Source: Candidatus Poriferisocius sp. | Lineage (GTDB): Bacteria; Actinomycetota; Acidimicrobiia; Acidimicrobiales; Bin134 | Direction: 5' to 3' | Length of the DNA stretch: 64,000 nucleotides | Assembly: GCF_965219815.1 (NCBI RefSeq) | Contig: NZ_OZ244791.1 | Location: forward strand, 2,092,491 to 2,156,490 | Shown: positions 1 to 64,000 of the stretch, piece after piece | Numbering within the stretch: position 1 is the stretch's first letter | How the letters are laid out: every line of letters begins with the position of its first letter | Made by a program: the position numbers and the translations under genes | Notes under the pieces: model-generated | Database searches by the model: none | What the model was told of the DNA's origin: nothing | Seen by the model: the letters and a program-made list of their open reading frames with translations, nothing else

Positions 1-1
1 C

Positions 2-793
2 AATACCCCCGAGTCGGGCATCACCCAGATCACTTTGTCGCGCCCTGAGCGGCTCAACGCCATCAGCCCCGAGCTCATTGCCGACTTGCATGGGGCCCTT
101 GAGGAGGTGGAGCGGGACCGGTCTCAGCGGGCGGTGGTTCTCACCGGTGCCGGGCGGGGATTCTGCTCCGGTGCCGATCTCAAGGCCGGGGGCGAGCAGG
201 GGTTCGCCGAGCCACCCGAGCAGAGCCGGGTGGGGGCCATCTATGACATGCAGCTCGACCTGGCCAACCTCATGCTCAAGATCTACGAGCTGCGGGTGCC
301 GGTGATCGCTGCGGTGAACGGCCCCGCCGTCGGGGGAGGGTTCGCCATTGCCTTGCACTGCGACGTTCGGGTGGCCGCGGAGTCGGCCCGGTTCGGCTCG
401 GTGTTCATCAAGGTGGGCCTGTCGTCGCTGGACGTGGGCAACAGCTACCTGCTGCCCCGGATCGTTGGGGCTGGCCGAGCTCGGGAGCTGATGCTCACCG
501 GCCGGATCTTCGATGCCGCCGAGGCCGATCGCATCGGACTGGTGTCGCAAGTGGTGCCCGACGGCCAGGTGGTGGAGGCTGCCCTCGATGTGGCCCGGCA
601 AATTGCGGCCAACAATGAGTACGGGGTGTGGATGACCAAGCTCGGGGCCAATGCCACGCTTGACGCCCCCAGCCTGCGTCACGCGATGGAGTTGGAGAAC
701 CGCACTCAGGTACTGGGCACATTCACCGGGAACATGTCCGAGGCATCACAGGCCTTTCGAGAGGGCCGTGAGCCCCGTTGGAATCCGCTGTAG
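2..793 (+). CDS. enoyl-CoA hydratase/isomerase (crotonase family), 5' end cut by window edge
   Basis: Frame is open back to nt 2 (NTPESGITQITLSRPERLNA), so the listed TTG at 35 is internal. Crotonase segments VVLTGAGRGFCSGADL and AAVNGPAVGGG are present. Confidence 0.85.
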   Translation, partial: NTPESGITQITLSRPERLNAISPELIADLHGALEEVERDRSQRAVVLTGAGRGFCSGADLKAGGEQGFAEPPEQSRVGAIYDMQLDLANLMLKIYELRVPVIAAVNGPAVGGGFAIALHCDVRVAAESARFGSVFIKVGLSSLDVGNSYLLPRIVGAGRARELMLTGRIFDAAEADRIGLVSQVVPDGQVVEAALDVARQIAANNEYGVWMTKLGANATLDAPSLRHAMELENRTQVLGTFTGNMSEASQAFREGREPRWNPL

Positions 794-804
794 GAGGAGG
801 GTCG

Positions 805-1578
805 ATGCTTGACATAGAAGACCAAGGCCGGGTTCGGCTGTTGACTTTGAACCGGCCAGACGCGCTGAACGCGTTCAGCGAGGCCCTGTACGACGCCACC
901 GCTCAAGCACTGATCGACGCGGCTGCCGATCCCGATGTGGCCGTCGTGGTGTTGACCGGGAACGGACGGGCGTTCTGCGCCGGCACCGACTTGGTGGAGA
1001 TGGGCGCCCGCAACCCCGGCGGTGACGGCGTCGAGCCCGGCGTCCACGGGTTCGCCGGGATGATCGACCAGATGGACTCGTTCGCCAAGCCGTTCATCGT
1101 CGCGGTGAACGGTCTCGCCATCGGCGTGGGGGCCACCATGCTGGGGTTCGCCGATTTGGCCTTTATGTCCTCTGAGGCCCGGCTGCGGTGTCCGTTCTCC
1201 AGCCTGGGCGTGGCCCCCGAAGCAGCCAGCAGCTACACCTTCCCGCTGCTGCTGGGTCGCCAGCAGGCCATGTGGACCCTGCTCAGCGCCGAGTGGATCA
1301 GTGCGGAGGAGGCCCAGGAGATGGGCCTCGTTTGGAAGGTGTGCCCTCCCGATGAGCTTCTGGATACCACGATGGCGCACGCCCAGAAGCTGGCCGCGTT
1401 GCCGGTGTCGTCGCTAATGGAGTCGAAGGTGCTGATCACCCATGGCTGGCACGATGGGGTGGCCGCCGCCCGGGAGCGGGAGAACGCCGCCTTCTCCCGT
1501 CTAATGGGGGCGCCGGCCAACGTGGAGGCCATCTCCGCCTTCATGGAGAAGCGTCCCCCGGACTTCACCGGCATGTAA
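805..1578 (+). CDS. enoyl-CoA hydratase/isomerase family protein
   Basis: ATG at 805 sits behind GGAGGAGGG. Motifs: RLLTLNRPDALNAF, VVVLTGNGRAFCAGTDL, VAVNGLAIGVGATM. The ORF-track start at 778 overlaps the upstream gene. Confidence 0.85.
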   Translation: MLDIEDQGRVRLLTLNRPDALNAFSEALYDATAQALIDAAADPDVAVVVLTGNGRAFCAGTDLVEMGARNPGGDGVEPGVHGFAGMIDQMDSFAKPFIVAVNGLAIGVGATMLGFADLAFMSSEARLRCPFSSLGVAPEAASSYTFPLLLGRQQAMWTLLSAEWISAEEAQEMGLVWKVCPPDELLDTTMAHAQKLAALPVSSLMESKVLITHGWHDGVAAARERENAAFSRLMGAPANVEAISAFMEKRPPDFTGM

Positions 1579-1644
1579 GCACGGTTTCGGCCTCTCCTCA
1601 GACTGCGCCTACCATCCTCCCAGCGCACGCCGACGGGAGGACAA

Positions 1645-3210
1645 ATGGCTGAGACCGACGTGCTGGGACTCTGGAAGATCGCCGAGGCTGACCCTGAGCG
1701 CCTGGCGGTGGTGGACCCCGACTACAACGAGATCACCTACCGGGAGCTGGCCGAGCTGACCAACCGCATTGTGCACGGTCTGCGGGCTGCTGGGCTTGAG
1801 GTGGGCGATCAGGTGACCACCGTGCTGCCCAACGGGATCGAGCAGACGGCCGTCTCCCTGGCTGCCTATCAGGGGGGCTTCTACCTCACCACGGTGAACT
1901 GGCACCTGGCCGGCCCCGAGATCGCCTACATAGTCAACGACAGCGAGACCAAGGCGTTCATAGTCCACGAAGACTTCGCGGCGCAGGCCACCAGGGTGCT
2001 GGAGGAGAGCGATGTGCCCGCCGCCAACCGGTTCTCGGCGGGCAGCATCGACGGCTTCCGTCCCTTGGCTGAGCTGGTTGACTCCCAGCCTGCCAACCGG
2101 CCCGACGACCTCACCACCGGCTCGTTCATGTTCTACACCTCGGGCACCACCGGAAGGCCCAAGGGCGTGCGTCGGGCTCTGCCCGGTGTCCACCCCGATG
2201 AATCCGCCGCCGGTTCCGGCGGGCTGTTCATGCTGCTGGGCATCATGCCCCACCAAGACAACGTTCACATCACGCAGGCCCCGCTGTACCACACCGCGGT
2301 CAACATCTGGACCACCACGTCGCTGCATATGGGTCATCCCGCGGTGCTTATGGGCCGCTGGACCGCCGAAGGGGCGCTGGAGCGCATCGACCGCTACAAG
2401 GTCACCCAGAGCCACATGGTTCCCACCATGTTCCACCGCCTGCTCCAGCTGCCCGACGAGGTGAAACAGCGCTACGACGTGTCGTCGCTGCGGCGCATGA
2501 TCCATGCCGCGGCGCCCTGCCCAGTTGAGACCAAGCAGAAGATGCTCGACTGGTGGGGCGACTGCATCTGGGAGTACTACGCGGCCACCGAGGGCGGCGG
2601 CACCTACATCCCCCCCGACGAGTGGCGCCAGTACCCCGGCACGGTGGGCCGCCCGTGGCCGGGCTCGGAAGTCATCGTGGTGGACGACGACGGCAACCGC
2701 CTGCCTCCCGGCGCCAGCGGAACCATCTACATGAAGATGCCCCAGGGACAGACCTTCGAGTACTACAAGGACAAGGAGAAGACCGACAAGGCTCGCTTGG
2801 ACGAGGAGTTCTTCACCGTGGGCGACGTGGGCTACTTCAACGACGACGGCTACCTGTTCCTCAACGACCGCTCCAACGACATGATCATCGTGGGTGGGAT
2901 GAACATCTACCCGGCCGAGATCGAGGGCGCGCTGCTCCAGAGCCCTCTGGTGGGCGACGCCGCGGTGTTCGGGATTCCCAACGAGGACACCGGCGAGGAG
3001 ATCAAGGCGGTGATCGAGCCGGCCGCCGGGGTGGCTGCCGACGACGACACCCGGGGGGCCATCATGGAGTTCCTCCGGGATCAGATCGCCAAGCAGAAGT
3101 GGCCCCGCTCCATTGACTTCACCGACGAGATGCCCCGCGACCCCAACGGCAAGCTGTACAAGCGCCGGCTGCGGGACCCGTACTGGGAGGGAAAGACCCG
3201 GGCCATCTAG
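1645..3210 (+). CDS. acyl-CoA synthetase / AMP-dependent ligase (ANL superfamily)
   Basis: AMP-binding motif YTSGTTGRPKG, later GDVGYFNDDGYLFLNDR and a C-terminal PRDPNGKLYKR lysine motif. SD GGGAGGA lies upstream. Confidence 0.9.
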   Translation: MAETDVLGLWKIAEADPERLAVVDPDYNEITYRELAELTNRIVHGLRAAGLEVGDQVTTVLPNGIEQTAVSLAAYQGGFYLTTVNWHLAGPEIAYIVNDSETKAFIVHEDFAAQATRVLEESDVPAANRFSAGSIDGFRPLAELVDSQPANRPDDLTTGSFMFYTSGTTGRPKGVRRALPGVHPDESAAGSGGLFMLLGIMPHQDNVHITQAPLYHTAVNIWTTTSLHMGHPAVLMGRWTAEGALERIDRYKVTQSHMVPTMFHRLLQLPDEVKQRYDVSSLRRMIHAAAPCPVETKQKMLDWWGDCIWEYYAATEGGGTYIPPDEWRQYPGTVGRPWPGSEVIVVDDDGNRLPPGASGTIYMKMPQGQTFEYYKDKEKTDKARLDEEFFTVGDVGYFNDDGYLFLNDRSNDMIIVGGMNIYPAEIEGALLQSPLVGDAAVFGIPNEDTGEEIKAVIEPAAGVAADDDTRGAIMEFLRDQIAKQKWPRSIDFTDEMPRDPNGKLYKRRLRDPYWEGKTRAI

Positions 3211-3243
3211 TGGTTGATGGGTTGATCTGCCGGGCCGGTTGAG

Positions 3244-4839
3244 ATGATGGCCCGCCTGTTCAACCCCAAGTTGGTGGCCCCGGAGGAACTCGCTCCCCGC
3301 CAGGTCCACATCATCATGGTCGCCCTGATGACCGGTATGTTTCTGGCCGCGCTGGACAACTCGGTTCTGGCCACCGCAGTACCTACTATCGCCGGCGAGC
3401 TGGGGGGTCAGGATCAGGTGGCCTGGATCATCACGTCTTATCTGCTCACCGGCACCATCGCCACGCCGCTGATCGGGAAGCTCAGCGACATCTACGGCCG
3501 CAAGCTGGTGTTCCAGCTCACCATCGGCTTTTTCATCATTACCTCGGCCCTGGCCGGCCTGTCGCAGACCATGTTGCAACTCGTGCTGTTCCGGGCACTC
3601 CAGGGTTTGGCCGGCGGCGGCCTTCTGGCCCTGCCGATGGCCATTGTGGGCGACGTGGTGGCCCCCAACCAGCGTGGCCGCTACCAGGGCTACATCGCGG
3701 CCACATTCGGCACGGCCAGCGTGGCCGGACCGCTCATCGGCGGTTTCTTCGTCGACCACCTGAGCTGGCGCTGGGTGTTCTACGTGAACATCCCTGTGGG
3801 CTTGATCTCGATGGCGGCCATCGCCGTGCTGTTCAACGTGCGTCTCGACGTCGTGTCGCGCCCCATCGACTGGTTAGGCGCGGGGTTGCTCATCTCCGGG
3901 TTCACGCCCTTGCTGATCGCCCTCAGCATCGGGGGAGACCAGCTGGCCTGGTCGTCGCCGGGAATGGCCCTGATCTTGGCGGTGTCGGCCGTGCTGCTGC
4001 CGACGTTCTTCTGGTGGGAGACCAAGGCCGCCGATCCGATCCTTCCGCCCCGGCTGTACTCCAACGACGTCGTGCGCTGGTCGATGGTGGTCATGCTGCT
4101 CATCGGGCTGGTGATGTTCGGGGCCACCCTGTTCATTCCCGTGTTCTTGCAGGTGGTGTCGGGGGTAAGCGCAACCGGTTCGGGCCTGAACATGATGCCC
4201 ATGTTCATCGGCATCATCTTCACGTCGGTGTTGTCGGGCAAGATGCTCACCCGGTTTGGGAACTACAAGGTGTTCATTGTGCTCGGCACCGTGCTCATGA
4301 CCGTGGGCATGTCGCTGCTGGCCTTGTTCTTGGACCGGGACACCACCCAGGTTCAGGTAGGTCTCATGGTGTTCGTCATCGGATTGGGTTTGGGGATGAC
4401 CATGCCGGTGCTAGTGCTGGTCGTGCAGAATGCCAGCCCTCACCGCGACATCGGCATGGTGTCGGCGGCCACCAACTTTGTGCGATCGCTGGGAGGCACC
4501 ATAGGAGCGGCCGTCATGGGGGCCATTTACGCCAATGGACTGCAATCTTCCCTGGAATCCAAAGTCACCCCCGAGCAGTTGGCCGCCCTGCCCGATGCCG
4601 ACAAGCTGTTGGGCAGCCCCCAGCAGATCCGGGCCATTCAGGACCCGTCGATTGTGGATGCAGTGCTGGACTCCTTCACGGTGGGGGTGGGTCGCTGTTT
4701 CACCTTCGGAGCTCCGATCATCGCCGTAGGAATCTTGGCCGCGCTGTTGGTACGACAGATCCCGCTGCGCCAAGAGATCCGCTCCGAAGAGGAGCGGGCC
4801 GAGGCCGCCGCCCTCCGGGAGTCGCCTCCAGTTGGCTGA
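3244..4839 (+). CDS. MFS transporter, DHA2 (EmrB/QacA-like, about 14 TMS)
   Basis: 531 aa, many hydrophobic segments, MFS motif [10 protein letters not shown]. Size and layout are typical of drug:H+ antiporter-2. Confidence 0.8.
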
Positions 4840-4846
4840 TCGCGGG

Positions 4847-5818
4847 CTACTTGATGGCCACTGGGTTTACCGGTGATCCCAGGCCGCCGACGAACGGCTG
4901 GGGCGAGGCCTCCAGGAAGAAGTCGTATTGGCCGTCGGCCGCGCAGTCGGCAGCCAGCTCTTCCAGATCCCAGTTCTGACCCTGAGTGAGGCCCATGTCC
5001 ACCAGATTCAGGCAGTGGATGGCGATGATCGCCCCTTCGAAGGCGGGGTCGTAGGGCAGCACCTCGAACACGATGTTGTCGGTGGCCACCGCGGCGATGT
5101 TGTGGTCGTAGAACCACTCGCAGGCGGTCACGCCGATGCCGGCGGAGCGCACGATCCCCATCTCGGGTATGGGCTCTCCGTAGTAGTTGTCCAGATCGCC
5201 GGCCTTGGCGTAGGCGAACAGGCCGGTACGGACCAGGATGATGTCGCCGGTGCGGATCTCCACCCCTTGAGCTTCAGCCGCATTGGTCAGGTCGTCGTAG
5301 CCGATTGCGTGGCCCGGCTCCAGCACGTCCACCCCGTGGAGCTTGGCGATGTCCAATAGCACGCCCCGCCCGGTGAGGCTCTTGACCTGCTCGATGCCGC
5401 ACACCGACGCTCCCCACTCGGTGATGGTGGAGGCGTCGTGGCCGTTGTAGAGCTTGCCCCGGTACATGGCATGGCAGAGCCCATCCCAGTGGGTGGCGCA
5501 TTGCAGGCCCATGGTGACCACGTCGTCGCTGGTGTGGAACATGTCGGGGTCCCCCATCATGCCGTGATTGAGCGACACCATCGTTTTCAGCGGGTTCACC
5601 CGTCCGGGGATGACGCCGGTTTGAAGGCCGTCTTTGTGCAGGGGATAGGCCAGTGAGATGCGCTTGCCGGTGCGGATGCACTGGGCCGCCTCCTTCACCA
5701 CCTCGTCGGTGAGGAAGTTGAGCGTGCCGATCTGGTCGTCCTCGCCCCAGCGACCCCAGTTGTTGATGCGCGCGGCGATGTCCAAGACTGCTTGTGGGTA
5801 TGGCATGGCCGTGAACAC
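4847..5818 (-). CDS. cyclase family protein (kynurenine formamidase-like fold)
   Basis: 323 aa. N-terminal NNWGRWGEDDQIGTLNFLT and HxxxH/D-rich core resemble putative cyclase family proteins. Start could be the internal Met 4 codons in. Confidence 0.65.
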   Translation of the reverse strand: MFTAMPYPQAVLDIAARINNWGRWGEDDQIGTLNFLTDEVVKEAAQCIRTGKRISLAYPLHKDGLQTGVIPGRVNPLKTMVSLNHGMMGDPDMFHTSDDVVTMGLQCATHWDGLCHAMYRGKLYNGHDASTITEWGASVCGIEQVKSLTGRGVLLDIAKLHGVDVLEPGHAIGYDDLTNAAEAQGVEIRTGDIILVRTGLFAYAKAGDLDNYYGEPIPEMGIVRSAGIGVTACEWFYDHNIAAVATDNIVFEVLPYDPAFEGAIIAIHCLNLVDMGLTQGQNWDLEELAADCAADGQYDFFLEASPQPFVGGLGSPVNPVAIK

Positions 5819-5858
5819 TACTCCGAGCCGAGGTGAGCTGATCGGCTAGAACTTCGCC

Positions 5859-6605
5859 ATGGGAAGTCTTGATGGACGGGTAGTGATAGTGACCGGGGCG
5901 GCTCGGGGGCAGGGCGAGGCTGAAGCCCGGAAGTTCGTGGAGGAAGGCGCGTTCGTGGTGATGGGCGACGTGCTCGACGAGGCGGGGGAGGCGGTGGCTG
6001 CCGAGTTGGGCGATCAGGCCCTGTATCTCCACCACGACGTGTCCTCATCGGAGGATTGGGTCCGGGTCGTGGCCGCCGCGGTGGAGCAGGGGCCGCTGCG
6101 TGCGCTGGTAAACAACGCCGCCATCCACTGGACCGCACCCATTGCCGACGAAACTCCCGAGAGCCTGCGCCGCATCTGGGAGGTGAACTACCTGGGCACG
6201 TTCCTGGGCATCCAGAGCGTGGCCGACTCCATGGCCGAGGCCGGTGGCGGGGGGATCGTAAACGTCTCGTCTATTGCTGGCATGGAGGGGATCGCCCACC
6301 ACTCGGCCTATGGAGGCACCAAATGGGCGGTGCGGGGGCTGACCAAGGTTGCGGCTATCGAATTGGGACCCAGGGGAATCAGGGTGAACTCCATCCATCC
6401 CGGCCCGATCGAGACGGCCATGTTGTCGGCTGACCGGCATGGGCGCCCCGAGCTGTTCGGCCACGTGCCGCTGCGCCGGGCCGGAGTGGCCTCTGAGGTG
6501 GCCGATCTGGCCTGCTATCTGGTGTCGGACGCATCGTCGTACCAGACTGGCCACGAGTACATCATCGACGGAGGCTCCACCGCGGGCATTCCGATGCGAG
6601 GGTAG
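5859..6605 (+). CDS. SDR family oxidoreductase (3-alpha/20-beta-hydroxysteroid dehydrogenase-like)
   Basis: TGAARGQG cofactor motif, NNAA, catalytic YGGTKWAV (YxxxK). Confidence 0.85.
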   Translation: MGSLDGRVVIVTGAARGQGEAEARKFVEEGAFVVMGDVLDEAGEAVAAELGDQALYLHHDVSSSEDWVRVVAAAVEQGPLRALVNNAAIHWTAPIADETPESLRRIWEVNYLGTFLGIQSVADSMAEAGGGGIVNVSSIAGMEGIAHHSAYGGTKWAVRGLTKVAAIELGPRGIRVNSIHPGPIETAMLSADRHGRPELFGHVPLRRAGVASEVADLACYLVSDASSYQTGHEYIIDGGSTAGIPMRG

Positions 6606-6610
6606 GCATC

Positions 6611-7015
6611 ATGAGTGTTGAGGGATTCGACCACTTGGCCATCACCGTGGCCGATGTAGAGGCCACGGTGGCCTTCTACGGCGAAGTACTGGGTGCTGAG
6701 CCCATGTACTTGGAGGAGTTCAGGGCCGGGAAGATGCCCATCGTGATGATGCAGGTGGGAGCCAACCGCATCAACGTGCACCCCGCGGTCGCCCCGGCCT
6801 CCCCCCATGCCCGCCTGCCCACCCCCGGCTCGGTAGACCTGTGCTTCCGCTGGGGCGGCACCATCGCCGAAGCCCAGGCCCATCTGGCCGCCTGCGGCGT
6901 CGAGGTCATAGAAGGCCCTGCCCCCCGCCCGGCCAGCAACGGCGAACGCGGGCAGTCCGTCTACTTCCGAGACACCGACGGCAACCTCCTCGAACTCCTC
7001 ACCATCAAGGGCTGA
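6611..7015 (+). CDS. VOC (glyoxalase/bleomycin-resistance/dioxygenase) family protein
   Basis: 134 aa. GFDHLAITVADVEATVAFY opening and C-terminal YFRDTDGNLLEL are typical of the VOC fold. Confidence 0.75.
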   Translation: MSVEGFDHLAITVADVEATVAFYGEVLGAEPMYLEEFRAGKMPIVMMQVGANRINVHPAVAPASPHARLPTPGSVDLCFRWGGTIAEAQAHLAACGVEVIEGPAPRPASNGERGQSVYFRDTDGNLLELLTIKG

Positions 7016-7145
7016 CAGATGCGTTGCTCGCTGTGAGGACGGCACGTCGGGTGCGGAAAGGTAGGCTAGTTGAGGAAAAGTAGTGTATTTGTGAAATAGT
7101 ACAGCAAATGAGAAATGGTATTGCATGAGAGAATCGGTCTAATAC

Positions 7146-8426
7146 ATGCGCGCTGAACATCAACCACGGGTGGCCGACCAGGAACTCCATGACCTGATAA
7201 GCGAATTGCCCGCGGTCAGCATTGAGGGGCCCAGGGCGGTGGGGAAGACCTGGACGGCCAGTCGGGTAGCCAGCACCGTGTATGCGCTGGACGATCCTGA
7301 CGTCCTCGCCGAGGTGCGGGCTGATTCTCGCCTCCTCACCCGGGGGGAACCGCCCATCCTGATAGACGAGTGGCAGCGGTTCCCCGAGTCATGGGACATC
7401 GTGCGCAGATCTGTGGACCGAGAGTTCAGTCCGGGGAAATTCATCCTCACTGGATCGGCCCGGCCGGAGACTCGTCCCGCCCACTCAGGCGCGGGGCGGA
7501 TTGTCACCTTGCGAATGTGGACAACTGCGCTTGCTGAGCGCCGCCTAGAAGCGTCCACCGTCAGTCTGAAGTCGCTCTTGGCGGGAGATCGCATCGATAT
7601 CGAAGGCCAAAGCGGCCTTGAATTGGAGGACTATGCATCTGAGATTGCCTCCGGAGGGTTTCCCGGCTGGCGAAACACCACTGGTCGAGCGCGAGACCTT
7701 CTTCTCGACGGCTATCTCCACCGGCTGGCCGAGCACGACTTCCCGCTATCTGGCCACCGAGTCCGCAACCCCGCAGCCCTGCGCCGTTGGCTGACTGCCT
7801 ATGCCGCAGCCAGCTCGAGCACAGCTTCCTACGAGACCATCCGCGATGCCGCTACTTCTGGCGAGGGCGACAAGCCGTCAAAGACTACGACCCTCGCTTA
7901 TCGGGACACCCTTGAATCCATGTGGATATTGGAGCCACAACTGGCCTGGTTGCCGGTAGGGAGCCACCTGAGTCGCCTCAAACGAAGTCCCAAACACCAC
8001 TTGGCTGACACAGCATTGGCTGCCCGATTGCTCAATGCGACCGCCGACACCCTGGTCGGCACTGACGCATATCTTCAGGCTGGGTCCGGGCTGGCCGACA
8101 CCGGGTTGCTCGGAGCCTTGTTTGAGTCGATGGTTATCCACGATCTGCGGGTATACGCCCAGTCGGCCGATGCCAGGTTGTCCCATATGCGCACTTGGAA
8201 CGACGAGCGAGAGGTGGACGCGATAATCGAGCACCGGGGACGGGTACTGGCCGTGGAAGTCAAGCTGGGATCAGAAGTGACAGGCCACGACACCCGGCAC
8301 CTGCGATGGCTGCGAGACCGGATCGGGCCAGGACTCCTTGATGCTGTCGTGATTACTTCCGGTCAGGAGGCTTATCGTGATGACGAGGGGATAGCAATCG
8401 TCCCAGCAGGGTTATTGGGGCCCTAG
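7146..8426 (+). CDS. AAA+ ATPase with C-terminal DUF4143 domain
   Basis: Walker A GPRAVGKTW. C-terminal PKHHLADTALAARLL...GALFESMVIHDL...EREVDAII...AVEVKLG matches the DUF4143 pattern. Preceded by a 130-bp AT-rich spacer. Confidence 0.7.
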   Translation: MRAEHQPRVADQELHDLISELPAVSIEGPRAVGKTWTASRVASTVYALDDPDVLAEVRADSRLLTRGEPPILIDEWQRFPESWDIVRRSVDREFSPGKFILTGSARPETRPAHSGAGRIVTLRMWTTALAERRLEASTVSLKSLLAGDRIDIEGQSGLELEDYASEIASGGFPGWRNTTGRARDLLLDGYLHRLAEHDFPLSGHRVRNPAALRRWLTAYAAASSSTASYETIRDAATSGEGDKPSKTTTLAYRDTLESMWILEPQLAWLPVGSHLSRLKRSPKHHLADTALAARLLNATADTLVGTDAYLQAGSGLADTGLLGALFESMVIHDLRVYAQSADARLSHMRTWNDEREVDAIIEHRGRVLAVEVKLGSEVTGHDTRHLRWLRDRIGPGLLDAVVITSGQEAYRDDEGIAIVPAGLLGP

Positions 8427-8438
8427 CTCGCGACCGCG

Positions 8439-9479
8439 TTACCAATTACTCGCCATTTCCCGGAGAGAGGAAACGTCCAATCCCCGGTCATGGCACCACC
8501 ACCAGGCATGGCTGCGACAGGCGGCGTCGGTCAGGTCGTAAGCGTCGGTGGCTTGCCTCAGGTCGTAGACGGAAAGAAACGCCTCGGTATGGGCATAGAC
8601 GATCACACCGAGGTCCCAGCGGTCCTGATCGGCGCTGGCCCATTCCCAGGCATGGGCATAGGTGGCTGTTGCAAGACCCCTCGCCGCCGGAATCACCGTC
8701 TCATTCCAATCGCGTAGGGCCGCAGCCACCTGATCGGTCTCCGCAAGGGTCGGGTCAGGGACATTGGGGTTGTCGCGGGCGGAAAGGTAGGCATGCAGTT
8801 TGGCGGTGTATTCGTCTTTGTCCAACAGAGCGGACTCAAGGGCAGTGCTCAAAGCACGCCGGGCCGAGGCCAGGGCAGGAGGCGCATCGGGAGGCGGCCA
8901 TAACACTGGGACCGGAGAAGCGTGGGCCAATCCGAGGCCGTGCGAGCTGTAGGCAGAAGCATGGTGGGCAAACTCCATTACCGCGTGGCTGGCGAAGTGC
9001 AGGCCTGAGGGCCAGGGTGGTCCAGATTCACAGGATTCAGACAACCGGATGTTGTGGTCGTACAGAATCTCGTCTGGCGCTTCCGGCATGTCGGGGTCGT
9101 TGGCACATTCGTCGAGAGCCAGATCCCACAAGACTGAATATGCGTTGCGGCACAGTTCTTCGGGTTCGAAGGAGAATCCCAATCGGCCCACCATCTCCCC
9201 CAGCAATTCCCCGGCCAGGGCCACGCCGAAGTCATCGTCCGTCGATCCCGCTTCAAGACGGCGAGCATCCTTCGGGTCGCCTATCTGAGGATGGTTGTCA
9301 CACGCTTGGAGAGCCAGTGACGGCATCTTGTCGCAGGCATAGGCGACCTTGTCGGACCACTCTGTTCGGCTGTAGTCGGCAAATGAAGCCGAGGCGGCTT
9401 CCTTCGCAGCCTCCACCAACCATCTGGGCCTAGGTGGCGAGTCAAATGTCGGGAGTATTCTCAGTGCGGTCTTATCCAT
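8439..9479 (-). CDS. hypothetical protein (346 aa, no recognisable domain)
   Basis: Long ORF with coding-like GC3. Its upstream region shares a conserved motif with the methylase gene (see repeats at 9498 and 11545). Confidence 0.5.
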   Translation of the reverse strand: MDKTALRILPTFDSPPRPRWLVEAAKEAASASFADYSRTEWSDKVAYACDKMPSLALQACDNHPQIGDPKDARRLEAGSTDDDFGVALAGELLGEMVGRLGFSFEPEELCRNAYSVLWDLALDECANDPDMPEAPDEILYDHNIRLSESCESGPPWPSGLHFASHAVMEFAHHASAYSSHGLGLAHASPVPVLWPPPDAPPALASARRALSTALESALLDKDEYTAKLHAYLSARDNPNVPDPTLAETDQVAAALRDWNETVIPAARGLATATYAHAWEWASADQDRWDLGVIVYAHTEAFLSVYDLRQATDAYDLTDAACRSHAWWWCHDRGLDVSSLREMASNW

Positions 9480-9497
9480 GCCCCCACCCTAAGCAGG

Positions 9498-9521
9498 GGG
9501 TATGACAGTTTCTGTCCTGAC
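9498..9521. repeat. direct repeat copy 1 (GGGTATGACAGTTTCTGTCCTGAC)
   Basis: Matches 11545-11567 at 22 of 24 aligned positions. Sits 18 nt upstream of the start of the 346-aa gene. Confidence 0.65.
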
Positions 9522-9542
9522 CTGTCTAGCCAACCAGCAAGC

Positions 9543-10433
9543 TCACAAAGGCCGTAAGCGGGATAACAGAGCTGATTCAAAGTGTTCTCGGCTGACAGTG
9601 TCAGCGGCCTGGAGTCTCTTGTTGGAATCCTCCAAGGTGAGTACCTCCCAGTGGTCTCGAGCTAGCTGCCATGTGCCTGCGGCTGAGCGTTCCAAACTGG
9701 TGACAAGCCAGATGATGTCGCCTTCGTTGAGGTCTTGGCTGGGTTGATCACTGGTGCCGCCGACGGCGTTGAAGAACGGGCGGTCCACCGCGACGGCGAG
9801 CTTGGCACCCCAGCGACGCAGTGTTGGTGCCTTGATTTCCAGTTGTGGCATCAGGCGTTTGGCGCTTGAGGAACGCCAGTCGGGACGGCGGACCTCCGAT
9901 GGGTAGGGAGGCGGTTCGTGGGTGTCGTCTCGCAGCGCTTCGAACTCACTGGTCATCCCCTTGCCAGAGAAATAGACGGCCTGGATCTCCAAACCATGCC
10001 ATCTCAAATTCTCGCCTTGTACATGGGCAACGATCATGTCGATCTTGCCGGCAGGCTTGTTCGTCTCCGTGCTCCGCATGAAGGGCACTTCACCTGCCAC
10101 TTGGGTTTCCTGTGTCGGAAAGCCGGCCACTTCAGCTAACCACCGGAGTACAAGGCTCTTTTCCTCAAACCGGCGTGGGCAGGTGATGACCGGCTCATCT
10201 GCTGGTTGGCCTAGACGGTGGTCGTTGTCCTCTGTGTAGCGCTGGATGGAGCAAACGCCCCCCTTCTTTGAGCACGTTGGATGGTTGGGCTGGAATGGAC
10301 ACGTTGGAGGCTCAGCATCGGATTCACCTAGTGCATGCTTGGCGAAGACAACCCGCTGGGTCGCGGCGAGAGAGGTGAAGTCCTGTCCATACCACTCCGC
10401 AATTCCGTAGCGCGTCCTAAGTTCGTCTGGCAT
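9543..10433 (-). CDS. NotI-family (PD-(D/E)XK with N-terminal Cys4 site) type II restriction endonuclease
   Basis: N-terminus IAEWYGQDF...TCPF...CSKKGGVCSI...ITCPRRF parallels my memory of NotI (IAEFFG...TCPF...GVCVV...VCPNRA). LEIQAVYFSG parallels NotI LEIQTMDFHG. Confidence 0.65.
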   Translation of the reverse strand: MPDELRTRYGIAEWYGQDFTSLAATQRVVFAKHALGESDAEPPTCPFQPNHPTCSKKGGVCSIQRYTEDNDHRLGQPADEPVITCPRRFEEKSLVLRWLAEVAGFPTQETQVAGEVPFMRSTETNKPAGKIDMIVAHVQGENLRWHGLEIQAVYFSGKGMTSEFEALRDDTHEPPPYPSEVRRPDWRSSSAKRLMPQLEIKAPTLRRWGAKLAVAVDRPFFNAVGGTSDQPSQDLNEGDIIWLVTSLERSAAGTWQLARDHWEVLTLEDSNKRLQAADTVSREHFESALLSRLRPL

Positions 10434-10447
10434 CAGAATGGGCCGGG

Positions 10448-11527
10448 TCAGATGAAGACAGTTCGTCGGGTAATGACGAGTTCGGATATCTGAGCGTGGT
10501 GGGTGTTTTTCATGACTACTTCAACGGCGTGGAAACCGTACTCTGCAATGAGTTCGGCGATCTCTGGCGAACGGTCGTAGGTCATCAGAAAGTTCACTGG
10601 GGATTGCGCCAGGATCTTGAAGAGTCGTCGGTGGTCTAACTGGTTGTGGCTGTAGAGACGCCTGCCGGCTCGTTTGCCGCCTGCGGTGTACGGAGGGTCA
10701 ATGAAGGCGACCGTACCGGGCACCTCGGCAATGACCTCTAAGAGGTCAAGCCCATCGGCTTCGCAGAAGTTGATCTGCGGCGCGTGGGCTTCGATATTTC
10801 GCAATCGCTGGATGATGGTGTCGGGATACCAACGAGATGCGAGACCCTTGTTGTTTTCCCCTGACTTTGTTAAGGCAGCCCCAGGGGCGAGGATGCCACC
10901 GCGTCGAGTTCGGTTTAGGACCAAGGTGCGGAACCCGTGCTCGAGCAGCCCTCTGGGGGCTTGGTCAGCCAGAGCCGAAACAGATTCGCGTGTCGGTTCG
11001 AACTCAGATACGAGGTGACACAACTCGGCGTTGTGGCGTAGCGCCGCGTGCCAGAAAGCAGCCACATCGTGGTCTAGTTCGGCCATGAAGCATTGTTCGA
11101 CCAAGCTCTCGCACACCGCCGTGAGAGCAACTATGCCTCCGCCGCAGAATGGCTCAATGAGCGTCCTCGGTCTGGGCTGAATGGGTGCGAGCCAAGCCCG
11201 TATGTGGGGAATTAGCCAGGTCTTTCCGCCTGGGTAGCGCAGTGGTGAGCGCTGAGGCACCGAGGCAACATTGACAGCCGGGATGGGGGAGATTGGGAAG
11301 CCAGGGCCGTAGCCAGGCAAGGACGATTCGGTCTCGCTAGGCTCCCTTTGCGCCTTCATGGCGTTCGCGGCCTTGGGTGAGTCGACCTGCGCCTTTGCAC
11401 TGCTAACCAGCATGTCACGAGGACGATCCTCATCGGTGGACCTTTCAGCGGCATGGTGCGCGCTGCCTAGACGCTTTGGTCCCATCGCGGGAATCTGCAT
11501 TTGATCGATCCTCGGTTTATCCGTCAT
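10448..11527 (-). CDS. D12-class (Dam-like) DNA methyltransferase, probable N6-adenine
   Basis: RYPGGK, EPFCGGG (motif I) and FIDPPY (motif IV). About 95-aa low-complexity N-terminal extension, so the true start may be further in. Confidence 0.8.
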   Translation of the reverse strand: MTDKPRIDQMQIPAMGPKRLGSAHHAAERSTDEDRPRDMLVSSAKAQVDSPKAANAMKAQREPSETESSLPGYGPGFPISPIPAVNVASVPQRSPLRYPGGKTWLIPHIRAWLAPIQPRPRTLIEPFCGGGIVALTAVCESLVEQCFMAELDHDVAAFWHAALRHNAELCHLVSEFEPTRESVSALADQAPRGLLEHGFRTLVLNRTRRGGILAPGAALTKSGENNKGLASRWYPDTIIQRLRNIEAHAPQINFCEADGLDLLEVIAEVPGTVAFIDPPYTAGGKRAGRRLYSHNQLDHRRLFKILAQSPVNFLMTYDRSPEIAELIAEYGFHAVEVVMKNTHHAQISELVITRRTVFI

Positions 11528-11544
11528 TACCCGAGATTAAGGAT

Positions 11545-11567
11545 GGGTATGACAGTTTCAGTCCGAC
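11545..11567. repeat. direct repeat copy 2 (GGGTATGACAGTTTCAGTCCGAC)
   Basis: Lies 17 nt upstream of the methylase start and overlaps the stop codon (11558-11560) of the SAM methyltransferase gene. Copy 1 is 2,047 bp away. Confidence 0.65.
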
Positions 11568-12379
11568 GGGCAGACCCCGATCACCTCGCCGTTTATCCAG
11601 GCCCAGAAGCCGTCGGGCTGGACGGCCCATTGGCGGAAGGCGTCGGAGATTTCCTGTAGTTCATCGCGGGTGGCGAATCCGTTGTTGACTGCGTGCTCGG
11701 CAAAATCGCTTTCGATTGCCCGAACCGCCCACATCTCGCCCCACACAGTCCGACCCTCGTGGTCGGTGTGGGCAGTGGTGGTGGCAGTGGCCTCGATATC
11801 GGTGAAACCGGCTTCAATTGCCCACGACAGCAGATAGCGACCGGCGTCGGCCTCACCGCCGTTGGCGGTCGCAACCTGATGGTAGAGGTCTCGCCAGCGC
11901 TCGATGGCCGGAAACACGGGAGCGTGGATCATGGTGGCGTAGTCGGAGTCGCGCACGGCCACCAGCCCGCCGGGACGCAGTACTCGCCGGGCCTCCCGCA
12001 AGGCCCGGACCGGATCGGAAAGGTGCTGGAGCACCTGATGGGCGTACACCACGTCGAAGCTGGCGTCGTCCCACGGCAGCTCGTAGACCGAGCCGACCTC
12101 AAACGATGCGTTGGAGAGGCCGCAGTCGTCGGCATGGGCACGGGCCGCGTCCACCACTTCAGCCGACAGGTCTAGGCCCACCACCCGGCCAGCGCGGCGG
12201 GCCAGACCAGCGGTGATGGTGCCCGAGCCGCAACCGATGTCGAGCACCTCGGCATCGGGTCTCAGTCGAGGCAGCAAGAAGGTGGCGCATGACTCGGCCG
12301 TGCGCCGGGAGTGCCATCCCACGATTACCTGGTGGTAACCGTGGGTGTAAGTCTCGCCCTCGGGCTGTTGTTCAGCCAA
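11558..12379 (-). CDS. class I SAM-dependent methyltransferase
   Basis: VLDIGCGSGTIT motif I and the following acidic loop VGLDLS. 8-nt overlap with the P450 gene. Confidence 0.8.
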   Translation of the reverse strand: MAEQQPEGETYTHGYHQVIVGWHSRRTAESCATFLLPRLRPDAEVLDIGCGSGTITAGLARRAGRVVGLDLSAEVVDAARAHADDCGLSNASFEVGSVYELPWDDASFDVVYAHQVLQHLSDPVRALREARRVLRPGGLVAVRDSDYATMIHAPVFPAIERWRDLYHQVATANGGEADAGRYLLSWAIEAGFTDIEATATTTAHTDHEGRTVWGEMWAVRAIESDFAEHAVNNGFATRDELQEISDAFRQWAVQPDGFWAWINGEVIGVCPSD

Positions 12380-13598
12380 CGGGTTCAGGAGTCAAGAACG
12401 CGTCGAGGCGGTCGGGTCCGTTGGCCCAGAACACCGGGGTCTTCTTGCGAACGCATCCGGGAGCCAGTTCGGCAGATGCCACCCGGTCCAAGAACACCTC
12501 CAAGGCCACCCGGCCCTCCAGGCGGGCCAGGCTGGCGCCGGGGCAAATGTGGGGTCCGCCGCCGAAGGCGATGTGGTCTTTGGGACGGTCCCGGTCGAGC
12601 CGGAACTCGTCGGGGTGGTCGAAGTAGTCCTCGTCCCGGTTGGCCGACGACACGCCGAACACGATCTTGTCGCCGCTGCGCATCGGGGCGCCGAACACGT
12701 CGGTGTCCGCAGTGCAGTCCCGAATGAGCATGTGGGCAGGGGAGTCGATCCGCAGCGATTCCTCCACTGCCCGCTCAGAGAGGCTCCGGTCGGCCTTGAG
12801 GGTGGCGAACAACTCGGGGTCGCCGATGATGCGCCACAGCAGGTTGCCGATCAGGTGCCGAGTGGTCTCGTTGCCCGACATGATGAGGAACGCAAGCTGG
12901 GTGCGTATCTCCACGTCGGTGAGGCGATGGCCCTCGATCTCGGTAGTGATGAGCCGGGTGACCAGGTCGTCGGGGGCCTCGTCGCTGGCCCGCCGCTCGG
13001 CGATCAGCGCGTCGATGTAGGCGCAGAACTCGGGGTGGGCGCCGGCCAGGCCCTCGCCCCGCTCGTTGCGGTTGGTGCGGGGGTAGTCGCCCAGTACCAC
13101 CTCGTCGGTCCAGGCGTGGAACTGCTCCCAATCCTCGGCGGGCACCCCGATGAGGTGGGATATCACGTTGATGGGCACCGGGGTTATGAACTCGGCCACC
13201 AGCTCGCCGTGGCCTCGCTCCAAGATCGGGTCGAGATACTGGTGGCACAGATCCCGCACGAACGGCTCGGCCCGCATCGACTTGTGATGGGCCACCGTCG
13301 CGTTGATGATCCTTCGCACCTTGCCGTGGCGGGGTTCGGGGATCTCGCTGATGAGCTTCTCCTCTTCGGGCACCACCACGCCGGGATCGCGGAAGCTGGA
13401 CACGAAGGTCTCCACGTCTCTGGTGGCCTCTAGGACATGGTCGAACTTGGTGAGGTACCAGCCGGTGGGAGTCCGAGCTACCGGGCACTCCGACCGCAGC
13501 TCGGCCAGCGTGTCGATGGGCACCTCCTCGGGATAGCCGAACGGGTCGAATGCCATGTCCTCGTCGGAAGGCGTGAGCGGATCAGACGTCAAGCTCAT
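12372..13598 (-). CDS. cytochrome P450
   Basis: Heme-thiolate loop FGGGPHICPGASLAR, I-helix SGNETT, ExxR (ESLR). Confidence 0.9.
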   Translation of the reverse strand: MSLTSDPLTPSDEDMAFDPFGYPEEVPIDTLAELRSECPVARTPTGWYLTKFDHVLEATRDVETFVSSFRDPGVVVPEEEKLISEIPEPRHGKVRRIINATVAHHKSMRAEPFVRDLCHQYLDPILERGHGELVAEFITPVPINVISHLIGVPAEDWEQFHAWTDEVVLGDYPRTNRNERGEGLAGAHPEFCAYIDALIAERRASDEAPDDLVTRLITTEIEGHRLTDVEIRTQLAFLIMSGNETTRHLIGNLLWRIIGDPELFATLKADRSLSERAVEESLRIDSPAHMLIRDCTADTDVFGAPMRSGDKIVFGVSSANRDEDYFDHPDEFRLDRDRPKDHIAFGGGPHICPGASLARLEGRVALEVFLDRVASAELAPGCVRKKTPVFWANGPDRLDAFLTPEPVG

Positions 13599-13652
13599 GG
13601 TCCTATGGTGCCACGTTGTCGTTCGTCAGGCTGAAGAGTCCGGCAGCTCCGC

Positions 13653-14330
13653 TCACGCGGCGGCGAATATGGCGATGCGGGCCCACTGGTTGGGGTCGGC
13701 CTCGTCTGCTTCGCCATAGATGGGTCGCAACTCGAATTGCAACTCTGAGATGTGCCCGTCCGACTGGCATTGTCCCAGCCAATCGGCGAAGCCGAGTTCC
13801 TCGAAATGGGCAGAGTTGATTCCGAGTGCGAGGCGAGCTCCGGGGCTGGCTGCCCGGATCAGTTTCAAAATCGTCTCCGGACCGAAGATCCCATGCGTGA
13901 ACGCTCCTGAGCTCACGATGCCGGAGTAGGCGCCATCGGCCAACTCGGTCTGACCGGTGAGATCGGCTTCGATGAGTTGGCGGTACACAGGGCGGCCGTT
14001 GCACGTCTTGGCCGCGGCCTCGGCCAGCATTTCCGGCGATATGTCGATGCCGTCGATAACGGACACGCCCAACTTGGCCAACTCGCCCCCGACGACTCCG
14101 GTTCCACAGCCCACATCCAGCACAGGCTGGCCCGGGTCTGAGAATCCATCGCAGAAAACCTTGACCACCTCTTGGTGGTAGACGTATCCGCTGTCGATGA
14201 TGAAACCCGACTCGTACGTCTTGGCCCACGATGCGTACAGCTCGCGATTGGCCTCCGGGCCTTTGGCCGCATAGGCCATTTCGAGCGCGAGCTCTGCGGC
14301 CCTAGATCGTGGCCCTGTTTGCTCTGTCAT
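13653..14330 (-). CDS. class I SAM-dependent methyltransferase
   Basis: VLDVGCGTGVVG motif I, DGIDISPEM post-I motif. Confidence 0.8.
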   Translation of the reverse strand: MTEQTGPRSRAAELALEMAYAAKGPEANRELYASWAKTYESGFIIDSGYVYHQEVVKVFCDGFSDPGQPVLDVGCGTGVVGGELAKLGVSVIDGIDISPEMLAEAAAKTCNGRPVYRQLIEADLTGQTELADGAYSGIVSSGAFTHGIFGPETILKLIRAASPGARLALGINSAHFEELGFADWLGQCQSDGHISELQFELRPIYGEADEADPNQWARIAIFAAA

Positions 14331-14391
14331 TGCCCCTCACGGTAGTGACCACCCCGGTTGAAGCCCCCATCTCCCGGTAGTGTGCCCGGCG

Positions 14392-15873
14392 ATGGAGTTG
14401 GTGATCGGCTCGGTGTTCAACAACGCGGCTGCGACCGTGCCGCATCGCCCGGCAGCGGCGCTGGACGGGCAAGTGCTCACCTACGGGGAGTTAGGCCGAC
14501 AGGCCAATCAAATGAGCCGTGTGCTGGCCGGACTCGGGGTGAGTCGGGGCGACCGGGTGGTCACCTGGAGCGACAACAACCTGGCGTCGGTGTCCCTGTT
14601 TGTGGCTCTAGCCCAGGCGGGGGCGGTGTTCGCCCCGGCCAACGCCCGGCTGTCGCCCGAGGAGGCAGCCGAGATGGTGGGCCTGGCCCGACCCCGGCTG
14701 CTGGTGGTCGATTCTGAACATGCCGAGGCGGGGCAGGCAGTCGCCGACGCGGTGGGGGTGCCCCTTTTGCGGTTGGGAGGCACCGGTCCCGGGCTCGACC
14801 TGGTTGCCGAGGCCCAGTCAGGGTCGGCCGCGGCACCGGTGCCATCGCAGGTGGGGGAGAGCGATCCTCATGTGGTGTTCTTCACCAGCGGCAGCACCGG
14901 GAAGTCCAAGGGGGTGGTGCTGTCGCACCGGTGCAACTGGCTGCGCACTCGTACCCCGGCGCTGCTGGAGCCGAGGGGGGCCACGGTGTGCATGTTCCCG
15001 ATGTTCCACATGGGGGCATGGACCATCGCCCTTCAGGTCTGGCAGGCCCGGGGGCTGGTGGTGTTCACCGACCGGGCCGACGCCGATGTGTTGATCGATG
15101 CGGTTCAGCATCACCAAGGGGCCTACATGAACTGCATCCCGGCGGTGTGGCGCCGAGTGCTGGAAGCCAACCGGCATCAAGACCTGGCCTCGCTCCGATT
15201 CGCCACTTCCGGCACCTCGGCCACCCCACCCGAGCTGCTGGCCGACCTGAAGGCCGCGTTCCCCAACGCCCATCGGCGGGTCTTTTACGGCTCCACTGAG
15301 GCCGGCTCGGTCACGATGCTGGACGACGCCGACATGGAGTCCCGGCCGGGGAGCTGCGGTCAGGCCCACACCGGTGCGGAGGTGCGCCTCCACCAGGGAG
15401 AGCTCCAGACTCGGTCACCGTTCATGTTCGACGGATATTTCGACAATCCTGACGCCACCGCTGAGGCATTCACCGAAGACGGCTGGTTCCGCACCGGCGA
15501 TCTGGCCGAGGTGGACGGCGACGGCTTCTACGCCATCGTCGGGCGGGTCAAAGACGTGATTCGCACCGGTGGCGAGACGGTGTCGCCTGCTGAGGTTGAA
15601 GGCCATCTGGCTGATTTCCCCGGTGCTGCCGAAGTGGCGGTGGTGGGCATTCCCGACGATCGCTGGGGCGAAGTGGTGTGTGCCGTGTTCGTGCTGGCGT
15701 CGGGCGTTGCCCGGCCCACTCCCGATGCAGTGCAAGCCCACCTGAGCAACCGCCTGGCCCGGTTCAAGCACCCCCGCCGCATCGAGACCGTGGACGCCAT
15801 CCCCCGCACTCCGGCAACCGGCCAAGTCCGCCGCCGCGAGGTGGTGGCGGCAGTGTTGTCAACCGACGGCTAG
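14392..15873 (+). CDS. acyl-CoA synthetase / AMP-dependent ligase
   Basis: FTSGSTGKSKG, GSTEAG, FRTGDLAEVDGDGFYAIVGR. ATG at 14392 is preferred over the GTG at 14380. Confidence 0.85.
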   Translation: MELVIGSVFNNAAATVPHRPAAALDGQVLTYGELGRQANQMSRVLAGLGVSRGDRVVTWSDNNLASVSLFVALAQAGAVFAPANARLSPEEAAEMVGLARPRLLVVDSEHAEAGQAVADAVGVPLLRLGGTGPGLDLVAEAQSGSAAAPVPSQVGESDPHVVFFTSGSTGKSKGVVLSHRCNWLRTRTPALLEPRGATVCMFPMFHMGAWTIALQVWQARGLVVFTDRADADVLIDAVQHHQGAYMNCIPAVWRRVLEANRHQDLASLRFATSGTSATPPELLADLKAAFPNAHRRVFYGSTEAGSVTMLDDADMESRPGSCGQAHTGAEVRLHQGELQTRSPFMFDGYFDNPDATAEAFTEDGWFRTGDLAEVDGDGFYAIVGRVKDVIRTGGETVSPAEVEGHLADFPGAAEVAVVGIPDDRWGEVVCAVFVLASGVARPTPDAVQAHLSNRLARFKHPRRIETVDAIPRTPATGQVRRREVVAAVLSTDG

Positions 15874-16778
15874 TACTCCTCGTTGGGGTTGACGATTCCC
15901 TCCAGGGTTTGCCCGTCCAAGCGGCGCTGAAGATTGTCGGCGAAGGGGGCCATGAGGAAGTCCCAGGATTCAGGCATGCACCAGGACACATGGGCGCTGA
16001 GCCGGACTTGGGGGTGGTCGTACAGCCAGTGGCCCTCGGGGAGGGGTTCGGGCTCTACCGTGTCCAGCGATGCCCGGGCGATATGCCCGCGGTCCAGCGC
16101 AGCCCGCAGGGCGTCTTGGTCGATGAGGTCGCCCCGGGCGATGTTGATGATGTGCGCGCCCGGCTTGGCTTTGGCCAGGGTGTCGGCATCCAAGAGGTGA
16201 TGGGTGGCGGCGGTGGCCGGAGCGGCCACCACGATGTGATCGGAGCGCTCCAACAGCTCGTCCAACGAGGTGACGATCTGCACCCCAACTAGAGGCGAAG
16301 GCGCCGCGGTGCGTCGCAAAGCCAACACCGTCATATCGAAGGCCAGGGCCCGGCGGGCCACCGCGGTGCCGATGCCGCCCAGGCCGATGAGGCCCAGGGT
16401 CTTGCCGTAGAGCGCCCCCAAATCAGCGGTGAACCACCGCTCAGGCGGGCTTTTGAGCCACACATTGGGCAGGTCTTTTTCGAAGGTCAGCATCATGGCC
16501 AGGCACCACTCGGAGATGCCGATAGCTGAGGCCCCCCGTGAGCAGGTCATCACCCGGTCGCCCAGCAGCTCAAGGGGGAACCCGTCGATCCCGGTACTGG
16601 TCACGTGTACCCACTCCACCCCCCGATCGAGCAGCTCGGCCAAGTTGGGATAGCCCCGGGGGATGGTGAGCAGAACATCGCCGGACGCATCGTCGGGGAT
16701 GTCGCCCTGACGGGGCACGCATACGAACTCCACGGTGTCGAATCGGGCGATGATCGGGTCGAGCCGCCCGTCTTCCAT
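15870..16778 (-). CDS. D-isomer-specific 2-hydroxyacid dehydrogenase family protein
   Basis: NAD motif GLIGLGGIGTAVARR. Start trimmed to MEDGRLDP (ATG at 16776-16778); the 438-aa track ORF carries an Arg/Pro-rich, non-coding-looking extension. Confidence 0.8.
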   Translation of the reverse strand: MEDGRLDPIIARFDTVEFVCVPRQGDIPDDASGDVLLTIPRGYPNLAELLDRGVEWVHVTSTGIDGFPLELLGDRVMTCSRGASAIGISEWCLAMMLTFEKDLPNVWLKSPPERWFTADLGALYGKTLGLIGLGGIGTAVARRALAFDMTVLALRRTAAPSPLVGVQIVTSLDELLERSDHIVVAAPATAATHHLLDADTLAKAKPGAHIINIARGDLIDQDALRAALDRGHIARASLDTVEPEPLPEGHWLYDHPQVRLSAHVSWCMPESWDFLMAPFADNLQRRLDGQTLEGIVNPNEEY

Positions 16779-16881
16779 GTGGTGTAGCACTCGCACGGGG
16801 AGGAGCCTAGGGAACGGCGGGCGGGGCCGTCGGCGATTCCCGGCTCGGATTCCCCTGGGTGCGACCGCATAAGGTCGGGCC

Positions 16882-18111
16882 GTGAAATCTGAGGCTTTGT
16901 CCCACATTCGCATCTGCGACTTCACCGGACAGCTGGCCGGAGCAGGGGCGACCCGGTGGATGGCCGCCTTCGGGGCCGAGATCATCCGCATTGAGGATCC
17001 CGTGCGCCTCGGCAAATGGGATGTGCTCCGGGGAACGTCCCCGTTCGTGGACGACCGCCGGGGCCATGAGTTCGGCGGGTGCTTCAACAACCACAATGTG
17101 GAGAAGCTGGGGGTCACGCTCAACCTCCGCACCGAGCGGGGCAAAGAGCTGCTGGCCGAGATCATCGCGGTGAGCGACGCCGTCACCGAGAACTTCGCCG
17201 CCGGAGTGCTGGAGCGCCTGGGATTTGGTTATGACCGTCTGAAGGAGATCAAGCCCGACATCTTGTACGTGTCCAACTGCGGGTTCGGCCACATCGGCCC
17301 CTATCGCAAGTACAAGACGTGGGGCCCGATCGTGCAGGCCTGCTGCGGGCTCACCTTCACCTCCGGGCTCCCCGACATGCCCTCGGCCGGGTGGGGCTAC
17401 TCCTATATGGACCACCACGGCGGGAACTTCATGGCCATGGCCATCATGGCCGGGCTCATCCACCGCAGCCGCACCGGCGAGGGCCAATGGATCGACATGT
17501 CCTGCACCGATGCCGGGGCCACCATGCTCGGACCGGTGGCATTGGACTACACCGTGAACGGACGGCCTCTGCGGCGCGACGGCATGCCCTATAGCAACCG
17601 CAGCCAGTTCCCGGCCATGGCCCCCCACGGCATCTATGAGGCCGACGGGCACGACGCGTGGCTGGCCCTGGCCGCCCGAGACGACCGCGATTGGCAGGCC
17701 ATCGCCGGGGTTATGGGCATCAACGACCAGCGGTTCGACGACCTGGCCGGGCGACTGGCCTATGAGGACGAGTTGGACGAAGCCGTGCGGACCTGGAGTT
17801 CGGGTCGGGATCGGTTCAAGGCGGCGGCCGAGCTGCAAGCCGTCGGCGTGCCCGCCGCCGGGGTGGCCAAGCCGGAGGACCGAATCGACAACGACCCCAA
17901 TACCGAAGCCTGGGGTTTGTGGCCCACCGTTACCCACGGAGAGATGGGCCGGGTGAGAGTGGACGGCATCCCCGCCCATTTCTCGGAAACCGACTGGGTG
18001 CTGGAACGGGGAGGACCCCTGCTGGGCCAGCACAACCGCCAGATTCTCGGGGGCCTGCTCGGCCATTCAGATGCCGAGCTGGCCGACCTGGCTGCGGAGG
18101 GGGTGATCTGA
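16882..18111 (+). CDS. family III CoA-transferase (CaiB/BaiF type)
   Basis: 409 aa. IRICDFTGQLAGAGATRWMAAFGAEIIRIE and overall CaiB/BaiF-like layout. Confidence 0.85.
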   Translation: MKSEALSHIRICDFTGQLAGAGATRWMAAFGAEIIRIEDPVRLGKWDVLRGTSPFVDDRRGHEFGGCFNNHNVEKLGVTLNLRTERGKELLAEIIAVSDAVTENFAAGVLERLGFGYDRLKEIKPDILYVSNCGFGHIGPYRKYKTWGPIVQACCGLTFTSGLPDMPSAGWGYSYMDHHGGNFMAMAIMAGLIHRSRTGEGQWIDMSCTDAGATMLGPVALDYTVNGRPLRRDGMPYSNRSQFPAMAPHGIYEADGHDAWLALAARDDRDWQAIAGVMGINDQRFDDLAGRLAYEDELDEAVRTWSSGRDRFKAAAELQAVGVPAAGVAKPEDRIDNDPNTEAWGLWPTVTHGEMGRVRVDGIPAHFSETDWVLERGGPLLGQHNRQILGGLLGHSDAELADLAAEGVI

Positions 18112-19352
18112 TGACGGGGAACGACCTGCCCGGCGCTCTGGCCGGAATCCGAGTGGTGGAGTTGGCCGGTGAAGCGTCGGCGTATGCCGGGTTGCTACTG
18201 GCGGGGATGGGTGCCGAGGTCATTGTGGTTGAGCCTCCCGATGGTCACCACACCCGGGGATTTGAGCCGTTTCTGCACGACGAGCCCGATCCCGAGCGCA
18301 GCCTTTGGTGGTGGCACTACAACGCCTCCAAGCTGGGCGTGACCCTGGATCTAGGGGATGAAGACGATCGAAACCGGTTCCGCTCGCTGGTTGCCACCGC
18401 AGATGTGGTGCTGGAATCCGAGCGCCCTGGTCGACTGGCCGACTTGGGCATCGACCACGATGTGCTGCGGGCTGACCACCCCGAGTTGATCTGGGTATCG
18501 CTAACGCCGTTTGGCCGCAGCGGACCGCGGTCCCAAGAAGAGAGCATCGACCTGACCGTGCTGGCCGGGGGCGGGCCGGTGTGGAGCTGCGGTTACGACG
18601 ACCATGCCATCCCACCTCAGCGGGGCGGCGGCAACCAGGGGTACCAGACCGGCTCGGTGTTCGCAGTGCTCTCCGCCCAGACCGCGCTGTTGGCCCGAGA
18701 CAGCACTGGTCGGGGCCAGTTCGTGGACGTCAGCATGCACGCGGCCGCCAACGTGACCACCGAGTTCGGCTCGGTGCAGTGGCTGGTGGCTGGCGACGAG
18801 GTGCAGCGCCAGACCGGGCGGCACGCGGCCATCGAGCCCACCACGTTCACCAGGGCACTGTCGGCGGACGGCATCGACGTGAACACCGGCTTCCCACCCC
18901 GCTCGGCCCGGGACTTTGCCGTGGTAGTGGAGTGGATGGAGAGTCTGGGGTTGAAAGACCAATTTGAAGAGTTCTTCTTCTTGGAGATGGGCGCGCAACT
19001 CGAAGAGGATCTGCATCTCTCCCAGGTGGGCCAGGATCCCGAGGTGACCGCCATGTTCGGGGCCGCCCGAGAGGCAGTCCGGTTCATCTCCGAGAACATC
19101 ACCGCCTACGAGTTCTTCATCGGCGCCCAAGAGCGGGGGCTGGCGGTGGGCATCATCTATTCGCCCGAAGAAGTGCTGGCCGACCCCCACTTCCAAGAGC
19201 GAGGCTTCCCCGTCGAGGTGGAGCACGAGGACTTGGGCCGCAGCTTCACCTATCTGGGAGCGCCGTACATTGCCCCCAAGTCCCCCTACCGCATCCGGCA
19301 CCGCGCCCCCCATATCGGCGAGCACAACTCCATCATTGAGGCTCTGGCCTAG
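18111..19352 (+). CDS. family III CoA-transferase (CaiB/BaiF type)
   Basis: ATG at 18111 overlaps the upstream TGA (TGATG). GIRVVELAGEASAYAGLLLAGMGAEVIVVE. The track ORF start at 17919 lies inside the upstream gene. Confidence 0.8.
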   Translation: MTGNDLPGALAGIRVVELAGEASAYAGLLLAGMGAEVIVVEPPDGHHTRGFEPFLHDEPDPERSLWWWHYNASKLGVTLDLGDEDDRNRFRSLVATADVVLESERPGRLADLGIDHDVLRADHPELIWVSLTPFGRSGPRSQEESIDLTVLAGGGPVWSCGYDDHAIPPQRGGGNQGYQTGSVFAVLSAQTALLARDSTGRGQFVDVSMHAAANVTTEFGSVQWLVAGDEVQRQTGRHAAIEPTTFTRALSADGIDVNTGFPPRSARDFAVVVEWMESLGLKDQFEEFFFLEMGAQLEEDLHLSQVGQDPEVTAMFGAAREAVRFISENITAYEFFIGAQERGLAVGIIYSPEEVLADPHFQERGFPVEVEHEDLGRSFTYLGAPYIAPKSPYRIRHRAPHIGEHNSIIEALA

Positions 19353-20531
19353 ATGCCTTCCCGACACCCCGTCATCTGCGGCATCGGCCTGAGCGACTAT
19401 CCGGTGGTGCCGTACCTGAACTCGGTGCAGCACCATGCGCTGGCCGCCCGTCGTGCCATTGCCGACTGCGGCATCGCCAAGTCGGCCATCGACGGATATG
19501 TGAGCACCAGCGGCGGCGGGCCGGCAGCGGGCGACGACGCCGTGTCCATGGCCGAGTACCTAGGGGTGAACCACCGATACATCGACGGGACCATGGTGGG
19601 GGGCTCCTCGTTTGAGTTCCACGTGCAGCACGCTGCCACCGCCATCCGGGAGGGGCTATGCGACACCGTGCTGATCACCTATGGCTCCGACCAGCTCACC
19701 CGTATGGGCCGGGTGCTGGGCACTGGCGGTTTCCAGCGCGACGCTCAGCCGGTGACCGGAGCCATGCAGATGGCCACCCCCTACGGATTGCCCCTGGTGG
19801 GGGCCTATGCCCTGGCCGCCCGCCGCCACATGCACGAGTTCGGCACCACCTCGGAGCAATTGGCCGAGATCGCCGTGGGGGTCCGGGAGTTCGCCGGACT
19901 CAACCCTGATGCCCGCTACCGCGACCCCATCACCGTGGAAGACGTGTTGAACAGCCGCATGATCGCCGATCCGCTGCACAAGCTGGACTGCTGCGTAATC
20001 ACCGACGGGGGCGGGGCGCTGGTGATGACCACCGAGGAGGTCGCCCGGGACCTGAGCCAGCCCCCGATCTATGTGTTGGGCGCGGCGGGCACCCAGACCC
20101 ACTGGAACATTCATCAGATGCCCGACTTCACCGAGATGGGTGCCGCGGTGTGCGGACCAGAGGCGATGGGCCAAGCGGGGGTGACGCCGGCTGATATCGA
20201 CACCGCCCAGCTCTACGACAGCTTCACCATCACTGTGATGCTCATGCTGGAGGGCTTGGGCTTCTGCGGTCGGGGAGAGGGCGGCGCCTATGTGGAAGAG
20301 GGCCACCTGCGCCGGGGCGGCTCGATGCCCACCAACACCGACGGCGGGGGCCTGTCGTCCAACCATCCGGGAATGCGGGGCATCTTCTTGCTGATCGAAT
20401 CGGTGCGCCAGCTCAGGGGCGACGCTGGCGAGGCCCAGGTGCCCGACGCGGAGTTGGCCCTGGCCTGCGGCTCCGGCGGCTGGCTGTCGGCCATCGCCAC
20501 CGTCATATTGGGCAAGGACCGGCCGTCATGA
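19353..20531 (+). CDS. thiolase-like protein (SCP-x/lipid-transfer type)
   Basis: 392 aa, thiolase fold signatures (CCVITDGGGALVM, NTDGGGLS). Starts directly after the upstream stop. Confidence 0.8.
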   Translation: MPSRHPVICGIGLSDYPVVPYLNSVQHHALAARRAIADCGIAKSAIDGYVSTSGGGPAAGDDAVSMAEYLGVNHRYIDGTMVGGSSFEFHVQHAATAIREGLCDTVLITYGSDQLTRMGRVLGTGGFQRDAQPVTGAMQMATPYGLPLVGAYALAARRHMHEFGTTSEQLAEIAVGVREFAGLNPDARYRDPITVEDVLNSRMIADPLHKLDCCVITDGGGALVMTTEEVARDLSQPPIYVLGAAGTQTHWNIHQMPDFTEMGAAVCGPEAMGQAGVTPADIDTAQLYDSFTITVMLMLEGLGFCGRGEGGAYVEEGHLRRGGSMPTNTDGGGLSSNHPGMRGIFLLIESVRQLRGDAGEAQVPDAELALACGSGGWLSAIATVILGKDRPS

Positions 20532-20944
20532 GGGTTGTGCGCGATCTTGAATGGCAGGGACCGGTCCCCGCCGGCGAGGGCGAGTACGGAGAGTTTTTCG
20601 CCGCCGCCGCTGAGGGCCGCTTGCTCATCCAGCAGTGCCCGGAATGCGGCCACCGCCAGCACTATCCCCGAGCAATATGCACCGCCTGCGGCGCCGAGCC
20701 CGAGTGGATGGAGGCAGCGGGCACTGGCACCGTCTACACCTACACCGTGGTCCGCCAATACGGCGTCCCCGCCTTCGCCGAACTGCCCTATGTGCTGGCC
20801 ATGATCGACCTCCCCGAGGGAGTGAGAATGTTCGGCGGCCTCACCGGCATCGACCCCGAAACCGTCGAGATCGGAATGCCCGTTACCGCCTACGCCCGCA
20901 CCTACGACGAAACCCACGCCATGGTCTTCTGGGAACCTGCCTGA
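20528..20944 (+). CDS. Zn-ribbon/OB-fold DUF35 protein (thiolase partner)
   Basis: CPECGHRQHYPRAICTACG zinc ribbon followed by an OB-fold segment. 4-nt overlap with the thiolase gene. Confidence 0.8.
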   Translation: MRVVRDLEWQGPVPAGEGEYGEFFAAAAEGRLLIQQCPECGHRQHYPRAICTACGAEPEWMEAAGTGTVYTYTVVRQYGVPAFAELPYVLAMIDLPEGVRMFGGLTGIDPETVEIGMPVTAYARTYDETHAMVFWEPA

Positions 20945-20997
20945 CGCATCCCAAGTACGGTTCCTGATCCCCATTCGGCAGGGGCCATGATGGGGCT

Positions 20998-21798
20998 ATG
21001 CACGACGACATCATTGCTGCGTTTGATATTTCCGACCGGGTGGCGGTGGTCACGGGGGCGGCTTCGGGGATCGGCCGGGGCACGGCGGTGACGCTGGCCA
21101 AGGCTGGAGCCTCGGTGGTGCTGGGGGATGTTGATGCCGACGGGATGGGAGAGACCGGCGGGGCGCTGGACGAGTTGGGAGCCAGTTGGTCGGCGGTGCC
21201 GACAGATGTGAGTGACAAGGCTGCGGTGGATGCTCTGGTAGCCGATGCGGTGAATCGGCATGGACGGCTGGACATCATGGTGAACAACGCGGGGATCATC
21301 ACCGACAGCCTGATCGTGGACACCACCCCCGAGCAGCTCGACCGGGTGATGAACGTGAACATCAAGGGCGTCTATTGGGGCACTGCGGCGGCGGGCAGGG
21401 CCATGGCCGACCAGAAATCGGGGTCTATCGTCAACCTGTCATCGGCCGGGGCTGATATGCCCGCGCCGATGATCTCGGTGTACGCCCTCACCAAGGCGGC
21501 GGTGAAGATGATCACCCGTACCGCGGCGGTGGAGATGGCTCCCATCCGGGTGAACGCAGTGGCACCTGGCTCCATAGAGACCCCCATCTACGACCGCCAC
21601 TTTCTGGATGACGACGGCAAGGTGGACCCCGAGCGCCAGAGGAACCACTTCGACACCATCGCCCAGATGAACCCTTTGGGTTATGTGGGCGACCCCAACG
21701 ACATCGCCTACGCCATTCTCTATCTCTGTTCCGAGGCCGGAAGGTTCGTCACCGGCCAGACCATGCGGCCCAATGGCGGCGTGGTGATGCCGCTGTAG
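20998..21798 (+). CDS. SDR family oxidoreductase
   Basis: VTGAASGIGRG, NNAG, YALTKAAV (YxxxK). Confidence 0.85.
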   Translation: MHDDIIAAFDISDRVAVVTGAASGIGRGTAVTLAKAGASVVLGDVDADGMGETGGALDELGASWSAVPTDVSDKAAVDALVADAVNRHGRLDIMVNNAGIITDSLIVDTTPEQLDRVMNVNIKGVYWGTAAAGRAMADQKSGSIVNLSSAGADMPAPMISVYALTKAAVKMITRTAAVEMAPIRVNAVAPGSIETPIYDRHFLDDDGKVDPERQRNHFDTIAQMNPLGYVGDPNDIAYAILYLCSEAGRFVTGQTMRPNGGVVMPL

Positions 21799-21818
21799 CC
21801 AGCCCGTAGCCTGTGATC

Positions 21819-22442
21819 ATGAAATCCAAACACTGCGTCCGCCGCATTGCGGCGCTGGTCGCCGCTGCTCTCTTGATGGCAGCTGCCTGCGGTGGCAACG
21901 ACGACGATGCTGGCCCAGAGGCAGTCGAGGTTGCCCCAGTGCAGACCGTCGGACAGCCTCTAGGGCCGGTAGGACCTACTCCAGCTTCTGATCCGGCAAT
22001 CGGTCGTCCAGTGCCTGGGCTCTCAGGTTCAGCCATCGACGGTACGCCGTTTTCCTGGACTCCGGGTGAGCGTCCAGCAGTCTTCTTGTTCTTGGCTCAC
22101 TGGTGCCCGGCTTGTCAGGGAGAAGTCGTTGAGTACACCGGCTGGCTTGCAGCAGGAAACGAACTTCCCGACGGAGTCGACCTGATCAGCGTGGTCACGC
22201 TAGTGGACTCCAGCAGGGACAATTACCCGCCCAGCCAATGGCTGGCCGATGAAGATTGGCCGTTCCCCGTTTTGGTGGACAGTGCCGACAACGAGATTGC
22301 CGCCGCCCTCGGGCAGGCAGGCACACCGTTTTGGGTCTTGGTGTTCAGTGACGGAACGTTGGCGTCTAGGGGAAGCGGTCGTATTCCCCCAGAAATTCTG
22401 ACCAGGCACTTCAACCTACTATTGGCCGAAGCCGAAGGATAG
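21819..22442 (+). CDS. TlpA-like thiol:disulfide oxidoreductase lipoprotein
   Basis: Signal peptide with lipobox LMAAAC, thioredoxin CxxC (WCPACQ). Confidence 0.7.
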   Translation: MKSKHCVRRIAALVAAALLMAAACGGNDDDAGPEAVEVAPVQTVGQPLGPVGPTPASDPAIGRPVPGLSGSAIDGTPFSWTPGERPAVFLFLAHWCPACQGEVVEYTGWLAAGNELPDGVDLISVVTLVDSSRDNYPPSQWLADEDWPFPVLVDSADNEIAAALGQAGTPFWVLVFSDGTLASRGSGRIPPEILTRHFNLLLAEAEG

Positions 22443-22453
22443 GGTTTCCCCCC

Positions 22454-23359
22454 GTGACTGGATATCTCGAAGGCAAAAACATCGTCGTCACCGGCGCGGG
22501 CAACGGCATCGGCCGGGCCATCGCCATGGGCTGTGCCGCCGCCGGCGCCAATGTGGTGGTGGCCGACTACGGCGTGTCGCTGGACGGCTCGGACCCGTCG
22601 TCGGAGGTGGCCGATGCGGTGGTGGCCGAGATTGAGTCGGCGGGCGGCACTGCTCTGGCATTGGCCTCTGACATCAGCACCATGGTGGGCGGCGCGGCCG
22701 CGGTCCAAGCTGCGGTGGACACCTGGGGATCTATCGACGGCGCGGTGTGCGTGGCTGGCATCCTGCGGGAGCGGATGATCTTCAACATGACCGAAGAAGA
22801 GTTCGACGATGTGATCCGGGTGCACCTCAAGGGCCACTTCACCGTTTACAAACACGCCTCGGCCATCATGCGCAAGCAGGAGACCGGGGGGTCACTGGTG
22901 GGGATCACCTCGGGGGCGTTCACCGGTTCCACCTCCCAGTGCAACTACGCGTCGGCCAAGGGGGGCATCATCTCGTTGACCAAGAGCGCGGCGCTGGCTC
23001 TTAAGCGCTATGGGATCAACGCCAACTGCATCGCCCCCAGCGCCAAGACCCGCATGTCGGAGAACGTCCCGTTCGAGATCGAGGCCGGAGCCCCCGAAGA
23101 CGTTGCCCCATTGGCCGTCTACTTGCTAAGCGACGTAGCCCGGGACATCACTGCCCAGGTGTACACCGTGGTCGGTCCCCGCATATCGGTATGGGCTCAG
23201 TTTGGCGAGGTTCGCTCCATGTACGCCCCCGAGAGCAGTTGGACACCAAAGGGGATCGAGGAGTCGTTGCCCCGCACCATCGGCATTGAGGAGCACCCCA
23301 CCATGGCCCTTTTGGAGGCGCAGGCCGCGCAGCGCCAGGCCTCACAGGGCGGCAGCTGA
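22454..23359 (+). CDS. SDR family oxidoreductase (about 300 aa, MFE-2 dehydrogenase-like)
   Basis: VTGAGNGIGRA, YASAKGGI (YxxxK). GTG start. Confidence 0.8.
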   Translation: MTGYLEGKNIVVTGAGNGIGRAIAMGCAAAGANVVVADYGVSLDGSDPSSEVADAVVAEIESAGGTALALASDISTMVGGAAAVQAAVDTWGSIDGAVCVAGILRERMIFNMTEEEFDDVIRVHLKGHFTVYKHASAIMRKQETGGSLVGITSGAFTGSTSQCNYASAKGGIISLTKSAALALKRYGINANCIAPSAKTRMSENVPFEIEAGAPEDVAPLAVYLLSDVARDITAQVYTVVGPRISVWAQFGEVRSMYAPESSWTPKGIEESLPRTIGIEEHPTMALLEAQAAQRQASQGGS

Positions 23360-24252
23360 TGTCGGGCGGCGCGCTCGAGGGGCGAATCGCCGTCATTACG
23401 GGCGCCGGGCGGGGCATCGGTCGCCACTACGCCCTGCTATTCGCCGCCGAAGGGGCCAAGGTAGTGGCTAACGATCTGGGTTGCGCCGCCGACGGTACTG
23501 GCGCCGATCCGGAGGTGGCTCAGTCGGTGGTAGACGAGATCACCGCGGCAGGAGGCACAGCAGTGGCCAATGGAGACGACGTGGCCGAGATGTCCGGGGC
23601 CGAGTCGCTCTTGGCCCAAACGCTCGATGCCTTCGGCGGGGTGGATGTGCTGGTGAACAACGCCGGCATCCTGCGGGACAAGATGTTTGCCTCCATGAGC
23701 GAGGACGACTGGGACTCGGTGATCCGCGGCCACCTCAAGACGACGTTCTGCATGACCCGGGTGTGCGCCGGCTGGTGGCGAGACCAGACCAAGGCCGGGG
23801 AGGCGGTGAACGCGTCGGTGATCAACATCAGCTCCACATCGGGGCTGATCGGCCAGGTGGGCCAGTCGAACTACGGCGCGGCCAAATCGGCCATCGCCGG
23901 CATGACGGTGATCATCGCCCAGGAATTGGGCCGCTACGGCGTGCGGGTGAACTGCGTGACCCCCGCGGGCCGCACCCGAATGACTGAGGGGGTGCCGGGT
24001 GTGGCCGAGATGGTGGCCAAGCCCGCCGAGGGGTTCGACGTGTACCACCCCTTCCATCCCGCGCCGGTAGTGGGGTGGCTGGCCACGGCCGACTGCGAGG
24101 TGACCGGGCGGGTGTTCATGGCCAAAGGCGGGGATGTCCGGTGGTACACCCCGTGGCTGCGCCAGGACTTCCTTGATGACGAGCGGGAGTGGACCATCGC
24201 TGATTTGGCCGAGGCCATGAAGAATCTGCCCCCCGCTCCGGTTTCGCCGTGA
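23359..24252 (+). CDS. SDR family oxidoreductase (about 300 aa, paralogue of previous)
   Basis: ITGAGRGIGRH, NNAGILRD, YGAAKSAI. The start overlaps the upstream stop (TGATG). Confidence 0.8.
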   Translation: MSGGALEGRIAVITGAGRGIGRHYALLFAAEGAKVVANDLGCAADGTGADPEVAQSVVDEITAAGGTAVANGDDVAEMSGAESLLAQTLDAFGGVDVLVNNAGILRDKMFASMSEDDWDSVIRGHLKTTFCMTRVCAGWWRDQTKAGEAVNASVINISSTSGLIGQVGQSNYGAAKSAIAGMTVIIAQELGRYGVRVNCVTPAGRTRMTEGVPGVAEMVAKPAEGFDVYHPFHPAPVVGWLATADCEVTGRVFMAKGGDVRWYTPWLRQDFLDDEREWTIADLAEAMKNLPPAPVSP

Positions 24253-25031
24253 GCCGGGAAGTTCCCGCCGAGCCCCCCGGCCGGGGGCTGCTGGAGGGCA
24301 AGACCGTAGTAGTGACCGCCGCGGCAGGCACCGGTCTCGGCTTCGCCGCCGCTCGGCGGTGCGTCGCCGAGGGTGCCCGGGTGCTTATCAGCGACATCCA
24401 TGGGCGGCGTTTGGACGAGGCCGCCAACCGCTTGGCCGAGGAGTTCGATATTCGTCCCGCCACCCAACTGTGCAATGTGACGGTGGAGGAGGAGGTCCAA
24501 GCCCTTATCGATGCTGCGGTGGACGAGTTGGGCCACGTGGACGTGATGATCAACAACGCCGGCTTGGGGGGCACCGCCAATCTGGTGGACATGACCGACG
24601 AGCAGTGGCAGGTGGTGATTGATGTCACCCTCAACGGCACCATGCGAACCACCCGGGCGGCGCTGCGCCACATGATGCCCCGGGGCTCGGGGGTCATCGT
24701 CAACAACGCGTCGGTGATGGGTTGGCGGGCCCAAGCCGGCCAGAGCCACTACGCCGCGGCCAAAGCCGGGGTAATGGCGCTCACCCGCTGTGCGGCCATT
24801 GAAGCGGCCGAGACCGGGATCCGAGTCAACTGTGTGGCGCCCAGCCTGGCCATGCACCCATTCTTGGCCAAGACATCCAGCCAAGAATTCCTCGACAGCT
24901 TGATCTCGCTGGAGGCGTTCGACCGGGCCGCTGAGCCGTGGGAAGTGGCCAACGTGATGGTGTTTCTGGCCAGCGACTACTCGACGTACATGACCGGGGA
25001 GATCGTCTCGGTCAGCTCCCAGCACCCCTAA
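24249..25031 (+). CDS. SDR family oxidoreductase
   Basis: VTAAAGTGLG variant cofactor loop, NNAG, YAAAKAGV. Confidence 0.8.
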   Translation: MSREVPAEPPGRGLLEGKTVVVTAAAGTGLGFAAARRCVAEGARVLISDIHGRRLDEAANRLAEEFDIRPATQLCNVTVEEEVQALIDAAVDELGHVDVMINNAGLGGTANLVDMTDEQWQVVIDVTLNGTMRTTRAALRHMMPRGSGVIVNNASVMGWRAQAGQSHYAAAKAGVMALTRCAAIEAAETGIRVNCVAPSLAMHPFLAKTSSQEFLDSLISLEAFDRAAEPWEVANVMVFLASDYSTYMTGEIVSVSSQHP

Positions 25032-25609
25032 ACGAGAGCAGCGGCCAGAACAGAGCGGTCGGTGGGGTGATAGACGTGGGCCAGATCGAGGTCCACGATC
25101 TGCTGGGGGCTTTCGGGGTCGAACCAGCCGTCGATGAGGCCCCAGTGGTGGGGACTCATCATGTAGTCCACCTTGAGCCCTTCAAGGGTGTAGTACTCCT
25201 GCTCCCAGCTATGGGTCCACCGGGTACCCGATGGGCCGATAACTCGGCTGAGGGTCCAGTTCACGATGGCCGGGATGTGGTCGGGCATGGCCATGAGATC
25301 GCGCTCGAACGCAGACACCGAATCGACTGGGGCATCGGGCTCAACCCGAAGCAGGAGGGTGCGCTTGATCTCGCCGGCGAAATCGGGATCGGCCAGCGAA
25401 CCGTCGATGGGTGAGAGCTCAACAAGGTCGATGTCAGCCACGTCCTCGAAACCGGGTGGGATCGGGTCGTCGATACCGTCCCATGTGTAGTGGCCGCCGC
25501 CCACCGTTCCCGGCAGATGCCGGCCTAGTACCGCGGCCATCTCCAGTTCGGTCACCCGGCCGGGGTCCGCTCCTTCAACCAGTGTCACCAGCGCCAGCTT
25601 GCGGCTCAT
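25028..25609 (-). CDS. Dabb (stress-responsive alpha/beta barrel) domain protein
   Basis: The C-terminal half (LLLRVEPDAP...IPAIVNW...WTHSWEQEYYTLEGLKVDYMMSPHH) fits the Dabb pattern. The N-terminal half looks like a second degenerate copy. Confidence 0.45.
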   Translation of the reverse strand: MSRKLALVTLVEGADPGRVTELEMAAVLGRHLPGTVGGGHYTWDGIDDPIPPGFEDVADIDLVELSPIDGSLADPDFAGEIKRTLLLRVEPDAPVDSVSAFERDLMAMPDHIPAIVNWTLSRVIGPSGTRWTHSWEQEYYTLEGLKVDYMMSPHHWGLIDGWFDPESPQQIVDLDLAHVYHPTDRSVLAAALV

Positions 25610-25944
25610 CGCCCCTCCTCAGCGGGGGAATCATCCACCAAGAACCGCCGCTGTCGGACCACGCAGCAGGAGTCCACCTCGGCCCAGAACCCGGCCACGG
25701 AGGGATCTCGTCCGGCGGCCCCCCGCATCGCCCACCACGCCGCTGCATCAGGCACCGACCACAAGTACACCAGGGTGTTGGGCTGGTCGAACAGCTCAAT
25801 CGGCGGCGTCAGCCACGTCTGCTCCAGCGTCATGCCCCGCGCTTTGGCCCCCGCCATGTAGCCCTCCGTCATCAGCCGACGCACCTCGTCTAGCCGTCCG
25901 GGCTCGACGGTCAACTCGTCCAAGACGTGTATCTTCCCGACCAC
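25606..25944 (-). CDS. small alpha/beta-barrel protein (NIPSNAP/Dabb-like), hypothetical
   Basis: 112 aa, 4-nt overlap with the downstream gene. Weak resemblance only. Confidence 0.35.
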   Translation of the reverse strand: MVGKIHVLDELTVEPGRLDEVRRLMTEGYMAGAKARGMTLEQTWLTPPIELFDQPNTLVYLWSVPDAAAWWAMRGAAGRDPSVAGFWAEVDSCCVVRQRRFLVDDSPAEEGR

Positions 25945-26003
25945 GCCCTCACGCTAGTGGTGTCCTAGATTGCGGGCCGGAGGGAAGACGGGAAATTGGA
26001 GCA

Positions 26004-26750
26004 ATGAACCATCAGCGGCGCATCCCTCTGGAAGGGTGCGTGAACTTCCGAGACATGGGCGGCTACGCCAGCTCATTGGGCGGGACCACCAAGTGGGGCA
26101 TGCTTTTTCGAGCCGACTCGCTGCACCGCCTCAGCCCGGCTGACGCCGAGGTAGTTGCCAGCCGATTGGGTGTCCGCACCGCCGTGGATTTACGGGCAAA
26201 CGACGAGCGGGAGCGGGTTGGGGTGCTCGACCCGACCTTGGGCATCGTCGAGCACCACGTGGGCACCACCGACCGAACCATGCACACCTATGAGCGCCCC
26301 GATCCCGACTTAGCGAGCCGCTCGTTTGGCCAGCTCTACGAGAACATGATCAGCAGCGGGGGAGAGCGGTTTGCCGCGGCAATCGAAGTGGTGGCCGATC
26401 CCGATCAGTGGCCGACTGCCTTTTTCTGTATGGCCGGCAAAGATCGCACTGGCTGTCTGGCTGCGATGATTCTGGGATTGGCCGGGGTAAGTCGCCAAGA
26501 CATAGTGGGCGACTACGCGGCCACCGCTCCCGCGGTGCCGGCAATCCGAGAACGGTCCCTGGCCGAGTTGCCCGATATGGCCAAAGTGTGGGCGAAGCTG
26601 CCCGACGACATAACCAATGCCCCCATCAGCGCCATTACCGAGCTACTAGACATCGTCGACGACCGGTGGGGCGGTCTTGAGGGTTACGCCCTCGAGTTTG
26701 GAGTCAAGCCCCAAACCATCGAACGCTTGCGGGCATCCTTCTTGGTCTGA
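26004..26750 (+). CDS. protein-tyrosine phosphatase family protein
   Basis: CX5R active site CMAGKDRTG. N-terminal NFRDMGGY. Start trimmed to ATG 26004; the upstream part of the track ORF is Pro/Arg-rich. Confidence 0.7.
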   Translation: MNHQRRIPLEGCVNFRDMGGYASSLGGTTKWGMLFRADSLHRLSPADAEVVASRLGVRTAVDLRANDERERVGVLDPTLGIVEHHVGTTDRTMHTYERPDPDLASRSFGQLYENMISSGGERFAAAIEVVADPDQWPTAFFCMAGKDRTGCLAAMILGLAGVSRQDIVGDYAATAPAVPAIRERSLAELPDMAKVWAKLPDDITNAPISAITELLDIVDDRWGGLEGYALEFGVKPQTIERLRASFLV

Positions 26751-26768
26751 TCTCTAAAATCGCTGGAT

Positions 26769-26792
26769 CATAGTCATATTAATATGGCTATG
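26769..26792. promoter_or_regulatory. 24-bp near-perfect palindrome, probable TA operator
   Basis: CATAGTCATATTAATATGGCTATG (one mismatched pair), AT-rich, ends 9 nt before the antitoxin start. Confidence 0.45.
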
Positions 26793-26800
26793 ATGATGAC

Positions 26801-27103
26801 ATGGATACACCTGGGGGAACACAGTCAGGAGAGCGCATTGTGCCTGCTGGAGAGTTCAAGACCAACTGCCTTCGCCTAATGGATGAAGTGCAGGAGACCG
26901 GAGCGGAGATCGTGGTTACCAAACACCGCCGCCCTGTGGTGCGTATCAGCCCGTTCAGACAAGAAGAGCCCAGGTTGGTGGGGTCGTGCAAGGGCCAGCT
27001 TCGGATTCTGTCCGATATCGATGCCGAGCCGGCTATCCCCCTAGAAGATTGGGAAGTCATCTCTCACCCAGAGCGATTCCTCAATCCTGAGGAACACGTG
27101 TGA
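26801..27103 (+). CDS. Phd/YefM family antitoxin
   Basis: VPAGEFKTNCLRLMDEVQETGAEIVVTKHRRPVVRISP fits the Phd/YefM N-terminal fold. 4-nt overlap with the PIN gene. Confidence 0.75.
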   Translation: MDTPGGTQSGERIVPAGEFKTNCLRLMDEVQETGAEIVVTKHRRPVVRISPFRQEEPRLVGSCKGQLRILSDIDAEPAIPLEDWEVISHPERFLNPEEHV

Positions 27104-27519
27104 GCATTCTGCTGGATACCAACGTCTTGCTGAGGTTGGTCGCCGACAGTCCAGGAATCAGCAGTTCATTCAAATCAGAGGTTGAAACTGTGCTCCCTGA
27201 AGGCGGGGTGGTCGTCTCGGCCGCCACATTCATGGAGACCACGCGCCTCCACCACCATGAGCGCATCGACTTGGGCTGCCATCCTTCCTTGTGGCGCCGA
27301 GAGCGCCTGCAGGCGGGACTAAGAGAGGTTCCCATTGACGGCGATGTGGCCGTGGAGTCAGTTCTCTTGATGAACTCCGGGTTCCACCGCGACCCAGCCG
27401 ACCAGCTGATCGTGGCCACCGCCATGCTGGCCGGCATGACCCTGGCAACCACCGACACCCAAATCATCGACTGGGCTCACCAAACCCGCTTGATCTCTCT
27501 GGTTGACCCATCAGGCTAG
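27100..27519 (+). CDS. vapC: PIN-domain toxin (VapC family)
   Basis: ILLDTNVLL first acidic residue, later conserved D (DQLIVATA) and TTD. Confidence 0.8.
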   Translation: MSILLDTNVLLRLVADSPGISSSFKSEVETVLPEGGVVVSAATFMETTRLHHHERIDLGCHPSLWRRERLQAGLREVPIDGDVAVESVLLMNSGFHRDPADQLIVATAMLAGMTLATTDTQIIDWAHQTRLISLVDPSG

Positions 27520-27568
27520 GGAGAAGTGCTGCTCTTTCATCACGATTCGGGCGTGTGGCGTACCGCTC

Positions 27569-28387
27569 TCACGCCGACAGGCCTCGCTTTTTGAACTCGC
27601 TTTGGGCGTACACGATGCCGCCCAAATGCTCGTCGGCCTCGGGGGATGTGGCCAGCCAGGCCACCACCGCTCCGATGGTGGCCGGCTCGCCGCCGGGGTA
27701 GGGGAACGATCCTGCGGTGTTGCGGGCCCGGGCGGCCTCGGTGATCACATAACCGGGGTCGATGCTGAAGCAGCGGATGCCGTCGGGGCCGTGCTCCACG
27801 TGGATGTGCGGGGTCATGCGGGTGAACGCACCCTTGCTCATGGCGTAGGCCATGCCCCAGCCGCCCTTGCCGATGGGGCCGGGCGGGTCGGTGTAGGCCG
27901 AGGCCGAGATCATGTTCACGATGGTTCCGGAGCCCTGCCCCACCATCGCGGCCAGCACCCGCTCAGTGATCGCCATCTGGGCGAACACGTTTCCCTCGAA
28001 CAGCTTGTGAACCTCGGGCTCTTCCAGGTCCAGGAACGGGGTCATGCTCACTTTGCCCTGGTAGATGGCGTTGTTCACCAGCACATCGAGATGGCCGAAG
28101 TGCTCCAGCGCCCCATCGATGCATGCCGTGACGCTTTCTCGGTCCAACAAGTCCATGGTGAACGCCACTCCCTGTTGGCCCTCGGCCTCGATGGCGGCCA
28201 CCGTGGTGTCGAGTCCGCCGGGAATGGCGAGGTTGGGGTCGTACATGTCGCGGCCGGCTCCGTCCACCAGGGTTCGGGCCGACACAGCCACGTCGAACCC
28301 GGCCTGGGCCAGGGCGATGGCGCTGGCTTTTCCGATGCCCCGGCTGGCTCCAGTGACCAGAGCGGTCTTTCGTTCGGTAGCGCTCAT
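27569..28387 (-). CDS. SDR family oxidoreductase
   Basis: Start trimmed to MSATERKTALVTGASRGIG (ATG at 28385-28387). NNA, YAMSKGAF. Confidence 0.8.
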   Translation of the reverse strand: MSATERKTALVTGASRGIGKASAIALAQAGFDVAVSARTLVDGAGRDMYDPNLAIPGGLDTTVAAIEAEGQQGVAFTMDLLDRESVTACIDGALEHFGHLDVLVNNAIYQGKVSMTPFLDLEEPEVHKLFEGNVFAQMAITERVLAAMVGQGSGTIVNMISASAYTDPPGPIGKGGWGMAYAMSKGAFTRMTPHIHVEHGPDGIRCFSIDPGYVITEAARARNTAGSFPYPGGEPATIGAVVAWLATSPEADEHLGGIVYAQSEFKKRGLSA

Positions 28388-28437
28388 CTGGGTCTCTGCC
28401 TTTCGGTTGCTCCGACTCGCAGGCATACCGTAGGGCC

Positions 28438-29577
28438 ATGGGTCCGCTTAAGGGAATGCGCATCATCGAGTTGGCCGGCATCGGCCCCACTCCGTTCGCC
28501 GGCATGATGCTGTCGGACATGGGTGCCGAGGTCATCCGGGTCGACCGGGTGGGCGGCTCGGGGAACCCGGTGGCCTCGCAATCGGGTCCCATGGAGCGGG
28601 GTAAACGCACCGTGGCCTTCGACTTGAAACAGCCCGAAGGAGTGGAAGCAGTGCTCCGTCTGGTCGAGTCGTCCGACGGGCTATTCGAAGGCTTCCGGGC
28701 CGGTGTGGCCGAGCGCCTCGGCGTCGGCCCCGATGCATGTCTGGCCCGCAATCCCAAACTGGTCTACGGACGGATGACCGGTTGGGGCCAATCCGGGCCA
28801 TTGGCCGACCGGGCCGGCCACGACATCAACTACATCTCATTGGCCGGGCCGCTGGCCCACATCGGGCGGACAGGACAGCCACCGTCGGTGCCCCTCAACC
28901 TCATCGGCGATTTCGGGGGCGGCTCGGTGTTCTTGGTGCTGGGCATGGTGGCCGCACTGTTGGAAGTGGCGAGGGGTGGTCACGGCCAGGTGGTTGACGC
29001 CGCCATGGTGGACGGCGCCGCCTACCTGCTGTCTCCCCTGTACGCAGCCCACGCCAGCGGATTCTGGACCGACGAATACGGGGCCAACTTTTTGGACTCC
29101 GGGGCCTACTTCTACGAGGTGTACGGCACTGCCGACGGCAAATGGCTGGCTGTGGGGGCCATCGAGCCCCAGTTCCACGCCGAGTTCATGGCCGGGATCG
29201 GCCTGGCCGACGCCGACGATTTGCCCGACCAGATGGACCGGGACCGGTGGCCGGAGATGAAGCAGCGAGTGGGGGAGATCATCGCCACCCGCACCCAGGA
29301 CGAGTGGGTGGCCGTATTCGATGGCACCGATGCCTGCGTCACCCCGGTGCTGACCATGGGCCAGACCCCGGCCCATCCCCACGCCATGGCCCGCGATTCG
29401 TTCTTCCAGTTCGGCGGGGTCACCCAGCCCCGGCCCGCTCCCCGATTTGAAGGCACCCCCTCCGAGCCCGCCACAGCATCGCAACCGGCAGGGGCCGACA
29501 CTGATGCGGTGCTTGCCGAGTTGGGGTTTTCCGCCGAGGAGGTGGCCACGCTCCGGACGTCGGGCGCCGTGGCTTGA
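28438..29577 (+). CDS. family III CoA-transferase, alpha-methylacyl-CoA racemase-like
   Basis: GMRIIELAGIGPTPFAGMMLSDMGAEVIRVDR and GHDINYI closely resemble the racemase/CaiB subgroup. Confidence 0.85.
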   Translation: MGPLKGMRIIELAGIGPTPFAGMMLSDMGAEVIRVDRVGGSGNPVASQSGPMERGKRTVAFDLKQPEGVEAVLRLVESSDGLFEGFRAGVAERLGVGPDACLARNPKLVYGRMTGWGQSGPLADRAGHDINYISLAGPLAHIGRTGQPPSVPLNLIGDFGGGSVFLVLGMVAALLEVARGGHGQVVDAAMVDGAAYLLSPLYAAHASGFWTDEYGANFLDSGAYFYEVYGTADGKWLAVGAIEPQFHAEFMAGIGLADADDLPDQMDRDRWPEMKQRVGEIIATRTQDEWVAVFDGTDACVTPVLTMGQTPAHPHAMARDSFFQFGGVTQPRPAPRFEGTPSEPATASQPAGADTDAVLAELGFSAEEVATLRTSGAVA

Positions 29578-29665
29578 AATGGCGTACCGGTAATTTCGCC
29601 GTTTTTGGTGGAACCGTAAGTACCGTTGGGGCGTCGTAGATGGTGATTGGAAAGAGGATGCCATC

Positions 29666-30535
29666 ATGCCCATCTTGAGACTGCTTTTGCCGTTGGTCTT
29701 GGCGTGCTTCGTCGCCGCGGCCTGCTCCAGCGACAGCGAGGACAGCGCTCCTTCGGTGGCGGCTACCGAACCCCCTTCTGCTGAGACGACTCAGCCTGCC
29801 CAAACCCCTGCACCGGAGCCGACGGAAGCCGAAGACGGACTCTCGACCGCTCAGCAGGAGCTAGCCGACGCGATCTTCACTGCGATGTTGGAAGACGACG
29901 AGCGCCCAGCCGCCGTGACCGAAGACCAGGTCCGTTGTTTGGGCGACAGCATCGCCGGTGTCTTCTCCAACGATCGGCTCGGCGAACTGGGCATTACTGG
30001 CACACGCGTGATCGAGGCGTATACCGACAGAGGCACTTTTGCCTTGGGCGATGACTACGACATCACCGACAGTGAGGCATCACAAGTAGTGGACCTGTCT
30101 TTGCAATGCATGGACTGGCGAACCGTCATCGCTTCGGCAATCACCCTGGAGGGCATTCCGGCGGACCAGGCCAATTGCATTGCATCCGAGCTCTCTGATG
30201 AGTCGATTCGCTCTTCGGTGGAGAGCGGGTTGATCTCCCAGTCAGAGGATGATCTCGGGATCGCCCAATCGGAGGCAATGGGGGCGTTGCAAGCTTGTCT
30301 CAATGTTCGAGACATGCTCTTTGAAACGTTCATCCAGGATGGCCTTTCCGAGCCGAGCGCCCGCTGCGTTGCCGACGGATTGCCCGATGAGCTGGTCGAG
30401 ATGATGCTCGAAGGCCCAGATCCCGAAGACGAAGAAGCAGTCTTGGAGATGATGGGTGAGCTTCAGGCACTCCAAAACCGATGCCTGACCCCCGAAGAAA
30501 TTGAGTCGATGGGTGGGTCGTCTAGCCTCCAGTAG
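29666..30535 (+). CDS. acidic Cys-containing lipoprotein, hypothetical
   Basis: Lipobox VAAAC-SSD. Repeated xxxC(L/I/V)A motifs. Paralogue of the next gene. Confidence 0.55.
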   Translation: MPILRLLLPLVLACFVAAACSSDSEDSAPSVAATEPPSAETTQPAQTPAPEPTEAEDGLSTAQQELADAIFTAMLEDDERPAAVTEDQVRCLGDSIAGVFSNDRLGELGITGTRVIEAYTDRGTFALGDDYDITDSEASQVVDLSLQCMDWRTVIASAITLEGIPADQANCIASELSDESIRSSVESGLISQSEDDLGIAQSEAMGALQACLNVRDMLFETFIQDGLSEPSARCVADGLPDELVEMMLEGPDPEDEEAVLEMMGELQALQNRCLTPEEIESMGGSSSLQ

Positions 30536-30585
30536 TCGTGAACTGGATTACCACCGAAGAAATCGGCTGACGGGGGATCTGAAAA

Positions 30586-31206
30586 TTGCTCCAGCGCTGG
30601 ATCATTCCGATTCTCCTTGTTTCCCTTATGGGCGCGGCCTGCTCGAGCGAAGGCGAGGACAGCGCACCGTCCGTTTCGGCAACCCAGGTTCCCGCGGTCC
30701 AACCCACTGAGGCGGTTGAAGCCCCTAGGCAGGAGTTGGCCGACACGTTTGCCAAGCTGGTCTTGGAAGACGAACTAGTCACCGCCTTCATGACGCGCGA
30801 GGAGATCACTTGCCTGGCCGAGGGAGCATTCACTGTCTTCACTGACGAACGGCTTGGCGAACTGGGACTCAACTCAGAATCGTTTGCCGAGGCATACCAA
30901 CAACCGGGTTTATTCGTATTCGGGGACTGGTTCGACCTCTCCGATCGTGAGGCGTTCGACCTTGAGAACCTGTCTTTGGGTTGCGTCGACTGGCGGAACT
31001 TTGTGGTCAACGTCTTAGTGGCAGAGGGTGAGCCGATGGAACTAGCCGAATGCATCGCCTCCCAAATCTCAGTTGAAGGGCTGCGGGACGTCGTGAGGGA
31101 CGCGATGGTGGTCGACACAGGAGAAGGATTCGGGGAGGCGCAAGACGAGGTGGCGTCGGCTCTGGCTGCTTGCTACTTGAACGAGCCTTCAACGAGCGTT
31201 TCCTAG
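30586..31206 (+). CDS. acidic Cys-containing lipoprotein, hypothetical (paralogue)
   Basis: Lipobox LMGAAC-SSE. Shares SSxxEDSAPSV, QELAD, ERLGELG and ECIAS blocks with 29666..30535. Confidence 0.55.
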   Translation: MLQRWIIPILLVSLMGAACSSEGEDSAPSVSATQVPAVQPTEAVEAPRQELADTFAKLVLEDELVTAFMTREEITCLAEGAFTVFTDERLGELGLNSESFAEAYQQPGLFVFGDWFDLSDREAFDLENLSLGCVDWRNFVVNVLVAEGEPMELAECIASQISVEGLRDVVRDAMVVDTGEGFGEAQDEVASALAACYLNEPSTSVS

Positions 31207-31218
31207 TTGAACAGCCCG

Positions 31219-31252
31219 ACGGTGCGCTGGCAGCGCTCACCGTTTTCTTATT
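31219..31252 (+). terminator. possible intrinsic terminator between convergent genes
   Basis: ACGGTGCGCTGGCAGCGCTCACCGT imperfect hairpin followed by TTTTCTTATT. The T-tract overlaps the stop of the minus-strand MBL gene. Confidence 0.35.
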
Positions 31253-32150
31253 CCCGGTAGTACACCGCCTCGGGGGTGGCCTCGCCGTCGGTGCTTACCC
31301 GGCCGTCGCCTGTCATGGCGATGAGATGGGCCAGCACCGAGCGGGCAGCGGGCTCGTGCAGCTCGGGGGCCACATCGGCGTACATCACCCTCACCATCTC
31401 GGTGATGGTCTGCGGCCCGGTGGCCAGGCACTCCAGGATTTGGCGCTCCCGGTCCAGGCGGTGGGCATAGAGGGCTTCCACGAGAGCGTGGGGCTCGTTG
31501 ACCGGCGGGCCGTGGGTGGGCCAGTACACCCGGTCGTCGGGGTACTCGGCCAAGAGCCTCAGGCTGGCCAGGTAGTCGGTCATGTTGCCGTCGGGCGGGG
31601 GGACGATGGTGGTGGACCAGCCCATGATGTGATCGCCGGTGAACACTCCGGCCGCTTCCCGCCAGCGGTAGGCAATGTGGTTGGAGATGTGGCCCGGGGT
31701 GTACAGGCACTCGAAGCTCCAACCCGGTCCCTCCACCACATCCCCGTGGACCACCGCCGCGTCGGGGACGAAGCGGAGATCGCCCCTCTCTTCGCTCTTG
31801 CCGTCGTCGTCATCGGCAGGCGGATGGGGGCCGAAGCCGTAGGCCGGAGCACCGGTGGCCTCGGCCACCGCCTGTGACGCGGGTGAGTGATCCCGGTGGG
31901 TGTGGGTGATGAGCAGGGCTTCTACCTGCTCATCGTCCACCGCGGCCAGGACGGCTTCGATGTGGTCGGCATCGTCTGGGCCGGGATCGACTATGGCCAC
32001 CCGGCCCTGGCCCACTATGTAGGTGCCGGTACCCCGGTAAGTGAACTTGCCGGGGTTGTTGGCCACCACTCGGCGGAGGCCGGGGGCCATCTCCACCACC
32101 GCGCCGTAGTCCACCTCCGGCTCGGTCACAAACGGGATGCTCACCGCCAT
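31248..32150 (-). CDS. MBL-fold metallo-hydrolase
   Basis: HTHRDH metal motif (ITHTHRDHSP), 300 aa. Confidence 0.8.
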   Translation of the reverse strand: MAVSIPFVTEPEVDYGAVVEMAPGLRRVVANNPGKFTYRGTGTYIVGQGRVAIVDPGPDDADHIEAVLAAVDDEQVEALLITHTHRDHSPASQAVAEATGAPAYGFGPHPPADDDDGKSEERGDLRFVPDAAVVHGDVVEGPGWSFECLYTPGHISNHIAYRWREAAGVFTGDHIMGWSTTIVPPPDGNMTDYLASLRLLAEYPDDRVYWPTHGPPVNEPHALVEALYAHRLDRERQILECLATGPQTITEMVRVMYADVAPELHEPAARSVLAHLIAMTGDGRVSTDGEATPEAVYYRE

Positions 32151-32160
32151 GGCAGGGCAG

Positions 32161-32949
32161 TCAGCCTTCCTCAGCGGCCACCTCGCCGGTGGATACGCCC
32201 AGGTAGGCGGGCTTCTCGCCCCCGCCGTGAACCTTGATGTTGGCCCCCGACATCCACCGGGCCATGGGCGAGGCCAAGAACAGGCACACGTCGGCCACGT
32301 CGTCGGGCTGGCCCATGCGGCCCAAAGCGATGGTCTCGCCCACCGCGGCGATACCCGCCTCGTCGCCGTAGTAGAGATAGGCGTCTTCGGTCACAATCAG
32401 CCCCACCGTTACTGTCAGCACCCGGATCTTGGGCCCCCACTCCACCGCCAGCGTCTCGCTCAGGTTCAACAGCCCGGCCTTGGCCGCCCCATAGGCGATC
32501 CCCATGGGGTTGGGCCGGATGCCCGATACAGACGAGATGTTGAGGATCACCCCGCCGCTGTCCTGGTTCTGCATCACGGGATACACGGCCTGGCTGAACG
32601 CCATTGGGGCCATCAGGTTCAAGGCCACGATCTTCTCGTTGAACCGGGGTGACACCGTGGCCGATTCGGCCGGGGGAGCGCCGCCGGCGTTGTTGATGAG
32701 GGTGTCGACCCGCCCGGTGTGTTCCACGGCAGCCTCCACCACGCCGGCGATCTGCTCGGGATCCCGCACGTCGGCGGCCACGAACCGTGCCTCTCGGCCA
32801 TCGGAGGCCACCGGCTCCTCCGGCGGGCGGCGGGCGCAGATCACCACATCGGCACCCGCAGCCAGGAAGCGGGTGGCCATCCCCCGGCCCAGCCCCTTGG
32901 TGCCGCCGGTGATGATGGCGGTCTTGCCGGTGAAATCGAGGTCATCCAT
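32161..32949 (-). CDS. SDR family oxidoreductase
   Basis: ITGGTKGLGRG, NNAG, YGAAKAGL. Confidence 0.85.
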   Translation of the reverse strand: MDDLDFTGKTAIITGGTKGLGRGMATRFLAAGADVVICARRPPEEPVASDGREARFVAADVRDPEQIAGVVEAAVEHTGRVDTLINNAGGAPPAESATVSPRFNEKIVALNLMAPMAFSQAVYPVMQNQDSGGVILNISSVSGIRPNPMGIAYGAAKAGLLNLSETLAVEWGPKIRVLTVTVGLIVTEDAYLYYGDEAGIAAVGETIALGRMGQPDDVADVCLFLASPMARWMSGANIKVHGGGEKPAYLGVSTGEVAAEEG

Positions 32950-33106
32950 TGCTGCCAGTGTGCCTTATGGAGGCTGCTGGGACCATGACCGCGCCGAAGG
33001 AGGCTGTTCTGCCAGCAAACCTGCACCGACTGTGTCGGGCACGGGGTGGGCGGGACCTGTTCTGCCAGTGTGGGCCGGGTCACAGGAGCGGGCTATCGTC
33101 GCCGCC

Positions 33107-33961
33107 ATGGTCGACAAGCGGATGACCGAAGACGAAGTCGTCTCCGAGCTCAAGGACGGGATGACCATCGGCATCGGCGGCTGGGGATCCCGGCGCAAGC
33201 CCATGTCGCTGGTACGGGCCATTCTGCGCTCCGATCTGAAAGACCTCACCCTGGTGGCCTACGGAGGACCCGACATCGGGCTGCTGTGCGCGGCGGGCAA
33301 GGTGCGCCGGGCGGTGTACGGGTTTGTATCGCTGGACTCCATCCCACTGGAGCCCCACTTCCGCCAGGCCCGCCAGAGCGGGGCCATCGAGTTCACCGAA
33401 CTGGACGAGGGCGCCTTCTACCTGGGGCTTCTGGCCGCCTCACACCGGGTTCCGTTCTATCCCACCCGGGCCGGTCTGGGCTCCGACATGCTGATGATGA
33501 ACCCCGAGCTGCGCACGGTGACCTCGCCCTATGACGACGGGGAGGAGCTGGTGGCCATCCCCGCCTTCAAGCTCGACGCCGCGTTGATCCACATGAACCG
33601 GGCCGACGCCGCCGGCAACGGCCAGTTCTTGGGGCCCGACCTGTACTTCGACGACCTGTTTGCCATGGCCGCCGACAAGACCTACCTGAGCACCGAGAAG
33701 ATCGTGCCCACCGAGAGCCTTCTCGACGAGGGATCGGTACACACGCTTCGCATCCAGCGCATCTTCACCGACGGCGTGGTGGAGGCCCCGCGAGGGGCGC
33801 ACTTCACCGAGTGCCCTCCCGACTACGGGCGCGACGAGGCCTTCCAGCGGGAGTACGCCGCCACCGCCCGCGACCCCGAGGCGTGGGAGGCATTCCGTGC
33901 AACTTACCTAGACGCTCCCTCCCATGCGGACTACTTGAAGGCGCTGGAGGCCCGGTCATGA
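33107..33961 (+). CDS. CoA-transferase subunit A (class I, glutaconate/3-oxoacid type)
   Basis: Start trimmed to MVDKRMTEDEVVSELKDGMTIGIGGWG. The upstream part of the track ORF is antisense to the SDR gene. Confidence 0.8.
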   Translation: MVDKRMTEDEVVSELKDGMTIGIGGWGSRRKPMSLVRAILRSDLKDLTLVAYGGPDIGLLCAAGKVRRAVYGFVSLDSIPLEPHFRQARQSGAIEFTELDEGAFYLGLLAASHRVPFYPTRAGLGSDMLMMNPELRTVTSPYDDGEELVAIPAFKLDAALIHMNRADAAGNGQFLGPDLYFDDLFAMAADKTYLSTEKIVPTESLLDEGSVHTLRIQRIFTDGVVEAPRGAHFTECPPDYGRDEAFQREYAATARDPEAWEAFRATYLDAPSHADYLKALEARS

Positions 33962-34725
33962 GCAGCATCACCGAAGCAACCATCGACGAGATCTGTGTAG
34001 TGGCCTGTGCCGAGGCCTTCCGGGGTGACGGCGAGATCCTGTGCAACCCCATCGGCACCGTGCCCATCGTGGGCGGCCGCTTGGCCCGGGCCACCTTCGA
34101 GCCCGATCTGGTGTACACCGACACCGTAGCGGTGCTGCCCGCCAACGACTTCCCGGTGGGCGATCCCGACGCCCCCAAGGTGGTGGAGTCGTGGGTGCCC
34201 TACCGCACCGTGTTCGACATCGTGTGGTCGGGCAAGCGCCATGTATTGATGGGGGCCAGCCAGATCGACCAGTGGGGCAACCAGAACATCGCCGCCATAG
34301 GCGACTTCCGCCAGCCCAAAGCCCAGCTCCTCGGCTTGCGGGGCGCCCCGGGCAACCTGGTCAACCACACCACTAGTTACTGGGTGCCCAACCACTCCAC
34401 CCGCTCGTTTGTGGCCTCAGTGGACGTGGTGTCGGGGCCGGGGTACGACCGGATGCGGGCGCTCGGCTCGCCGAGCAACCGCTTCCACGAGGTGCGCCGG
34501 GTGGTGTCCAACCTGGGAGTTTTCGACTTCCAGACCGACGACAGCCGCATGAGGATCGCCTCGCTCCACCCCGGTGTGACCGTGGAGCAGGTGATCGAGG
34601 CCACGGCATTCGAGCTGGCCGGCGCCGACGACGTGGCCGAGACCCGGCTGCCCACCGACGAGGAGCTACGCCTGATTCGCGAGGTGCTCGATCCCGGTGG
34701 TGCCCGGAAAGCCGAGTTCCGCTGA
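33958..34725 (+). CDS. CoA-transferase subunit B
   Basis: ATGA overlap with subunit A. MSSITEATIDEICVVACAEAF and a size typical of the beta subunit. Confidence 0.75.
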   Translation: MSSITEATIDEICVVACAEAFRGDGEILCNPIGTVPIVGGRLARATFEPDLVYTDTVAVLPANDFPVGDPDAPKVVESWVPYRTVFDIVWSGKRHVLMGASQIDQWGNQNIAAIGDFRQPKAQLLGLRGAPGNLVNHTTSYWVPNHSTRSFVASVDVVSGPGYDRMRALGSPSNRFHEVRRVVSNLGVFDFQTDDSRMRIASLHPGVTVEQVIEATAFELAGADDVAETRLPTDEELRLIREVLDPGGARKAEFR

Positions 34726-34732
34726 GCCTCTG

Positions 34733-35815
34733 ATGAGCGCCGATCCTCGCCTCCAAACCCGGGCGTGCGAGCTGTTCGGGGTGGAGTACCCCATCATCCA
34801 AACCGGAATGGGCTGGGTATCAGGCGCCCGGCTGACCGCAGCCACCTCCAACGCCGGTGGCCTGGGCATCATTGCCGCCGCGCCGCTCACCTTTGATCAG
34901 ATGGTCGAGACCATCGACGCGGTGGCTGCGGCCACCGACCGGCCCTTCGGCGTGAACCTCCGCACCGATGCCGCCGACATCGACCGCCGGGTGGACCACA
35001 TAATCGCGGCGCAAATCCCAGTGGCCAGCTTCGCCCAGGCCCCCGGCGAGGCCATCGTCAAGAAGCTGAAGGACGCCGGAGTAGTAGTGGTGCCCACCAT
35101 CGGAGCGCCCCGCCACGCCGAGAAGGTGGCCGCTTGGGGAGTCGACGCGGTGATCGCCCAAGGGGCCGAAGGCGGAGGCCACACTGGCCCCATCGCCACA
35201 ACGCTGCTGCTACCTGCGGTGATCGACACCGTGGACATCCCGGTCATCGCCGCCGGCGGCATGGTGGACGGCCGCTCGCTGGCCGCGGCCCTGGCCTTTG
35301 GGGCCGACGGCGTGGCCATGGGCACCCGCTTTCTGCTGTCGTCCGACAGCGACGTGCCCGACCACGTGAAGGCCGTTTACCTCGACACCAAGCTCACCGG
35401 CACAGTGGTAACCACCGCAGTAGACGGCGTTCCCCAGCGAGTGATCAACACCAGTGTGATCTCCCGGTTGGAGCGGTCGGGACCGCTGTCTTTCATCCGG
35501 GCCGCCCGCAACGCACTCAAGTTCCGAGCCCTCACCGGGGTGAGCTACCGACAGCTCCTGTCCGAGGGATTGGCCATGCGCCGCAGTCTCAACCTCACCT
35601 GGGCCCAGATGGCCATGGCAGCCAACGCCCCCATGATGACCAAGGCCGCCATGGTCGACGGCCACCCCGAGGTCGGCATCCTCCCCACCGGCCAAGTGGT
35701 GGGCAGCATCGACGCCCTCCCCAGTTGCCAGGAGATCATCGACTCCATCGTCGCCGAAGCTGTAGAGGTCTTGGACCGCCTGGCCGGTTCGGGCCCAACG
35801 CCGAACGATCCCTAG
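34733..35815 (+). CDS. nitronate monooxygenase / FMN-dependent enoyl reductase-like (NMO family)
   Basis: YPIIQTGMGWVS, AQGAEGGGH, IPVIAAGG. Confidence 0.8.
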   Translation: MSADPRLQTRACELFGVEYPIIQTGMGWVSGARLTAATSNAGGLGIIAAAPLTFDQMVETIDAVAAATDRPFGVNLRTDAADIDRRVDHIIAAQIPVASFAQAPGEAIVKKLKDAGVVVVPTIGAPRHAEKVAAWGVDAVIAQGAEGGGHTGPIATTLLLPAVIDTVDIPVIAAGGMVDGRSLAAALAFGADGVAMGTRFLLSSDSDVPDHVKAVYLDTKLTGTVVTTAVDGVPQRVINTSVISRLERSGPLSFIRAARNALKFRALTGVSYRQLLSEGLAMRRSLNLTWAQMAMAANAPMMTKAAMVDGHPEVGILPTGQVVGSIDALPSCQEIIDSIVAEAVEVLDRLAGSGPTPNDP

Positions 35816-35827
35816 AGTTCTGCGCTG

Positions 35828-36970
35828 ATGGACCTGTCGTTCACGTCGACGGAAGAGGAGTTCCGGGAGGAGGCCCGCACCTGGTTGGCCGAGAACGTGC
35901 CAGGCGAGCCGCTGGCCTCCATGGACACCCCGGACGGCTTCGAGGAGCACCGGGCTTGGGAGCACATCTTGTTCGACGCCGGGTGGGCGGTGGTGTCGTG
36001 GCCTGAGCGCTACGGCGGCCGGGAAGCGTCGCTGGTGGAGTGGCTCATCTTCGAGGAGGAGTACTGGGCGTCGGGGGCGCCGGGACGGGTTTCGTCCAAC
36101 GGGGTGAGTCTTTTGGCCCCCACCATCTTCGATTTCGGCACGCCTGAACAGCAGGACCGCTTCCTGCGGCCCATGGCCCGGGGCGACGAGATCTGGGCCC
36201 AGGGCTGGTCGGAGCCCGACGCCGGCTCCGACCTGGCCGGGATCAAGACCAAAGCGCAGCGCGACGGCGAGTACTTTGTGATCGACGGCCAGAAAACCTG
36301 GTGTTCTCGGGGTGCATTCGCCGACTGGTTCTTCTGTTTGGTGCGCACCGATCCCGACTCCGAGCGGCACGCCGGATTGAGCTATCTGCTGGTTCCGGCC
36401 GATACCGAGGGGCTCGAGGCCCGGGCCATCGGTCGCCTGGACGGCGAGCCCGGTTTCGCTGAGCTTTTCTTCGACGGCGCCCGGGTACACGAGCGCTACC
36501 TGCTGGGCGGCGAGGGCGAGGGCTGGGCCGTGGCTATGGCCACTACCGGCAGTGAGCGGGGGCTGAACCTGCGGGCGCCGGGCCGGTTTATGGCCGCGGC
36601 CGACCGTTTGGTGGGCCTCTACCAGGAGCAGGCCGACAGCCAAGGGCCCGACCTGGGCCGCCGGGATCAGGTGGTGAGCGCCTGGATGGGGGCCCAGGCC
36701 TATCGCTGGCAGACCTATGCCACCGAGGCCCGGTTGCGGGGCGGTGCCCCCATCGGCTCGGAGGCCAGCTTCATGAAGGTGCTGTGGTCGGAGCTGGATG
36801 TGGAGCTGCACGCCACCGCCCTGCGGCTGCTGGGCCGTGACGGGGAACGGGCCGACATCTCGTGGATGGACGGCTATGTGTTCGCACTGTCGGGCCCGAT
36901 CTACGCCGGCACTAACGAGATCCAGAGAAACATCATCTCTGAGCGAGTTCTAGGGCTTCCGAGGCGGTAG
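35828..36970 (+). CDS. acyl-CoA dehydrogenase (full length, alpha-type)
   Basis: 380 aa, ACAD fold (WSEPDAGSDL, GQKTWCS, C-terminal IYAGTNEIQRNII). Confidence 0.85.
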   Translation: MDLSFTSTEEEFREEARTWLAENVPGEPLASMDTPDGFEEHRAWEHILFDAGWAVVSWPERYGGREASLVEWLIFEEEYWASGAPGRVSSNGVSLLAPTIFDFGTPEQQDRFLRPMARGDEIWAQGWSEPDAGSDLAGIKTKAQRDGEYFVIDGQKTWCSRGAFADWFFCLVRTDPDSERHAGLSYLLVPADTEGLEARAIGRLDGEPGFAELFFDGARVHERYLLGGEGEGWAVAMATTGSERGLNLRAPGRFMAAADRLVGLYQEQADSQGPDLGRRDQVVSAWMGAQAYRWQTYATEARLRGGAPIGSEASFMKVLWSELDVELHATALRLLGRDGERADISWMDGYVFALSGPIYAGTNEIQRNIISERVLGLPRR

Positions 36971-36972
36971 AC

Positions 36973-37953
36973 GTGGATTTCTCGTTCAGCGACGACCAGA
37001 TCATGTTCCAAGAGGCGGTGCGCGATCTCCTGGCCAACGAATGTCCGCCGGAGGTGGTGAGATCGGCTTGGGAGAACGACACCGGCCGAACCGACGGCCT
37101 GTGGGGCGCGCTGGCCGAGATGGGCGTGGTGGGCATGACCGCCCCTGAGTCGGCGGGCGGATTGGGGATGGACGAGACCGACCTGGTGCTGCTTCTGGAG
37201 GAGGCCGGACGGGCTGCATTGCCCGAGCCCCTGCTGGAGCACACCGCAGTGGGCATTCCCACCCTGGCCGAGGCGGGCGGCGCCATTGCCGAAGCCTGGT
37301 TGGAGCAGGCCGTAGCAGGGGAGGCCACCTTGGGCGCAGGCTCCGATGGGGGTTATGCGGTGGGGGCGGGGACCAGCGATTTGGTGCTGCTCATCGGCGA
37401 CCAGGTTCGGGCCGTTCCGGTAGCAGGAGCGTCGCTGGTGGAGCATCAGTCGGTGGACTGGTCCCGTCGCCTGTTCGAGGTTGTCGGCGATGAGGTGGTG
37501 CTGGATGCCGATCCTGGGCTGGCCTTCGACCGGGCCGCCGGGGCCGCTGCCGCCCAGTGCGTGGGCGTAGCCCAGCACTTGCTGGACGCCACCGTGGAGT
37601 ACGTGGCTCAGCGCTATCAGTTCGGCAAGCCGGTGGGCAGCTACCAGGCGGTCAAGCACCACCTGGCCAACGCCGCCCTCAAGATCGAGTTCGCCCGCCC
37701 TACGGCCCGCCATGCCGCCTGGTGCATCGCCGCCGGCGACCCCGACCGCAGCCGGGATGTGTCGCTGGCCAAGGCTTTGGCCTCTGAGGCGGTGGACTTG
37801 GCCGCCCGCACCGCCCTCCAGTGCCACGGCGCCATCGGCTACACATTCGAATACGACCTGCATCTGTGGATGAAGCGGGGCTGGGCCCTGTCGGCCGCTT
37901 GGGGCGACGCCGCCTGGCACCGCAACCGAATCACCGCCGCCCTGGGCATCTGA
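36973..37953 (+). CDS. acyl-CoA dehydrogenase family protein (short, beta-type partner)
   Basis: 326 aa, GTG start 2 nt after the upstream stop. C-terminal ACAD helices (QFGKPVGSYQAVKH) but a shortened middle domain. Confidence 0.75.
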   Translation: MDFSFSDDQIMFQEAVRDLLANECPPEVVRSAWENDTGRTDGLWGALAEMGVVGMTAPESAGGLGMDETDLVLLLEEAGRAALPEPLLEHTAVGIPTLAEAGGAIAEAWLEQAVAGEATLGAGSDGGYAVGAGTSDLVLLIGDQVRAVPVAGASLVEHQSVDWSRRLFEVVGDEVVLDADPGLAFDRAAGAAAAQCVGVAQHLLDATVEYVAQRYQFGKPVGSYQAVKHHLANAALKIEFARPTARHAAWCIAAGDPDRSRDVSLAKALASEAVDLAARTALQCHGAIGYTFEYDLHLWMKRGWALSAAWGDAAWHRNRITAALGI

Positions 37954-38010
37954 ATTGAGCGCCATCCCTGTTGAGGCACTATCGGTTGGATCCACCCGCT
38001 CTGGAGTAGC

Positions 38011-38829
38011 GTGGCGGAGATGAGCACTGAGGGGGCCACTGCGGTGGCCGATCGCCCCGCCGAGTCGGGCCGGCCTCTCTTGGCCGTGGAAGGGGTCACG
38101 GTTCGCTTCGGTGGCGTGGTGGCGGTGGACAACGTGTCTATGTCGGTGCCGTCCGGCCAGGTCAGGGGCCTTATCGGTCCCAACGGCGCGGGCAAGACCA
38201 CCCTGTTCGACAGCATCACGGGTGTGAACACCCCGGCCGCCGGCTCCATCCGCTTGGAGGGCGAGGAGCTGACCGGCCGTCCGGCTACTTGGCGGGCCCG
38301 TCGGGGTATCCGCCGGACCTTCCAGCGTCAGCAGCCTTTCGGATGGCTGTCGGTGGCCGACAACGTGCTGTCGGCCCTGGAATGGGAAGGGGGTGGGGGC
38401 GGAATCACCGCCGACCTGATTGCTCTTCCCGCCCGCCGCCGCATCGAGGCGAAGCGGCGTGAGCGGGTAGACCAAGTGCTGGAATTGTGCGGCCTGACCG
38501 ACATCAAAGACACGCCGGCGGGGGAGCTGCCCATCGCCCGAGCCCGCATGGTGGAGCTGGGTCGAGCCATCGTGTCCCGTCCCAAACTGCTGTTGCTGGA
38601 CGAGCCCACCTCCGGTATTGAGCACGAGGAGGCTGAACATCTCGGCCAGATCATCCAGACCATCCGGTCTGAGGACCAATGCTCGGTGCTGCTGGTGGAG
38701 CACGACGTGGCCTTCGTGATGGCTCAGTGCGACCTGATCACCGTGCTGAACCTGGGCCTGGTAATCGGCGAGGGCTCGCCCGAGGAGGTCCGCAACAACT
38801 CGGCCGTGCGCGACGCGTACCTGGGTTAG
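38011..38829 (+). CDS. ABC transporter ATP-binding protein (LivG-like)
   Basis: Walker A GPNGAGKTT, Walker B LLLLDEPTSG, C-terminal AYLG typical of branched-chain amino-acid type ATPases. Confidence 0.85.
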   Translation: MAEMSTEGATAVADRPAESGRPLLAVEGVTVRFGGVVAVDNVSMSVPSGQVRGLIGPNGAGKTTLFDSITGVNTPAAGSIRLEGEELTGRPATWRARRGIRRTFQRQQPFGWLSVADNVLSALEWEGGGGGITADLIALPARRRIEAKRRERVDQVLELCGLTDIKDTPAGELPIARARMVELGRAIVSRPKLLLLDEPTSGIEHEEAEHLGQIIQTIRSEDQCSVLLVEHDVAFVMAQCDLITVLNLGLVIGEGSPEEVRNNSAVRDAYLG

Positions 38830-38841
38830 CAGTAGCCAGCT

Positions 38842-39291
38842 ATGCAGACTTTCTCTTCCTCCACTCCGATCGCGGCCCCTCGGGAGATCGCTTGGGAGGT
38901 TATGACCAGCCACGAGCTCTACGCCCGATGGACACCCGCTTCCCGGGTCGACCTGGAAATCGAGGGATCACCCGAGCCCAACGGCGTGGGGGCGGTCCGG
39001 GCATTCCGCACCGGCCCGGTGAGCACTCGTGAGGAGGTCACCGTTTTCGAGCCGCCCCATCGCATGGTCTATCGGTTGCTGAGCGCGCCGCTGCCGATAC
39101 GAAACTACCGCTCCGAGATGATTCTGGTGGGCGACGATGGGGGCGATAGCTGCGAGCTTCACTGGGATTCCTGGTTCGACGTCGTCATTCCTCTGACCGG
39201 CGGGATTCTGCGAAATTTCATGGCGTCGGCGGTAGCGAAAATGGCTGCCGGCATCGCTGAGGAGGCTCAGAGCCGAGCCCAATCGGCGTGA
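38842..39291 (+). CDS. SRPBCC (polyketide cyclase/dehydrase-like) family protein
   Basis: 149 aa. IAAPREIAWEVMTSHELY opening typical of the SRPBCC fold. Confidence 0.6.
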   Translation: MQTFSSSTPIAAPREIAWEVMTSHELYARWTPASRVDLEIEGSPEPNGVGAVRAFRTGPVSTREEVTVFEPPHRMVYRLLSAPLPIRNYRSEMILVGDDGGDSCELHWDSWFDVVIPLTGGILRNFMASAVAKMAAGIAEEAQSRAQSA

Positions 39292-39695
39292 GCGAATCGG
39301 GACGGCTGGCTGCGCCCAACTTGCTGCCTCCCGCGCTGGACGTGCGATACGACGTCGACGATCTCGGCCACCCCACCGTGACCGCGGTGGTGTGCTTGGG
39401 CGAGGATTATCAGGGGCCGCCCGGCGCCGTCCACGGCGGCTACCTGGCCGCCATGTTCGACAACCTGCTGGGGGTGCTGCCCTACCGCCTGACCGGGCAA
39501 CGGGGAGCATTCACCGGCCGGCTCACCGTGCGCTATCGGGCCCTCACCCCGCTCAACTCCGAACTGGTTCTCACCGGCCGGTTGACCGGCGTCCGCAGCC
39601 GGCGGGTCACCGCCGCGGGCCAGTGCCATGCCGGGGGTGTGCTCACCGCCGAGGCCGAGGCCCTGTTCGTCCGCCCTGCTGCCGAGGGGCCATGA
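39288..39695 (+). CDS. PaaI-family hotdog thioesterase
   Basis: GAVHGGYLAAMFDNLLG motif, 135 aa. Confidence 0.7.
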   Translation: MSESGRLAAPNLLPPALDVRYDVDDLGHPTVTAVVCLGEDYQGPPGAVHGGYLAAMFDNLLGVLPYRLTGQRGAFTGRLTVRYRALTPLNSELVLTGRLTGVRSRRVTAAGQCHAGGVLTAEAEALFVRPAAEGP

Positions 39696-39754
39696 CCGAG
39701 TCAGGCGCCCTGTTCGTCCGTTCCATGTCCGCTGGCCCATGACCGAGTCAGACG
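39661..39754. repeat. 47-bp imperfect tandem duplication of a gene junction, creating a 16-codon mini-ORF (39692..39742)
   Basis: CCCTGTTCGTCCG (39661, 39708) and CATGACCGAGTCAG (39691, 39738) recur at a 47-bp offset. Both copies carry an ATGA stop/start overlap. Confidence 0.6.
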
Positions 39755-40257
39755 CCCGGCCGGTGGTGGTGATGCTGTGTACCGGCAACGCCGCCCGATC
39801 CGTGATGGCCACCGTCATCGGACGGGCCCGCACCGACGCCGTGCGATTTGTGGGCGCCGGCACCCACAGCATCGAGGGCCTGCCCATGAGCGGGCGAACC
39901 CGGCGGGCGCTGGAGTCGCTGGGACTGGCCGACGGCAGCCACCGAAGCCACCAGCTGACCGCTGCCGACGCCCGAGGCGCCGATCTCATCGTGGCCTTCG
40001 CCCCCGAGCACGTGGACTATGTGCGCCGAGTCCACCCCGAAGCCGCGGCCCGCACCGCCACCATCAAGCGCCTCGTCGACGAGTTGCCGTCCGGCCCCGA
40101 GCCGTTAGCCCAGCGGGTAGCCGCCCTCAACCTGGCCGATGCCCCGGTGCCCTACGGCGAGGAGGTGGTGGACCCCGGCGGCTTTGATGAAGACATCTTC
40201 ATCGCCTGCGCCCAAGAGATCGACTCGCTGATGGACCGACTCTTGCCACTTCTCTGA
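39739..40257 (+). CDS. low-molecular-weight phosphotyrosine phosphatase / ArsC-type fold
   Basis: CX5R(S) loop CTGNAARS right after the start. Start trimmed to ATG 39739. Confidence 0.75.
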   Translation: MTESDARPVVVMLCTGNAARSVMATVIGRARTDAVRFVGAGTHSIEGLPMSGRTRRALESLGLADGSHRSHQLTAADARGADLIVAFAPEHVDYVRRVHPEAAARTATIKRLVDELPSGPEPLAQRVAALNLADAPVPYGEEVVDPGGFDEDIFIACAQEIDSLMDRLLPLL

Positions 40258-40278
40258 AGCTGGATACCATCGCAGCCG

Positions 40279-41472
40279 ATGGATATTCGATTCTCCGCAG
40301 AAGAGATCGCGTTCCGCGACGAGCTGCGCGACTGGCTCGGCGAGGTGCTGCCGACGCTGGGCGATCCTCCCGACCGCGACGATTGGACCGCTCGCCGGGA
40401 ATGGGACATGGGCTGGCAGCGCAAGCTCTACGACGCCGGATACGCGGGCATCAACTGGCCGTCGGAGTTCGGCGGCCGGGGCTCCACTCCCACTGAGCAC
40501 CTGATCTTTCTGGAGGAGACCACCAGGATGGGCGCGCCGTACGTGGGGATGAACTTCGTCGCCCAGCTCCACGCCGGCCCCACCCTCATACTGGAGGCCA
40601 CTGCCGAGCAGCAGGCCCGCCACTTGCCCGCCATGTTGAAGGGCGAGGAGGTGTGGTGCCAGGGGTTCTCTGAGCCCAACGCCGGGTCCGACCTGGCCTC
40701 GCTGTCCACCCGGGCCATCCGCGACGGCGACCACTACGTGGTTACCGGCCAGAAGATCTGGACCTCGTTCGGCCATGTGGCCGACTACTGCGAGCTATTG
40801 GTGCGCACCGACCCCGAGGCGCCCAAGCACCGGGGCATCACCTGGCTGATCTGCCCCATGGACCTGCCCGGCATCGAGGTGCGGCCCATTACCACCGTGG
40901 CCGGGTCCAGCGAGTTCTGCGAGGTGTTCTTCGACGAGGTCCGCATCCCGGTGGAGAACCGGGTGGGAGACGAGAACGACGGCTGGCGGGTGGCCATGGT
41001 CACCTTCAGCTTCGAGCGCGGCACCGCCTTCATCAGCGAGCTGCTGGGCACGATGAACCAGCTTGCCGAGATGGCCGAATTGGCCCGCAGCGTTCCGCGC
41101 AATGGTTCCACCGCCTGGGGTGACGACGAGATTCGCCGGGAGATCGGCCATCTCCAGGCCGAATACGACGCCCTGTGGGCGCTCACCAAGCGGGTTGTTT
41201 CGCAGGCCCAGCGCACGGGGATGCCCGGCCCCGGTGGTTCGGTGTTCAAGCTCTACTACGCGGAGGTCAAAAAGCGGATGGCCGACTTGGCCCATCGCAT
41301 GCTCGAGCGGGACGCCCTCGTGCTTGCGCACGACGTTGGCGACGAGCAGACCGGCGGCGACATGGTGGCCAGCCGTTTGTACGTGCTCAGCCTGTCGATC
41401 GCGGCGGGAACCTCCCAGATCCAAAAGAACATCATCGGCGAGCGCATCCTGGGCTTGCCCAAGGAGCGGTAG
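40279..41472 (+). CDS. acyl-CoA dehydrogenase (full length, alpha-type)
   Basis: 397 aa. FSEPNAGSDL, GQKIWTS, C-terminal AAGTSQIQKNIIGERILGLP. Confidence 0.85.
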   Translation: MDIRFSAEEIAFRDELRDWLGEVLPTLGDPPDRDDWTARREWDMGWQRKLYDAGYAGINWPSEFGGRGSTPTEHLIFLEETTRMGAPYVGMNFVAQLHAGPTLILEATAEQQARHLPAMLKGEEVWCQGFSEPNAGSDLASLSTRAIRDGDHYVVTGQKIWTSFGHVADYCELLVRTDPEAPKHRGITWLICPMDLPGIEVRPITTVAGSSEFCEVFFDEVRIPVENRVGDENDGWRVAMVTFSFERGTAFISELLGTMNQLAEMAELARSVPRNGSTAWGDDEIRREIGHLQAEYDALWALTKRVVSQAQRTGMPGPGGSVFKLYYAEVKKRMADLAHRMLERDALVLAHDVGDEQTGGDMVASRLYVLSLSIAAGTSQIQKNIIGERILGLPKER

Positions 41473-41536
41473 GCATGGACTTCCGGCCAATAGAGCACTC
41501 TCAGGACCAGTCCAAGGAGCAGTAGGAATGGACTTC
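41459..41536. repeat. 53-bp imperfect tandem duplication of a gene junction, creating a 16-codon mini-ORF (41475..41525)
   Basis: CCAAGGAGCgGTAGGcATGGACTTC (41459) versus CCAAGGAGCaGTAGGaATGGACTTC (41512). The mini-ORF is MDFRPIEHSQDQSKEQ. Confidence 0.6.
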
Positions 41537-42463
41537 GAGCTAACCGATGACCAAGTTGCCCTGTGCGACGGCATCCGGGACTTGTGCCAGGGACGCTTCG
41601 ACATCGACACCGTGCGGGGATTGGCCGACTGCGGCGGGGTGGATCGCCGACTCTGGGGTGAGTTGGCCGACACCGGCGTGTTCTCGCTGGTGGTGCCCGA
41701 GGAAGAAGGCGGGGTGGGGCTGGGCTGGGCCGAGGCCGGGCTGGTGTTCGAGCAACTGGGCCGAGCCCTGGTGCCCGGACCGCTGGTGGGCACGCTGTTG
41801 GCCTCGGGGGTGACAGACGACGCGGTGGTCGGCTTCATCGAGCGCACCGACGGGCCCGCGTTGGTGGAGTACCCCGATGTGCTCGATGCCCTGTTGGTGA
41901 TTGACCGGGAGGGCGTGTGGCGGGTGGACGCCGCCGAGCTGTCGGTGGAGCCGGCCCAGTCGGTGGACCCGCTGACCCCGGTGGGCCGGGTGGCCGAACT
42001 GCCCCAGGGTGAAGAGGTTGACGGCTGCTACGGCTGGGCCAACCGGGCGGTGTTCTTGAGCTCGGCCCTCCAAGTGGGGCTGGCAACGGGCGCTCGAGAG
42101 CTAGCCGTGGCCTATGCGCAAGAGCGCCAGCAGTTCGGCAAGCCCATCGGCCAGTTCCAGGCCATCAAGCACATGTGCGCCGACATGTACAGCCGCGAAG
42201 AAGTAGCCCGAGCCGCCCTGTACTACGCCAGTTGCGTGCTCGACGCTCCCGAACTTGCCGACGAGGACCGGGCGGTGTCAGGCGCCCGCATCCTGGCCGC
42301 TGAGGCCGCCGACCACAACGGCAAAGACTGCGTGCAGGTCCACGGCGGCATGGGCTTCACATGGGAGATCGACGCCCACCTCTACCTCAAGCGGGCTTGG
42401 GCGCTCACCCCCTGTTTCGGATCGCTCGACGAGCACGCCGAGCGGATCGCCGCGATGGTCTAA
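41528..42463 (+). CDS. acyl-CoA dehydrogenase family protein (short, beta-type partner)
   Basis: 311 aa, start trimmed to MDFELTDDQ. QFGKPIGQFQAIKH and HGGMGFTWE. Confidence 0.75.
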   Translation: MDFELTDDQVALCDGIRDLCQGRFDIDTVRGLADCGGVDRRLWGELADTGVFSLVVPEEEGGVGLGWAEAGLVFEQLGRALVPGPLVGTLLASGVTDDAVVGFIERTDGPALVEYPDVLDALLVIDREGVWRVDAAELSVEPAQSVDPLTPVGRVAELPQGEEVDGCYGWANRAVFLSSALQVGLATGARELAVAYAQERQQFGKPIGQFQAIKHMCADMYSREEVARAALYYASCVLDAPELADEDRAVSGARILAAEAADHNGKDCVQVHGGMGFTWEIDAHLYLKRAWALTPCFGSLDEHAERIAAMV

Positions 42464-42480
42464 AGGTCTGCGGCGGGGGA

Positions 42481-43746
42481 CTACGGGGAAAACCGAAAGA
42501 CCACGTTGTCCCGGGAGGCAAGGGTGTCGTCGGGGTTCAGGTGCTCGATGATGGATATCCTCCCTGAACCGCAATCCCCGTACGCATCGCAGTTGATGTC
42601 GCCGATGAGTCCCTGGTAGTCGGCAACCTGGTTGAGGTACTGGCGGATTCCCGCCCTATCGATTACCAGTTCGCGGCCTTCAATGCGAGATGCGGCGGTG
42701 ACGGCATCGAGCAGCAGCGTTGTGGCGTCGTAGGCGTGAGCCCAGAAGGCCCGGTGGGGCGGCGACCCCGTTTTGATTGAGAACCGTTCGGCTGCTTGGT
42801 CGGCGTCCACGCCGGTGGCCTGGTTGGCATTGCCGCCGAAGTCGAGGTCGGGACCGGAGACGAACACCCCCCGTGAGGAGTCCAAGGCCAAGAATGCGTC
42901 GTGCAGAACGCCGTCGCCCGACGCCAGCACCGTGTCCTCGAAGTCTCCATTGCGTCTCAAGGCCTCGATGAACTCGGCCGCCGTGTCTTGGGTGAGCGGG
43001 AAGTACAGCGCATCGGGATTGCCGGCGGCTAGACGGGTCAGCATCTCGGCCAGGTCAGACGCGTCCGAGTTGACCTCCACGAAGTCGGTTACGGTGCCGC
43101 CGCTGCGCTCGAACGAGGAGCGGAATGCCTGGGCCAGCCCTCGGGTATAGGCGTCGCCCTCGTGGACAATCGCCGCGCTTTGCGCCCCGAGCGTGTCGTG
43201 CAGGAAGGAGGACACCGCCTCACCCTGGTAAAGGTCGTTGTGAGACGTGCGGTAGTACCCCGGCTGATAGTGCTCGGCCGGCGTGCCGGCCAGGTCAGAG
43301 GTGAGGGCCGGCGAGCTGTTCGACATGGAGATCACCACCAGCCCCTCTGCGGTGATCAACGGCACCGCGGTGGTGGCGGTCGACGAGCAGGATGTGCCGA
43401 TCACCCCCACCACGCCGTCATCGGCCAACGCGGCCTCGGCAACTCTTTGACCTTCATCGGCTGAGCACCCGTCGTGGATGCCCTCGCCGAGCCCGACGGT
43501 GAATTCGCCATGGATCGGCCCGTAGTCATCGATGGCCATCTCCACGATGTTGATGTAGTCGCGGGCGCCGGCGCCCATGTCCTCGAAGGAGCTGATCGAG
43601 CGGATTTGGACGGAGTCGCCCCGGCCCACGGTGACCGTGCCGAGGGTGCCGTCGCCGATGGCGGGGGTGTCGGCATCGCTGCACGCGGCTAACAGCAGCG
43701 CGGCCAGCAGTATCGATATCGCAGCGGGAACAAGTCGGTTGACCAT
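42481..43746 (-). CDS. ABC transporter substrate-binding lipoprotein (type 1 PBP, Liv-like)
   Basis: Lipobox LLAAC-SD, 421 aa, periplasmic-binding-protein type I layout. Confidence 0.75.
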   Translation of the reverse strand: MVNRLVPAAISILLAALLLAACSDADTPAIGDGTLGTVTVGRGDSVQIRSISSFEDMGAGARDYINIVEMAIDDYGPIHGEFTVGLGEGIHDGCSADEGQRVAEAALADDGVVGVIGTSCSSTATTAVPLITAEGLVVISMSNSSPALTSDLAGTPAEHYQPGYYRTSHNDLYQGEAVSSFLHDTLGAQSAAIVHEGDAYTRGLAQAFRSSFERSGGTVTDFVEVNSDASDLAEMLTRLAAGNPDALYFPLTQDTAAEFIEALRRNGDFEDTVLASGDGVLHDAFLALDSSRGVFVSGPDLDFGGNANQATGVDADQAAERFSIKTGSPPHRAFWAHAYDATTLLLDAVTAASRIEGRELVIDRAGIRQYLNQVADYQGLIGDINCDAYGDCGSGRISIIEHLNPDDTLASRDNVVFRFSP

Positions 43747-43821
43747 GGGCAGTTTCTAGTCGATTGTCAACGGATTGCTACCGTCATCCAATGAGTGTCG
43801 GCAGGTCCTGGGGTGTAGGCG

Positions 43822-44400
43822 TTGCCGCGCTGGGTTGAGCGCCTCCCACCCCACCTCGATCCCGAACTGGTGGAGGCTGGCGACACCCGCAATGTGGTGG
43901 ACGCCTACCGCTTCTGGCGCCATGAGGCCATCGTGGCCGATCTGGATGCCCGCCGCCACGGGTTCCACGTCGCAGTGGAGAACTGGCAGCACGACCTCAA
44001 CATCGGCACCGTGGTGCGCAACGCCAACGCCTTCGGCGCCGCTGCGGTACACGTCGTGGGTAAGCGGCGCTGGAACCGTCGGGGGGCCATGGTCACCGAC
44101 CGCTACCTCCACGTGCTGCACCATCCCGAGCTGGACGACCTGGTCGCCTGGGCCGCTGAGGCCGAGCTGCCGATCTTGGGCATCGACAACGGCCCCGGCA
44201 CCGAGCCCATCGAGGGCTACTCGCTGCCCGAGCGCTGTGTGCTGCTCTTCGGCCAGGAAGGCCCTGGTCTGTCGCCCGAGGCAGTGGAGGTGTGTGAGGC
44301 GGTTCTGGCCATCACCCAGTTCGGCTCCACCCGCTCCATCAACGCCGGGGTGGCCTCAGGCATCGCCATGCACCGCTGGGTGTGCCAGCACGCCCTTTGA
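43822..44400 (+). CDS. TrmH/SpoU-family RNA 2'-O-methyltransferase
   Basis: NIGTVVRNANAFG, LLFGQEGPGLS, SINAGVASGIAMH (SPOUT knot motifs). Start uncertain (TTG). Confidence 0.7.
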   Translation: MPRWVERLPPHLDPELVEAGDTRNVVDAYRFWRHEAIVADLDARRHGFHVAVENWQHDLNIGTVVRNANAFGAAAVHVVGKRRWNRRGAMVTDRYLHVLHHPELDDLVAWAAEAELPILGIDNGPGTEPIEGYSLPERCVLLFGQEGPGLSPEAVEVCEAVLAITQFGSTRSINAGVASGIAMHRWVCQHAL

Positions 44401-44427
44401 GCGCCCGCCGATGGCGAGCCTGGCCGC

Positions 44428-45333
44428 TCAGGGCCGGGGCAGCAGGTTGCGGGGGAACAGGTGGTCGAGTTCGTCCAGGGTCCACGGGTCCACCTCGGCG
44501 TGGTCGCCCCGGTAGATGGCCCGCTCCTCTCGCAGCTCGTTGAACACCGCTACCTGGCCGCCCGCGGCGTGGACCACGTGGCCGCTTATGTAGTCGGCCG
44601 CATCGGTACAAAGCCACACAACCGCAGGGGCCACGTATTCGGGCGGGGGAGTGGTGAGGTAGCTCTGCCACATCTCGTCGTCGATGATCCCCTGCTCGTG
44701 CCAGGCCTTGAAGTCGTCGTGCGACTTGGCGTGCAGCCGAGTGGCCGCTCCCGGGGCCAGGCAGTTCACGGTGACACCGGTGCCCGCCGTCTCGGTGGCC
44801 AGCGCCTTGGTCATGGAGATCACCCCGCCCATGGCCGCGGCGAACGCCGGCTGGCCCAGATCACCCAGTGCCCCGTGCGAAGTGGTGTTCACCACCCGGC
44901 CCCAACCCTGGGCCACCATCAACGGCACCGCGTGGCGGGCGATGTACCACTTCTGGGACATCTGCAAGGCAATGGTCTTGTGGTACAGCTCCGGCGCCAT
45001 CTCATAGATCGACCCCTCGATAGCCGCCCCTGCGCAGTTCACCGCGATGTCGATGCGCCCGTAAGCGTCCACCGTCTGCTGCACCACCGCCCCAGCCCCA
45101 TCAAAGGAAGCCACGTCTGAGTGGTTGGCCACCGCCGTGCCCCCCGCCGCCTCAATATCAGCCACCGTCTGGGCCGCATGGGAAGCATCCGCCCCGTCAC
45201 CCAGTTCATCAGTCCCCAGATCGTTCACCACCACCTGCGCCCCATGCTCCGCCAACAAGAGCGCAATAGCCCGCCCAATCCCATTCCCCGCCCCCGTAAC
45301 CATCGCCGCTTTTCCATCAAGCCTCTTGCTCAT
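44428..45333 (-). CDS. SDR family oxidoreductase (about 300 aa)
   Basis: VTGAGNGIGRA, plus ALGDLGQPAFAAAMGGV in place of the classic YxxxK region. Confidence 0.75.
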   Translation of the reverse strand: MSKRLDGKAAMVTGAGNGIGRAIALLLAEHGAQVVVNDLGTDELGDGADASHAAQTVADIEAAGGTAVANHSDVASFDGAGAVVQQTVDAYGRIDIAVNCAGAAIEGSIYEMAPELYHKTIALQMSQKWYIARHAVPLMVAQGWGRVVNTTSHGALGDLGQPAFAAAMGGVISMTKALATETAGTGVTVNCLAPGAATRLHAKSHDDFKAWHEQGIIDDEMWQSYLTTPPPEYVAPAVVWLCTDAADYISGHVVHAAGGQVAVFNELREERAIYRGDHAEVDPWTLDELDHLFPRNLLPRP

Positions 45334-45347
45334 AGCCGCAGGGTAGC

Positions 45348-48300
45348 GTGGCCTGGATGGCTGCCCTGGGGTTCGACGACCTAACTGCCGGAAAACGGCT
45401 CTCGGGGGTGGTGGCTGACGGTGACGTGACTGTGGTTGCGCTCGACGTGCACGGCACCGGGTCGGCGACCTTGACCTATCGGTCGGCCACTGGAGGGCTC
45501 GGAGAGCGGATCATCACGCTGGACGACCTGGCCACCATCCAGGAGGTGTCCCAGCAAAGGTGGAGCTTCGACGCCGACGGTGCCGCATTTCGCCTGGCCT
45601 CTGAGGCTCGCCGCATGAAGTCGGCGCACTTGGCCGATCCCTATGCCGCGGTGGACACCTCCAACATCGAGCCCTACCCCCACCAGATCGACGCCGTCTA
45701 CAACCGGTTCCTGGAGCAACGTCCGCTCAAGTTCCTGCTGGCCGACGACCCAGGTGCCGGCAAAACCATCATGTCGGGGCTGTTGATCCGCGAGCTGATG
45801 CTGCGAGGCGATGTGGCCCGCTGTTTGATCGTCGCCCCCGGCAGCTTGGTGGAGCAATGGCAGGATGAGATGTGGGACAAGTTCGGCCTCAGTTTCGAGC
45901 TGATGTCGCGCTCAGCGGTCGAGGCGTCGCGCACCGGCAATCCGTTTCTGGAGAAGAACCTCTTGGTGGCCAGGGTCGACCAGCTGTCACGGGCCGAAGA
46001 CCTCATCGAGAAGCTCAAGCTGGCCGATTGGGACCTGGTGATCGTTGACGAGGCCCACAAGATGTCTGCTCACCTCTACGGCGATGAACTGCGCAAGACC
46101 AAGCGGTTCGAGCTGGGGGAGGTTCTAAGGGATCAAACTCGCCACTTCCTGCTGCTGTCGGCCACTCCCCACAACGGCAAGAACGAGGATTTTCTTGCCT
46201 TCATGACCCTCATCGACCCTGAGCGGTTCGCCGGACGGCTGCGCGACGACCAGATGCCCGAAACCGATGACGTGATGCGCCGACTTGTGAAGGAGAACCT
46301 GTGTACGTTCGAGGGTCGTCGCCTATTTCCCGAACGGACTGCCGAGAGCGTCAACTTCGAGCTGTCTGAGCCCGAGGCCGAGCTGTACGAAGCGGTCACC
46401 GACTACGTGCGCAATGGCATGGACCGTGCTAACCGAATGCAAGAGGAGGGGGATCGGCGACGAGGGATCATCTTCGGATTCGCCCTCGCCGCGCTCCAGC
46501 GACGCCTTGCGTCGTCACCGGCTGCCATCTACCACTCTCTGCGCCGCCGTCGAGATCGGCTAACCAATCAGGCTGCCGAACTCCGCCGCCTGAGTGCTGG
46601 CGGCAAACCTGTGTCGGTAGCGGACCTGCCCAGGGGAGTGCGATTTGCCGATCTTGTGGATTTCGACTTCGACAACTTCGATGATGTGGAGCTAGAAGAG
46701 CTTGAAGACCATGTGATCGACGCAACCACTGCTTCCTCCACCGCCGAAGAACTCGAAGCCGAGGTGGTTGAGCTAGAGGAACTCGTCAAACTAGCCGAGG
46801 CCGTACGAAGCAGCGGCGAAGACACCAAGTGGATACAACTGCGAGGCCTCCTGCGATCCGATCAATTCCGAGCTGGAAATGGTGAAGGCTCCGATGAAGG
46901 CAGCGCGCCATCGGGTCCTCGGAAGTTGATCGTGTTCTCTGAGCACAAGGACACGCTTGATTATGTGGCCGATCGGATCGCCGCTGAACTGGGCAATCCT
47001 GAGGCGGTGGCTGTCATCCACGGAGGAATCAAGCGCCATGACCGCCGAGCCATCCAAGACCGATTCCGTGTCGACCCCGCGGTGCGGGTGCTGGTGGCCA
47101 CCGACGCCGCTGGTGAGGGTGTCAACCTCCAAGTGGCCAACATGATGGTCAATTACGACCTGCCGTGGAACCCGAACCGAATCGAGCAGCGGTTCGGCCG
47201 CATCCACCGCATCGGTCAGCAGCGACCCTGCCGCATGTGGAACTTGATCGCCCACGAGACCAGGGAAGGGGTGGTGTTCACCCGACTGTTCGAAAAGATC
47301 GAGCAACAACGGGGCGTCTATGGCGACCAGGTGTACGACGTGCTCGGCGACTCGCACATCAACACTTCCCTCCAAGAACTGCTGCTCAAGGCCATTACCG
47401 CTGATGACGATCCTGCCCATCTCGAATACATGAATGAAGTGATCGAAAGCGACTACGGGCACCATCTGGTGGATGTGTTGAAACAGCGGGCCCTGGTCGG
47501 CGACCTTGCTGATCCCGCGGCCAACGACAAGATCCGCGAAGACATGGAGCGAGCCCGGGCCCGCAAGCTGCAACCGTGGTTCGTCCACGCATTCTTCTCC
47601 GAGGCTCTTCGCCGATACGGAGGGCGCATCGTGGGCCGAGAGCAGGGCCGGTTCGAGATAACGCGGATTCCGGCGGCGATCCGCTCTCTTGCCGACGCAG
47701 CACTCGGCCCGGTACACGACCGATACGAGCGGGTGACCTTCGACAAGGCCTGTATCCAGATCGACGGAGGCGACCGAGCCGAGCTGATTTCACCGGGCAC
47801 CCCGCTGCTCACCGCGGTCATCAACAAGGTGCTGGCCGATCACGAGCGCACGCTGTCGCGGGGTGCCACCCTGGTTGACCCCGAAGACCGGTCAACCAAT
47901 CCCCGGCTGCTGGTATACCTCGATCATTCCGTCACCGACGGGCGAGAGGTCCACGGCCACCGCCAAGTGGTGTCGAGGCGATTCCAGTACGTAGAGATCG
48001 ACCACCAAGGCAATGCCAAAAGCGCCGGAAACGAGCCCTACATCGGTTACGCCCCACTGGGTGAGGAAGATCGGGCGCTGCTCGACGGCCATCTCGACTT
48101 GGACTGGGCCGATCACACCGCCGAAGAGACCGCGAAGAGCTGGGCCATAGAGCATCTCTCCCAACCCCACTTCGAGGAGATCAACCGGGTGACCGAAGCT
48201 CGTGTCGACAAAGTCCGAGCGGCGGTGAGAGAACGCCTCGAAGCCGAGGTCCGCTACTGGGATTTGCGTGCTGAAGAGCTGAAAGCCCAGGAGCTCGCGG

Positions 48301-48893
48301 GCCAGAAACCCCGACTCAATTCGGGCCGTGCGAGGGCTCGGGCCGAGGATCTAGCGGCCAGGCTGGTTCGCCGCCGATTGGATCTAGACCAGGAGAGCGA
48401 CCTCCACAACAGCCCGCCCACCGTCGTCGGTGCGGCCATCATCGTCCCCCAAGGCCTCATCGACCATCTCCGAGGCATGCCGCCCGACCCCAAAGACACC
48501 GCCGACAAGATGGAGACCGACCGCCGAGCTGTTGCCGCCGTCCTCGAAGCCGAGCGGACCCTCGGCCGCATCCCCGAGGCCCAGTCTCACAGCAACCCCG
48601 GCTACGACGTGCTCTCCGTCGACCCCGATACCGGCACCCACTACTTCATCGAAGTCAAAGGCCATCTCCCCCGCACCACCGAAATCCACATCAGCGCCCA
48701 ACAGATCAGCAAAGCCAAATCCCTCCCCGACCGCTGGCGTCTAGCCATCGTCTCCGTCCCCGACGACCCCACCGAGCTCCCAACAGCCCACTACCTCATA
48801 GACCCCTTCACCGACTACACCCCCCACTTCGCCCAAACCGGCCTAGCCCTCAACGTCGCCGATCTCTTGGCCGTATCTGGCTCTCCGAGTTAA
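45348..48893 (+). CDS. SNF2-family helicase with C-terminal DUF3883 (restriction-endonuclease-like) domain
   Basis: Motif I DDPGAGKT, II VIVDEAHK, III LLLSATPHNG, V ATDAAGEGVNLQ, VI NPNRIEQRFGRIHRIGQ. C-terminus GYDVLSVDPDTGTHYFIEVKGH...RWRLAIV fits DUF3883. Confidence 0.85.
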   Translation: MAWMAALGFDDLTAGKRLSGVVADGDVTVVALDVHGTGSATLTYRSATGGLGERIITLDDLATIQEVSQQRWSFDADGAAFRLASEARRMKSAHLADPYAAVDTSNIEPYPHQIDAVYNRFLEQRPLKFLLADDPGAGKTIMSGLLIRELMLRGDVARCLIVAPGSLVEQWQDEMWDKFGLSFELMSRSAVEASRTGNPFLEKNLLVARVDQLSRAEDLIEKLKLADWDLVIVDEAHKMSAHLYGDELRKTKRFELGEVLRDQTRHFLLLSATPHNGKNEDFLAFMTLIDPERFAGRLRDDQMPETDDVMRRLVKENLCTFEGRRLFPERTAESVNFELSEPEAELYEAVTDYVRNGMDRANRMQEEGDRRRGIIFGFALAALQRRLASSPAAIYHSLRRRRDRLTNQAAELRRLSAGGKPVSVADLPRGVRFADLVDFDFDNFDDVELEELEDHVIDATTASSTAEELEAEVVELEELVKLAEAVRSSGEDTKWIQLRGLLRSDQFRAGNGEGSDEGSAPSGPRKLIVFSEHKDTLDYVADRIAAELGNPEAVAVIHGGIKRHDRRAIQDRFRVDPAVRVLVATDAAGEGVNLQVANMMVNYDLPWNPNRIEQRFGRIHRIGQQRPCRMWNLIAHETREGVVFTRLFEKIEQQRGVYGDQVYDVLGDSHINTSLQELLLKAITADDDPAHLEYMNEVIESDYGHHLVDVLKQRALVGDLADPAANDKIREDMERARARKLQPWFVHAFFSEALRRYGGRIVGREQGRFEITRIPAAIRSLADAALGPVHDRYERVTFDKACIQIDGGDRAELISPGTPLLTAVINKVLADHERTLSRGATLVDPEDRSTNPRLLVYLDHSVTDGREVHGHRQVVSRRFQYVEIDHQGNAKSAGNEPYIGYAPLGEEDRALLDGHLDLDWADHTAEETAKSWAIEHLSQPHFEEINRVTEARVDKVRAAVRERLEAEVRYWDLRAEELKAQELAGQKPRLNSGRARARAEDLAARLVRRRLDLDQESDLHNSPPTVVGAAIIVPQGLIDHLRGMPPDPKDTADKMETDRRAVAAVLEAERTLGRIPEAQSHSNPGYDVLSVDPDTGTHYFIEVKGHLPRTTEIHISAQQISKAKSLPDRWRLAIVSVPDDPTELPTAHYLIDPFTDYTPHFAQTGLALNVADLLAVSGSPS

Positions 48894-48994
48894 TGCGCGG
48901 AGTACCAATGGTGCATTCGTGATGGCATGAATACTTGCTACAAGAGTCAGTATGCGTGATACGGTAAAGACATCCCAAAGGAGGGGACCAGCTC

Positions 48995-49210
48995 ATGGCA
49001 GAGACACGCACAACCACTGTACGCCAGAGTGCTGAGCAGGCAGCCGAGCTAGATGCCGTCGCACGCGTCGATGGTGTCTCCGCATCGGAGGTCATCCGCT
49101 CAGCGATTTCTGAGCTCATTGAGAGACGTCGCCAAGACCCTGAATTTCAGGCCCGACTCCAGCGGATGATGGAGGAGGAGCGCGTCGTTCTTGAGAGGTT
49201 GGCTCAGTGA
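48995..49210 (+). CDS. ribbon-helix-helix (CopG-like) antitoxin
   Basis: 71 aa. SD AAAGGAGGGG lies upstream. The VSASEVIRSAISELIERR helix pattern is typical of RHH. Directly precedes Doc. Confidence 0.65.
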   Translation: MAETRTTTVRQSAEQAAELDAVARVDGVSASEVIRSAISELIERRRQDPEFQARLQRMMEEERVVLERLAQ

Positions 49211-49211
49211 T

Positions 49212-49640
49212 ATGACCGTTCAGTGCCTCGGCCTTGAAGATTTCCTGTTGATCGCAGAATCGGTCACGGGGACAGAGGTCGAGGCACTGGCGCGTCTACC
49301 TGGATTGCACAGGGCCGAGCATGCTCTCTCAGCTCCAACCGCAGGAATTGAAGGATTCGAATACTATCCGAGCTTTGCCGAGAAGGCGGCGGCGATGGCC
49401 TTTCAGCTAATCAAAGGTCATCCACTAGTCGATGGCAACAAACGCGTTGGGTATCTGTGTCTTATTGAATTTGCAAGGAGAAACGGATATGAGTGGGTGG
49501 CACCGCCAGATGATGGGCCAGATAGGAATGAGACAGTAAAGGTCATTGAGGGGGTTGCCGCAGGCTCAGTTAGCCGAGAAGAGCTAATCGACTGGATCGA
49601 GCAGCGACTAGTGGAACCGGAAGTTAGCCATGAAGGGTGA
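49212..49640 (+). CDS. doc: Fic/Doc family toxin (death-on-curing)
   Basis: Fic motif variant HPLVDGNKRVG. ATG at 49212 is 1 nt after the antitoxin stop. Confidence 0.8.
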   Translation: MTVQCLGLEDFLLIAESVTGTEVEALARLPGLHRAEHALSAPTAGIEGFEYYPSFAEKAAAMAFQLIKGHPLVDGNKRVGYLCLIEFARRNGYEWVAPPDDGPDRNETVKVIEGVAAGSVSREELIDWIEQRLVEPEVSHEG

Positions 49641-50595
49641 AATGACCCTTCCATGGGAAAGTGGTGAAAACCCTCGGGGTACGGCGGATCTAGAGTTGCC
49701 ACTAATCTATATCGCTTCACCGCTAACTCGTGCCAATGATTCGGATGAAGAACGCAGACTTGTGGGTTTTGAGGTAGACAAAATAGTTAATATAGTTCAA
49801 GATCCGCATTTCGATGGCGGGCCACTAAAATACCGAACCCATGCCCCAGCAGTTCTGAGTGCCCCTTGGATTAGCAACGCAAGTTCTTGGCAGATATTCC
49901 GAAAGAACACACTTTTGGTCCTAGCGGAAGCAGATGCTTTGATTGTATTGTCACTACAAGGAGGAAGTGCTGGAACTGGACAAGAAATCGAAATGGCAAC
50001 TCAACGTGGTCTGCCAATCTTGTACTTGGTACCTCAGGGGGATTCGATTAGTCGACAGATCGAGGGTAACCCACTTATTGATTGTCAAAAATATGATCAA
50101 CCTGACGAGTTGGATCAAGTGATCAGAGCCTTCATTAATCGGAACAAGTCCCAAATCGATCACGGCCCCACCAGGAGACGTAACGCCACCATTCTTTACT
50201 CTGCTCTGCAAGAGGAACTTCGCGAGAAATGGGTTACATTGAGCGGAGAAGGCCAGAATGAAATAACAGCTCAGCTTGGTCTGGAACCCGCCTATCTTGA
50301 TCATTACCTATCAAGTCCACTACTGGTTGCAACGATGGCGCACAATCAACTGCTTATGATCGGCATAGCACTAGGAGTCGATGTACCAGGATTCTTCACA
50401 ACTTTTACCAGAACTCTGTCGATGCAGGAGATAAGCGCCCTAGTGTCTGCCAAGGAGGAGTATGAATGGTCTGACGAACATTCGGAGAGATTACTTCAGC
50501 GTGCGGAACGACTGAAAGTTTCAGATGGAGTGCGAAGGCTTTTGCTAAACAGTCCAGCTGATTGGAAGCGGCTGAAGGAGACACTCGGATTGTGA
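49630..50595 (+). CDS. fusion protein: N-terminal SLOG/nucleoside 2-deoxyribosyltransferase-like Rossmannoid domain + C-terminal HTH (XRE-like) region
   Basis: IYIASPLT...EADALIVLSLQGGSAGTGQEIEMATQRGLPILYL matches the NDT/LOG-type GGxGTxxE signature. The C-terminal ITAQLGLEPAYLDHYLS looks like an HTH. Markedly AT-rich gene. Confidence 0.45.
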   Translation: MKGEMTLPWESGENPRGTADLELPLIYIASPLTRANDSDEERRLVGFEVDKIVNIVQDPHFDGGPLKYRTHAPAVLSAPWISNASSWQIFRKNTLLVLAEADALIVLSLQGGSAGTGQEIEMATQRGLPILYLVPQGDSISRQIEGNPLIDCQKYDQPDELDQVIRAFINRNKSQIDHGPTRRRNATILYSALQEELREKWVTLSGEGQNEITAQLGLEPAYLDHYLSSPLLVATMAHNQLLMIGIALGVDVPGFFTTFTRTLSMQEISALVSAKEEYEWSDEHSERLLQRAERLKVSDGVRRLLLNSPADWKRLKETLGL

Positions 50596-51308
50596 ATACT
50601 CTTGCTGAGAAGCTTGCAGCTAGGGTGTCCAAAGAATTTGGTCTCGGAGACCCTCCGATTGATGTGGAGAGGCTGGCATGTAAACTTGGTGTGGATAGTA
50701 TCAGCGACCGACCTCTGCTCGAAGATGGACGCTTGGAAAGGTACGAAGGTTCTACAAGTATTCTAGTGCGGTCAGATATCTCACCAAAGAGACGTCGTTT
50801 TACGATAGCTCATGAATTGGGACATCTCTTGTTGATGGCACCGAATTCTGAGTTCGTGGCAGCAAGGCATATTATTGGCAAAGATGTGGAAGAGAGATTT
50901 TGCGAAGATTTTGCTGGGGCGTTGTTATTACCTGCCTGGTGGGTCAAGGAGACTATCCACGATCGGCCCCGTACCCTTCACACACTGCGGGTTATCGCTG
51001 GTAGGTCAAATACATCGTTAGCTGCGTCTTGTGTGCGGATGAAGAAGATATCAGGGTGGCAGAGCACCCTATTGTGTTGGAATCGCCATGAGAGCAATTG
51101 GCACTTTCAATGGGCAGCAGGTCTGCCAAACGGCTTTGAAGGTAGAATTCGTTCTTCAGATCACACTTCTGCCATCTTGAATTCTCATGATATGAGTGGA
51201 GATGTCGACATAGAGTTGCCCCTTAGGATTAGTGGAACTGAGAAGAGGGTTCCGGCCCAGGTGTCTGTGCGTCATGGTTCGGCTATCGCCCTCGCGGTCC
51301 TCATCTAG
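50592..51308 (+). CDS. ImmA/IrrE-family zinc metallopeptidase
   Basis: HEXXH (TIAHELGHLLL) with downstream EERFCEDFAGALLLP typical of the ImmA/IrrE (COG2856) family. The GTG at 50592 overlaps the upstream TGA (GTGA); the alternative start at 50562 is also possible. Confidence 0.75.
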   Translation: MNTLAEKLAARVSKEFGLGDPPIDVERLACKLGVDSISDRPLLEDGRLERYEGSTSILVRSDISPKRRRFTIAHELGHLLLMAPNSEFVAARHIIGKDVEERFCEDFAGALLLPAWWVKETIHDRPRTLHTLRVIAGRSNTSLAASCVRMKKISGWQSTLLCWNRHESNWHFQWAAGLPNGFEGRIRSSDHTSAILNSHDMSGDVDIELPLRISGTEKRVPAQVSVRHGSAIALAVLI

Positions 51309-51585
51309 TTGCCGCCAACTCCTGAGCTGGCCTCAGAACCGTGCAGCAGTCGGCATGCTGACGGGGCAAAAGGAGGAGTTGGAGCAACTTCCACCCATGT
51401 AGTATCGGGCCGTCAGGCCGCCCTGTTTCGAGGTACCCGGGCACGGAAAGGGCGCAGCAAATCTGAACCGAAAAAATCGAGCCTTCGCGTGATTGTGGGG
51501 TTGGGGGTGGTTGAGGGTCCCTGAGTTGGGGTCGAGGCCCTGCTGGAGTTGGTGATGTTCATGTCGCCTATCCCAGAGGGCCCCG

Positions 51586-52579
51586 ATGAGTTCAGATGTT
51601 ATGCGGGTGCGGTTGCACTTGCGCCGGGTTCGCGTGCTGGCGGTGGTTTCGGACACGCCGTTGGAGTTGGTTGTGGAGGTGGAGTCGGCGGTGCGCCGGC
51701 CCCGGTGCCCGGGCTGCGGGGCCGCGTGCTCGGGGGTCCATGATGTGCGGGTCAAAGAGGTCCGCGACCTGGAGGTGTCGGGCCGGGCGGTGACGCTGTT
51801 GTGGAAGAGGCGCAGGCTGGTGTGCGGTGGATGCGACAGGCGGTTTGTGGAGGGCCACCCGGCGTTCGAGGGCCGCCTGACGGCCCGTCTGGCCCGCCGG
51901 CTGGTCGCTGATGCCAGGGCCATGCCGATCCGACAGGTGGCCCGCCGCCACGGCGTCGGCTGGCATCAGGTCAACGACTTGGTGCGGGCATGGGCCGGGG
52001 TGGTCGCCGAGCGGCGAAGAAGCCTGCGGTGCCGGGTGCTTTTGGTCGATGAGACCTCGATCCGCAAGCGCCACCGCTACGTGACCGTGATCGTCAACGC
52101 GGACACCGGCCAGACCCTGGCGATGGTCCCGCACCGCAGCACAGCCGCCCTGGCAGGGTTTTTGGCGCAGCAGGGGCACAAATGGTGCAAACAGGTCAAA
52201 GTCGTGGTCACCGACGGGTCCCCCGCCTACAAAGCGGCCATCGACGCCCGCTTGGGCCACGCCCGCCATGTCCTGGACCGGTTCCACGTCATCAGATGGT
52301 TCTCCTCGGGGCTTGTCGCGGTGCGCCGCGACGTCCAGCGCCGACAGCGCCAGGGAGGCAAACCGGCGTTCGATCCCGAGGTGTTCAAAGCCCGGTTCAT
52401 GCTGCTGCGCCGACAAGACGCCCTCACCACAGCAGACCAGGACCGCCTCGACGGCCTCTTCGAAGCCCACCCCCGCCTCCGCACCGCCTGGCAGGCGCTT
52501 CAACAGCTCCGGGGCATCTACGAAGCCCAAGACCACGACCAAGCCCTCGAAGCCCTCAACCGGCTCGGCGACCTCTACC
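51586..52579 (+). pseudogene. ISL3 transposase, N-terminal 331 codons (interrupted)
   Basis: Zn-finger CPGCG...CGGC, VLLVDETSIRKRHRYVTVIVN. The reading frame is broken at 52579 by the IS3 insertion. Confidence 0.8.
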
Positions 52580-52595
52580 TGAACCTCCCCGGGTT

Positions 52596-53839
<1,244 letters not shown>

Positions 53840-53889
53840 GGCTCCATCCTCCCAAGGAACAGAGCCTGCGCAATACCCGGGGAGGTTCA

Positions 53890-54095
53890 ACCTCACCGGA
53901 GAGATCCCCGAGTTCCACGACACCGTGAACGCCATCATCGAATGGTCCGACGAGATCCTCGACTGGCACCACACCGGCCAGCCCTCAAACGGCCGCATCG
54001 AGGGGACCAACAACCTCCTCCAAGTCCTAAGACGCACCGCCCACGGCTTCACCAACCCCGCCAACTTCCAAGCCAGAGGCCTACTGATAACATGA
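53890..54095 (+). pseudogene. ISL3 transposase, C-terminal 67 codons
   Basis: [18 protein letters not shown]...[27 protein letters not shown] continues the frame broken at 52579. Confidence 0.8.
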
Positions 54096-54193
54096 CCCCA
54101 CACCGACACCAGCAACCCCAAACCCACACTTTCGCGCAGTGAGGTTCTGAGGTTCCCCCCTTTTCGTGGAGACATGCTCTATAAGGAGGAGCT

Positions 54194-54478
54194 ATGTCCA
54201 GACCGCGAAGAGATTATGACCGGGAGTTCCGTGATGGGGCTGTCCGGATCGTCAAGGAGACCGGCCGGCCGGTGGCCCACGTCGCCCGGGAGCTCGGCGT
54301 CAACGAGGGCACGCTCGGGAATTGGGTGCGCCGGGACCGAGACGAGCGCTCGGGCGGGCTGAGCGGCGACGAGCGGGCCGAGCTGGCCCGGCTGCGCCGC
54401 CGGGTCGCCGAGCTGGAGATGGAGCGTGATGTGCTCAAACGATCCGTGGTCCTTTGGGTCAACGAGGCGACGCGGTGA
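54194..54478 (+). CDS. IS3-family transposase OrfA
   Basis: 94 aa, identical to 61709..61993. Confidence 0.85.
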
Positions 54479-55074
54479 CCGCAGGGTTCATCGCGGCCCA
54501 AAGGACCGACCACGGTGTGCCTCACTCTGTGGCTTGCAGAGCGCTGGGCGTGGCGGAATCCACGTTCTACAAGCACCTCGACCGGCCGCTGACCGATCGG
54601 CAGCGGCGTCGCCGGGCGCTGGACGCCGAGGTGAAAAAGGCGTTCGACGAATCGGACGGCACCTACGGGTCGCCCAGGGTGCGCGCCCGGCTGCGACGCG
54701 ATGGCCTGTCGGTGTCGAAGAAGACGGTGGAGGCCTCGATGGCCCGCCAGGGCCTGTGCGCCCGCCCCAAACGCAAAAAGGGCCTCACCAGCCCCGACAG
54801 CTCCCATGCGGCCCCCACAGACCTTCTGGGCCGCGACTTCAGCGCGACAGGGGTCAACCAGAAATGGTGCGGCGACTTCAAACAGGTTCCCACCGCCGAG
54901 GGCCCGGTGTTCCTCGCGACCGTCGAGGACCTCTACTCCAGGCGCATGGTCGGCTTCGCCACCTCCGACCGGTACCCGACCGCCGAGCTGGCCAAACAGG
55001 CCATCAACACCGCGGTCGCCACCAGAGGCGGCAACGTCAAAGGCGTCATCTTCCACTCGGACAAGGGATCGCAA
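54454..55074 (+). pseudogene. IS3-family OrfB, N-terminal part (broken by IS30)
   Basis: Identical to copy 2 up to ...[10 protein letters not shown], then runs into the IS30 inverted repeat. Confidence 0.85.
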
Positions 55075-56528
55075 GCCGGATTCAATCGGTCGTCGCAACA
55101 CCGGGTTGTTGAGCGCAGTGTAGGTGTTCGTTGAGGGTTTCGGCGGGTGTTTTCCAGCCGAGTACTTTGCGGGGTCTGTTGTTGAGCGTGGCGGCGACTG
55201 CTTCGATCTCTTCTGCTGACCATCGCGAGAGGTCGGTGCCCTTGGGGAAGTATTGGCGCAGCAGGCCGTTGGTGTTCTCGTTGGTTCCGCGCTGCCAGGG
55301 GCTCTTCGGGTCGGCGAAGTAGACGGGGATGTCGGTGGCGGCGGTGAACTCGGCGTGGGCGGAGAGCTCCTTGCCCCGGTCCCAGGTCAAAGAGCGTTGG
55401 ATCTGTTCGGGGAGGGTGGACATCGAGCGTGACAGTGCGTTCTTCATGGTGACCGCTCCGTAGCCGGCGAGGGCCGGCCCGTTCTTGGTTCTGGGCTGTT
55501 TGCCGTAGCCGGGCTCTCGTGGCAGGTGGATCAGCATCGTGAACCGGGTGGTGCGCTCGACGAGGGTGCCGATGGCGGAGCGCTTGAGGCCGATCACCAG
55601 GTCGCCTTCCCAGTGTCCGGGGACTGCCCGGTCGGCGGCCTCGGCGGGGCGTTCGCTGATCAACACGTCGTCGGTGACGTGGTCCCAGGCCCGGCGCCCC
55701 ACTCGGGCTCGGGGGACCCGCAGGGCGCGCCCGGTCCGCAGGCACGCGACCAGGTCGCGTTTGAGGGCGCCGCGGCCCTCGACGTAGAGAGCCTGATAGA
55801 TGGCTTCGTGGCTGATCCGCATGGACCCATCATGGGGGAAGTCGACCGGCAGGCGCCGTGCGATCTGCTCGGGGCTCCAGGCCTGCACCCAGCGCCGGTC
55901 GCCGCGGTGGGGCTTGTTCTTGCCGTTCCACTGAGGGCCCTCGGGGCCCAGCACCCGCCCATCGGGCGCCTGGACGCGCCCCGAGAGGCGGTCCTGCACA
56001 TAGCATCGGAGCCGGTCGTTGACAGCCAGCTTCGCAGGCTTGGGGCGACGGGCGCGGCGCTCGGCATGCCACTGGGCGATCGTCGCTTTGTACTCGAGCC
56101 GAAACGTCCTCGTCGACGCGTTCCGGCGCAACTCCCGCGAGACCGTCGACGCAGACCGGCCGAGCCTCCGGGCTATCTCACGCACCCCGGCGCCCTGAGC
56201 ACGCCACAAGGCGATCTCCTCTCGCTCGGCAAACGACAGATAGCGGCCCGACACCGCCGGGGGAAGGAAAGGGTTCACACCGCCAGCGTGCCGGAACCAC
56301 CGGTACCCGACCGGCGCCGACACCCCGGCCGAAGCCGCCGCGTCGCCAGTCTTTTCCCCACCGGCGACAGCCTCCCAAAACCTCACCCGATCCCGCCGCC
56401 ACGCCACCGTCGGCCGCCCCGGCGACGGAACCTGCCCCGATACAGCCGAACCTCCCGCTGCCGCTCCACCATCGTCACCATCAAACACCTCCATCGTCAA
56501 GGTGTTGCGACGACCGATTGAATCCGGC
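55075..56528 (-). mobile_element. IS30-family insertion sequence, 1,454 bp
   Basis: Perfect 28-bp terminal IRs GCCGGATTCAATCGGTCGTCGCAACACC. 3-bp target duplication CAA (55072-74 / 56529-31). Confidence 0.9.
55082..56494 (-). CDS. IS30-family transposase
   Basis: 470 aa from MEVFDGDD. HTH REIARRLGRSASTVSRELRRN, catalytic region PGHWEGDLV. The track ORF extends beyond the IS end and was trimmed. Confidence 0.85.
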   Translation of the reverse strand: MEVFDGDDGGAAAGGSAVSGQVPSPGRPTVAWRRDRVRFWEAVAGGEKTGDAAASAGVSAPVGYRWFRHAGGVNPFLPPAVSGRYLSFAEREEIALWRAQGAGVREIARRLGRSASTVSRELRRNASTRTFRLEYKATIAQWHAERRARRPKPAKLAVNDRLRCYVQDRLSGRVQAPDGRVLGPEGPQWNGKNKPHRGDRRWVQAWSPEQIARRLPVDFPHDGSMRISHEAIYQALYVEGRGALKRDLVACLRTGRALRVPRARVGRRAWDHVTDDVLISERPAEAADRAVPGHWEGDLVIGLKRSAIGTLVERTTRFTMLIHLPREPGYGKQPRTKNGPALAGYGAVTMKNALSRSMSTLPEQIQRSLTWDRGKELSAHAEFTAATDIPVYFADPKSPWQRGTNENTNGLLRQYFPKGTDLSRWSAEEIEAVAATLNNRPRKVLGWKTPAETLNEHLHCAQQPGVATTD

Positions 56529-56531
56529 CAA

Positions 56532-56828
56532 TACACCTCAGAAGCCTTCGCCGCCGCCTGCCGGCGGCTCGGCATCTCACGGTCCACCGGAAGAACCGGC
56601 AACGCGCTGGACAACGCGCCGGCCGAGTCGTTCTTCTCCACGCTCACCCACGAACTCATCTCACGCCGGGCCTGGACCACCAGAGCCCGGGCCCGACGAG
56701 AAATCACCCTATGGGTCCACACCTGGTACAACCAGCACCGCCTCCACTCCGCAATCGGAATGACCAGCCCCGTAGAATACGAACAGGCCCACAACCCCGA
56801 CCCTCAAAAACAAACTCTCCACGATTAG
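56532..56828 (+). pseudogene. IS3-family OrfB, C-terminal part
   Basis: [38 protein letters not shown]... continues OrfB after the IS30. Differs from copy 2 by a few substitutions (T versus Q in FSTL[T/Q]HE). Confidence 0.85.
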
Positions 56829-56858
56829 GGGGGAAGCTCAGTTCCCCCCGTTGTCCGG

Positions 56859-57765
56859 TCACTTGGTTTGTGCGGCTTGTTCTAGTGGTTGTCGGTGGTG
56901 GTCCTCCCATTCTGTGGGGGTGTGGTAGTCGAGGGTGGAGTGGATTCTGCGGGTGTTGTAGCGGCCGATCCAGGCGAAGATCTCGCGGCGGGCCTGGTTG
57001 CGGGTCGCGAAGCGGGTTTGTGTGACGAGCTCGCGTTTGAGGGATGCGAAGAACGACCCCCATATCATGCTCACAGTCCCAGCAGTTCCCGACTCGCCCG
57101 GCGGATTGGCGCATCTGGTGGCGGGCCAGCGCGGAGGCGTGTTGCCCCGAGAGGTATTGCGGGCCGCGGTCGGAGTGGAATATCACCCCGGCGGTGCGGT
57201 GGCCTCTGGACGCGGCGGCGGTGTCCAGGGCGTCGACGACGAGCTCTGAGCGGGCGTGGTCGGCCATGGAGTAGCCGATGAGCCTCCGCGAGCCGACGTC
57301 GAGCACGACGGCGAGGTGCAGCCAGCCCTGTCCGGTGGGGACATAGGTGATGTCGCTGGCCCACACCCGATCCGGCCGGCCGGGGCGGAACCGCCGGCGC
57401 ACCAGGTCCTCGGGCGCCGATCCGGAGGGGCCTGAGCCCTTGAGGCGGGGCTTGCGCCGCTTGTGGATGCCGCAGATGCCGTTGCGTCGCATGAGCCTCT
57501 CGACGCGCTTGCGGTTGGCCCTGCGGCCCTGCCGGCGCAGCTGTGCGGTGACCCCGGGCGACCCGTAGGCGCCGCCCGACTCGGCGTGGACGGCGCGTAT
57601 AGCGCCCACCAGCTCGGCGTCGGCCAGCTCCCTCGGGCTCGGGCCCGCCTTTTGGCGCACGGACCAGTCGTAGAACGCCTGGCGGCTCACACCGGCCGCA
57701 TCGCACGCTGGTTTCGTCGGGAACCCCTCGGCCCTCCGGGCAGCCACCCACAAATAGCGGGTCAC
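56859..57765 (-). pseudogene. IS3-family OrfB with internal frame break (near 57070)
   Basis: DDE core WASDITYV / HSDRGPQYLS is in one frame. The C-terminal SFFASLKRELV...YNTRRIHSTLDY is in another (track ORFs 56704..57966 and 56859..57074). Confidence 0.7.
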
Positions 57766-57778
57766 TCTCCCAACTCCT

Positions 57779-58078
57779 TCACCCAGAAGGCCGTCGCTCG
57801 CATGGCAGCTCACACTCCATCCGCAGCTTCGAGTTCTCCCGGCGCAACCGCACCAGCTCCGAGCGCTCCCCAGTCGCCAGACCCGGCCTGTCGCCCCGGT
57901 CGATGCGGGCCTGGCGCACCCAATTGCCCAAATTGGACTCGCCGATCCCCAGATCGCGCGCCACATGGGCCACCGGCCGGTCGCCGTCCAACACCAACGC
58001 CACAGCGTCAGCCTTGAACTCCTTGCTGAAACGCCGCCTGGTCCTGCCCGGCGGCCTGCCCCTTTCCATCAAAGACAT
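57779..58078 (-). pseudogene. IS3-family OrfA, probably frame-shifted near its 3' end
   Basis: RRFSKEFKADAVALV...LGNWVRQA...LRRENSKLRME is normal. The expected ...RATAFWVKE tail is readable only in another frame around 57790-57815. Confidence 0.55.
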
Positions 58079-58254
58079 AGTTACCCCCTAATCGAGGTGA
58101 CCGGCCAAAGGGGGGATACTCAAACGGGTATGGGTATACCAAAGCGTGGATTGACAAGCTCGTACGTCATCTAAGCGACCCAAGGAAGTACGAAGAGGTG
58201 GTCGGGTCCCCTCTAGCCCAGCAGTGATCTGTTTTCCTACGGGAGCCTGCCTTA

Positions 58255-58974
58255 TTGCCGCTGTCTGCCTTTGGGAGTGGGGACGAGGGCCCTACTCATT
58301 CTCACCTTGCTAGGACCCTCTGCGATACTGGCGGCGTGTTGGACGAGGTGACGCTGGCGCGTGAGCTCATCAGGATCGTGTCTAGCGATTCGGGGCTGCC
58401 CAGGTCCGCTCGCAGCCGGGCGGCTGGCCTTCAGGCGTTGGCCACCTCCCAGGCGTCGCTCGTCTTCGATGATCTTGAGACGCTGAGGCGGCAGGTCATA
58501 TCGGCTCTCCCGATGCAGCAGCCCACCTGCGACTACGCCCGGTGTGTCTCGGTCGAAGCATTCTGGTTGCACAACTTGCGGGCGGAACGCCGTGCCGCTT
58601 TTTTGACCCCGAGGAACTATCTGCACTGGCTGAGATTTCAGGGAGATCCAGCGGCTGCTGCCCTCAACGACATCTCGACAGACGACATCGTGCCAGCACC
58701 CCACTCCTGGCTGGTGCCAGCGGCCAGCATTGCAGGATTGAGCGGTCGCGGCCTGAGAGCACGTCTGAAGCTCAGCGGCAGCGAACCTCCCTACCTTGTG
58801 TTCGTATTTCCAGTAGTCGATTTGAAGGCTGCTGGTGTGGAGGTGCGTGAACCCCGCGGATTGGATGCAGTGCCCGCTCGCCATGTGCAGTGGTCGCCAG
58901 GCGATGTGCCCGACGAGCGGATCGACCAAGACATCCCGTATGCCGCCCTGGGAGGAGTAGAATGGCGACCATAG
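58255..58974 (+). CDS. hypothetical protein (first gene of three-gene operon)
   Basis: Coding-like third-position GC, no recognisable domain. Start uncertain (TTG 58255 or GTG 58336). 13-nt overlap with the next gene. Confidence 0.45.
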   Translation: MPLSAFGSGDEGPTHSHLARTLCDTGGVLDEVTLARELIRIVSSDSGLPRSARSRAAGLQALATSQASLVFDDLETLRRQVISALPMQQPTCDYARCVSVEAFWLHNLRAERRAAFLTPRNYLHWLRFQGDPAAAALNDISTDDIVPAPHSWLVPAASIAGLSGRGLRARLKLSGSEPPYLVFVFPVVDLKAAGVEVREPRGLDAVPARHVQWSPGDVPDERIDQDIPYAALGGVEWRP

Positions 58975-60407
58975 AGCAGCCCTCGCCCGCCCTGTACAGC
59001 GCGGTGCTCCACATTTTGGGCAACACCGATTCCCGCTCGCGGTCAATGTCGACCACGATGTCCGATCTGGTTGAGCACCTCACCGCCGAGCAGGCTGCCT
59101 GCCTGCCGCAGGTATTCGGCAAGGTGCTCCCGCTGTTGAGGAGAGACCCTGAACGGTTGCAGTTCGCGGCGAACCTCGCCGTTTCCTTCGACTTCTACGA
59201 GGCCGCCGCTGAGATGGCAGAGATCGCGTTGGACCAAGACGATCGCGATCTGAGGCTTGCCGCGGCCATGCTGTGCGGGAATCCGGCAGTCGACGCCCCG
59301 GTTCGCCGGCGAGTCGCCGAGGCGGTGGCCGATGATCCCTATGGCCGGATACGGATGGATCCCAGCACAGTGCCAGGCACAGAAGACGAACAGCTCTTGT
59401 ATTCGCAGTGTTGGCCCGGCGTCCGCACCGAATCCTCGTCCTTCCCGCAGACCCCGGTGGCCGTGCTGGACGGGGGCTTCCCGGCCGACGATGTCCTTCG
59501 CTTCGCCGTCCACCTCGACAAAGCAGGGGCGTCGGTACGCCGCCTGTCACCTGGGGCGGAGGTCCCACATTGGTTTGGCACCCAGACGGTGCTTGTATGT
59601 CAGCCGCCTACCAGAAGCCGGGTGCTGAGCAGATACCCGGGTTTCCCCGAGCGCCAGATACTCGTCGAGCCCATGCCGACAGAAGGTCGGGAGACCGACA
59701 GGCTGCTCCGCCAGATCAACGGTGTATTGTCCGGACCCCACCGGCTTGATCTTGCTGCGGTCGGGTCGGAGGTTGAGCATGCCGTCTGGGCTCCCGATGT
59801 ATTCACAGCAGGGGTCTACCCCACCAAGGAAGCGGCTTTCTTGGCCGGGACCAAACCGTCCTGGCTCAACCGCCTGGGCACGAAAGGCATCTTGCGCCCA
59901 CGCCAGGCCAGAGTGCTGCTCTGGACGTTTCGAGATGTGGTTGCCGTCCGAACCTGGGTCTACTTGAACTCAGAGTCGAATCGAAGAGTCTCGAGCAAGG
60001 TCATCGGCTCTCTAGCTCGGTTTGCAGGCGATGCCAAGGCGGTTCGTCTCGGCGCCACATCTACGGGGAAGGTGCTGGTGAACAAGGGCGACGGATGGGA
60101 CGATGTGGAGAGCGGTCAAAGAGTTATGGGCCTTCACATCACCGACATCGACGAGGTATTCCGACCCTTCGACTTTGGTGGTGGCACCACCCTCGGTCTG
60201 CTCCAAGCCAGCGACAACACTAAACTGCACCCGACAGTCCTCAACGGGACATACCACCTTGACGGGCACCGAATCAGTGCTAAGGCCTTGGCGAGCGTCG
60301 ACACCCGTTGTCGGCGCGAAGTCATCGAGAAGGCCTATCCCGAGTTGGAGGGCAAATCGTTCGAGGACACGGTGTCAGTCGGCATGCAACTCTTGAGCGC
60401 CGCCTGA
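58962..60407 (+). CDS. large protein with C-terminal HTH + DUF433-like (antitoxin-like) module and an unknown 300-aa N-terminal region
   Basis: Start taken at MATIEQ (ATG 58962). The C-terminal PTVLNGTYHLDGHRISAKALA...IEKAYPELEGKSFEDTVSVGMQLL fits the DUF433 pattern. The preceding YPTKEAAFLAGTKPSWLNRLGTKGIL looks like an HTH. Confidence 0.5.
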   Translation: MATIEQPSPALYSAVLHILGNTDSRSRSMSTTMSDLVEHLTAEQAACLPQVFGKVLPLLRRDPERLQFAANLAVSFDFYEAAAEMAEIALDQDDRDLRLAAAMLCGNPAVDAPVRRRVAEAVADDPYGRIRMDPSTVPGTEDEQLLYSQCWPGVRTESSSFPQTPVAVLDGGFPADDVLRFAVHLDKAGASVRRLSPGAEVPHWFGTQTVLVCQPPTRSRVLSRYPGFPERQILVEPMPTEGRETDRLLRQINGVLSGPHRLDLAAVGSEVEHAVWAPDVFTAGVYPTKEAAFLAGTKPSWLNRLGTKGILRPRQARVLLWTFRDVVAVRTWVYLNSESNRRVSSKVIGSLARFAGDAKAVRLGATSTGKVLVNKGDGWDDVESGQRVMGLHITDIDEVFRPFDFGGGTTLGLLQASDNTKLHPTVLNGTYHLDGHRISAKALASVDTRCRREVIEKAYPELEGKSFEDTVSVGMQLLSAA

Positions 60408-60409
60408 CC

Positions 60410-60754
60410 GTGCGGCTGCTCTACGACGCAGTTCTGCCGCAGAGCCTCTCTCTTGAAGCCCCAGCGGAGGTGGAGTTCCAGCGATGGGACGGCTCTGATG
60501 TGTCAGACGCCGACCTCGTCCGCGCATCAGAGGAGAAAGGATGTCGCGGCGTGATTCTCTGGGGCCGCGACTCACTCCAACAAGCGGACTTGCGGGATAC
60601 AGCCCAACAAGCCGGCGTGGCCCTCGTAGCAGTTGAGGCCGACAATCCCGTTGAAGCCAAGCAGCGAATCTTGAAGAATCTGTCGGCGTTGCGCCGAAAG
60701 CTGACGGAACATGACTGCCTACTCGTGCTCGCCAACGAGGTCCGCCCCGTTTGA
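60410..60754 (+). CDS. DUF5615/Mut7-C-like PIN-related small protein (toxin-like)
   Basis: GTG is 2 nt after the upstream stop. VRLLYDAVLPQSL...SDADLVRASEEKGCRGVILWGRD resembles the DUF5615 pattern that usually partners DUF433. Confidence 0.45.
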   Translation: MRLLYDAVLPQSLSLEAPAEVEFQRWDGSDVSDADLVRASEEKGCRGVILWGRDSLQQADLRDTAQQAGVALVAVEADNPVEAKQRILKNLSALRRKLTEHDCLLVLANEVRPV

Positions 60755-60857
60755 GGGCCGACAGATCCTTGAATGCGAGGTTGTCTCGTATTGCGCATTA
60801 GAGGAGAGTCGGCCCATTGACGTGTCTAGGCGACCTCTTCACGGATAGGGGGCAAGG

Positions 60858-61184
60858 TCATTTGGGGTGGCTGCTGGTGGGAAGGCTCCGGGTGTCGATC
60901 AGAGGTGCGTAGTGCTGTTGGGCGGCCTGGGCGGTGATTCCGAGGATTTGGGCGATGCGGGGCCAAGGAGTTCCGTCGGCTCTGGCGTTTGACACGGCTT
61001 CGGTGATCTGCGATTCGTTCCTGGGGTGGGCGGCAGCCGCGCACCGGAGATAGAACTCGGCGACTGGAACTTCTTCGGCCTCTGACCAGTCGAAGGTCTC
61101 GCACCAATCCGCGACAGCATCCCAGTTGCCGCTTGCCTCGGCATCGGTGATGAGTTCTCGAAGGGATCGGGGCATGTCATTCAC
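60858..61184 (-). CDS. small HTH protein, antitoxin-like
   Basis: 108 aa. The C-terminal WPRIAQILGITAQAAQQHY is HTH-like. ATGA overlap with the upstream 78-aa gene. Confidence 0.4.
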   Translation of the reverse strand: MNDMPRSLRELITDAEASGNWDAVADWCETFDWSEAEEVPVAEFYLRCAAAAHPRNESQITEAVSNARADGTPWPRIAQILGITAQAAQQHYAPLIDTRSLPTSSHPK

Positions 61185-61417
61185 CTCAGAAAGTGGGCTC
61201 GTGCTGGCATCGCGTGAACGATTCTAGGGTCTTCTCCCCTTGTCGTTATTCCCACTTCCAGCATGCGACCGCCGTAATCGGCGCCAATGAGCATCAAGAT
61301 ACCGTCCCGATGGAAGATGCGGATCGCGTTCCGACATGCATGGCGGGCATCGTGTTCGGCGATTCCATGCCGGCGAGCGCTGTCGGCGAACTCCAGCCGA
61401 GAGAAATCTAAATACAT
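61181..61417 (-). CDS. small toxin-like protein (BrnT-like pattern), hypothetical
   Basis: 78 aa. RRHGIAEHDARHA...LIGADYGGRMLEVGI...RIVHAMPAR loosely follows BrnT-type toxins. Toxin-first gene order. Confidence 0.3.
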   Translation of the reverse strand: MYLDFSRLEFADSARRHGIAEHDARHACRNAIRIFHRDGILMLIGADYGGRMLEVGITTRGEDPRIVHAMPARAHFLR

Positions 61418-61420
61418 TGA

Positions 61421-61440
61421 TATAGCATATTATAGCGTAT
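61421..61440 (-). promoter_or_regulatory. tandem 10-bp repeat TATAGC(A/G)TAT x2 containing a perfect TATAAT on the minus strand
   Basis: The minus strand reads ATACGCTATAATATGCTATATCA-ATG. The -10 box ends 11 nt before the start codon, implying a leaderless or very short-leader mRNA and a likely operator. Confidence 0.4.
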
Positions 61441-61556
61441 GAACGCGACTACCAAAGATTGGATCCAATGCATGAAACGCCCGGAGGTGCTGGTGCTTGG
61501 CGGTTGTGAGGGAGGGTGTGAGGCGGAGTCGGGGGCTTCGGGTAGCGTGGCTCGTT

Positions 61557-61662
61557 GTGAGTGAGGGGGGCTATCGGCCGAAGCTGATTGAAGTGGCGTT
61601 GCCTTTGGCGGCGATTAATGCGGAGGCTGCGCGGGAGAAGTCGATTCGGCATGGGCATCCTT
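61557..61662 (+). pseudogene. DUF1156/COG1743-type DNA methylase, 5' fragment
   Basis: ...[30 protein letters not shown] is the conserved DUF1156 N-terminus. Cut by the IS3 at 61663. Start codon uncertain (GTG 61557 or upstream TTG 61497). Confidence 0.75.
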
Positions 61663-61708
61663 TGAGGTTCCCCCCTTTTCGTGGAGACATGCTCTATAAG
61701 GAGGAGCT

Positions 61709-61993
61709 ATGTCCAGACCGCGAAGAGATTATGACCGGGAGTTCCGTGATGGGGCTGTCCGGATCGTCAAGGAGACCGGCCGGCCGGTGGCCCACGTCGC
61801 CCGGGAGCTCGGCGTCAACGAGGGCACGCTCGGGAATTGGGTGCGCCGGGACCGAGACGAGCGCTCGGGCGGGCTGAGCGGCGACGAGCGGGCCGAGCTG
61901 GCCCGGCTGCGCCGCCGGGTCGCCGAGCTGGAGATGGAGCGTGATGTGCTCAAACGATCCGTGGTCCTTTGGGTCAACGAGGCGACGCGGTGA
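61709..61993 (+). CDS. IS3-family transposase OrfA
   Basis: [15 protein letters not shown]...LGNWVRRD...[18 protein letters not shown]. Confidence 0.85.
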
Positions 61994-62886
61994 CCGCAGG
62001 GTTCATCGCGGCCCAAAGGACCGACCACGGTGTGCCTCACTCTGTGGCTTGCAGAGCGCTGGGCGTGGCGGAATCCACGTTCTACAAGCACCTCGACCGG
62101 CCGCTGACCGATCGGCAGCGGCGTCGCCGGGCGCTGGACGCCGAGGTGAAAAAGGCGTTCGACGAATCGGACGGCACCTACGGGTCGCCCAGGGTGCGCG
62201 CCCGGCTGCGACGCGATGGCCTGTCGGTGTCGAAGAAGACGGTGGAGGCCTCGATGGCCCGCCAGGGCCTGTGCGCCCGCCCCAAACGCAAAAAGGGCCT
62301 CACCAGCCCCGACAGCTCCCATGCGGCCCCCACAGACCTTCTGGGCCGCGACTTCAGCGCGACAGGGGTCAACCAGAAATGGTGCGGCGACTTCAAACAG
62401 GTTCCCACCGCCGAGGGCCCGGTGTTCCTCGCGACCGTCGAGGACCTCTACTCCAGGCGCATGGTCGGCTTCGCCACCTCCGACCGGTACCCGACCGCCG
62501 AGCTGGCCAAACAGGCCATCAACACCGCGGTCGCCACCAGAGGCGGCAACGTCAAAGGCGTCATCTTCCACTCGGACAAGGGATCGCAATACACCTCAGA
62601 AGCCTTCGCCGCCGCCTGCCGGCGGCTCGGCATCTCACGGTCCACCGGAAGAACCGGCAACGCGCTGGACAACGCGCCGGCCGAGTCGTTCTTCTCCACC
62701 CTCCAACACGAGCTCATCTCACGCCGAGCCTGGACCACCAGAGCCCGGGCCCGACGAGAAATCACCCTATGGGTCCACACCTGGTACAACCAGCACCGCC
62801 TCCACTCCGCAATCGGAATGACCAGCCCCGTAGAATACGAACAGGCCCACAACCCCGACCCTCAAAAACAAACTCTCCACGATTAG
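61969..62886 (+). CDS. IS3-family transposase OrfB (DDE), -1 frame relative to OrfA
   Basis: [33 protein letters not shown]. Uninterrupted here. Confidence 0.85.
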
Positions 62887-62898
62887 GGGGGAAGCTCA

Positions 62899-64000
62899 CT
62901 TCTACGTTGCACTTGTGGTGGGCTCGGCGGCCGTTGGCGGCGGCTCGGGCGGTGATTTGGGCGTCATTGGTGGACGATCCGTCGGGGGATGAGTCGCTGA
63001 CGCCGGATGAGCAGGAGGCGGAGCGGCAACGGTTGTTTGGCATCTTGGAGCGGCTGGTGAAGTGGGAGAACTCCAATGATCCTGAGGTGCTGGCTGAGGC
63101 TCGGGCGGAGATCGACCGCTGTTTTCCGGACGGGGCGCCGCCGATCCTCGATCCGTTTGCGGGGGGCGGGGCCATTCCGCTGGAGGCGCAGCGGCTGGGT
63201 TTGAAGGCGTTGGCGGGCGACTTGAATCCGGTGGCGGTGCTGATCAACAAGGCGATGATCGAGATACCACCCCGCTTTGCCGGGATGCCGCCGGTGCATC
63301 CGGATATTGACAAGACCCTCACGACGTGGGAACGGGCGCAGGGGTTGGCGGCGGACGTGTGGGCTTATGGGCGGTGGATGCGCGACGAGGCCGAGCGGCG
63401 GATCGGACACCTGTACCCGGATGCGACGGGTCCGAACGGGGAGAAGCTGACACCGATTGCCTGGATATGGGCGAGAACGGTGGAGTCGCCTGATCCGAGT
63501 TGGTCGGGGCATGTGCCGTTGGTGGCCTCGTGGACGCTGGCCAAGCGGCCGGGCAAGCCCAAGGTGTGGATTGAGCCGGTCGTGGATCGGGCTGCGCAGA
63601 CGATCAGTTACGAGATACGTGAAGGCGGCGAGCCTCTGTATGAGCGAACCTGTAGCGGTGGCGATGGAGTGTGTCTTGCGACAGGTTCAGCAATTCCGGC
63701 CACGTACATAAAGGGAGAAAGTCGCGCAGGGAGGATGGGTCAGGAACTGATCGCTGTTGTGGCTGAGGGGGACTTTGGAAGAGCGTACTGTTCGCCTAGA
63801 GCAACAGATAGAGCGGCGGCGATCGCGGAGCTACCAGTTTGGAAGCCAGAGGAATCTCTACCTCAAAAGGGTCTTGGCTTTCGAGTTCAAGCCTACGGCC
63901 TAGACGAGTGGTGGAAGCTATTCGTCTCAAGACAGCTGATGGCCCTCACCACCTTTTCAGATCTACTCGAAGATGTGGCAAGGATGGTTGAATCGGACGC
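62899..64000 (+). pseudogene. DUF1156/COG1743-type DNA methylase, 3' portion (runs off window)
   Basis: My translation from 62901 is open for 366 codons: STLHLWWARRPLAAARAV...DPFAGGGAIPLEAQRLGLKALAGDLNPVAVLINKAMIEIPPRFAG (SAM motif I). Confidence 0.8.

Follow-up and report, generated by a model that had tools for sequence, protein, structure and literature searches.

A restriction–modification (R-M) gene pair in the genome of the uncultured sponge symbiont Candidatus Poriferisocius is enclosed by a short direct repeat, which raises the question of whether this repeat records how the pair arrived or governs how it is expressed. The first-pass annotation had offered both options: insertion of the pair as a cassette with duplication of its target, or duplication of one promoter-operator that co-regulates the pair with a neighbouring orphan gene. 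We addressed the question within a 64-kb window (the whole stretch of DNA analysed, to which all coordinates refer), the complete 3.74-Mb genome and a set of congeneric genomes. The genes of the locus are as follows:

8439..9479, minus strand: orf346, a genus-restricted all-alpha orphan with its own predicted PafBC-type promoter
9543..10433, minus strand: R, a NotI-family restriction endonuclease of 296 aa (PF12183, 1e-45)
10448..11527, minus strand: M, a D12/Dam-class DNA methyltransferase of 359 aa (PF02086; TIGR00571)
11558..12379, minus strand: a class I SAM-methyltransferase, whose gene belongs to the genus core and shares an operon with a P450

M matches PD-Lambda-5_B in PADLOC (4e-48; MTase_II) and bears an N-terminal extension of ~90 aa. 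R starts 14 nt past the M stop and lacks a promoter of its own. Searches of orf346 against Pfam, NCBIfam, PADLOC and PHROGs returned no match, and its homologues, 23 in 5.8e9 proteins and 5 in 1.84e9 representatives, are confined to the genus. Its AF2 model is confident (pLDDT 86.7); Foldseek comparison of this model with PDB and BFVD gave nothing below E = 0.1.

Extent and identity of the repeat

Re-inspection of the letters returned both copies as originally described: copy 1 is GGGTATGACAGTTTCTGTCCTGAC at 9498-9521 and copy 2 is GGGTATGACAGTTTCAGTCC-GAC at 11545-11567, their starts being 2,047 bp apart. Copy 1 falls in the gap that separates the R stop (9543) from the orf346 start (9479), and copy 2 precedes the M start (11527) by 18 nt, its last bases overlapping the TGA (11558-11560) of the SAM-methyltransferase gene, as had been claimed; the coordinates likewise bear out that the repeats enclose exactly M and R. 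The copies share an exact 15-mer and agree at 19/20 positions ungapped and at 23/24 with one gap. Within the 64-kb window the 15-mer occurs only twice, and a 17-mer of the repeat, searched with up to 2 mismatches, also occurs only twice in the whole genome.

The 23/24-bp repeat first proposed is thus present in both copies, but its conservation in relatives is limited to a 15-nt core (9498-9512 and 11545-11559); the extension CWGTCC-GAC beyond the core is unconserved there and, in copy 2, consists of SAM-methyltransferase coding sequence. The weaker similarity noted on the downstream side (9 of 17 positions) is correct if the comparison is anchored on the -10 hexamers described below (3/5 + 3/6 + 3/6). 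Two 60-nt lines inside the enclosed cassette had been counted at 48-50% G+C; the overall value for M and R is 58.5%, with orf346 at 60.8%, the genome as a whole at 64.8% and the flanking genes at 66%.

An exact 15-mer match somewhere within 64 kb is by itself not rare. Chance was rejected as the origin of this one because roughly a dozen congeners keep the core at the two positions although their coding sequences have diverged to 50-90%; its position, orientation and spacing to the ATG are also unusual. An RNA hairpin or terminator was set aside as well: copy 1 contains the inverted repeat GACAG-N3-CTGTC, the stem GACAG-AAA-CTGTC is restricted to copy 1, here and in the nearest relative, and no terminator was predicted at this stem.

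Both copies resemble PafBC-type promoters

Read on the gene strand, both copies consist of GAAACTGTCAYACCC, followed by 5-6 nt, TANNNT, 6 nt and an ATG, which delineates the following putative promoter elements:

9486..9491, minus strand: -10 hexamer TAGGGT of the orf346 promoter, 6 nt (9480-9485) before the ATG at 9479
9498..9512, minus strand: extended -26 element of the orf346 promoter, gene strand GAAACTGTCATACCC, core TGTCAT from 9507 to 9502
11534..11539, minus strand: -10 hexamer TAATCT of the M-R promoter, 6 nt (11528-11533) before the ATG at 11527
11545..11559, minus strand: extended -26 element of the M-R operon promoter, gene strand GAAACTGTCATACCC, core TGTCAT from 11554 to 11549, its 5' end overlapping the SAM-methyltransferase TGA

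In actinobacteria, promoters dependent on PafBC follow the consensus tGTCgg(N10)tA(N3)T, in which the -26 element spans -23 to -28 and a -35 element is absent (PMC8635444). The orf346 promoter (TGTCAT-N10-TAGGGT-N6-ATG) fits this consensus exactly, and the M promoter (TGTCAT-N9-TAATCT-N6-ATG) fits it with N9 in place of N10. Both have the GTC-containing -26 element and its spacing to a SigA-type -10 and lack a -35; a search of 8300-12500 for a sigma-70 -35/-10 promoter gave no match. The 6-nt gap between -10 and ATG implies that the M mRNA would be leaderless. We had also considered an ECF-sigma promoter with GAAAC as its -35; this was dropped, since the -10 is a SigA-type TANNNT and the layout matches that of a -26/-10 promoter.

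Taken as a whole, we read the two copies as two separate, putative PafBC-dependent promoters, of the class termed RecA-NDp (Gamulin 2004, as cited in PMC6789036), one for the M-R operon and the other for orf346, and assign this reading a probability of about 0.8. The proposal of a shared promoter-operator that co-regulates orf346 with the R-M pair probably holds, in this more specific, PafBC-type form. Each promoter would present a -26 element (TGTCAY within GAAACTGTCAYACCC) 9-10 nt upstream of a SigA-type TANNNT, without a -35 and with the mRNA starting at the start codon, one driving the methylase-endonuclease operon and the other orf346. In mycobacteria PafBC is activated by ssDNA (PMC11804915) and works through sigma adaptation (PMC8635444); by analogy, the ssDNA-activated heterodimer would occupy the -26 element and bridge to sigma region 4, inducing both units when DNA is damaged or foreign DNA enters. 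M-R and orf346 would then probably both be switched on upon damaged or foreign DNA, and we infer PafBC binding, inducibility and the transcript starts at both promoters. A promoter active only upon damage would be physiologically awkward for a restriction enzyme unless basal expression exists.

The motif recurs genome-wide, and the genome encodes PafBC

The pattern TGTC[AG]N10-11TANNNT has 122 sites in the genome, at 57 of which a start codon follows the -10 by 4-9 nt. Eleven permuted control patterns gave 18-56 sites with 2-13 near starts, and other spacings of the same pattern 28-46 sites with 4-10 near starts, so that the enrichment is spacing-specific. The -10-to-start gap is 6-7 nt in 50 of the 57 sites, and the local consensus is aAAC-TGTCAC-(TGG or ACC). 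Spacing is canonical in 40/57 and one nucleotide shorter in 17/57, as at M, whose N9 against the canonical N10 is a point against the PafBC assignment that these 17 sites share.

The same architecture precedes recA (AAACTGTCACTGG-N-TAGAGT), uvrA, ruvC (AAAACTGTCGTACCC), a uvrD-like gene and ~50 other genes. These include an lhr-like gene, an alkB-like gene, a DUF5131 gene and many ~400-aa paralogues that resemble the HNH/DUF222 13E12 family by N-terminal sequence only; the identity of recA was confirmed by Pfam, and all other target names were assigned from N-terminal sequence only. Eight of the 23 DNA-methyltransferase genes of the genome carry this promoter type, as do genes for a SIR2-like protein, a type I-U Cas protein and an SNF2 helicase.

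A candidate regulator is encoded ~0.7 Mb away from M-R and orf346, where pafB (321 aa, WYL+WCX) and pafC (325 aa, HTH_PafC+WYL+WCX), the only WYL genes in the genome, are adjacent and overlap. PafB found its closest PDB match in the Mycobacterium smegmatis PafB chain of the RNAP-PafBC complex (7p5x, 4.9e-24), and both positions aligned to R46 and R50, which read GTC in the M. smegmatis protein (PMC8635444), are arginine.

The two copies at the R-M locus also agree at five positions (G-5, A+6, C+7..+9) outside the general genome-wide motif, and 15/15 identity is seen in only 3 of 7,381 genome site pairs; something beyond the generic PafBC consensus therefore contributes to their identity, be it common descent, gene conversion or a site sub-class. 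The two promoters may have arisen either by duplication of one from the other or by convergence on the PafBC consensus.

Conservation among congeners and the fate of alternative explanations

Across ~16 congeners, every methylase and every orf346 gene has its own motif copy, whatever its flank (15/15 M-bearing congeners examined, and each full-length orf346 gene inspected). All of these promoters retain TGTC[AG] and a -10-to-ATG gap of exactly 6 nt, while the -10 hexamer varies as TAMTCT, TATTCT or TAACCT at M and as TAGGGT, TATGGT or TAGTGT at orf346. The sequence upstream of GAAAC is unconserved between genomes, and the SAM-methyltransferase stop abuts or overlaps the M promoter. Even in the most divergent genome (G008), in which the flanks of the 15-mer have changed, TGTCR-N11-TANNNT-N6-ATG is retained.

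That the 15-mer is instead the operator of a dedicated R-M controller, whether a C-protein-like factor, orf346 or the N-terminal extension of M, appears unlikely. Transcriptional control of their own is common in R-M systems, and C proteins acting at C-boxes operate in type II systems, where a conserved short element in the promoter region times or limits expression, as the element here would. In favour of such an operator, the two copies have more in common than the generic PafBC core, and one of them, copy 1, contains an inverted repeat. However, the R-M unit has no ORF for a C gene and no room for one, its gaps being 14 and 63 nt; the conserved core is asymmetric, with the left arm of the inverted repeat varying in relatives; and no DNA-binding domain or fold was recognisable in orf346. 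A C-box operator was ruled out, as neither a small HTH controller gene nor a conserved palindrome is present, and the same non-palindromic element stands at repair genes, unlike a C-box. The protein that binds the motif is predicted to be neither M nor orf346, because in congeners without orf346 the extended motif still precedes ruvC, an sbcD-like gene and other genes, and one of these congeners (G005), where it persists at other genes, lacks M as well.

A second alternative, to which we give very little credence, holds that the repeat is chiefly a recombination site for excising, losing or reshuffling M-R and orf346, its promoter-like appearance being secondary. The module order is permuted to 346-M-R in G008, and wherever the M-R-346 block is homologous to other genomes, the homology breaks off at the 5' edge of GAAAC. 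In a further congener (G054), the SAM-methyltransferase stop is followed by one hybrid motif copy and orf346, with neither M nor R. Because the trees of orf346, in which its gene is sister to that of an M-R-346 genome (G018, support 100), and of the SAM-methyltransferase both nest G054 among M-R-346 genomes, it is likelier to represent a later deletion, with end-points within the two copies. Yet no recombinase lies nearby, the motif is found at housekeeping repair genes that do not move, its strict spacing to the -10 and ATG would be needless for recombination, and the deletion state is limited to 1 of 40 genomes. Under the two-promoter reading, the loss of M-R exactly between the copies would be a side effect, the 15-bp direct repeats being usable as a deletion substrate.

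Insertion of the R-M pair as a 2-kb cassette, from an ancestor in which the SAM-methyltransferase, one motif and orf346 stood in a row and with the repeat as target duplication, is barely credible: the exact bracketing, the G+C of M and R below that of the flanks and the predicted empty site in G054 fit it, but this site is derived in both trees, M is accompanied by a copy of its own and an M-specific -10 region in no fewer than seven unrelated upstream contexts, loci with R-M only (G020, G019 contig 30 and G014) show one copy and lack any after R, the outcome that the first-pass annotation had itself named as telling against insertion, nine island-free genomes have a convergent gene and no motif after the SAM-methyltransferase stop, and G008 has the modules in another order. 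The R-M-only loci contradict this scenario, and a target-site duplication was rejected, as the flanking repeat exists but the one-copy site does not appear ancestral and the repeat is not target-derived. R-M units do insert with long target duplications in Helicobacter pylori, and the direct repeat around the pair and a related one-copy genome without it recall those cases. The present repeat differs in being 15 bp long, in lying within each gene's own promoter, in occurring once at R-M-only loci and in having a phylogenetically derived single-copy genome.

Relation to known systems and biological meaning

Two PafBC-type promoters thus remain our preferred reading. Like the mycobacterial and other actinobacterial RecA-NDp promoters, both are bipartite and non-palindromic, with GTC at about -26, 9-10 nt before TANNNT and no -35, in a genome that has pafB and pafC with the GTC-reading arginines and the motif at recA and other repair genes. 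They differ in the local consensus aAAC-TGTCAC-(TGG or ACC) versus tGTCgg, in that most sites here would be leaderless, and in their predicted targets, an orphan gene alongside a type II R-M operon. No direct report of PafBC control of R-M or methyltransferase genes was found in the literature searched. The closest functional parallel is DdaA of Moraxellaceae, a WYL activator of DNA-damage-response and R-M/CRISPR defence genes (PMC12392091): there too a damage-sensing WYL regulator couples defence expression to DNA damage, although the phylum, regulator lineage and motif are different. The WYL regulators BrxR and CapW, which adjoin defence systems (PMC9122601, PMC9122588), are locally encoded repressors, whereas PafBC here would be a distant, global activator.

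Our results replace a mobile-element reading of the repeat with a regulatory one, which would make both the type II R-M operon and orf346 members of the PafBC regulon. If this is true, restriction and methylation would rise with ssDNA, from damage or from phage or plasmid entry, in the same coupling of defence to damage as that of the Moraxellaceae activator. It also provides the only functional handle on orf346, which would be damage-induced and linked to the R-M unit. More tentatively, because the eight methyltransferase genes and the SIR2-like, type I-U Cas and SNF2 helicase genes carry the promoter type, PafBC may act as a master switch that governs much of the R-M and defence arsenal as well as repair, with orf346 as a damage-induced R-M partner that would, for example, limit self-restriction or process restriction breaks; PafBC would then be an actinobacterial counterpart of DdaA. 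The presence of this promoter type before a third of the DNA-methyltransferase genes suggests that such wiring is a general principle in this symbiont of a phage-rich host.

Gene layout around the direct repeat

The restriction-modification (R-M) genes of the window form part of a run of minus-strand genes:

12372-13598, minus strand, P450 gene
11558-12379, minus strand, class I SAM-methyltransferase gene
10448-11527, minus strand, M, D12/Dam-class DNA methyltransferase
9543-10433, minus strand, R, NotI-family endonuclease
8439-9479, minus strand, orf346 (346 aa), no family match

The direct repeat reported by the first-pass annotation was recovered where it had been placed, with GGGTATGACAGTTTCTGTCCTGAC at 9498-9521 (copy 1, past the stop of R and ahead of orf346) and GGGTATGACAGTTTCAGTCCGAC at 11545-11567 (copy 2, overlapping the SAM-methyltransferase TGA), 2,047 bp apart. 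The copies share an exact 15-mer and agree at 19/20 positions ungapped, or 23/24 if one gap is allowed. Within the window the 15-mer has two occurrences, and a search of the whole 3.74-Mb genome for the 17-mer, allowing up to two mismatches, also gives two. R starts 14 nt past M and lacks a promoter of its own. The M-R-346 island is indeed lighter in G+C than the genome (58.5% for M and R and 60.8% for orf346, versus 64.8%), though not at the 48-50% that two hand-counted lines had given.

Convergent with orf346 lies an AAA_14/DUF4143 ATPase (7146-8426, plus strand) matching the PADLOC candidate system PDC-S01 (8e-75); since it adjoins the island only in the window's genome (G000) and in the congener G006, it does not belong to the conserved M-R-346 block. 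The D12 domain of M is preceded by a low-complexity N-terminal extension of ~90 aa (11258-11527, minus strand), and a short motif, KPRI[DE]QMQI, is kept near the N-terminus of M in congeners.

Both repeat copies are probable PafBC-class promoter elements

Our analysis identifies both repeat copies as conserved elements that resemble PafBC-class promoters and are placed for leaderless mRNA, one ahead of M-R and the other ahead of orf346. The promoters of PafBC, a WYL-type DNA-damage activator, follow the consensus tGTCgg(N10)tA(N3)T, combining a -26 element at -23 to -28 with a SigA -10 and no -35, and are read by RNA polymerase via 'sigma adaptation' (PMC8635444; PMC6789036). The orf346 promoter reads TGTCAT-N10-TAGGGT-N6-ATG and the M promoter TGTCAT-N9-TAATCT-N6-ATG, and no canonical -35/-10 promoter was found anywhere in 8300-12500. 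Genome-wide, TGTC[AG]N10-11TANNNT retrieved 122 sites, of which 57 have a start codon 4-9 nt past the -10, versus 18-56 sites (2-13 with a start codon) for 11 permuted -26 patterns and 28-46 (4-10) for other spacings. In 50 of these 57 sites, 6 or 7 nt separate the -10 from the start codon, a spacing that is the signature of leaderless transcripts, predicted here from sequence.

The genome encodes exactly two WYL-domain genes, adjacent and overlapping, with the domain sets of PafB (WYL+WCX) and PafC (HTH_PafC+WYL+WCX). Among solved structures, the PafB-like protein comes closest to the M. smegmatis PafB chain of the RNAP-PafBC complex (7p5x, 4.9e-24), and both positions aligned with its GTC-reading arginines, R46 and R50, are occupied by arginine. 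The recA gene, located by Pfam family, has a site with a leader, AAACTGTCACTGG...TAGAGT, 60 nt upstream. Judging from N-terminal sequence only, the genes behind leaderless sites presumably include uvrA, a uvrD-like helicase, ruvC, dnaG, dnaX, an AlkB-like gene and DUF5131, together with a large family of ~400-aa paralogues that we take to resemble HNH/DUF222 proteins; those with a site plus leader presumably also include an Lhr-like helicase and gyrA.

We compared the locus across 40 congeners of the genus Candidatus Poriferisocius, a sponge-associated actinobacterium. Every M and every full-length orf346 is preceded, on the gene strand, by GAAACTGTCAYACCC, a gap of 5 nt for M or 6 nt for orf346, TANNNT, exactly 6 nt and ATG. 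G008, the genome that diverges most, has altered flanks around the 15-mer but retains TGTCR-N11-TANNNT-N6-ATG at both genes. Of the 24-nt repeat, only the 15 nt are conserved in relatives; the remaining extension, which codes for the SAM-methyltransferase in copy 2 and is lineage-specific in copy 1, is not. At least seven unrelated upstream sequences precede the M copy of the motif. Between genomes, homology of the M-R(-346) block ends at the 5' edge of GAAAC in these contexts (window 11545-11559; loci L015-L025 and L083). The kind of promoter is itself already known.

Origin of the two copies

A position matrix of the 55 other sites (a-A-A/G-C/T-TGTC-A-C-(T/c)-(G)) assigns AAAC and TGTCAY to the general motif, but not G at -5 and ACCC at +6 to +9. 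Among 7,381 site pairs in the genome, only three are identical at 15/15 and five at 14/15; the ruvC site, AAAACTGTCGTACCC, matches each copy at 13/15. The extended form GAAACTGTCAYWCCC recurs in congeners, where it stands ahead of ruvC, an sbcD-like gene, an N6/N4 methylase and a conserved unknown protein of 131-147 aa. Some of these congeners lack orf346, and G005 also lacks M, which rules out either island protein as the motif binder. The 131-147-aa protein (…LAFAE.ARQLG…FRSPPR..GRRR…) carries the extended motif as GAAACTGTCACWCCC, in leaderless geometry, in six genomes (L038, L052, L054, L055, L056, L058).

The identity of the two copies thus appears to reflect selection on a promoter sub-class, with common descent or gene conversion possibly contributing, because the Y of TGTCAY (window 9502 and 11549) matches between copies by clade: T/T in the G000/G045/G009 clade and C/C in most other genomes (e.g. 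G018, G011 and G053), with mixed states in G006, G022 and G023. This covariation may stem from gene conversion between adjacent promoters or from parallel change.

Insertion of an R-M cassette with duplication of its target, one of two origins first proposed, is rejected by the varied contexts upstream of M, by M-R loci without orf346 that carry the motif once and none after R (G020, G019 contig 30, G014), and by nine island-free genomes in which a convergent gene follows the SAM-methyltransferase stop, with no motif. A repeat present only once alongside the R-M genes is the outcome that the first-pass annotation had itself named as refuting.

The arrangement predicted for an empty site, with the methyltransferase stop directly before orf346, does occur in one genome, G054 (L081:4801-4815), where a single hybrid motif, overlapped by the SAM-methyltransferase TAA, is followed by an orf346-type -10 and orf346. 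In the orf346 tree, G054 pairs with G018, a genome carrying M-R-346 (support 100, inside a clade of carriers); its SAM-methyltransferase gene clusters with those of G018, G053 and G022, and its stop/motif junction is the one seen between the SAM-methyltransferase gene and M in G000, G045, G006, G023 and G053. The parsimonious reading is that the two 15-bp repeats recombined and M-R was deleted, which we would put at roughly two to one because the trees are quick and single-gene and within-genus recombination is possible.

A deletion may also lie behind the G000-type junction, which would have lost the convergent gene that most genomes have and so joined TGA to GAAAC; a ~60-nt stump of that gene remains in G046, and ~690 nt separate the SAM-methyltransferase stop from the M promoter in G015. 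The order is permuted in G008 (L020:1543-7491; P450, orf346, M, R, SAM-methyltransferase), where the island separates the P450 and SAM-methyltransferase genes, which otherwise overlap. Right after the P450 gene of G008 there is a 29-nt direct repeat, ATCCCCGGGGTTGACGGGCGGCACCCCGG.

Distribution of orf346 and decay of R

Present as a single copy in 14 of the 40 genomes, orf346 lies beside M in 13, mostly downstream of M-R and upstream in G008; the exception is G054, where it adjoins the SAM-methyltransferase gene without M or R. Its homologues number 23 among 5.8 billion proteins and five among 1.84 billion representatives, and it matched no family in the four libraries searched. Its AF2 model is all-alpha and confident (pLDDT 86.7), with no fold relative in PDB or BFVD, and the only handles on it are that it is linked to the R-M unit and has the same type of promoter.

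Six congeners have lost internal parts of R or keep no more than stumps of it (L004 in G006, L024 in G023, L025 in G011, L018 in G017, L082 in G053 and L019 in G015); M, orf346 and both promoters are intact in five of the six. G017 has in addition lost the start codon of M (ATC), and its M can be aligned only from residue 53 onwards; orf346 is truncated in G015.

Proposed regulation and other methylase and defence genes

Architecture and conservation support the earlier suggestion that one promoter-operator, occurring twice, co-regulates orf346 and the R-M operon, and make it specific as putative PafBC-type promoters. PMC11804915 describes activation of PafBC by single-stranded DNA. PafBC so activated would recruit RNAP-SigA to the M-R and orf346 promoters, so that the levels of methylase, endonuclease and orf346 would increase along with those of the repair genes. 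For an R-M system to function, basal expression is required. Read-through is possible both from the P450/SAM-methyltransferase operon and from R into orf346, since no terminator is predicted at the SAM-methyltransferase/M or R/orf346 junction.

Of the 23 DNA-methyltransferase genes in the genome, 8 have this promoter type immediately upstream (C5, N6_N4, Eco57I/TaqI-like and D12), versus 0-1 of 23 for permuted control patterns (Fisher p ~5e-7 against ~3,500 genes, an estimated total, with sites counted as genes). It also precedes genes for a SIR2-like protein (SIR2_2), a Cas_GSU0053 protein and an SNF2 helicase.

PafBC-type sites at methyltransferase and defence genes (contig G000:C1)
238779, minus strand
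3102671, minus strand
3281096, plus strand
2392454, plus strand
1683197, minus strand
11942, minus strand
3182318, minus strand
Further such sites
2262348, minus strand
1167492, plus strand
3522116, plus strand

We found no report of R-M control by PafBC in the literature searched. DdaA, a WYL activator of Moraxellaceae, controls the damage response together with R-M and CRISPR genes (PMC12392091), and thus likewise couples damage response with R-M genes, a link shown there and inferred here from sequence. The interest of the PafBC-type promoter pair is moderate and comes chiefly from the genes attached to it.

Follow-up and report, generated by a model that had tools for sequence, protein, structure and literature searches.

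A probable Hma anti-phage locus in a sponge-associated Candidatus Poriferisocius sp., with accreted cargo between hmaA and hmaB and a methylase gene split by an insertion sequence

Given that an intact SNF2 helicase gene and a broken DUF1156 methylase gene share a strand of a Candidatus Poriferisocius sp. chromosome, with 12,663 nt between them (48894-61556), we asked whether the two belong to one defence system. The window, i.e., the whole stretch of 64,000 nt that was analysed, ends inside the methylase gene. A sequence-only reading had taken the pair for halves of one poorly characterised locus, pushed apart by accreted cargo. "Poorly characterised" does not hold: the system is Hma (helicase-methylase-ATPase), an anti-phage system defined by Payne et al. 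(2021, PMC8565338), which is named, partly characterised and published as a site of gene embedding. We consider it very likely (probability of about 0.92) that the region constitutes a single chromosomal Hma system belonging to this sponge-associated member of the Acidimicrobiia, with cargo accreted in its gap and hmaB inactivated by an insertion sequence (IS). The comparison set comprised 79 orthologous hmaA loci, 63 of them assessable, almost all from sponge-associated Acidimicrobiia.

The first gene, hmaA, is predicted to encode a full-length SNF2 helicase with a C-terminal NOV_C/DUF3883 PD-(D/E)xK nuclease. Its product aligns with the PADLOC HmaA model along the full length (1313.9 bits, E=0; profile positions 4-1169 of 1176) and bears the Snf2 domain and C-terminal NOV_C nuclease that mark the Hma helicase (Pfam SNF2-rel_dom, aa 123-295; Helicase_C, 524-623; NOV_C/PF13020, which is DUF3883, 1059-1138). 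The helicase motifs are unbroken (GAGKT 136-140, DEAH 234, SAT 271, RIHRIGQ 618-624), and the nuclease residues D1087 and E1102-x-K1104 are retained. An intact 1,181-residue SNF2 helicase ending in DUF3883 had been called from the sequence, and domains, model and motifs bear this out. Upstream of hmaA lies an SDR gene, a synteny common to the window and two relatives (L003, L005).

The methylase had been placed on the same strand from about 61557, and its GTG start was found at exactly that position. Codons 7-35 (61575-61661) match positions 1-24 of the DUF1156 profile and 10-36 of the PADLOC HmaB model, so that in HMM searches both proteins fell to PADLOC's Hma models. Beyond an inserted IS3-family element, DUF1156 resumes (positions 24-72) and is followed by MethyltransfD12, the Pfam family of D12-class N6-MTases; codons 36-401 (62901-63998) form a single tblastn HSP with no stop and no frameshift, 78-92% identical to HmaB of relatives (78% to that of L027). 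The same-strand DUF1156 N6-adenine methyltransferase of an Hma system is therefore present, its gene broken by the element. The latter has the attributes that define the IS3 family (an HTH orfA overlapping an rve DDE orfB, TG...CA terminal inverted repeats and a 3-4 bp target duplication): its orfA and orfB overlap, orfB carries rve/HTH_21, its inverted repeats are TG..CA, and its target duplication is a 3-bp CTT (61660-61662 and 62899-62901). Comparable elements in actinobacteria carry the annotation IS3 family transposase. The element cuts hmaB cleanly between codons 35 and 36, and the reading frame is restored once it and the duplication are discounted. With a near-identical copy in the gap (100%/98%, about 99.5%) and the duplication intact, the insertion looks recent, and hmaB is, as judged from its sequence, a pseudogene inactivated by this sixth IS. 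The earlier reading was right to call the methylase disrupted and the helicase/nuclease gene intact.

Table 1. Features of the hmaA-hmaB region, in window coordinates
Feature	Coordinates	Strand	Description
hmaA	45348-48893	+	1181 aa, intact; Pfam domains, PADLOC HmaA, catalytic motifs
RHH/RelB-CopG-like antitoxin	48995-49210	+	71 aa; NCBIfam RelB antitoxin and PHROG CopG/Arc repressor matches
Doc (Fic/DOC family) toxin	49191-49640	+	149 aa; Pfam Fic; TIGR01550 DOC_P1, 50 bits
321-aa protein	49630-50595	+	low GC; weak nucleoside 2-deoxyribosyltransferase-like N-terminal region
M78/IrrE-type metallopeptidase, CapP-like	50562-51308	+	248 aa; Pfam Peptidase_M78; PADLOC capP, E=1.6e-25
ISL3-family element	51483-54139	+	split by IS3-family element A; transposase N part 51586-52647, C part within 53034-54095
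IS3-family element A	52580-53889	-	inside ISL3; orfB 52596-53516, orfA within 53513-54175; rve/HTH_21
IS3-family element B, copy 1	54148-56840	+	itself split by the IS30-like element
IS30-like element	55075-56528	-	perfect 28-bp inverted repeats; HTH_38 and rve; target duplication CAA
IS3-family element C	56841-58100	-	rve/HTH_21 and HTH_Tnp_1 ORFs; end sequences
P1	58255-58974	+	conserved core of about 208 aa; no family; weak ADP-ribosyltransferase-fold hint
P2	58962-60407	+	481 aa; helical N domain, alpha/beta domain, MerR/GlnR-like HTH, DUF433-like C terminus
P3	60410-60754	+	114 aa; no family assignment; 68-82% conserved
Toxin-antitoxin-like pair	60858-61417	-	78-aa toxin-like protein 61181-61417; 108-aa HTH protein 60858-61184
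hmaB 5' end	61557-61662	+	GTG start; codons 1-35 and first base of codon 36; DUF1156 N-terminal motif
IS3-family element B, copy 2	61663-62898	+	in hmaB; 1,236 bp; orfA 61709-61993, orfB 61969-62886
hmaB continuation	62899-64000	+	codons 36 to about 401; rest of DUF1156 and N6-adenine MTase core; runs past window end

The gap between the two genes holds five insertion sequences and, apart from these, nine genes. Everything in the earlier inventory was found (toxin-antitoxin-like pairs, an AT-shifted two-gene module, five IS elements and a three-gene operon), except that the operon is no orphan, since at least ten distinct loci have it in their hmaA-hmaB gap. Near hmaA, the Doc toxin also matches the PADLOC candidate families PDC-S23/PDC-M59B. 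The 321-aa protein, which with the M78 peptidase forms the low-GC pair (GC 48-52%), matches phrog_355 (E=2e-6 over aa 23-148) and, weakly, DUF4406; among its homologues, P0215 carries a fused Fic domain and P0200 (Candidatus Poriferisocius sp.) is a 100% match. Near hmaB, the minus-strand pair matches phrog_17063 (toxin, E=3.7e-7) and phrog_686 (HTH protein, E=5e-8), with a weak BrnT match, and it also adjoins hma genes in three relatives (L006, L007, L026). Between these modules, the five insertion sequences are nested (51483-58100) and make up 52% of the gap. The ISL3 element retains terminal repeats, its DDE_Tnp_ISL3 profile divided between two ORFs (positions 2-173 and 182-239); element A has 37-nt inverted repeats, an ACC target duplication and an ALIL frameshift pseudoknot (53439-53552; Rfam RF01497, 97 bits); and the last 8 nt of element C lie across element B, at 54140-54147. 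Discounting the nest leaves about 6 kb, a gap typical of relatives.

Besides the window, the loci L004, L006, L007, L009, L018, L065, L074, L081, L084 and L092 have the recurrent operon, P1-P2-P3, on the same strand in their hmaA-hmaB gaps, with P2 identities of 50-91% across these loci. P1 is 64-77% identical in seven orthologous gaps; none of its 94 homologue clusters is annotated, and its AF2 model (pLDDT 82) gave weak matches to Tpt1/KptA/DarT1/PltA (E 0.26-3). Homologues of P2 form 105 clusters, PF04255 occurring in a few of them, and its AF2 model (pLDDT 82) has a local fold match to GlnR-DNA (probability 0.99). P3 was called as a 114-aa gene on a Logan contig (L080). In L084, two tandem 2,893-bp repeats each contain hmaB codons 1-55 fused in frame to P1, and a remnant of this fusion is found in L004, as leader-duplicating recombination would leave. 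A tentative and, in our estimate, unlikely reading is that the cassette (58255-60754) is an undescribed defence or toxin-antitoxin-like system colonising the hmaB 5' end by such recombination. P1 may then be an effector of the ADP-ribosyltransferase fold, P2, with its MerR-HTH and DUF433 parts, may sense or regulate, and the small P3 may act as a partner; the recombination may duplicate the hmaB leader and first ~55 codons, and the cassette may prefer the hmaB 5' end. If true, this would provide a concrete mechanism by which genes become embedded in Hma.

Alternatively, the cassette, perhaps together with the toxin/HTH pair, could be a functional accessory of this Hma lineage, e.g., a regulator or sensor of hmaBC expression. 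Such a role would suit its same-strand recurrence over that range of P2 divergence, its frequent position directly 5' of hmaB, the MerR-like HTH predicted in P2, and the in-frame joining, in L084, of P1 with hmaB's leader and its first 55 codons. However, only about 8/79 hmaA loci have the cassette, the cassettes of L090, L093 and L094 have no hma gene within 10 kb and neighbour housekeeping and other defence-type genes, and Hma-embedded cassettes in published work are usually autonomous defence systems (Payne et al. 2024, 10.1101/2024.01.29.577857). We therefore deem an accessory role distinctly improbable.

Whether hmaA and hmaB themselves belong together was assessed in the orthologous loci. 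In 48 of the 63 assessable ones, hmaB lies downstream of hmaA on the same strand: the genes are adjacent in 14, some with stop/start overlap, and 34 are split by 1.3-9.8 kb of cargo that varies from genome to genome (SIR2-APAZ with short pAgo, Avs2, an AbiL-like ATPase with RloB, type II RM, pAgo, a UvrD-like helicase). HmaC, encoded 3' of hmaB in relatives (e.g., L027, L084), combines HEPN_Swt1 and DUF499. The HmaB fragment in the window has its nearest counterparts (90-92%) at loci that also rank among the nearest by HmaA (87-89%), and HmaA and HmaB identities are correlated across loci (Spearman 0.56, p=9e-5); the two genes are co-inherited. Together with the PADLOC matches, these loci uphold the claim of one system parted by accreted cargo. 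The sequence-only reading would have fallen had orthologous helicases never neighboured DUF1156/DUF499 genes or had the two genes occupied unrelated loci in related strains; the 48 loci and co-varying identities are the opposite. No hmaB lies within 10 kb of hmaA in 12 loci, and hmaA may therefore be a genuinely solitary gene in some genomes.

It is highly improbable that hmaA and hmaB are unrelated, or are remnants of two systems in one defence island that never formed an operon. The 12.7-kb separation with mobile DNA between them would fit, as would the presence of two Hma loci in some related genomes (L002+L003, L015+L048) and of a second hmaB 5' of hmaA in L055, which makes rearrangements between copies conceivable. 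Yet the genes share strand and canonical order, gaps form a continuum from 0 to 9.8 kb in the 48 loci, nearest HmaB accompanies nearest HmaA, and without the IS nest the gap is no longer than in relatives. For the same continuum, the failure of the window locus to follow the PADLOC rule (three intact genes, one strand, at most three embedded genes per gap; Payne 2024) reflects an annotation rule, not homology. With the window ending inside hmaB, the Hma assignment rests on hmaA, hmaB and the relatives' DUF499 genes.

That the helicase belongs instead to DISARM (DrmD) or type-3 BREX (BrxHII) is scarcely credible: the secondary matches to DrmD (394 bits in PADLOC, 375 in NCBIfam) and BrxHII (316 bits), and the deep homology argued with the type-3 BREX helicase (NAR 2026, PMC12839542), stand against 1314 bits over the full length of the HmaA model, an NCBIfam DISARM_DrmD cut-off of 610, a DUF1156 partner methylase and DUF499 in relatives. 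DrmD and BrxHII share a homologous Snf2 core but are without the C-terminal NOV_C, keep other partner genes and score far under the HmaA model; neither the window nor the relatives' flanks yielded DrmA/B/C, PglZ or BrxC. DISARM itself (DrmD with DrmA, DrmB and a methylase) was rejected, with DrmD below cut-off and no DrmA or DrmB among the scanned ORFs.

Hma was renamed in 2026 as the Type-1 DUF499-centred BREX-related (BR) system, whose HEPN-fused DUF499 ATPase is reported for 1,370 taxa (NAR 2026, PMC12839542). The window locus is the same in kind: like Type-1 BR, with its Snf2 helicase and extra active C-terminal PD-(D/E)xK nuclease, it pairs such a helicase with an N6-MTase bearing an N-terminal DUF1156, and its relatives have the HEPN-fused DUF499 ATPase. 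Type-2 BR has a stand-alone DUF3780 gene and a helicase with an HKD nuclease (PMC12839542); the window helicase bears NOV_C, not HKD/PLD, and this type was rejected. A DUF3780-type gene had been expected downstream, mistakenly, since DUF3780 marks this sister system and is not expected at an Hma locus; no protein scanned matched it, the window ending at 64000, within hmaB.

The Hma system, the embedding of genes and HmaA acting alone are already known, and the locus is a further chromosomal copy. Of 1,485 Hma systems surveyed, 62.7% contain embedded genes, 22.8% of such genes being known defence and 3.1% mobility genes (Payne et al. 2024, bioRxiv 10.1101/2024.01.29.577857); a second published figure puts insertions in 66.5% of Hma loci. 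As in the Hma of Payne 2021 (PMC8565338), HmaA and HmaB of the window match the models, in the same order and strand, with genes between them. Unlike in published Hma, the gap far exceeds the survey's three or fewer embedded genes per junction (Payne 2024) and is just over half IS DNA, hmaB is a pseudogene, and the window ends before hmaC. That survey was RefSeq-based, and sponge-symbiont Acidimicrobiia, known mostly from MAGs, are likely under-represented in it. The Hma of Halomonas meridiana (Liu et al. 2024, PMC11232893) likewise has Snf2-rel, Helicase_C and NOV_C with conserved motif I, motif VI and D...ExK, defence genes between hmaA and hmaB (Septu in Halomonas), an IS3 transposase nearby and a marine-invertebrate-associated host. 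It differs in its cargo, in the window's disrupted methylase and in D-to-ExK spacing (20 residues vs 15 in the window HmaA), and the window orthologue is known from sequence alone.

We propose that hmaA, hmaB and hmaC ancestrally formed a compact operon in which stop and start codons overlapped. The hmaA/hmaB junction is a known hotspot for the embedding of other defence and toxin-antitoxin modules. Here it has taken up the low-GC RHH-Doc-(deoxyribosyltransferase-like)-M78 peptidase module, P1-P2-P3, the toxin/HTH pair and the five-IS nest. The sixth IS seems to have landed recently between hmaB codons 35 and 36. HmaA, which joins an SNF2 translocase to a PD-(D/E)xK nickase, would be the effector and HmaB, a DUF1156 N6-adenine methylase, the presumed marker of self DNA; hmaC, whose product in relatives is a HEPN-DUF499 ATPase, is expected past the window end. 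In published Hma work, HmaA alone restricts phage T4 via helicase motif VI and the nickase, and HmaA without HmaB is not toxic in E. coli. The latter agrees with the earlier suggestion that the helicase-nuclease is no autonomous killer, but the window locus alone is no proof of this, as the IS insertion looks recent. The window hmaA probably remains functional as an effector on its own, and methylase-dependent discrimination encoded by this locus would have been lost. A second Hma locus, frequent in related genomes, could methylate in trans.

The intact helicase gene of the window matches the PADLOC-DB HmaA model along its whole length (E=0, 1313.9 bits, positions 4-1169 of the 1176 in the profile) and scores far lower against the models for DrmD (394 bits), BrxHII (316) and ZorD (75). 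DISARM and BREX membership of the locus was rejected on these scores and because their partner genes were found neither in the window nor in the flanks of related loci. Four helicase motifs were found (I, GAGKT 136-140; II, DEAH 234; III, SAT 271; VI, RIHRIGQ 618-624), and the nuclease residues are present (D1087...E1102-x-K1104). HMM searches, as proposed by the sequence-only reading, also matched the 5' piece of the disrupted methylase gene to PADLOC HmaB. The neighbourhood which that reading named, of a COG1743/DUF1156 methylase, a DUF499 ATPase and an SNF2-type helicase, is correct and is the three-gene anti-phage system Hma (helicase-methylase-ATPase, hmaA-hmaB-hmaC; Payne 2021; PMC8565338). 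A 2026 survey gives Hma the new name of Type-1 DUF499-centred BREX-related system, traces its first sighting to 2013 HEPN and 2020 EVE analyses, and remarks on the HEPN-DUF499 fusion (PMC12839542). It places DUF3780 in a sister Type-2 system, such that this family, anticipated from the sequence, is not expected here (PMC12839542). Searching the literature for a connection of MADS with Hma gave plant MADS-box papers only.

Features of the Hma locus and its surroundings in the window
Feature	Position (nt)	Strand	Remarks
hmaA	45348-48893	+	1,181 aa; SNF2-rel_dom, Helicase_C, NOV_C (PF13020, formerly DUF3883) by Pfam
RHH/RelB-like antitoxin	48995-49210		
Doc toxin	49191-49640		
321-aa protein	49630-50595		weak nucleoside 2-deoxyribosyltransferase-like region
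M78/IrrE peptidase	50562-51308		CapP-like
Insertion-sequence nest	51483-58100		five elements, 6.6 kb, no non-IS DNA between
ALIL frameshift pseudoknot (RF01497)	53439-53552	-	in IS3-A
IS3-B copy 1	54148-56840		in the nest
P1, P2, P3	58255-60754	+	three-gene cassette
Toxin-like/HTH pair	60858-61417	-	small; just upstream of hmaB
hmaB start	61557		GTG
hmaB codons 7-35	61575-61661		match DUF1156 first 24 positions and PADLOC HmaB positions 10-36
IS3-B copy 2	61663-62898		1,236 bp; between hmaB pieces; CTT triplet on each side
orfA of IS3-B copy 2	61709-61993		HTH
orfB of IS3-B copy 2	61969-62886		rve-type; overlaps orfA
hmaB codons 36-401	62901-63998		one ungapped, stop-free segment (tblastn, intact HmaB of related locus L027 as query); DUF1156 positions 24-72 and D12-class N6-adenine methyltransferase by Pfam

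Housekeeping genes (SDR, SpoU methylase and periplasmic binding protein) lie 5' of hmaA. No tRNA gene was found in 40-64 kb of the window, and neither a tRNA nor an integrase marks an island boundary. GC content in the region is high (~65%), falling to 48-52% at 49.0-51.3 kb.

The sequence-only reading held that helicase and methylase were once one system, with accreted cargo between them. Scanning one genome per species, we collected 79 loci with HmaA orthologues (46-90% identity), nearly all from sponge-associated Acidimicrobiia, e.g., Candidatus Poriferisocius, Poriferisodalis and Aldehydirespirator. Two proteins encoded in the window have matches of 100% identity on a Candidatus Poriferisocius sp. 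contig. HmaB and HmaC were located across all loci by tblastn, and 63 loci could be assessed for arrangement. In 48 of these hmaB lies downstream of hmaA on the same strand (median gap 4.1 kb): directly adjacent in 14 (-4 to 463 nt), with overlapping stop and start codons in several, at a gap of 1.3-3.5 kb in nine, and at 4.1-9.8 kb in 25. Thus, ~70% of the hmaB-downstream loci in these sponge symbionts are split. HmaC, an HEPN_Swt1-DUF499 fusion, comes after HmaB wherever room allows. No hmaB was found within 10 kb downstream in 12 loci, at least four of which carry the P cassette that elsewhere precedes hmaB, and in the remaining three hmaBC is upstream of hmaA.

The identities of HmaA and HmaB correlate across loci (Spearman 0.56, p=9e-5, 44 loci), and the closest HmaB proteins to the window fragment, those of L003 (92%) and L002 (90%), accompany HmaA proteins that are 87-89% identical to the window's. 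Upstream, a 301-aa SDR gene is syntenic in the window, L003 and L005. Taken together, the graded series of gaps, the covarying identities, the match to the closest relatives and the upstream synteny indicate that hmaA and hmaB are co-inherited parts of one locus, and that their separation is secondary, which supports the core interpretation drawn from the sequence. Gene order does vary: L013, L026 and L030 have hmaB-hmaC upstream of hmaA, and L055 carries a frameshifted additional hmaB upstream of hmaA besides its downstream hmaB.

The hmaA-hmaB gap of the window spans 12,663 nt. Its first four genes, of low GC (48995-51308), may form one module (RHH antitoxin, Doc, 321-aa protein and M78 peptidase), since a 467-aa homologue of the 321-aa protein, P0215, has a Fic domain fused on; this module was found in none of the 79 related loci. 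Five insertion sequences follow, as counted from the sequence alone. An ISL3 element holds IS3-A (target duplication ACC), and adjoining it is IS3-C, split by IS3-B copy 1 (GTTC duplication), itself interrupted by an IS30-like element (CAA duplication). With the copy in hmaB, six insertion sequences of five types fall within 11.4 kb (51483-58100 plus 61663-62898), all with recognisable target duplications, and no further copies of the five types occur elsewhere in the 64-kb window. Discounting the nest, the gap is ~6 kb, typical for the clade. The toxin-like/HTH pair was also seen beside hma genes in L007 (17124-17666) and L026 (4803-5134), in the latter between hmaB and hmaC.

Inspection of the same junction in relatives revealed that sponge-associated Acidimicrobiia have many and diverse defence systems embedded there, including Argonaute, Avs and Abi types: SIR2-APAZ with a short pAgo (L034, L050, L067, L016, L021), a class II pAgo (L002), an AbiL-like ATPase with RloB and a type II RM pair (L003), a UvrD-like helicase (L012), and, encoded on the opposite strand, Avs2 (confirmed for L005; the reverse-strand ORFs of L004 and L057 are Avs2-like in size and position only). 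These systems mark the hmaA-hmaB junction as a hotspot for defence genes rather than a general dump. In a 2024 preprint, 931 of 1,485 Hma systems (62.7%) had embedded genes, of which 22.8% were known defences and 3.1% mobility genes; of the nine embedded candidates put to the test, seven were active (bioRxiv 10.1101/2024.01.29.577857). A separate study reported hmaB at 85% of hmaA loci, hmaC at 81%, and insertions in 66.5% of loci (PMC11232893). The use of Hma as a landing pad for other immune genes, a published principle that the sequence-only reading rediscovered independently, now extends to sponge-symbiont Acidimicrobiia. The locus, though riddled with insertion sequences, is an ordinary case of a known system whose embedding behaviour is also known, and what it offers in practice is modest: a correct annotation, together with the hmaB knock-out and the unannotated cassette described below.

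The disruption of hmaB, whose start had been placed correctly at about 61557, is likewise confirmed, as is the intactness of hmaA. The inserted element, similar to actinobacterial elements annotated as IS3-family transposases, ends in the inverted repeats TGAGGTTCCCCCCTTTTCGTGGAGA and TGAGCTTCCCCCCTAATCGTGGAGA, and excising it with one CTT restores ...CAT CCT TCT ACG TTG..., i.e., the conserved HmaB sequence H-P-S-T-L. Leaving aside its IS30-like insert, IS3-B copy 1 is ~99.5% identical to the copy in hmaB. Given the clean, CTT-flanked element and its nearly identical second copy, we conclude that hmaB was disrupted by one clean transposition, which was probably recent, making the locus a natural hmaB knock-out beside an intact hmaA.

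The statement that the system has no worked-out mechanism is out of date, as Hma has been named (PMC8565338) and HmaA tested (PMC11232893). Liu et al. 2024 reported that HmaA of the coral-associated Halomonas meridiana, alone, protects E. coli against T4, that this requires both the NOV_C nickase (D1084, E1104, K1106, E1121) and helicase motif VI, that the protein by itself is non-toxic, and that growth on HmaB-expressing cells gives phage no protection (PMC11232893). In the model with the best support, HmaA translocates along DNA and nicks it, as experiments on a homologue have shown. By homology, HmaB would methylate self DNA, HmaC would scan and license restriction, and the HEPN domain of HmaC would act as a back-up RNase. 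An intact hmaA beside a broken hmaB is consistent with the reported lack of HmaA auto-toxicity. The locus adds little independent weight to that conclusion, since the insertion looks recent and several related genomes have two Hma loci. Several sponge-symbiont MAGs hold two separate hmaA loci (L002+L003, L015+L048, L036+L039, L008+L062, L028+L075), in some cases on a single contig, so the loss of one hmaB could be covered in trans by a second methylase.

The three-gene operon ahead of hmaB, described from the sequence as an orphan, proved to be conserved in the gaps of many relatives. The 2.5-kb P1-P2-P3 cassette lies in the hmaA-hmaB gap, in the same orientation and at 70-77% nucleotide identity, in L004, L006, L007, L009, L018, L065 and L074, and P2 homologues of 50-58% identity are still found between hmaA and hmaB in L081-83/86/87, L084/85 and L091/92. 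The conserved protein-level frames are those of the plus strand; minus-strand readings were rejected, protein conservation being better in the plus-strand frames. In L090, L093 and L094 the cassette instead has housekeeping genes and either an AAA_14/DUF4143 ATPase or HsdM as neighbours, and hma genes are absent from the surrounding 10 kb. These arrangements point to a self-contained module whose preference for Hma is strong, yet not exclusive.

P1, P2 and P3 match no Pfam, NCBIfam or PADLOC family and no PDB sequence, and fold searches of P1 and P2 gave no significant full-length match. P2 (AlphaFold pLDDT 82) yielded only a local MerR/GlnR-type HTH (probability 0.99), and some of its homologues match DUF433. 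P1 (pLDDT 82) gave weak fold matches (E 0.26-3) to Tpt1/KptA, DarT1 and pertussis-like toxin subunits, mutually consistent in that all belong to the ADP-ribosyltransferase superfamily; we regard a predicted ADP-ribosyltransferase fold for P1 as a lead, not a finding. Residues R96, S151 and E199/E221 of P1 are invariant. Our impression is that P3 resembles a PIN/DUF5615 domain.

In L084 (9171-14957), P1 carries an in-frame fusion to the hmaB leader and its first ~55 codons, and P2 and P3 come next; two tandem repeats of this unit, with a period of 2,893 bp, precede an intact hmaB. In L004 (18674-22059), a remnant of hmaB lies upstream of P1. The fused tandem units and the remnant suggest the 5' end of hmaB as a recurrent point of recombination; the IS of the window (codons 35/36) lies in the same short stretch. 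As the sole element of the locus with some potential for novelty, this unannotated, conserved cassette is nominated for testing by "guilt by embedding".

Directly 3' of the hmaA stop, most close relatives (L001, L003, L005, L006, L007, L009, L018, L034, L050, L057, L065, L067) share a conserved non-coding element, in the first ~110 nt, with a hairpin, GACCCGGCAC...CACCGGGTGGGT, the loop of which has a duplicated CCCTAGGTGAGC in some copies. The element is missing from the window and from L002, whose final ~6 codons of hmaA are different too. A role as terminator, as small repeat element or as site of recombination is conceivable.

Follow-up and report, generated by a model that had tools for sequence, protein, structure and literature searches.

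What remains of a defence system when a transposable element cuts its methylase gene in two, and how recently can such a cut have been made? One locus of Candidatus Poriferisocius sp. raises both questions. It lies at the right end of a 64,000-nucleotide stretch of the genome that was analysed as a whole (hereafter the window; position 1 is its first letter). A first-pass annotation, made from the letters and open reading frames alone, had described there a DNA-modification gene split by an IS3 element and had taken the insertion, the only visible lesion, for a recent knock-out. The methylase identity of that gene stood, whereas its standing as a lone modification gene did not: we assign it, as hmaB, to an Hma (Type-1 BREX-related) defence system.

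An insertion sequence splits hmaB

The left fragment of hmaB runs from a GTG codon and reads ...EKSIRHGHP up to position 61661/2, as the first-pass annotation had it, and the span that it gave for the insertion sequence (IS), with a TG start and a CA end and with CTT on both flanks, proved exact (Table 1). The element sits between codons 35 and 36 in the same orientation as hmaB, and the 5′ fragment closes with the 3 nt of the left target-duplication copy. Joining 61557..61662 to the sequence from 62902 gives cat cct tct acg, that is HGHP-STLHLWWARRP, the contiguous DUF1156 signature proposed earlier. The stop-free frame that had been followed to the window edge also continues past it: with the IS and one CTT removed, the gene encodes 923 aa and ends 1.57 kb beyond the edge. 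Further stops and frameshifts were looked for in that part and none was found, leaving the insertion as the sole lesion seen.

Table 1. Features of the locus, in window coordinates.
Feature	Position	Strand	Remarks
hmaA	45348..48893	+	intact SNF2 helicase with C-terminal NOV_C / PD-(D/E)xK nuclease; partner effector
Older IS copy, split	54148..56840	+	parts 54148-55074 and 56529-56840, interrupted by a 1,454-bp element
hmaB 5′ fragment	61557..61662	+	GTG start; 35 codons and first base of codon 36
Left CTT, target-site duplication	61660..61662	.	
IS3-family insertion sequence (assigned)	61663..62898	+	1,236 bp
Left terminal inverted repeat (TGAGGTTCCCCCCTTTTCGTGGAGA)	61663..61687	+	25 nt, 88% complementary to 62874-62898
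IS orfA, HTH_Tnp_1	61709..61993	+	94 aa; Pfam 52 bits; NCBIfam IS3 transposase profile positions 1-81
IS orfB frame, rve DDE integrase core	61945..62886	+	Pfam rve 79 bits, HTH_21 58 bits
Stable RNA stem-loop over orfA/orfB overlap	61959..62030	+	-40 kcal/mol, z = -2.4
Right terminal inverted repeat (...GGGGGGAAGCTCA)	62874..62898	+	
Right CTT, target-site duplication	62899..62901	.	
hmaB 3′ fragment	62899..64000	+	codon 36 onward; past the window edge, ends at window-equivalent 65567

The reconstruction is collinear with DUF1156 family members, as the claim of a split gene had implied. Against the Pfam DUF1156 profile (PF06634), the left fragment covers positions 1-23 (26 bits) and the right fragment positions 25-72, and the joined protein aligns without a break over positions 1-72 of 73 (97 bits). 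It also matches the PADLOC HmaB profile (PDLC00660) at 1063 bits, residues 9-912 falling on positions 10-958 of 967. The group-alpha order of motif I (FxGxG), central recognition domain and catalytic DPPY is present: motif I, FAGGG, is at residue 121 of the joined protein, in the part of the 3′ fragment within the window, and motif IV, DPPY, is at residue 526, outside the window edge. Residues about 281-640 are hypervariable relative to the counterpart in genome G019 (40-60% identity), with flanks at 90-100%. From these features, the product is predicted to be a DUF1156-type N6-adenine DNA methyltransferase. A sequence search of the PDB returned no match. For the closest intact orthologue, AlphaFold2 modelling from an alignment of 32 sequences gave a poor result (mean pLDDT 54, pTM 0.32; residues 15-47 below 50).

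Apart from the cut, hmaB shows no decay. The joined protein retains all 136 invariant columns of the family and 349 of the 354 columns conserved at 90% or more; overall retention is 99.0%, whereas intact close homologues, each omitted in turn from the comparison, keep 94.8-96.8%. The invariant run S36-L47 begins exactly at the cut. Because the break thus falls at the edge of STLHxWWARRPL, the most conserved motif of the family, the allele would be null or near-null.

Relatives preserve the empty site. It is uninterrupted in eight congeneric species, whose orthologues read ...RHGHPSTLHLWWARRP... unbroken, and the insertion was seen in no congeneric species. In one of the eight (G004), the DNA across the join is identical to our reconstruction and carries a single CTT, in CATCCTTCTACG. 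The closest intact homologue has 923 aa, like joined HmaB, is 90% identical to it and lies in a syntenic locus. Homology to the relatives' orthologues begins 14-20 nt upstream of GTG 61557. A collection of 5.8 billion proteins yielded no intact sibling copy of this hmaB, the second member of the protein's own cluster being another gene call from the same genome. An exact look-up with the 78-aa gene upstream of hmaB matched only a 914-bp Logan contig (SRR33343646) that, by coordinate arithmetic, stops near window position 61494, short of hmaB.

The interrupted gene belongs to a predicted Hma locus

The Hma system, consisting of HmaA, HmaB and HmaC, was defined by Payne et al. 2021 (PMC8565338), and the Type-1 DUF499-centred BREX-related (BR) system has been described with a DUF499 ATPase that bears an N-terminal HEPN domain in 1370 of 2446 Type-1 taxa (PMC12839542). 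We predict that this locus is an Hma (helicase-methylase-ATPase) anti-phage system, also called Type-1 DUF499-centred BREX-related. As in published Hma systems, three near-full-length PADLOC matches are found, with HmaA at 1314 bits (residues 9-1177 on profile positions 4-1169 of 1176) and HmaC at 936 bits joining that of HmaB. The domain make-up also agrees with Hma and Type-1 BR: a helicase-nuclease fusion (HmaA has the Pfam domains SNF2-rel, Helicase_C and NOV_C, the last at 54 bits, and the motifs GAGKT, DEAH and D...EVK), a methylase with the DUF1156-motif I-recognition domain-DPPY order, and a HEPN-DUF499 ATPase. The last of these, HmaC, is encoded intact just past the window edge, with DUF499 at 101 bits, HEPN_Swt1 at 80 bits, and Walker A/B and Rx4H motifs.

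The hma genes of this locus are co-oriented and hold cargo between them, again like published Hma systems, 62.7% of which have foreign cargo embedded between hma genes (10.1101/2024.01.29.577857). Unlike those systems, hmaB is IS-interrupted here, and the 12.6 kb that separate hmaA from hmaB downstream hold over 10 ORFs as well as several IS elements, an IS nest among them. This far exceeds the embedded-gene limit of PADLOC curation (at most three per gap), so PADLOC's strict rule would not join the two. Relatives nevertheless keep hmaA, cargo, hmaB, small genes, hmaC and PIN in this order, a synteny that shows hmaA, hmaB and hmaC to be one ancestral locus. The small genes between hmaB and hmaC had no family match except a weak, sub-threshold one to DUF6301. 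In addition to this locus, the genome has another hmaABC locus, which is complete, and one orphan hmaB.

The Hma system of Halomonas meridiana likewise has three genes and an hmaA-hmaB hotspot filled with other defence genes, and its island also contains an IS3 transposase; unlike here, its hmaB is intact, and a natural hmaB-null allele is not described there (PMC11232893). In that system HmaA alone protected Escherichia coli from T4, and no restriction-modification-like protective effect was seen from HmaB (PMC11232893).

A homologous DUF499 ATPase and a group-alpha N6-adenine methylase (FAGGG...DPPY, recognition domain in the centre) are shared with MANTIS / Gao_RL (Type-2 BR), in which an mtsC knock-out is non-toxic and abolishes restriction, and the methylase directs the nuclease (10.64898/2026.09.23.753747). 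MANTIS also has the DUF3870 protein MtsB and the PLD-helicase MtsD, neither of which is present at this locus, and Pfam detected no PLD domain in HmaA. The NCBIfam anti-phage models scored far below their cut-offs (NF042962, 159 against 1200 bits; NF042964, 170 against 1100; NF042963, 46 against 1000, this last scored on the hmaB 3′ fragment only). By these comparisons, the locus does not appear to be a member of MANTIS / Type-2 BR.

Public annotations conceal the break

Public gene calls of the hmaB 3′ fragment give proteins of 886 aa (from TTG 62907) and 932 aa (from an ATG inside the IS, at about 62770). Both present the broken gene as a normal 'DUF1156 domain-containing protein' and hide the break; because the calls look normal, automated defence-system counts will score the Hma locus as intact. 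They also bear on whether hmaB has been knocked out at all, as transcription reading out of the IS might yield a truncated HmaB of either length that keeps methylation, targeting or both. The co-oriented IS and gene would allow this, with the hmaB frame open from 61941 through the right end of the IS, FAGGG (motif I) and DPPY (motif IV) both 3′ of the cut, and a G-rich stretch (GGGGGGAAG, 62886-94) placed 12 nt ahead of TTG 62907; CDSs of these lengths are, moreover, called in both public annotations. However, such a protein would be without residues 1-35 or 1-37, which include the invariant K28, G33, S36 and T37 and a near-invariant block, and so without the first third of the DUF1156 domain, the signature of the family. 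A consensus scan of 61300-63100 detected no sigma-70-like promoter anywhere, nor an outward one, and the 46 IS-derived residues of the 932-aa call come from reading the transposase gene out of frame and are rich in Pro and Arg. By the precedent of MANTIS, a protein that targets without methylating would be toxic (10.64898/2026.09.23.753747). We therefore consider a functional truncated product improbable, and a null or near-null allele remains our reading.

A recent burst of identical IS copies

Elements of the IS3 family, such as IS911, IS150 and IS3, are about 1.2 kb long with TG...CA ends, carry orfA and orfB in frames 0 and -1 and leave 3-4 bp duplications. The element in hmaB resembles these three in its length and ends, in terminal repeats that are imperfect and some 25 nt long, in the frames of orfA (HTH) and orfB (DDE rve), in its 3-4 bp target duplications and in multi-copy bursts, and its orfB scores 284 bits against the NCBIfam IS3 model NF033516 (cut-off 160; profile positions 93-369 of 369). 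On these grounds it is assigned to the IS3 family, as the first-pass annotation had done. The orfB frame, -1 relative to orfA, is open from 61945, with TTG 61969 as its first listed start. The stem-loop over the overlap contains an 11-bp perfect inverted repeat (61963-73 / 62012-22) and is a candidate frameshift stimulator; unlike in IS911, IS150 and IS3, no canonical A-AAA-AAG slippery heptamer was seen in the 49-nt orfA/orfB overlap or upstream of the stem-loop.

Genome-wide, the IS is present as 16 full-length copies, all 100% identical, and as one older, split copy. Direct repeats of 3-4 bp flank 13 of the 16 as they stand, and two further copies gain them once an inversion between the two is undone, which makes the target duplication at hmaB more than chance. 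No target consensus among the flanks of the 16 copies was evident by eye. In 39 congeneric genomes the closest relatives of the IS are at most about 87% identical, so the identical family is confined to this genome, as a lineage-specific burst. The older copy sits in the IS nest that separates hmaA from hmaB; IS positions 1-927 match its left part (genome 2146638-2147564) at 100% identity, and positions 925-1236 match its right part (genome 2149019-2149330) at 98%.

Another methylase-like gene, at genome position 612,438, is likewise split by this IS. A copy at genome position 2,257,470, 0.7 kb past the orphan hmaB, was suspected of having hit a second Hma gene and was rejected: its insertion point is the orfA start codon of a different but related IS, in the left end of that element.

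The identity of the 16 copies argues that the insertion is recent, as does the lack of other decay in hmaB, and the earlier claim of a recent knock-out is supported on both counts. Copy identity could, however, be partly upheld by gene conversion, which is known in general among IS copies, and is not a strict date. If homogenisation alone had kept the copies identical, hmaB might have been dead for long. The neighbouring dead copy, identical on its left and 98% identical on its right, hints at patchy histories of this kind, and other IS debris has accumulated at the locus. Against a long-dead gene, 2.77 kb of hmaB show no stop, frameshift or loss of an invariant residue, CTT is intact in both copies, the partners hmaA and hmaC are full length with their catalytic motifs, and the insertion is common to no congeneric species. 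An old insertion is therefore very unlikely. The insertion rests on one closed assembly, and repeats such as these sixteen identical 1.2-kb copies are well known to mislead assembly, but the genome is a single contig, and an exact 3-bp duplication with flanks that join into a perfect frame identical to orthologue DNA points to real transposition and not to a mis-join, so that a repeat copy misplaced into hmaB at genome closing is scarcely credible.

Probable consequences for the Hma system

We reason that an IS3-family element inserted in codon 36 of hmaB of an Hma system and created a recent null or near-null allele, a reading to which we give a probability of about 0.87. The element would have transposed by copy-out/paste-in, the usual route of the IS3 family, duplicating the 3-bp target CTT and severing the first 35 residues from the rest of HmaB.

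The BREX methylase, PglX, belongs to the gamma group and has other partner proteins, unlike HmaB. Loss or phase variation of PglX turns BREX off without toxicity; modification and exclusion both depend on the methylase, and a methylase-null allele is tolerated as an off state. An off state reached here by IS insertion would not be readily reversible, unlike BREX phase variation. Because the methyltransferase of MANTIS and BREX also gives sequence recognition for restriction, loss of HmaB would, by analogy, most likely deprive this locus of self-methylation as well as of sequence-directed restriction. No autoimmunity would be expected, and the whole sequence-directed function would probably be lost instead of an unmodified genome being laid open to attack. 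HmaA and HmaC would then do nothing, or at most retain an activity that needs no methylase, like the one reported for Halomonas HmaA alone; the Halomonas data suggest that HmaA may keep working by itself.

A wider reading, which we hold tentatively and at somewhat less than even odds, is that a natural methylase-null Type-1 BR allele in a viable cell, with the nuclease-helicase and the HEPN-ATPase catalytically intact, marks the methylase as the targeting subunit and its loss as a safe off switch. A stronger version would see in the hits at 612,438 and in hmaB a selection, while the IS was multiplying, for the loss of methylation-based barriers. If the wider reading is true, the locus would provide in-vivo evidence that the Type-1 methylase targets, as in MANTIS and BREX. 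Whether Type-1 BR systems depend on the methylase for targeting could be asked in this naturally hmaB-null strain, which keeps hmaA and hmaC whole. The insertion is also a tidy case, open to dating, of a defence island worn down by an IS burst, and is in other respects ordinary, belonging to a well-known kind.

The split methylase gene is hmaB of a Hma system

The methylase gene interrupted by the insertion sequence (IS) is hmaB of a Hma anti-phage system (locus 1), which also encodes the helicase-nuclease HmaA and the HEPN-ATPase HmaC. Hma was defined by Payne et al. 2021 (PMC8565338) and re-described in 2026 as a Type-1 DUF499-centred BREX-related system, with the HEPN-fused ATPase variant in 1370/2446 taxa (PMC12839542). 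Both partner proteins retain their catalytic motifs: HmaA, an SNF2 helicase with a C-terminal NOV_C nuclease, has GAGKT, DEAH and D...EVK, and HmaC, an N-terminal Swt1-like HEPN domain plus a DUF499 ATPase, has RNSWAH, GGGKT and LIDEW. Within the 12.6 kb that separate hmaA from hmaB lie an RHH-Doc pair, an ImmA-type protease module, an IS nest and small gene pairs. Halomonas Hma has the same cargo hotspot (PMC11232893); cargo lies between hma genes in 62.7% of 1,485 Hma systems, and mobility genes make up 3.1% of the embedded genes (10.1101/2024.01.29.577857). For the two small antisense genes between hmaB and hmaC, the only family match was one weak sub-threshold DUF6301 hit; the pair recurs in the same slot of two congeneric species, G019 and G004 (63–72% identity).

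Features of the split hmaB, the IS and related loci (window or window-equivalent coordinates unless prefixed; C1, source contig; L, extracted locus)
Feature	Position	Size	Detail
IS left end	61663		starts TGAGGTTCCCCCC
IS right end	62898		finishes ...GGGGGGAAGCTCA
IS inverted repeats	61663-61687 / 62874-62898	25 nt	88% complementary
CTT target duplication	61660-61662 + 62899-62901	3 bp	
IS orfA	61709-61993	94 aa	Pfam HTH_Tnp_1
IS orfB	61969-62886	305 aa	-1 frame; Pfam rve, HTH_21, rve_3
Stem-loop	61959-62030		-40 kcal/mol, z -2.4
Older IS copy	54148-55074 / 56529-56840		interrupted by another element
hmaB left fragment	from 61557 (+)		GTG start, 35 codons; Pfam DUF1156 1-23, 26 bits
hmaB right fragment			Pfam DUF1156 25-72, 58 bits
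hmaB join	61557..61662 + 62902..65567	923 codons	Pfam DUF1156 1-72 in one stretch, 97 bits
hmaA	45348-48893	1181 aa	intact, upstream of hmaB; PADLOC HmaA 1314 bits
Antisense pair	65651-66408 (-); L028 4142-4899	129 + 123 aa	
hmaC	genome 2158931-2162180	1082 aa	intact, 0.87 kb downstream of hmaB; PADLOC HmaC 936 bits
Second hmaABC	genome 3,522,224-3,531,024 (L042)		compact, complete, uninterrupted
Orphan hmaB	genome 2,254,025-2,256,778	931 aa	intact
Orphan hmaB region features	L039 7999-10794 and 11421-12706		
C-terminal hmaB fragment	genome 143,333-144,721		
IS copies with reciprocal flanks	C1:1736641-1737876 (-) and C1:3211897-3213132 (+)		window between them

In-silico removal of the IS restores an intact hmaB frame

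Direct reading of 61200-64000, with its ORFs listed, the inverted repeats (the region's longest inverted pair, located with a repeat finder) and the flanking CTT confirmed the boundaries of the IS. Its assignment to the IS3 family in the first-pass annotation was right: orfB scores 284 bits on the NCBIfam IS3 transposase model (cut-off 160; profile positions 93–369), and orfA covers positions 1–81. The stable stem-loop spans the orfA/orfB overlap, where no canonical slippery heptamer was found, so the frameshift site between the two frames is putative.

Excising the IS and one CTT in silico yields a single open frame. Because the window sits within one 3.74-Mb contig, sequence past its edge could be read, and the joined frame contains no additional stop or frameshift there or elsewhere, leaving the insertion as the sole visible lesion, as first proposed. 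The joined protein is collinear with DUF1156 proteins across the signature domain, and aligns end-to-end with the PADLOC HmaB model (1063 bits; residues 9–912 on profile positions 10–958 of 967).

A 606-bp joined probe recovered uninterrupted hmaB orthologues in many species of the genus. Eight of these (G019, G004, G016, G014, G015, G018, G023 and G011) align without gaps over the junction at 89.6–96.0% nucleotide identity and encode the same 28-residue peptide across it; in G004 the DNA is exactly CATGGGCATCCTTCTACGTTGCA, identical to the reconstruction previously described as scar-free. A large protein collection contained no identical intact copy: the best intact match (P0002, 923 aa) is 90% identical, and the two members of the 100%-identity cluster are differing gene calls from the source genome itself, one of 886 aa from TTG 62907 and one of 932 aa from an ATG within the IS at about 62770. 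Both calls mask the disruption.

Thirty-two HmaB homologues were aligned, among them paralogues that are 51% and 33% identical. Nowhere else in the protein are invariant residues as dense as in S36 T37 L38 H39. W41 W42 A43 R44 R45 P46 L47, a run whose first residue lies exactly at the cut. The joined protein retains 136/136 invariant columns and 349/354 columns conserved at ≥90%, that is, 99.0% column retention versus 94.8–96.8% for intact close homologues, each left out in turn; hidden missense decay is therefore excluded. A truncated HmaB that is made and active is unlikely, given that it would lack the invariant K28, G33, S36 and T37 together with the first third of the DUF1156 signature domain, and that no promoter-like site was found for it.

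The insertion belongs to a recent IS burst

The genome carries 16 full-length copies of the IS, each 100% identical across 1,236 bp. It is the most abundant rve-type element among the genome's 37 rve hits. Since the best matches across 39 other genomes of the genus are only about 80–87% identical, the identical family represents a lineage-specific burst. Target duplications are 4 bp in ten copies, 3 bp in three (including the hmaB copy) and 2 bp in one. The remaining two have none and their flanks are swapped; undoing an inversion between them recovers the 4-bp duplications GCAG and TCGT, a sign that these inverted copies recombined and so inverted about 1.47 Mb of the chromosome.

The 16 identical copies and the undecayed hmaB support the earlier view that the insertion is recent, with the caveat that gene conversion could help to maintain IS identity. 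An old insertion is contradicted by the complete lack of decay in hmaB and by its absence from every relative examined. A misassembly that placed the IS in hmaB likewise appears at odds with the perfect join and with a target duplication that is exact.

The older IS copy in the window has counterparts elsewhere: relatives of the IS broken at the same nt 925–927 occur in G023, G018 and G054, with both halves adjacent, and in G014 and G015, with the right half alone listed, sometimes twice per genome. Either the inserted 1.45-kb element is site-specific or the IS-in-IS composite is itself undergoing mobilisation.

Other IS copies also lie in genes. One (C1:612438-613673; GTC duplication) splits a 987-aa open frame that has a motif I-like DMACGTG, a motif IV NPPF and weak PADLOC matches to Type II/IIG methylases and MADS mad2 (35–37 bits), a second methylase-like gene struck by the burst. 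Another identical copy (C1:1469313-1470548) clips the C-terminal end of a frame at aa 583 of 642 that weakly matches the PADLOC candidate PDC-M33A (41 bits).

Further Hma genes and the loci of relatives

The second hmaABC locus is about 30% identical to the first. The orphan hmaB is 52% identical to the split gene, with no hmaA or hmaC nearby (L039, C1:2246000-2265999). About 0.7 kb downstream of it, a related IS carries a copy of the IS within its left end, where the orfA of the host element starts; a Dsr1-like SIR2 gene is found on the opposite side.

The closest relative (L044, GCA_022825005.1, contig JAJDYU010000077.1) shares the left border, an SDR gene followed by hmaA and RHH-Doc, and has an intact hmaB and a HEPN-DUF499 hmaC; its cargo before hmaB is unlike that of the window. 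In this slot (L044 4784-9914), an AAA_21 ATPase pair is accompanied by a DpnII/MboI-like nuclease and by a short Argonaute-like gene that has a Piwi domain and a 350-aa partner. The comparison shows cargo turnover at one chromosomal spot.

In G019 and G004 the order is hmaA, 5 kb, hmaB, two small antisense genes, hmaC and PIN, with amino-acid identities of 84% (hmaA), 78% (hmaB), 96% (hmaC) and 97% (PIN). HmaB residues about 281–640 (from window about 63130 to past the window edge) are 40–60% identical to G019, versus 90–100% in the flanks. This stretch lies between motif I (FAGGG at 121) and motif IV (DPPY at 526), the place of the target-recognition domain in this family, and the mosaic points to a putative swap of specificity, consistent with target-recognition-domain exchange between species.

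Likely consequences for defence

Taken together, these data support the recent knock-out of the modification gene that was first suggested: an IS insertion of an ordinary kind, here into the methylase gene of a defence system already described. Polarity on hmaC is unlikely because two antisense genes separate it from hmaB. In a classical restriction–modification view, methylase loss would predict self-restriction, but published results for MANTIS, a Type-2 relative, and for Halomonas argue against that reading. In MANTIS, deletion of the mtsC methylase is non-toxic and abolishes restriction, because the methylase supplies the sequence recognition of the nuclease; toxicity arises only from a methylase that is catalytically dead yet binds DNA (10.64898/2026.09.23.753747). 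In Halomonas, HmaA alone protects E. coli from T4, and HmaB has no RM-like protective effect (PMC11232893). By either precedent the cell should tolerate the loss of hmaB, in keeping with the occurrence of the null allele in a closed genome, and locus 1 would either still defend through HmaA alone or be silent.
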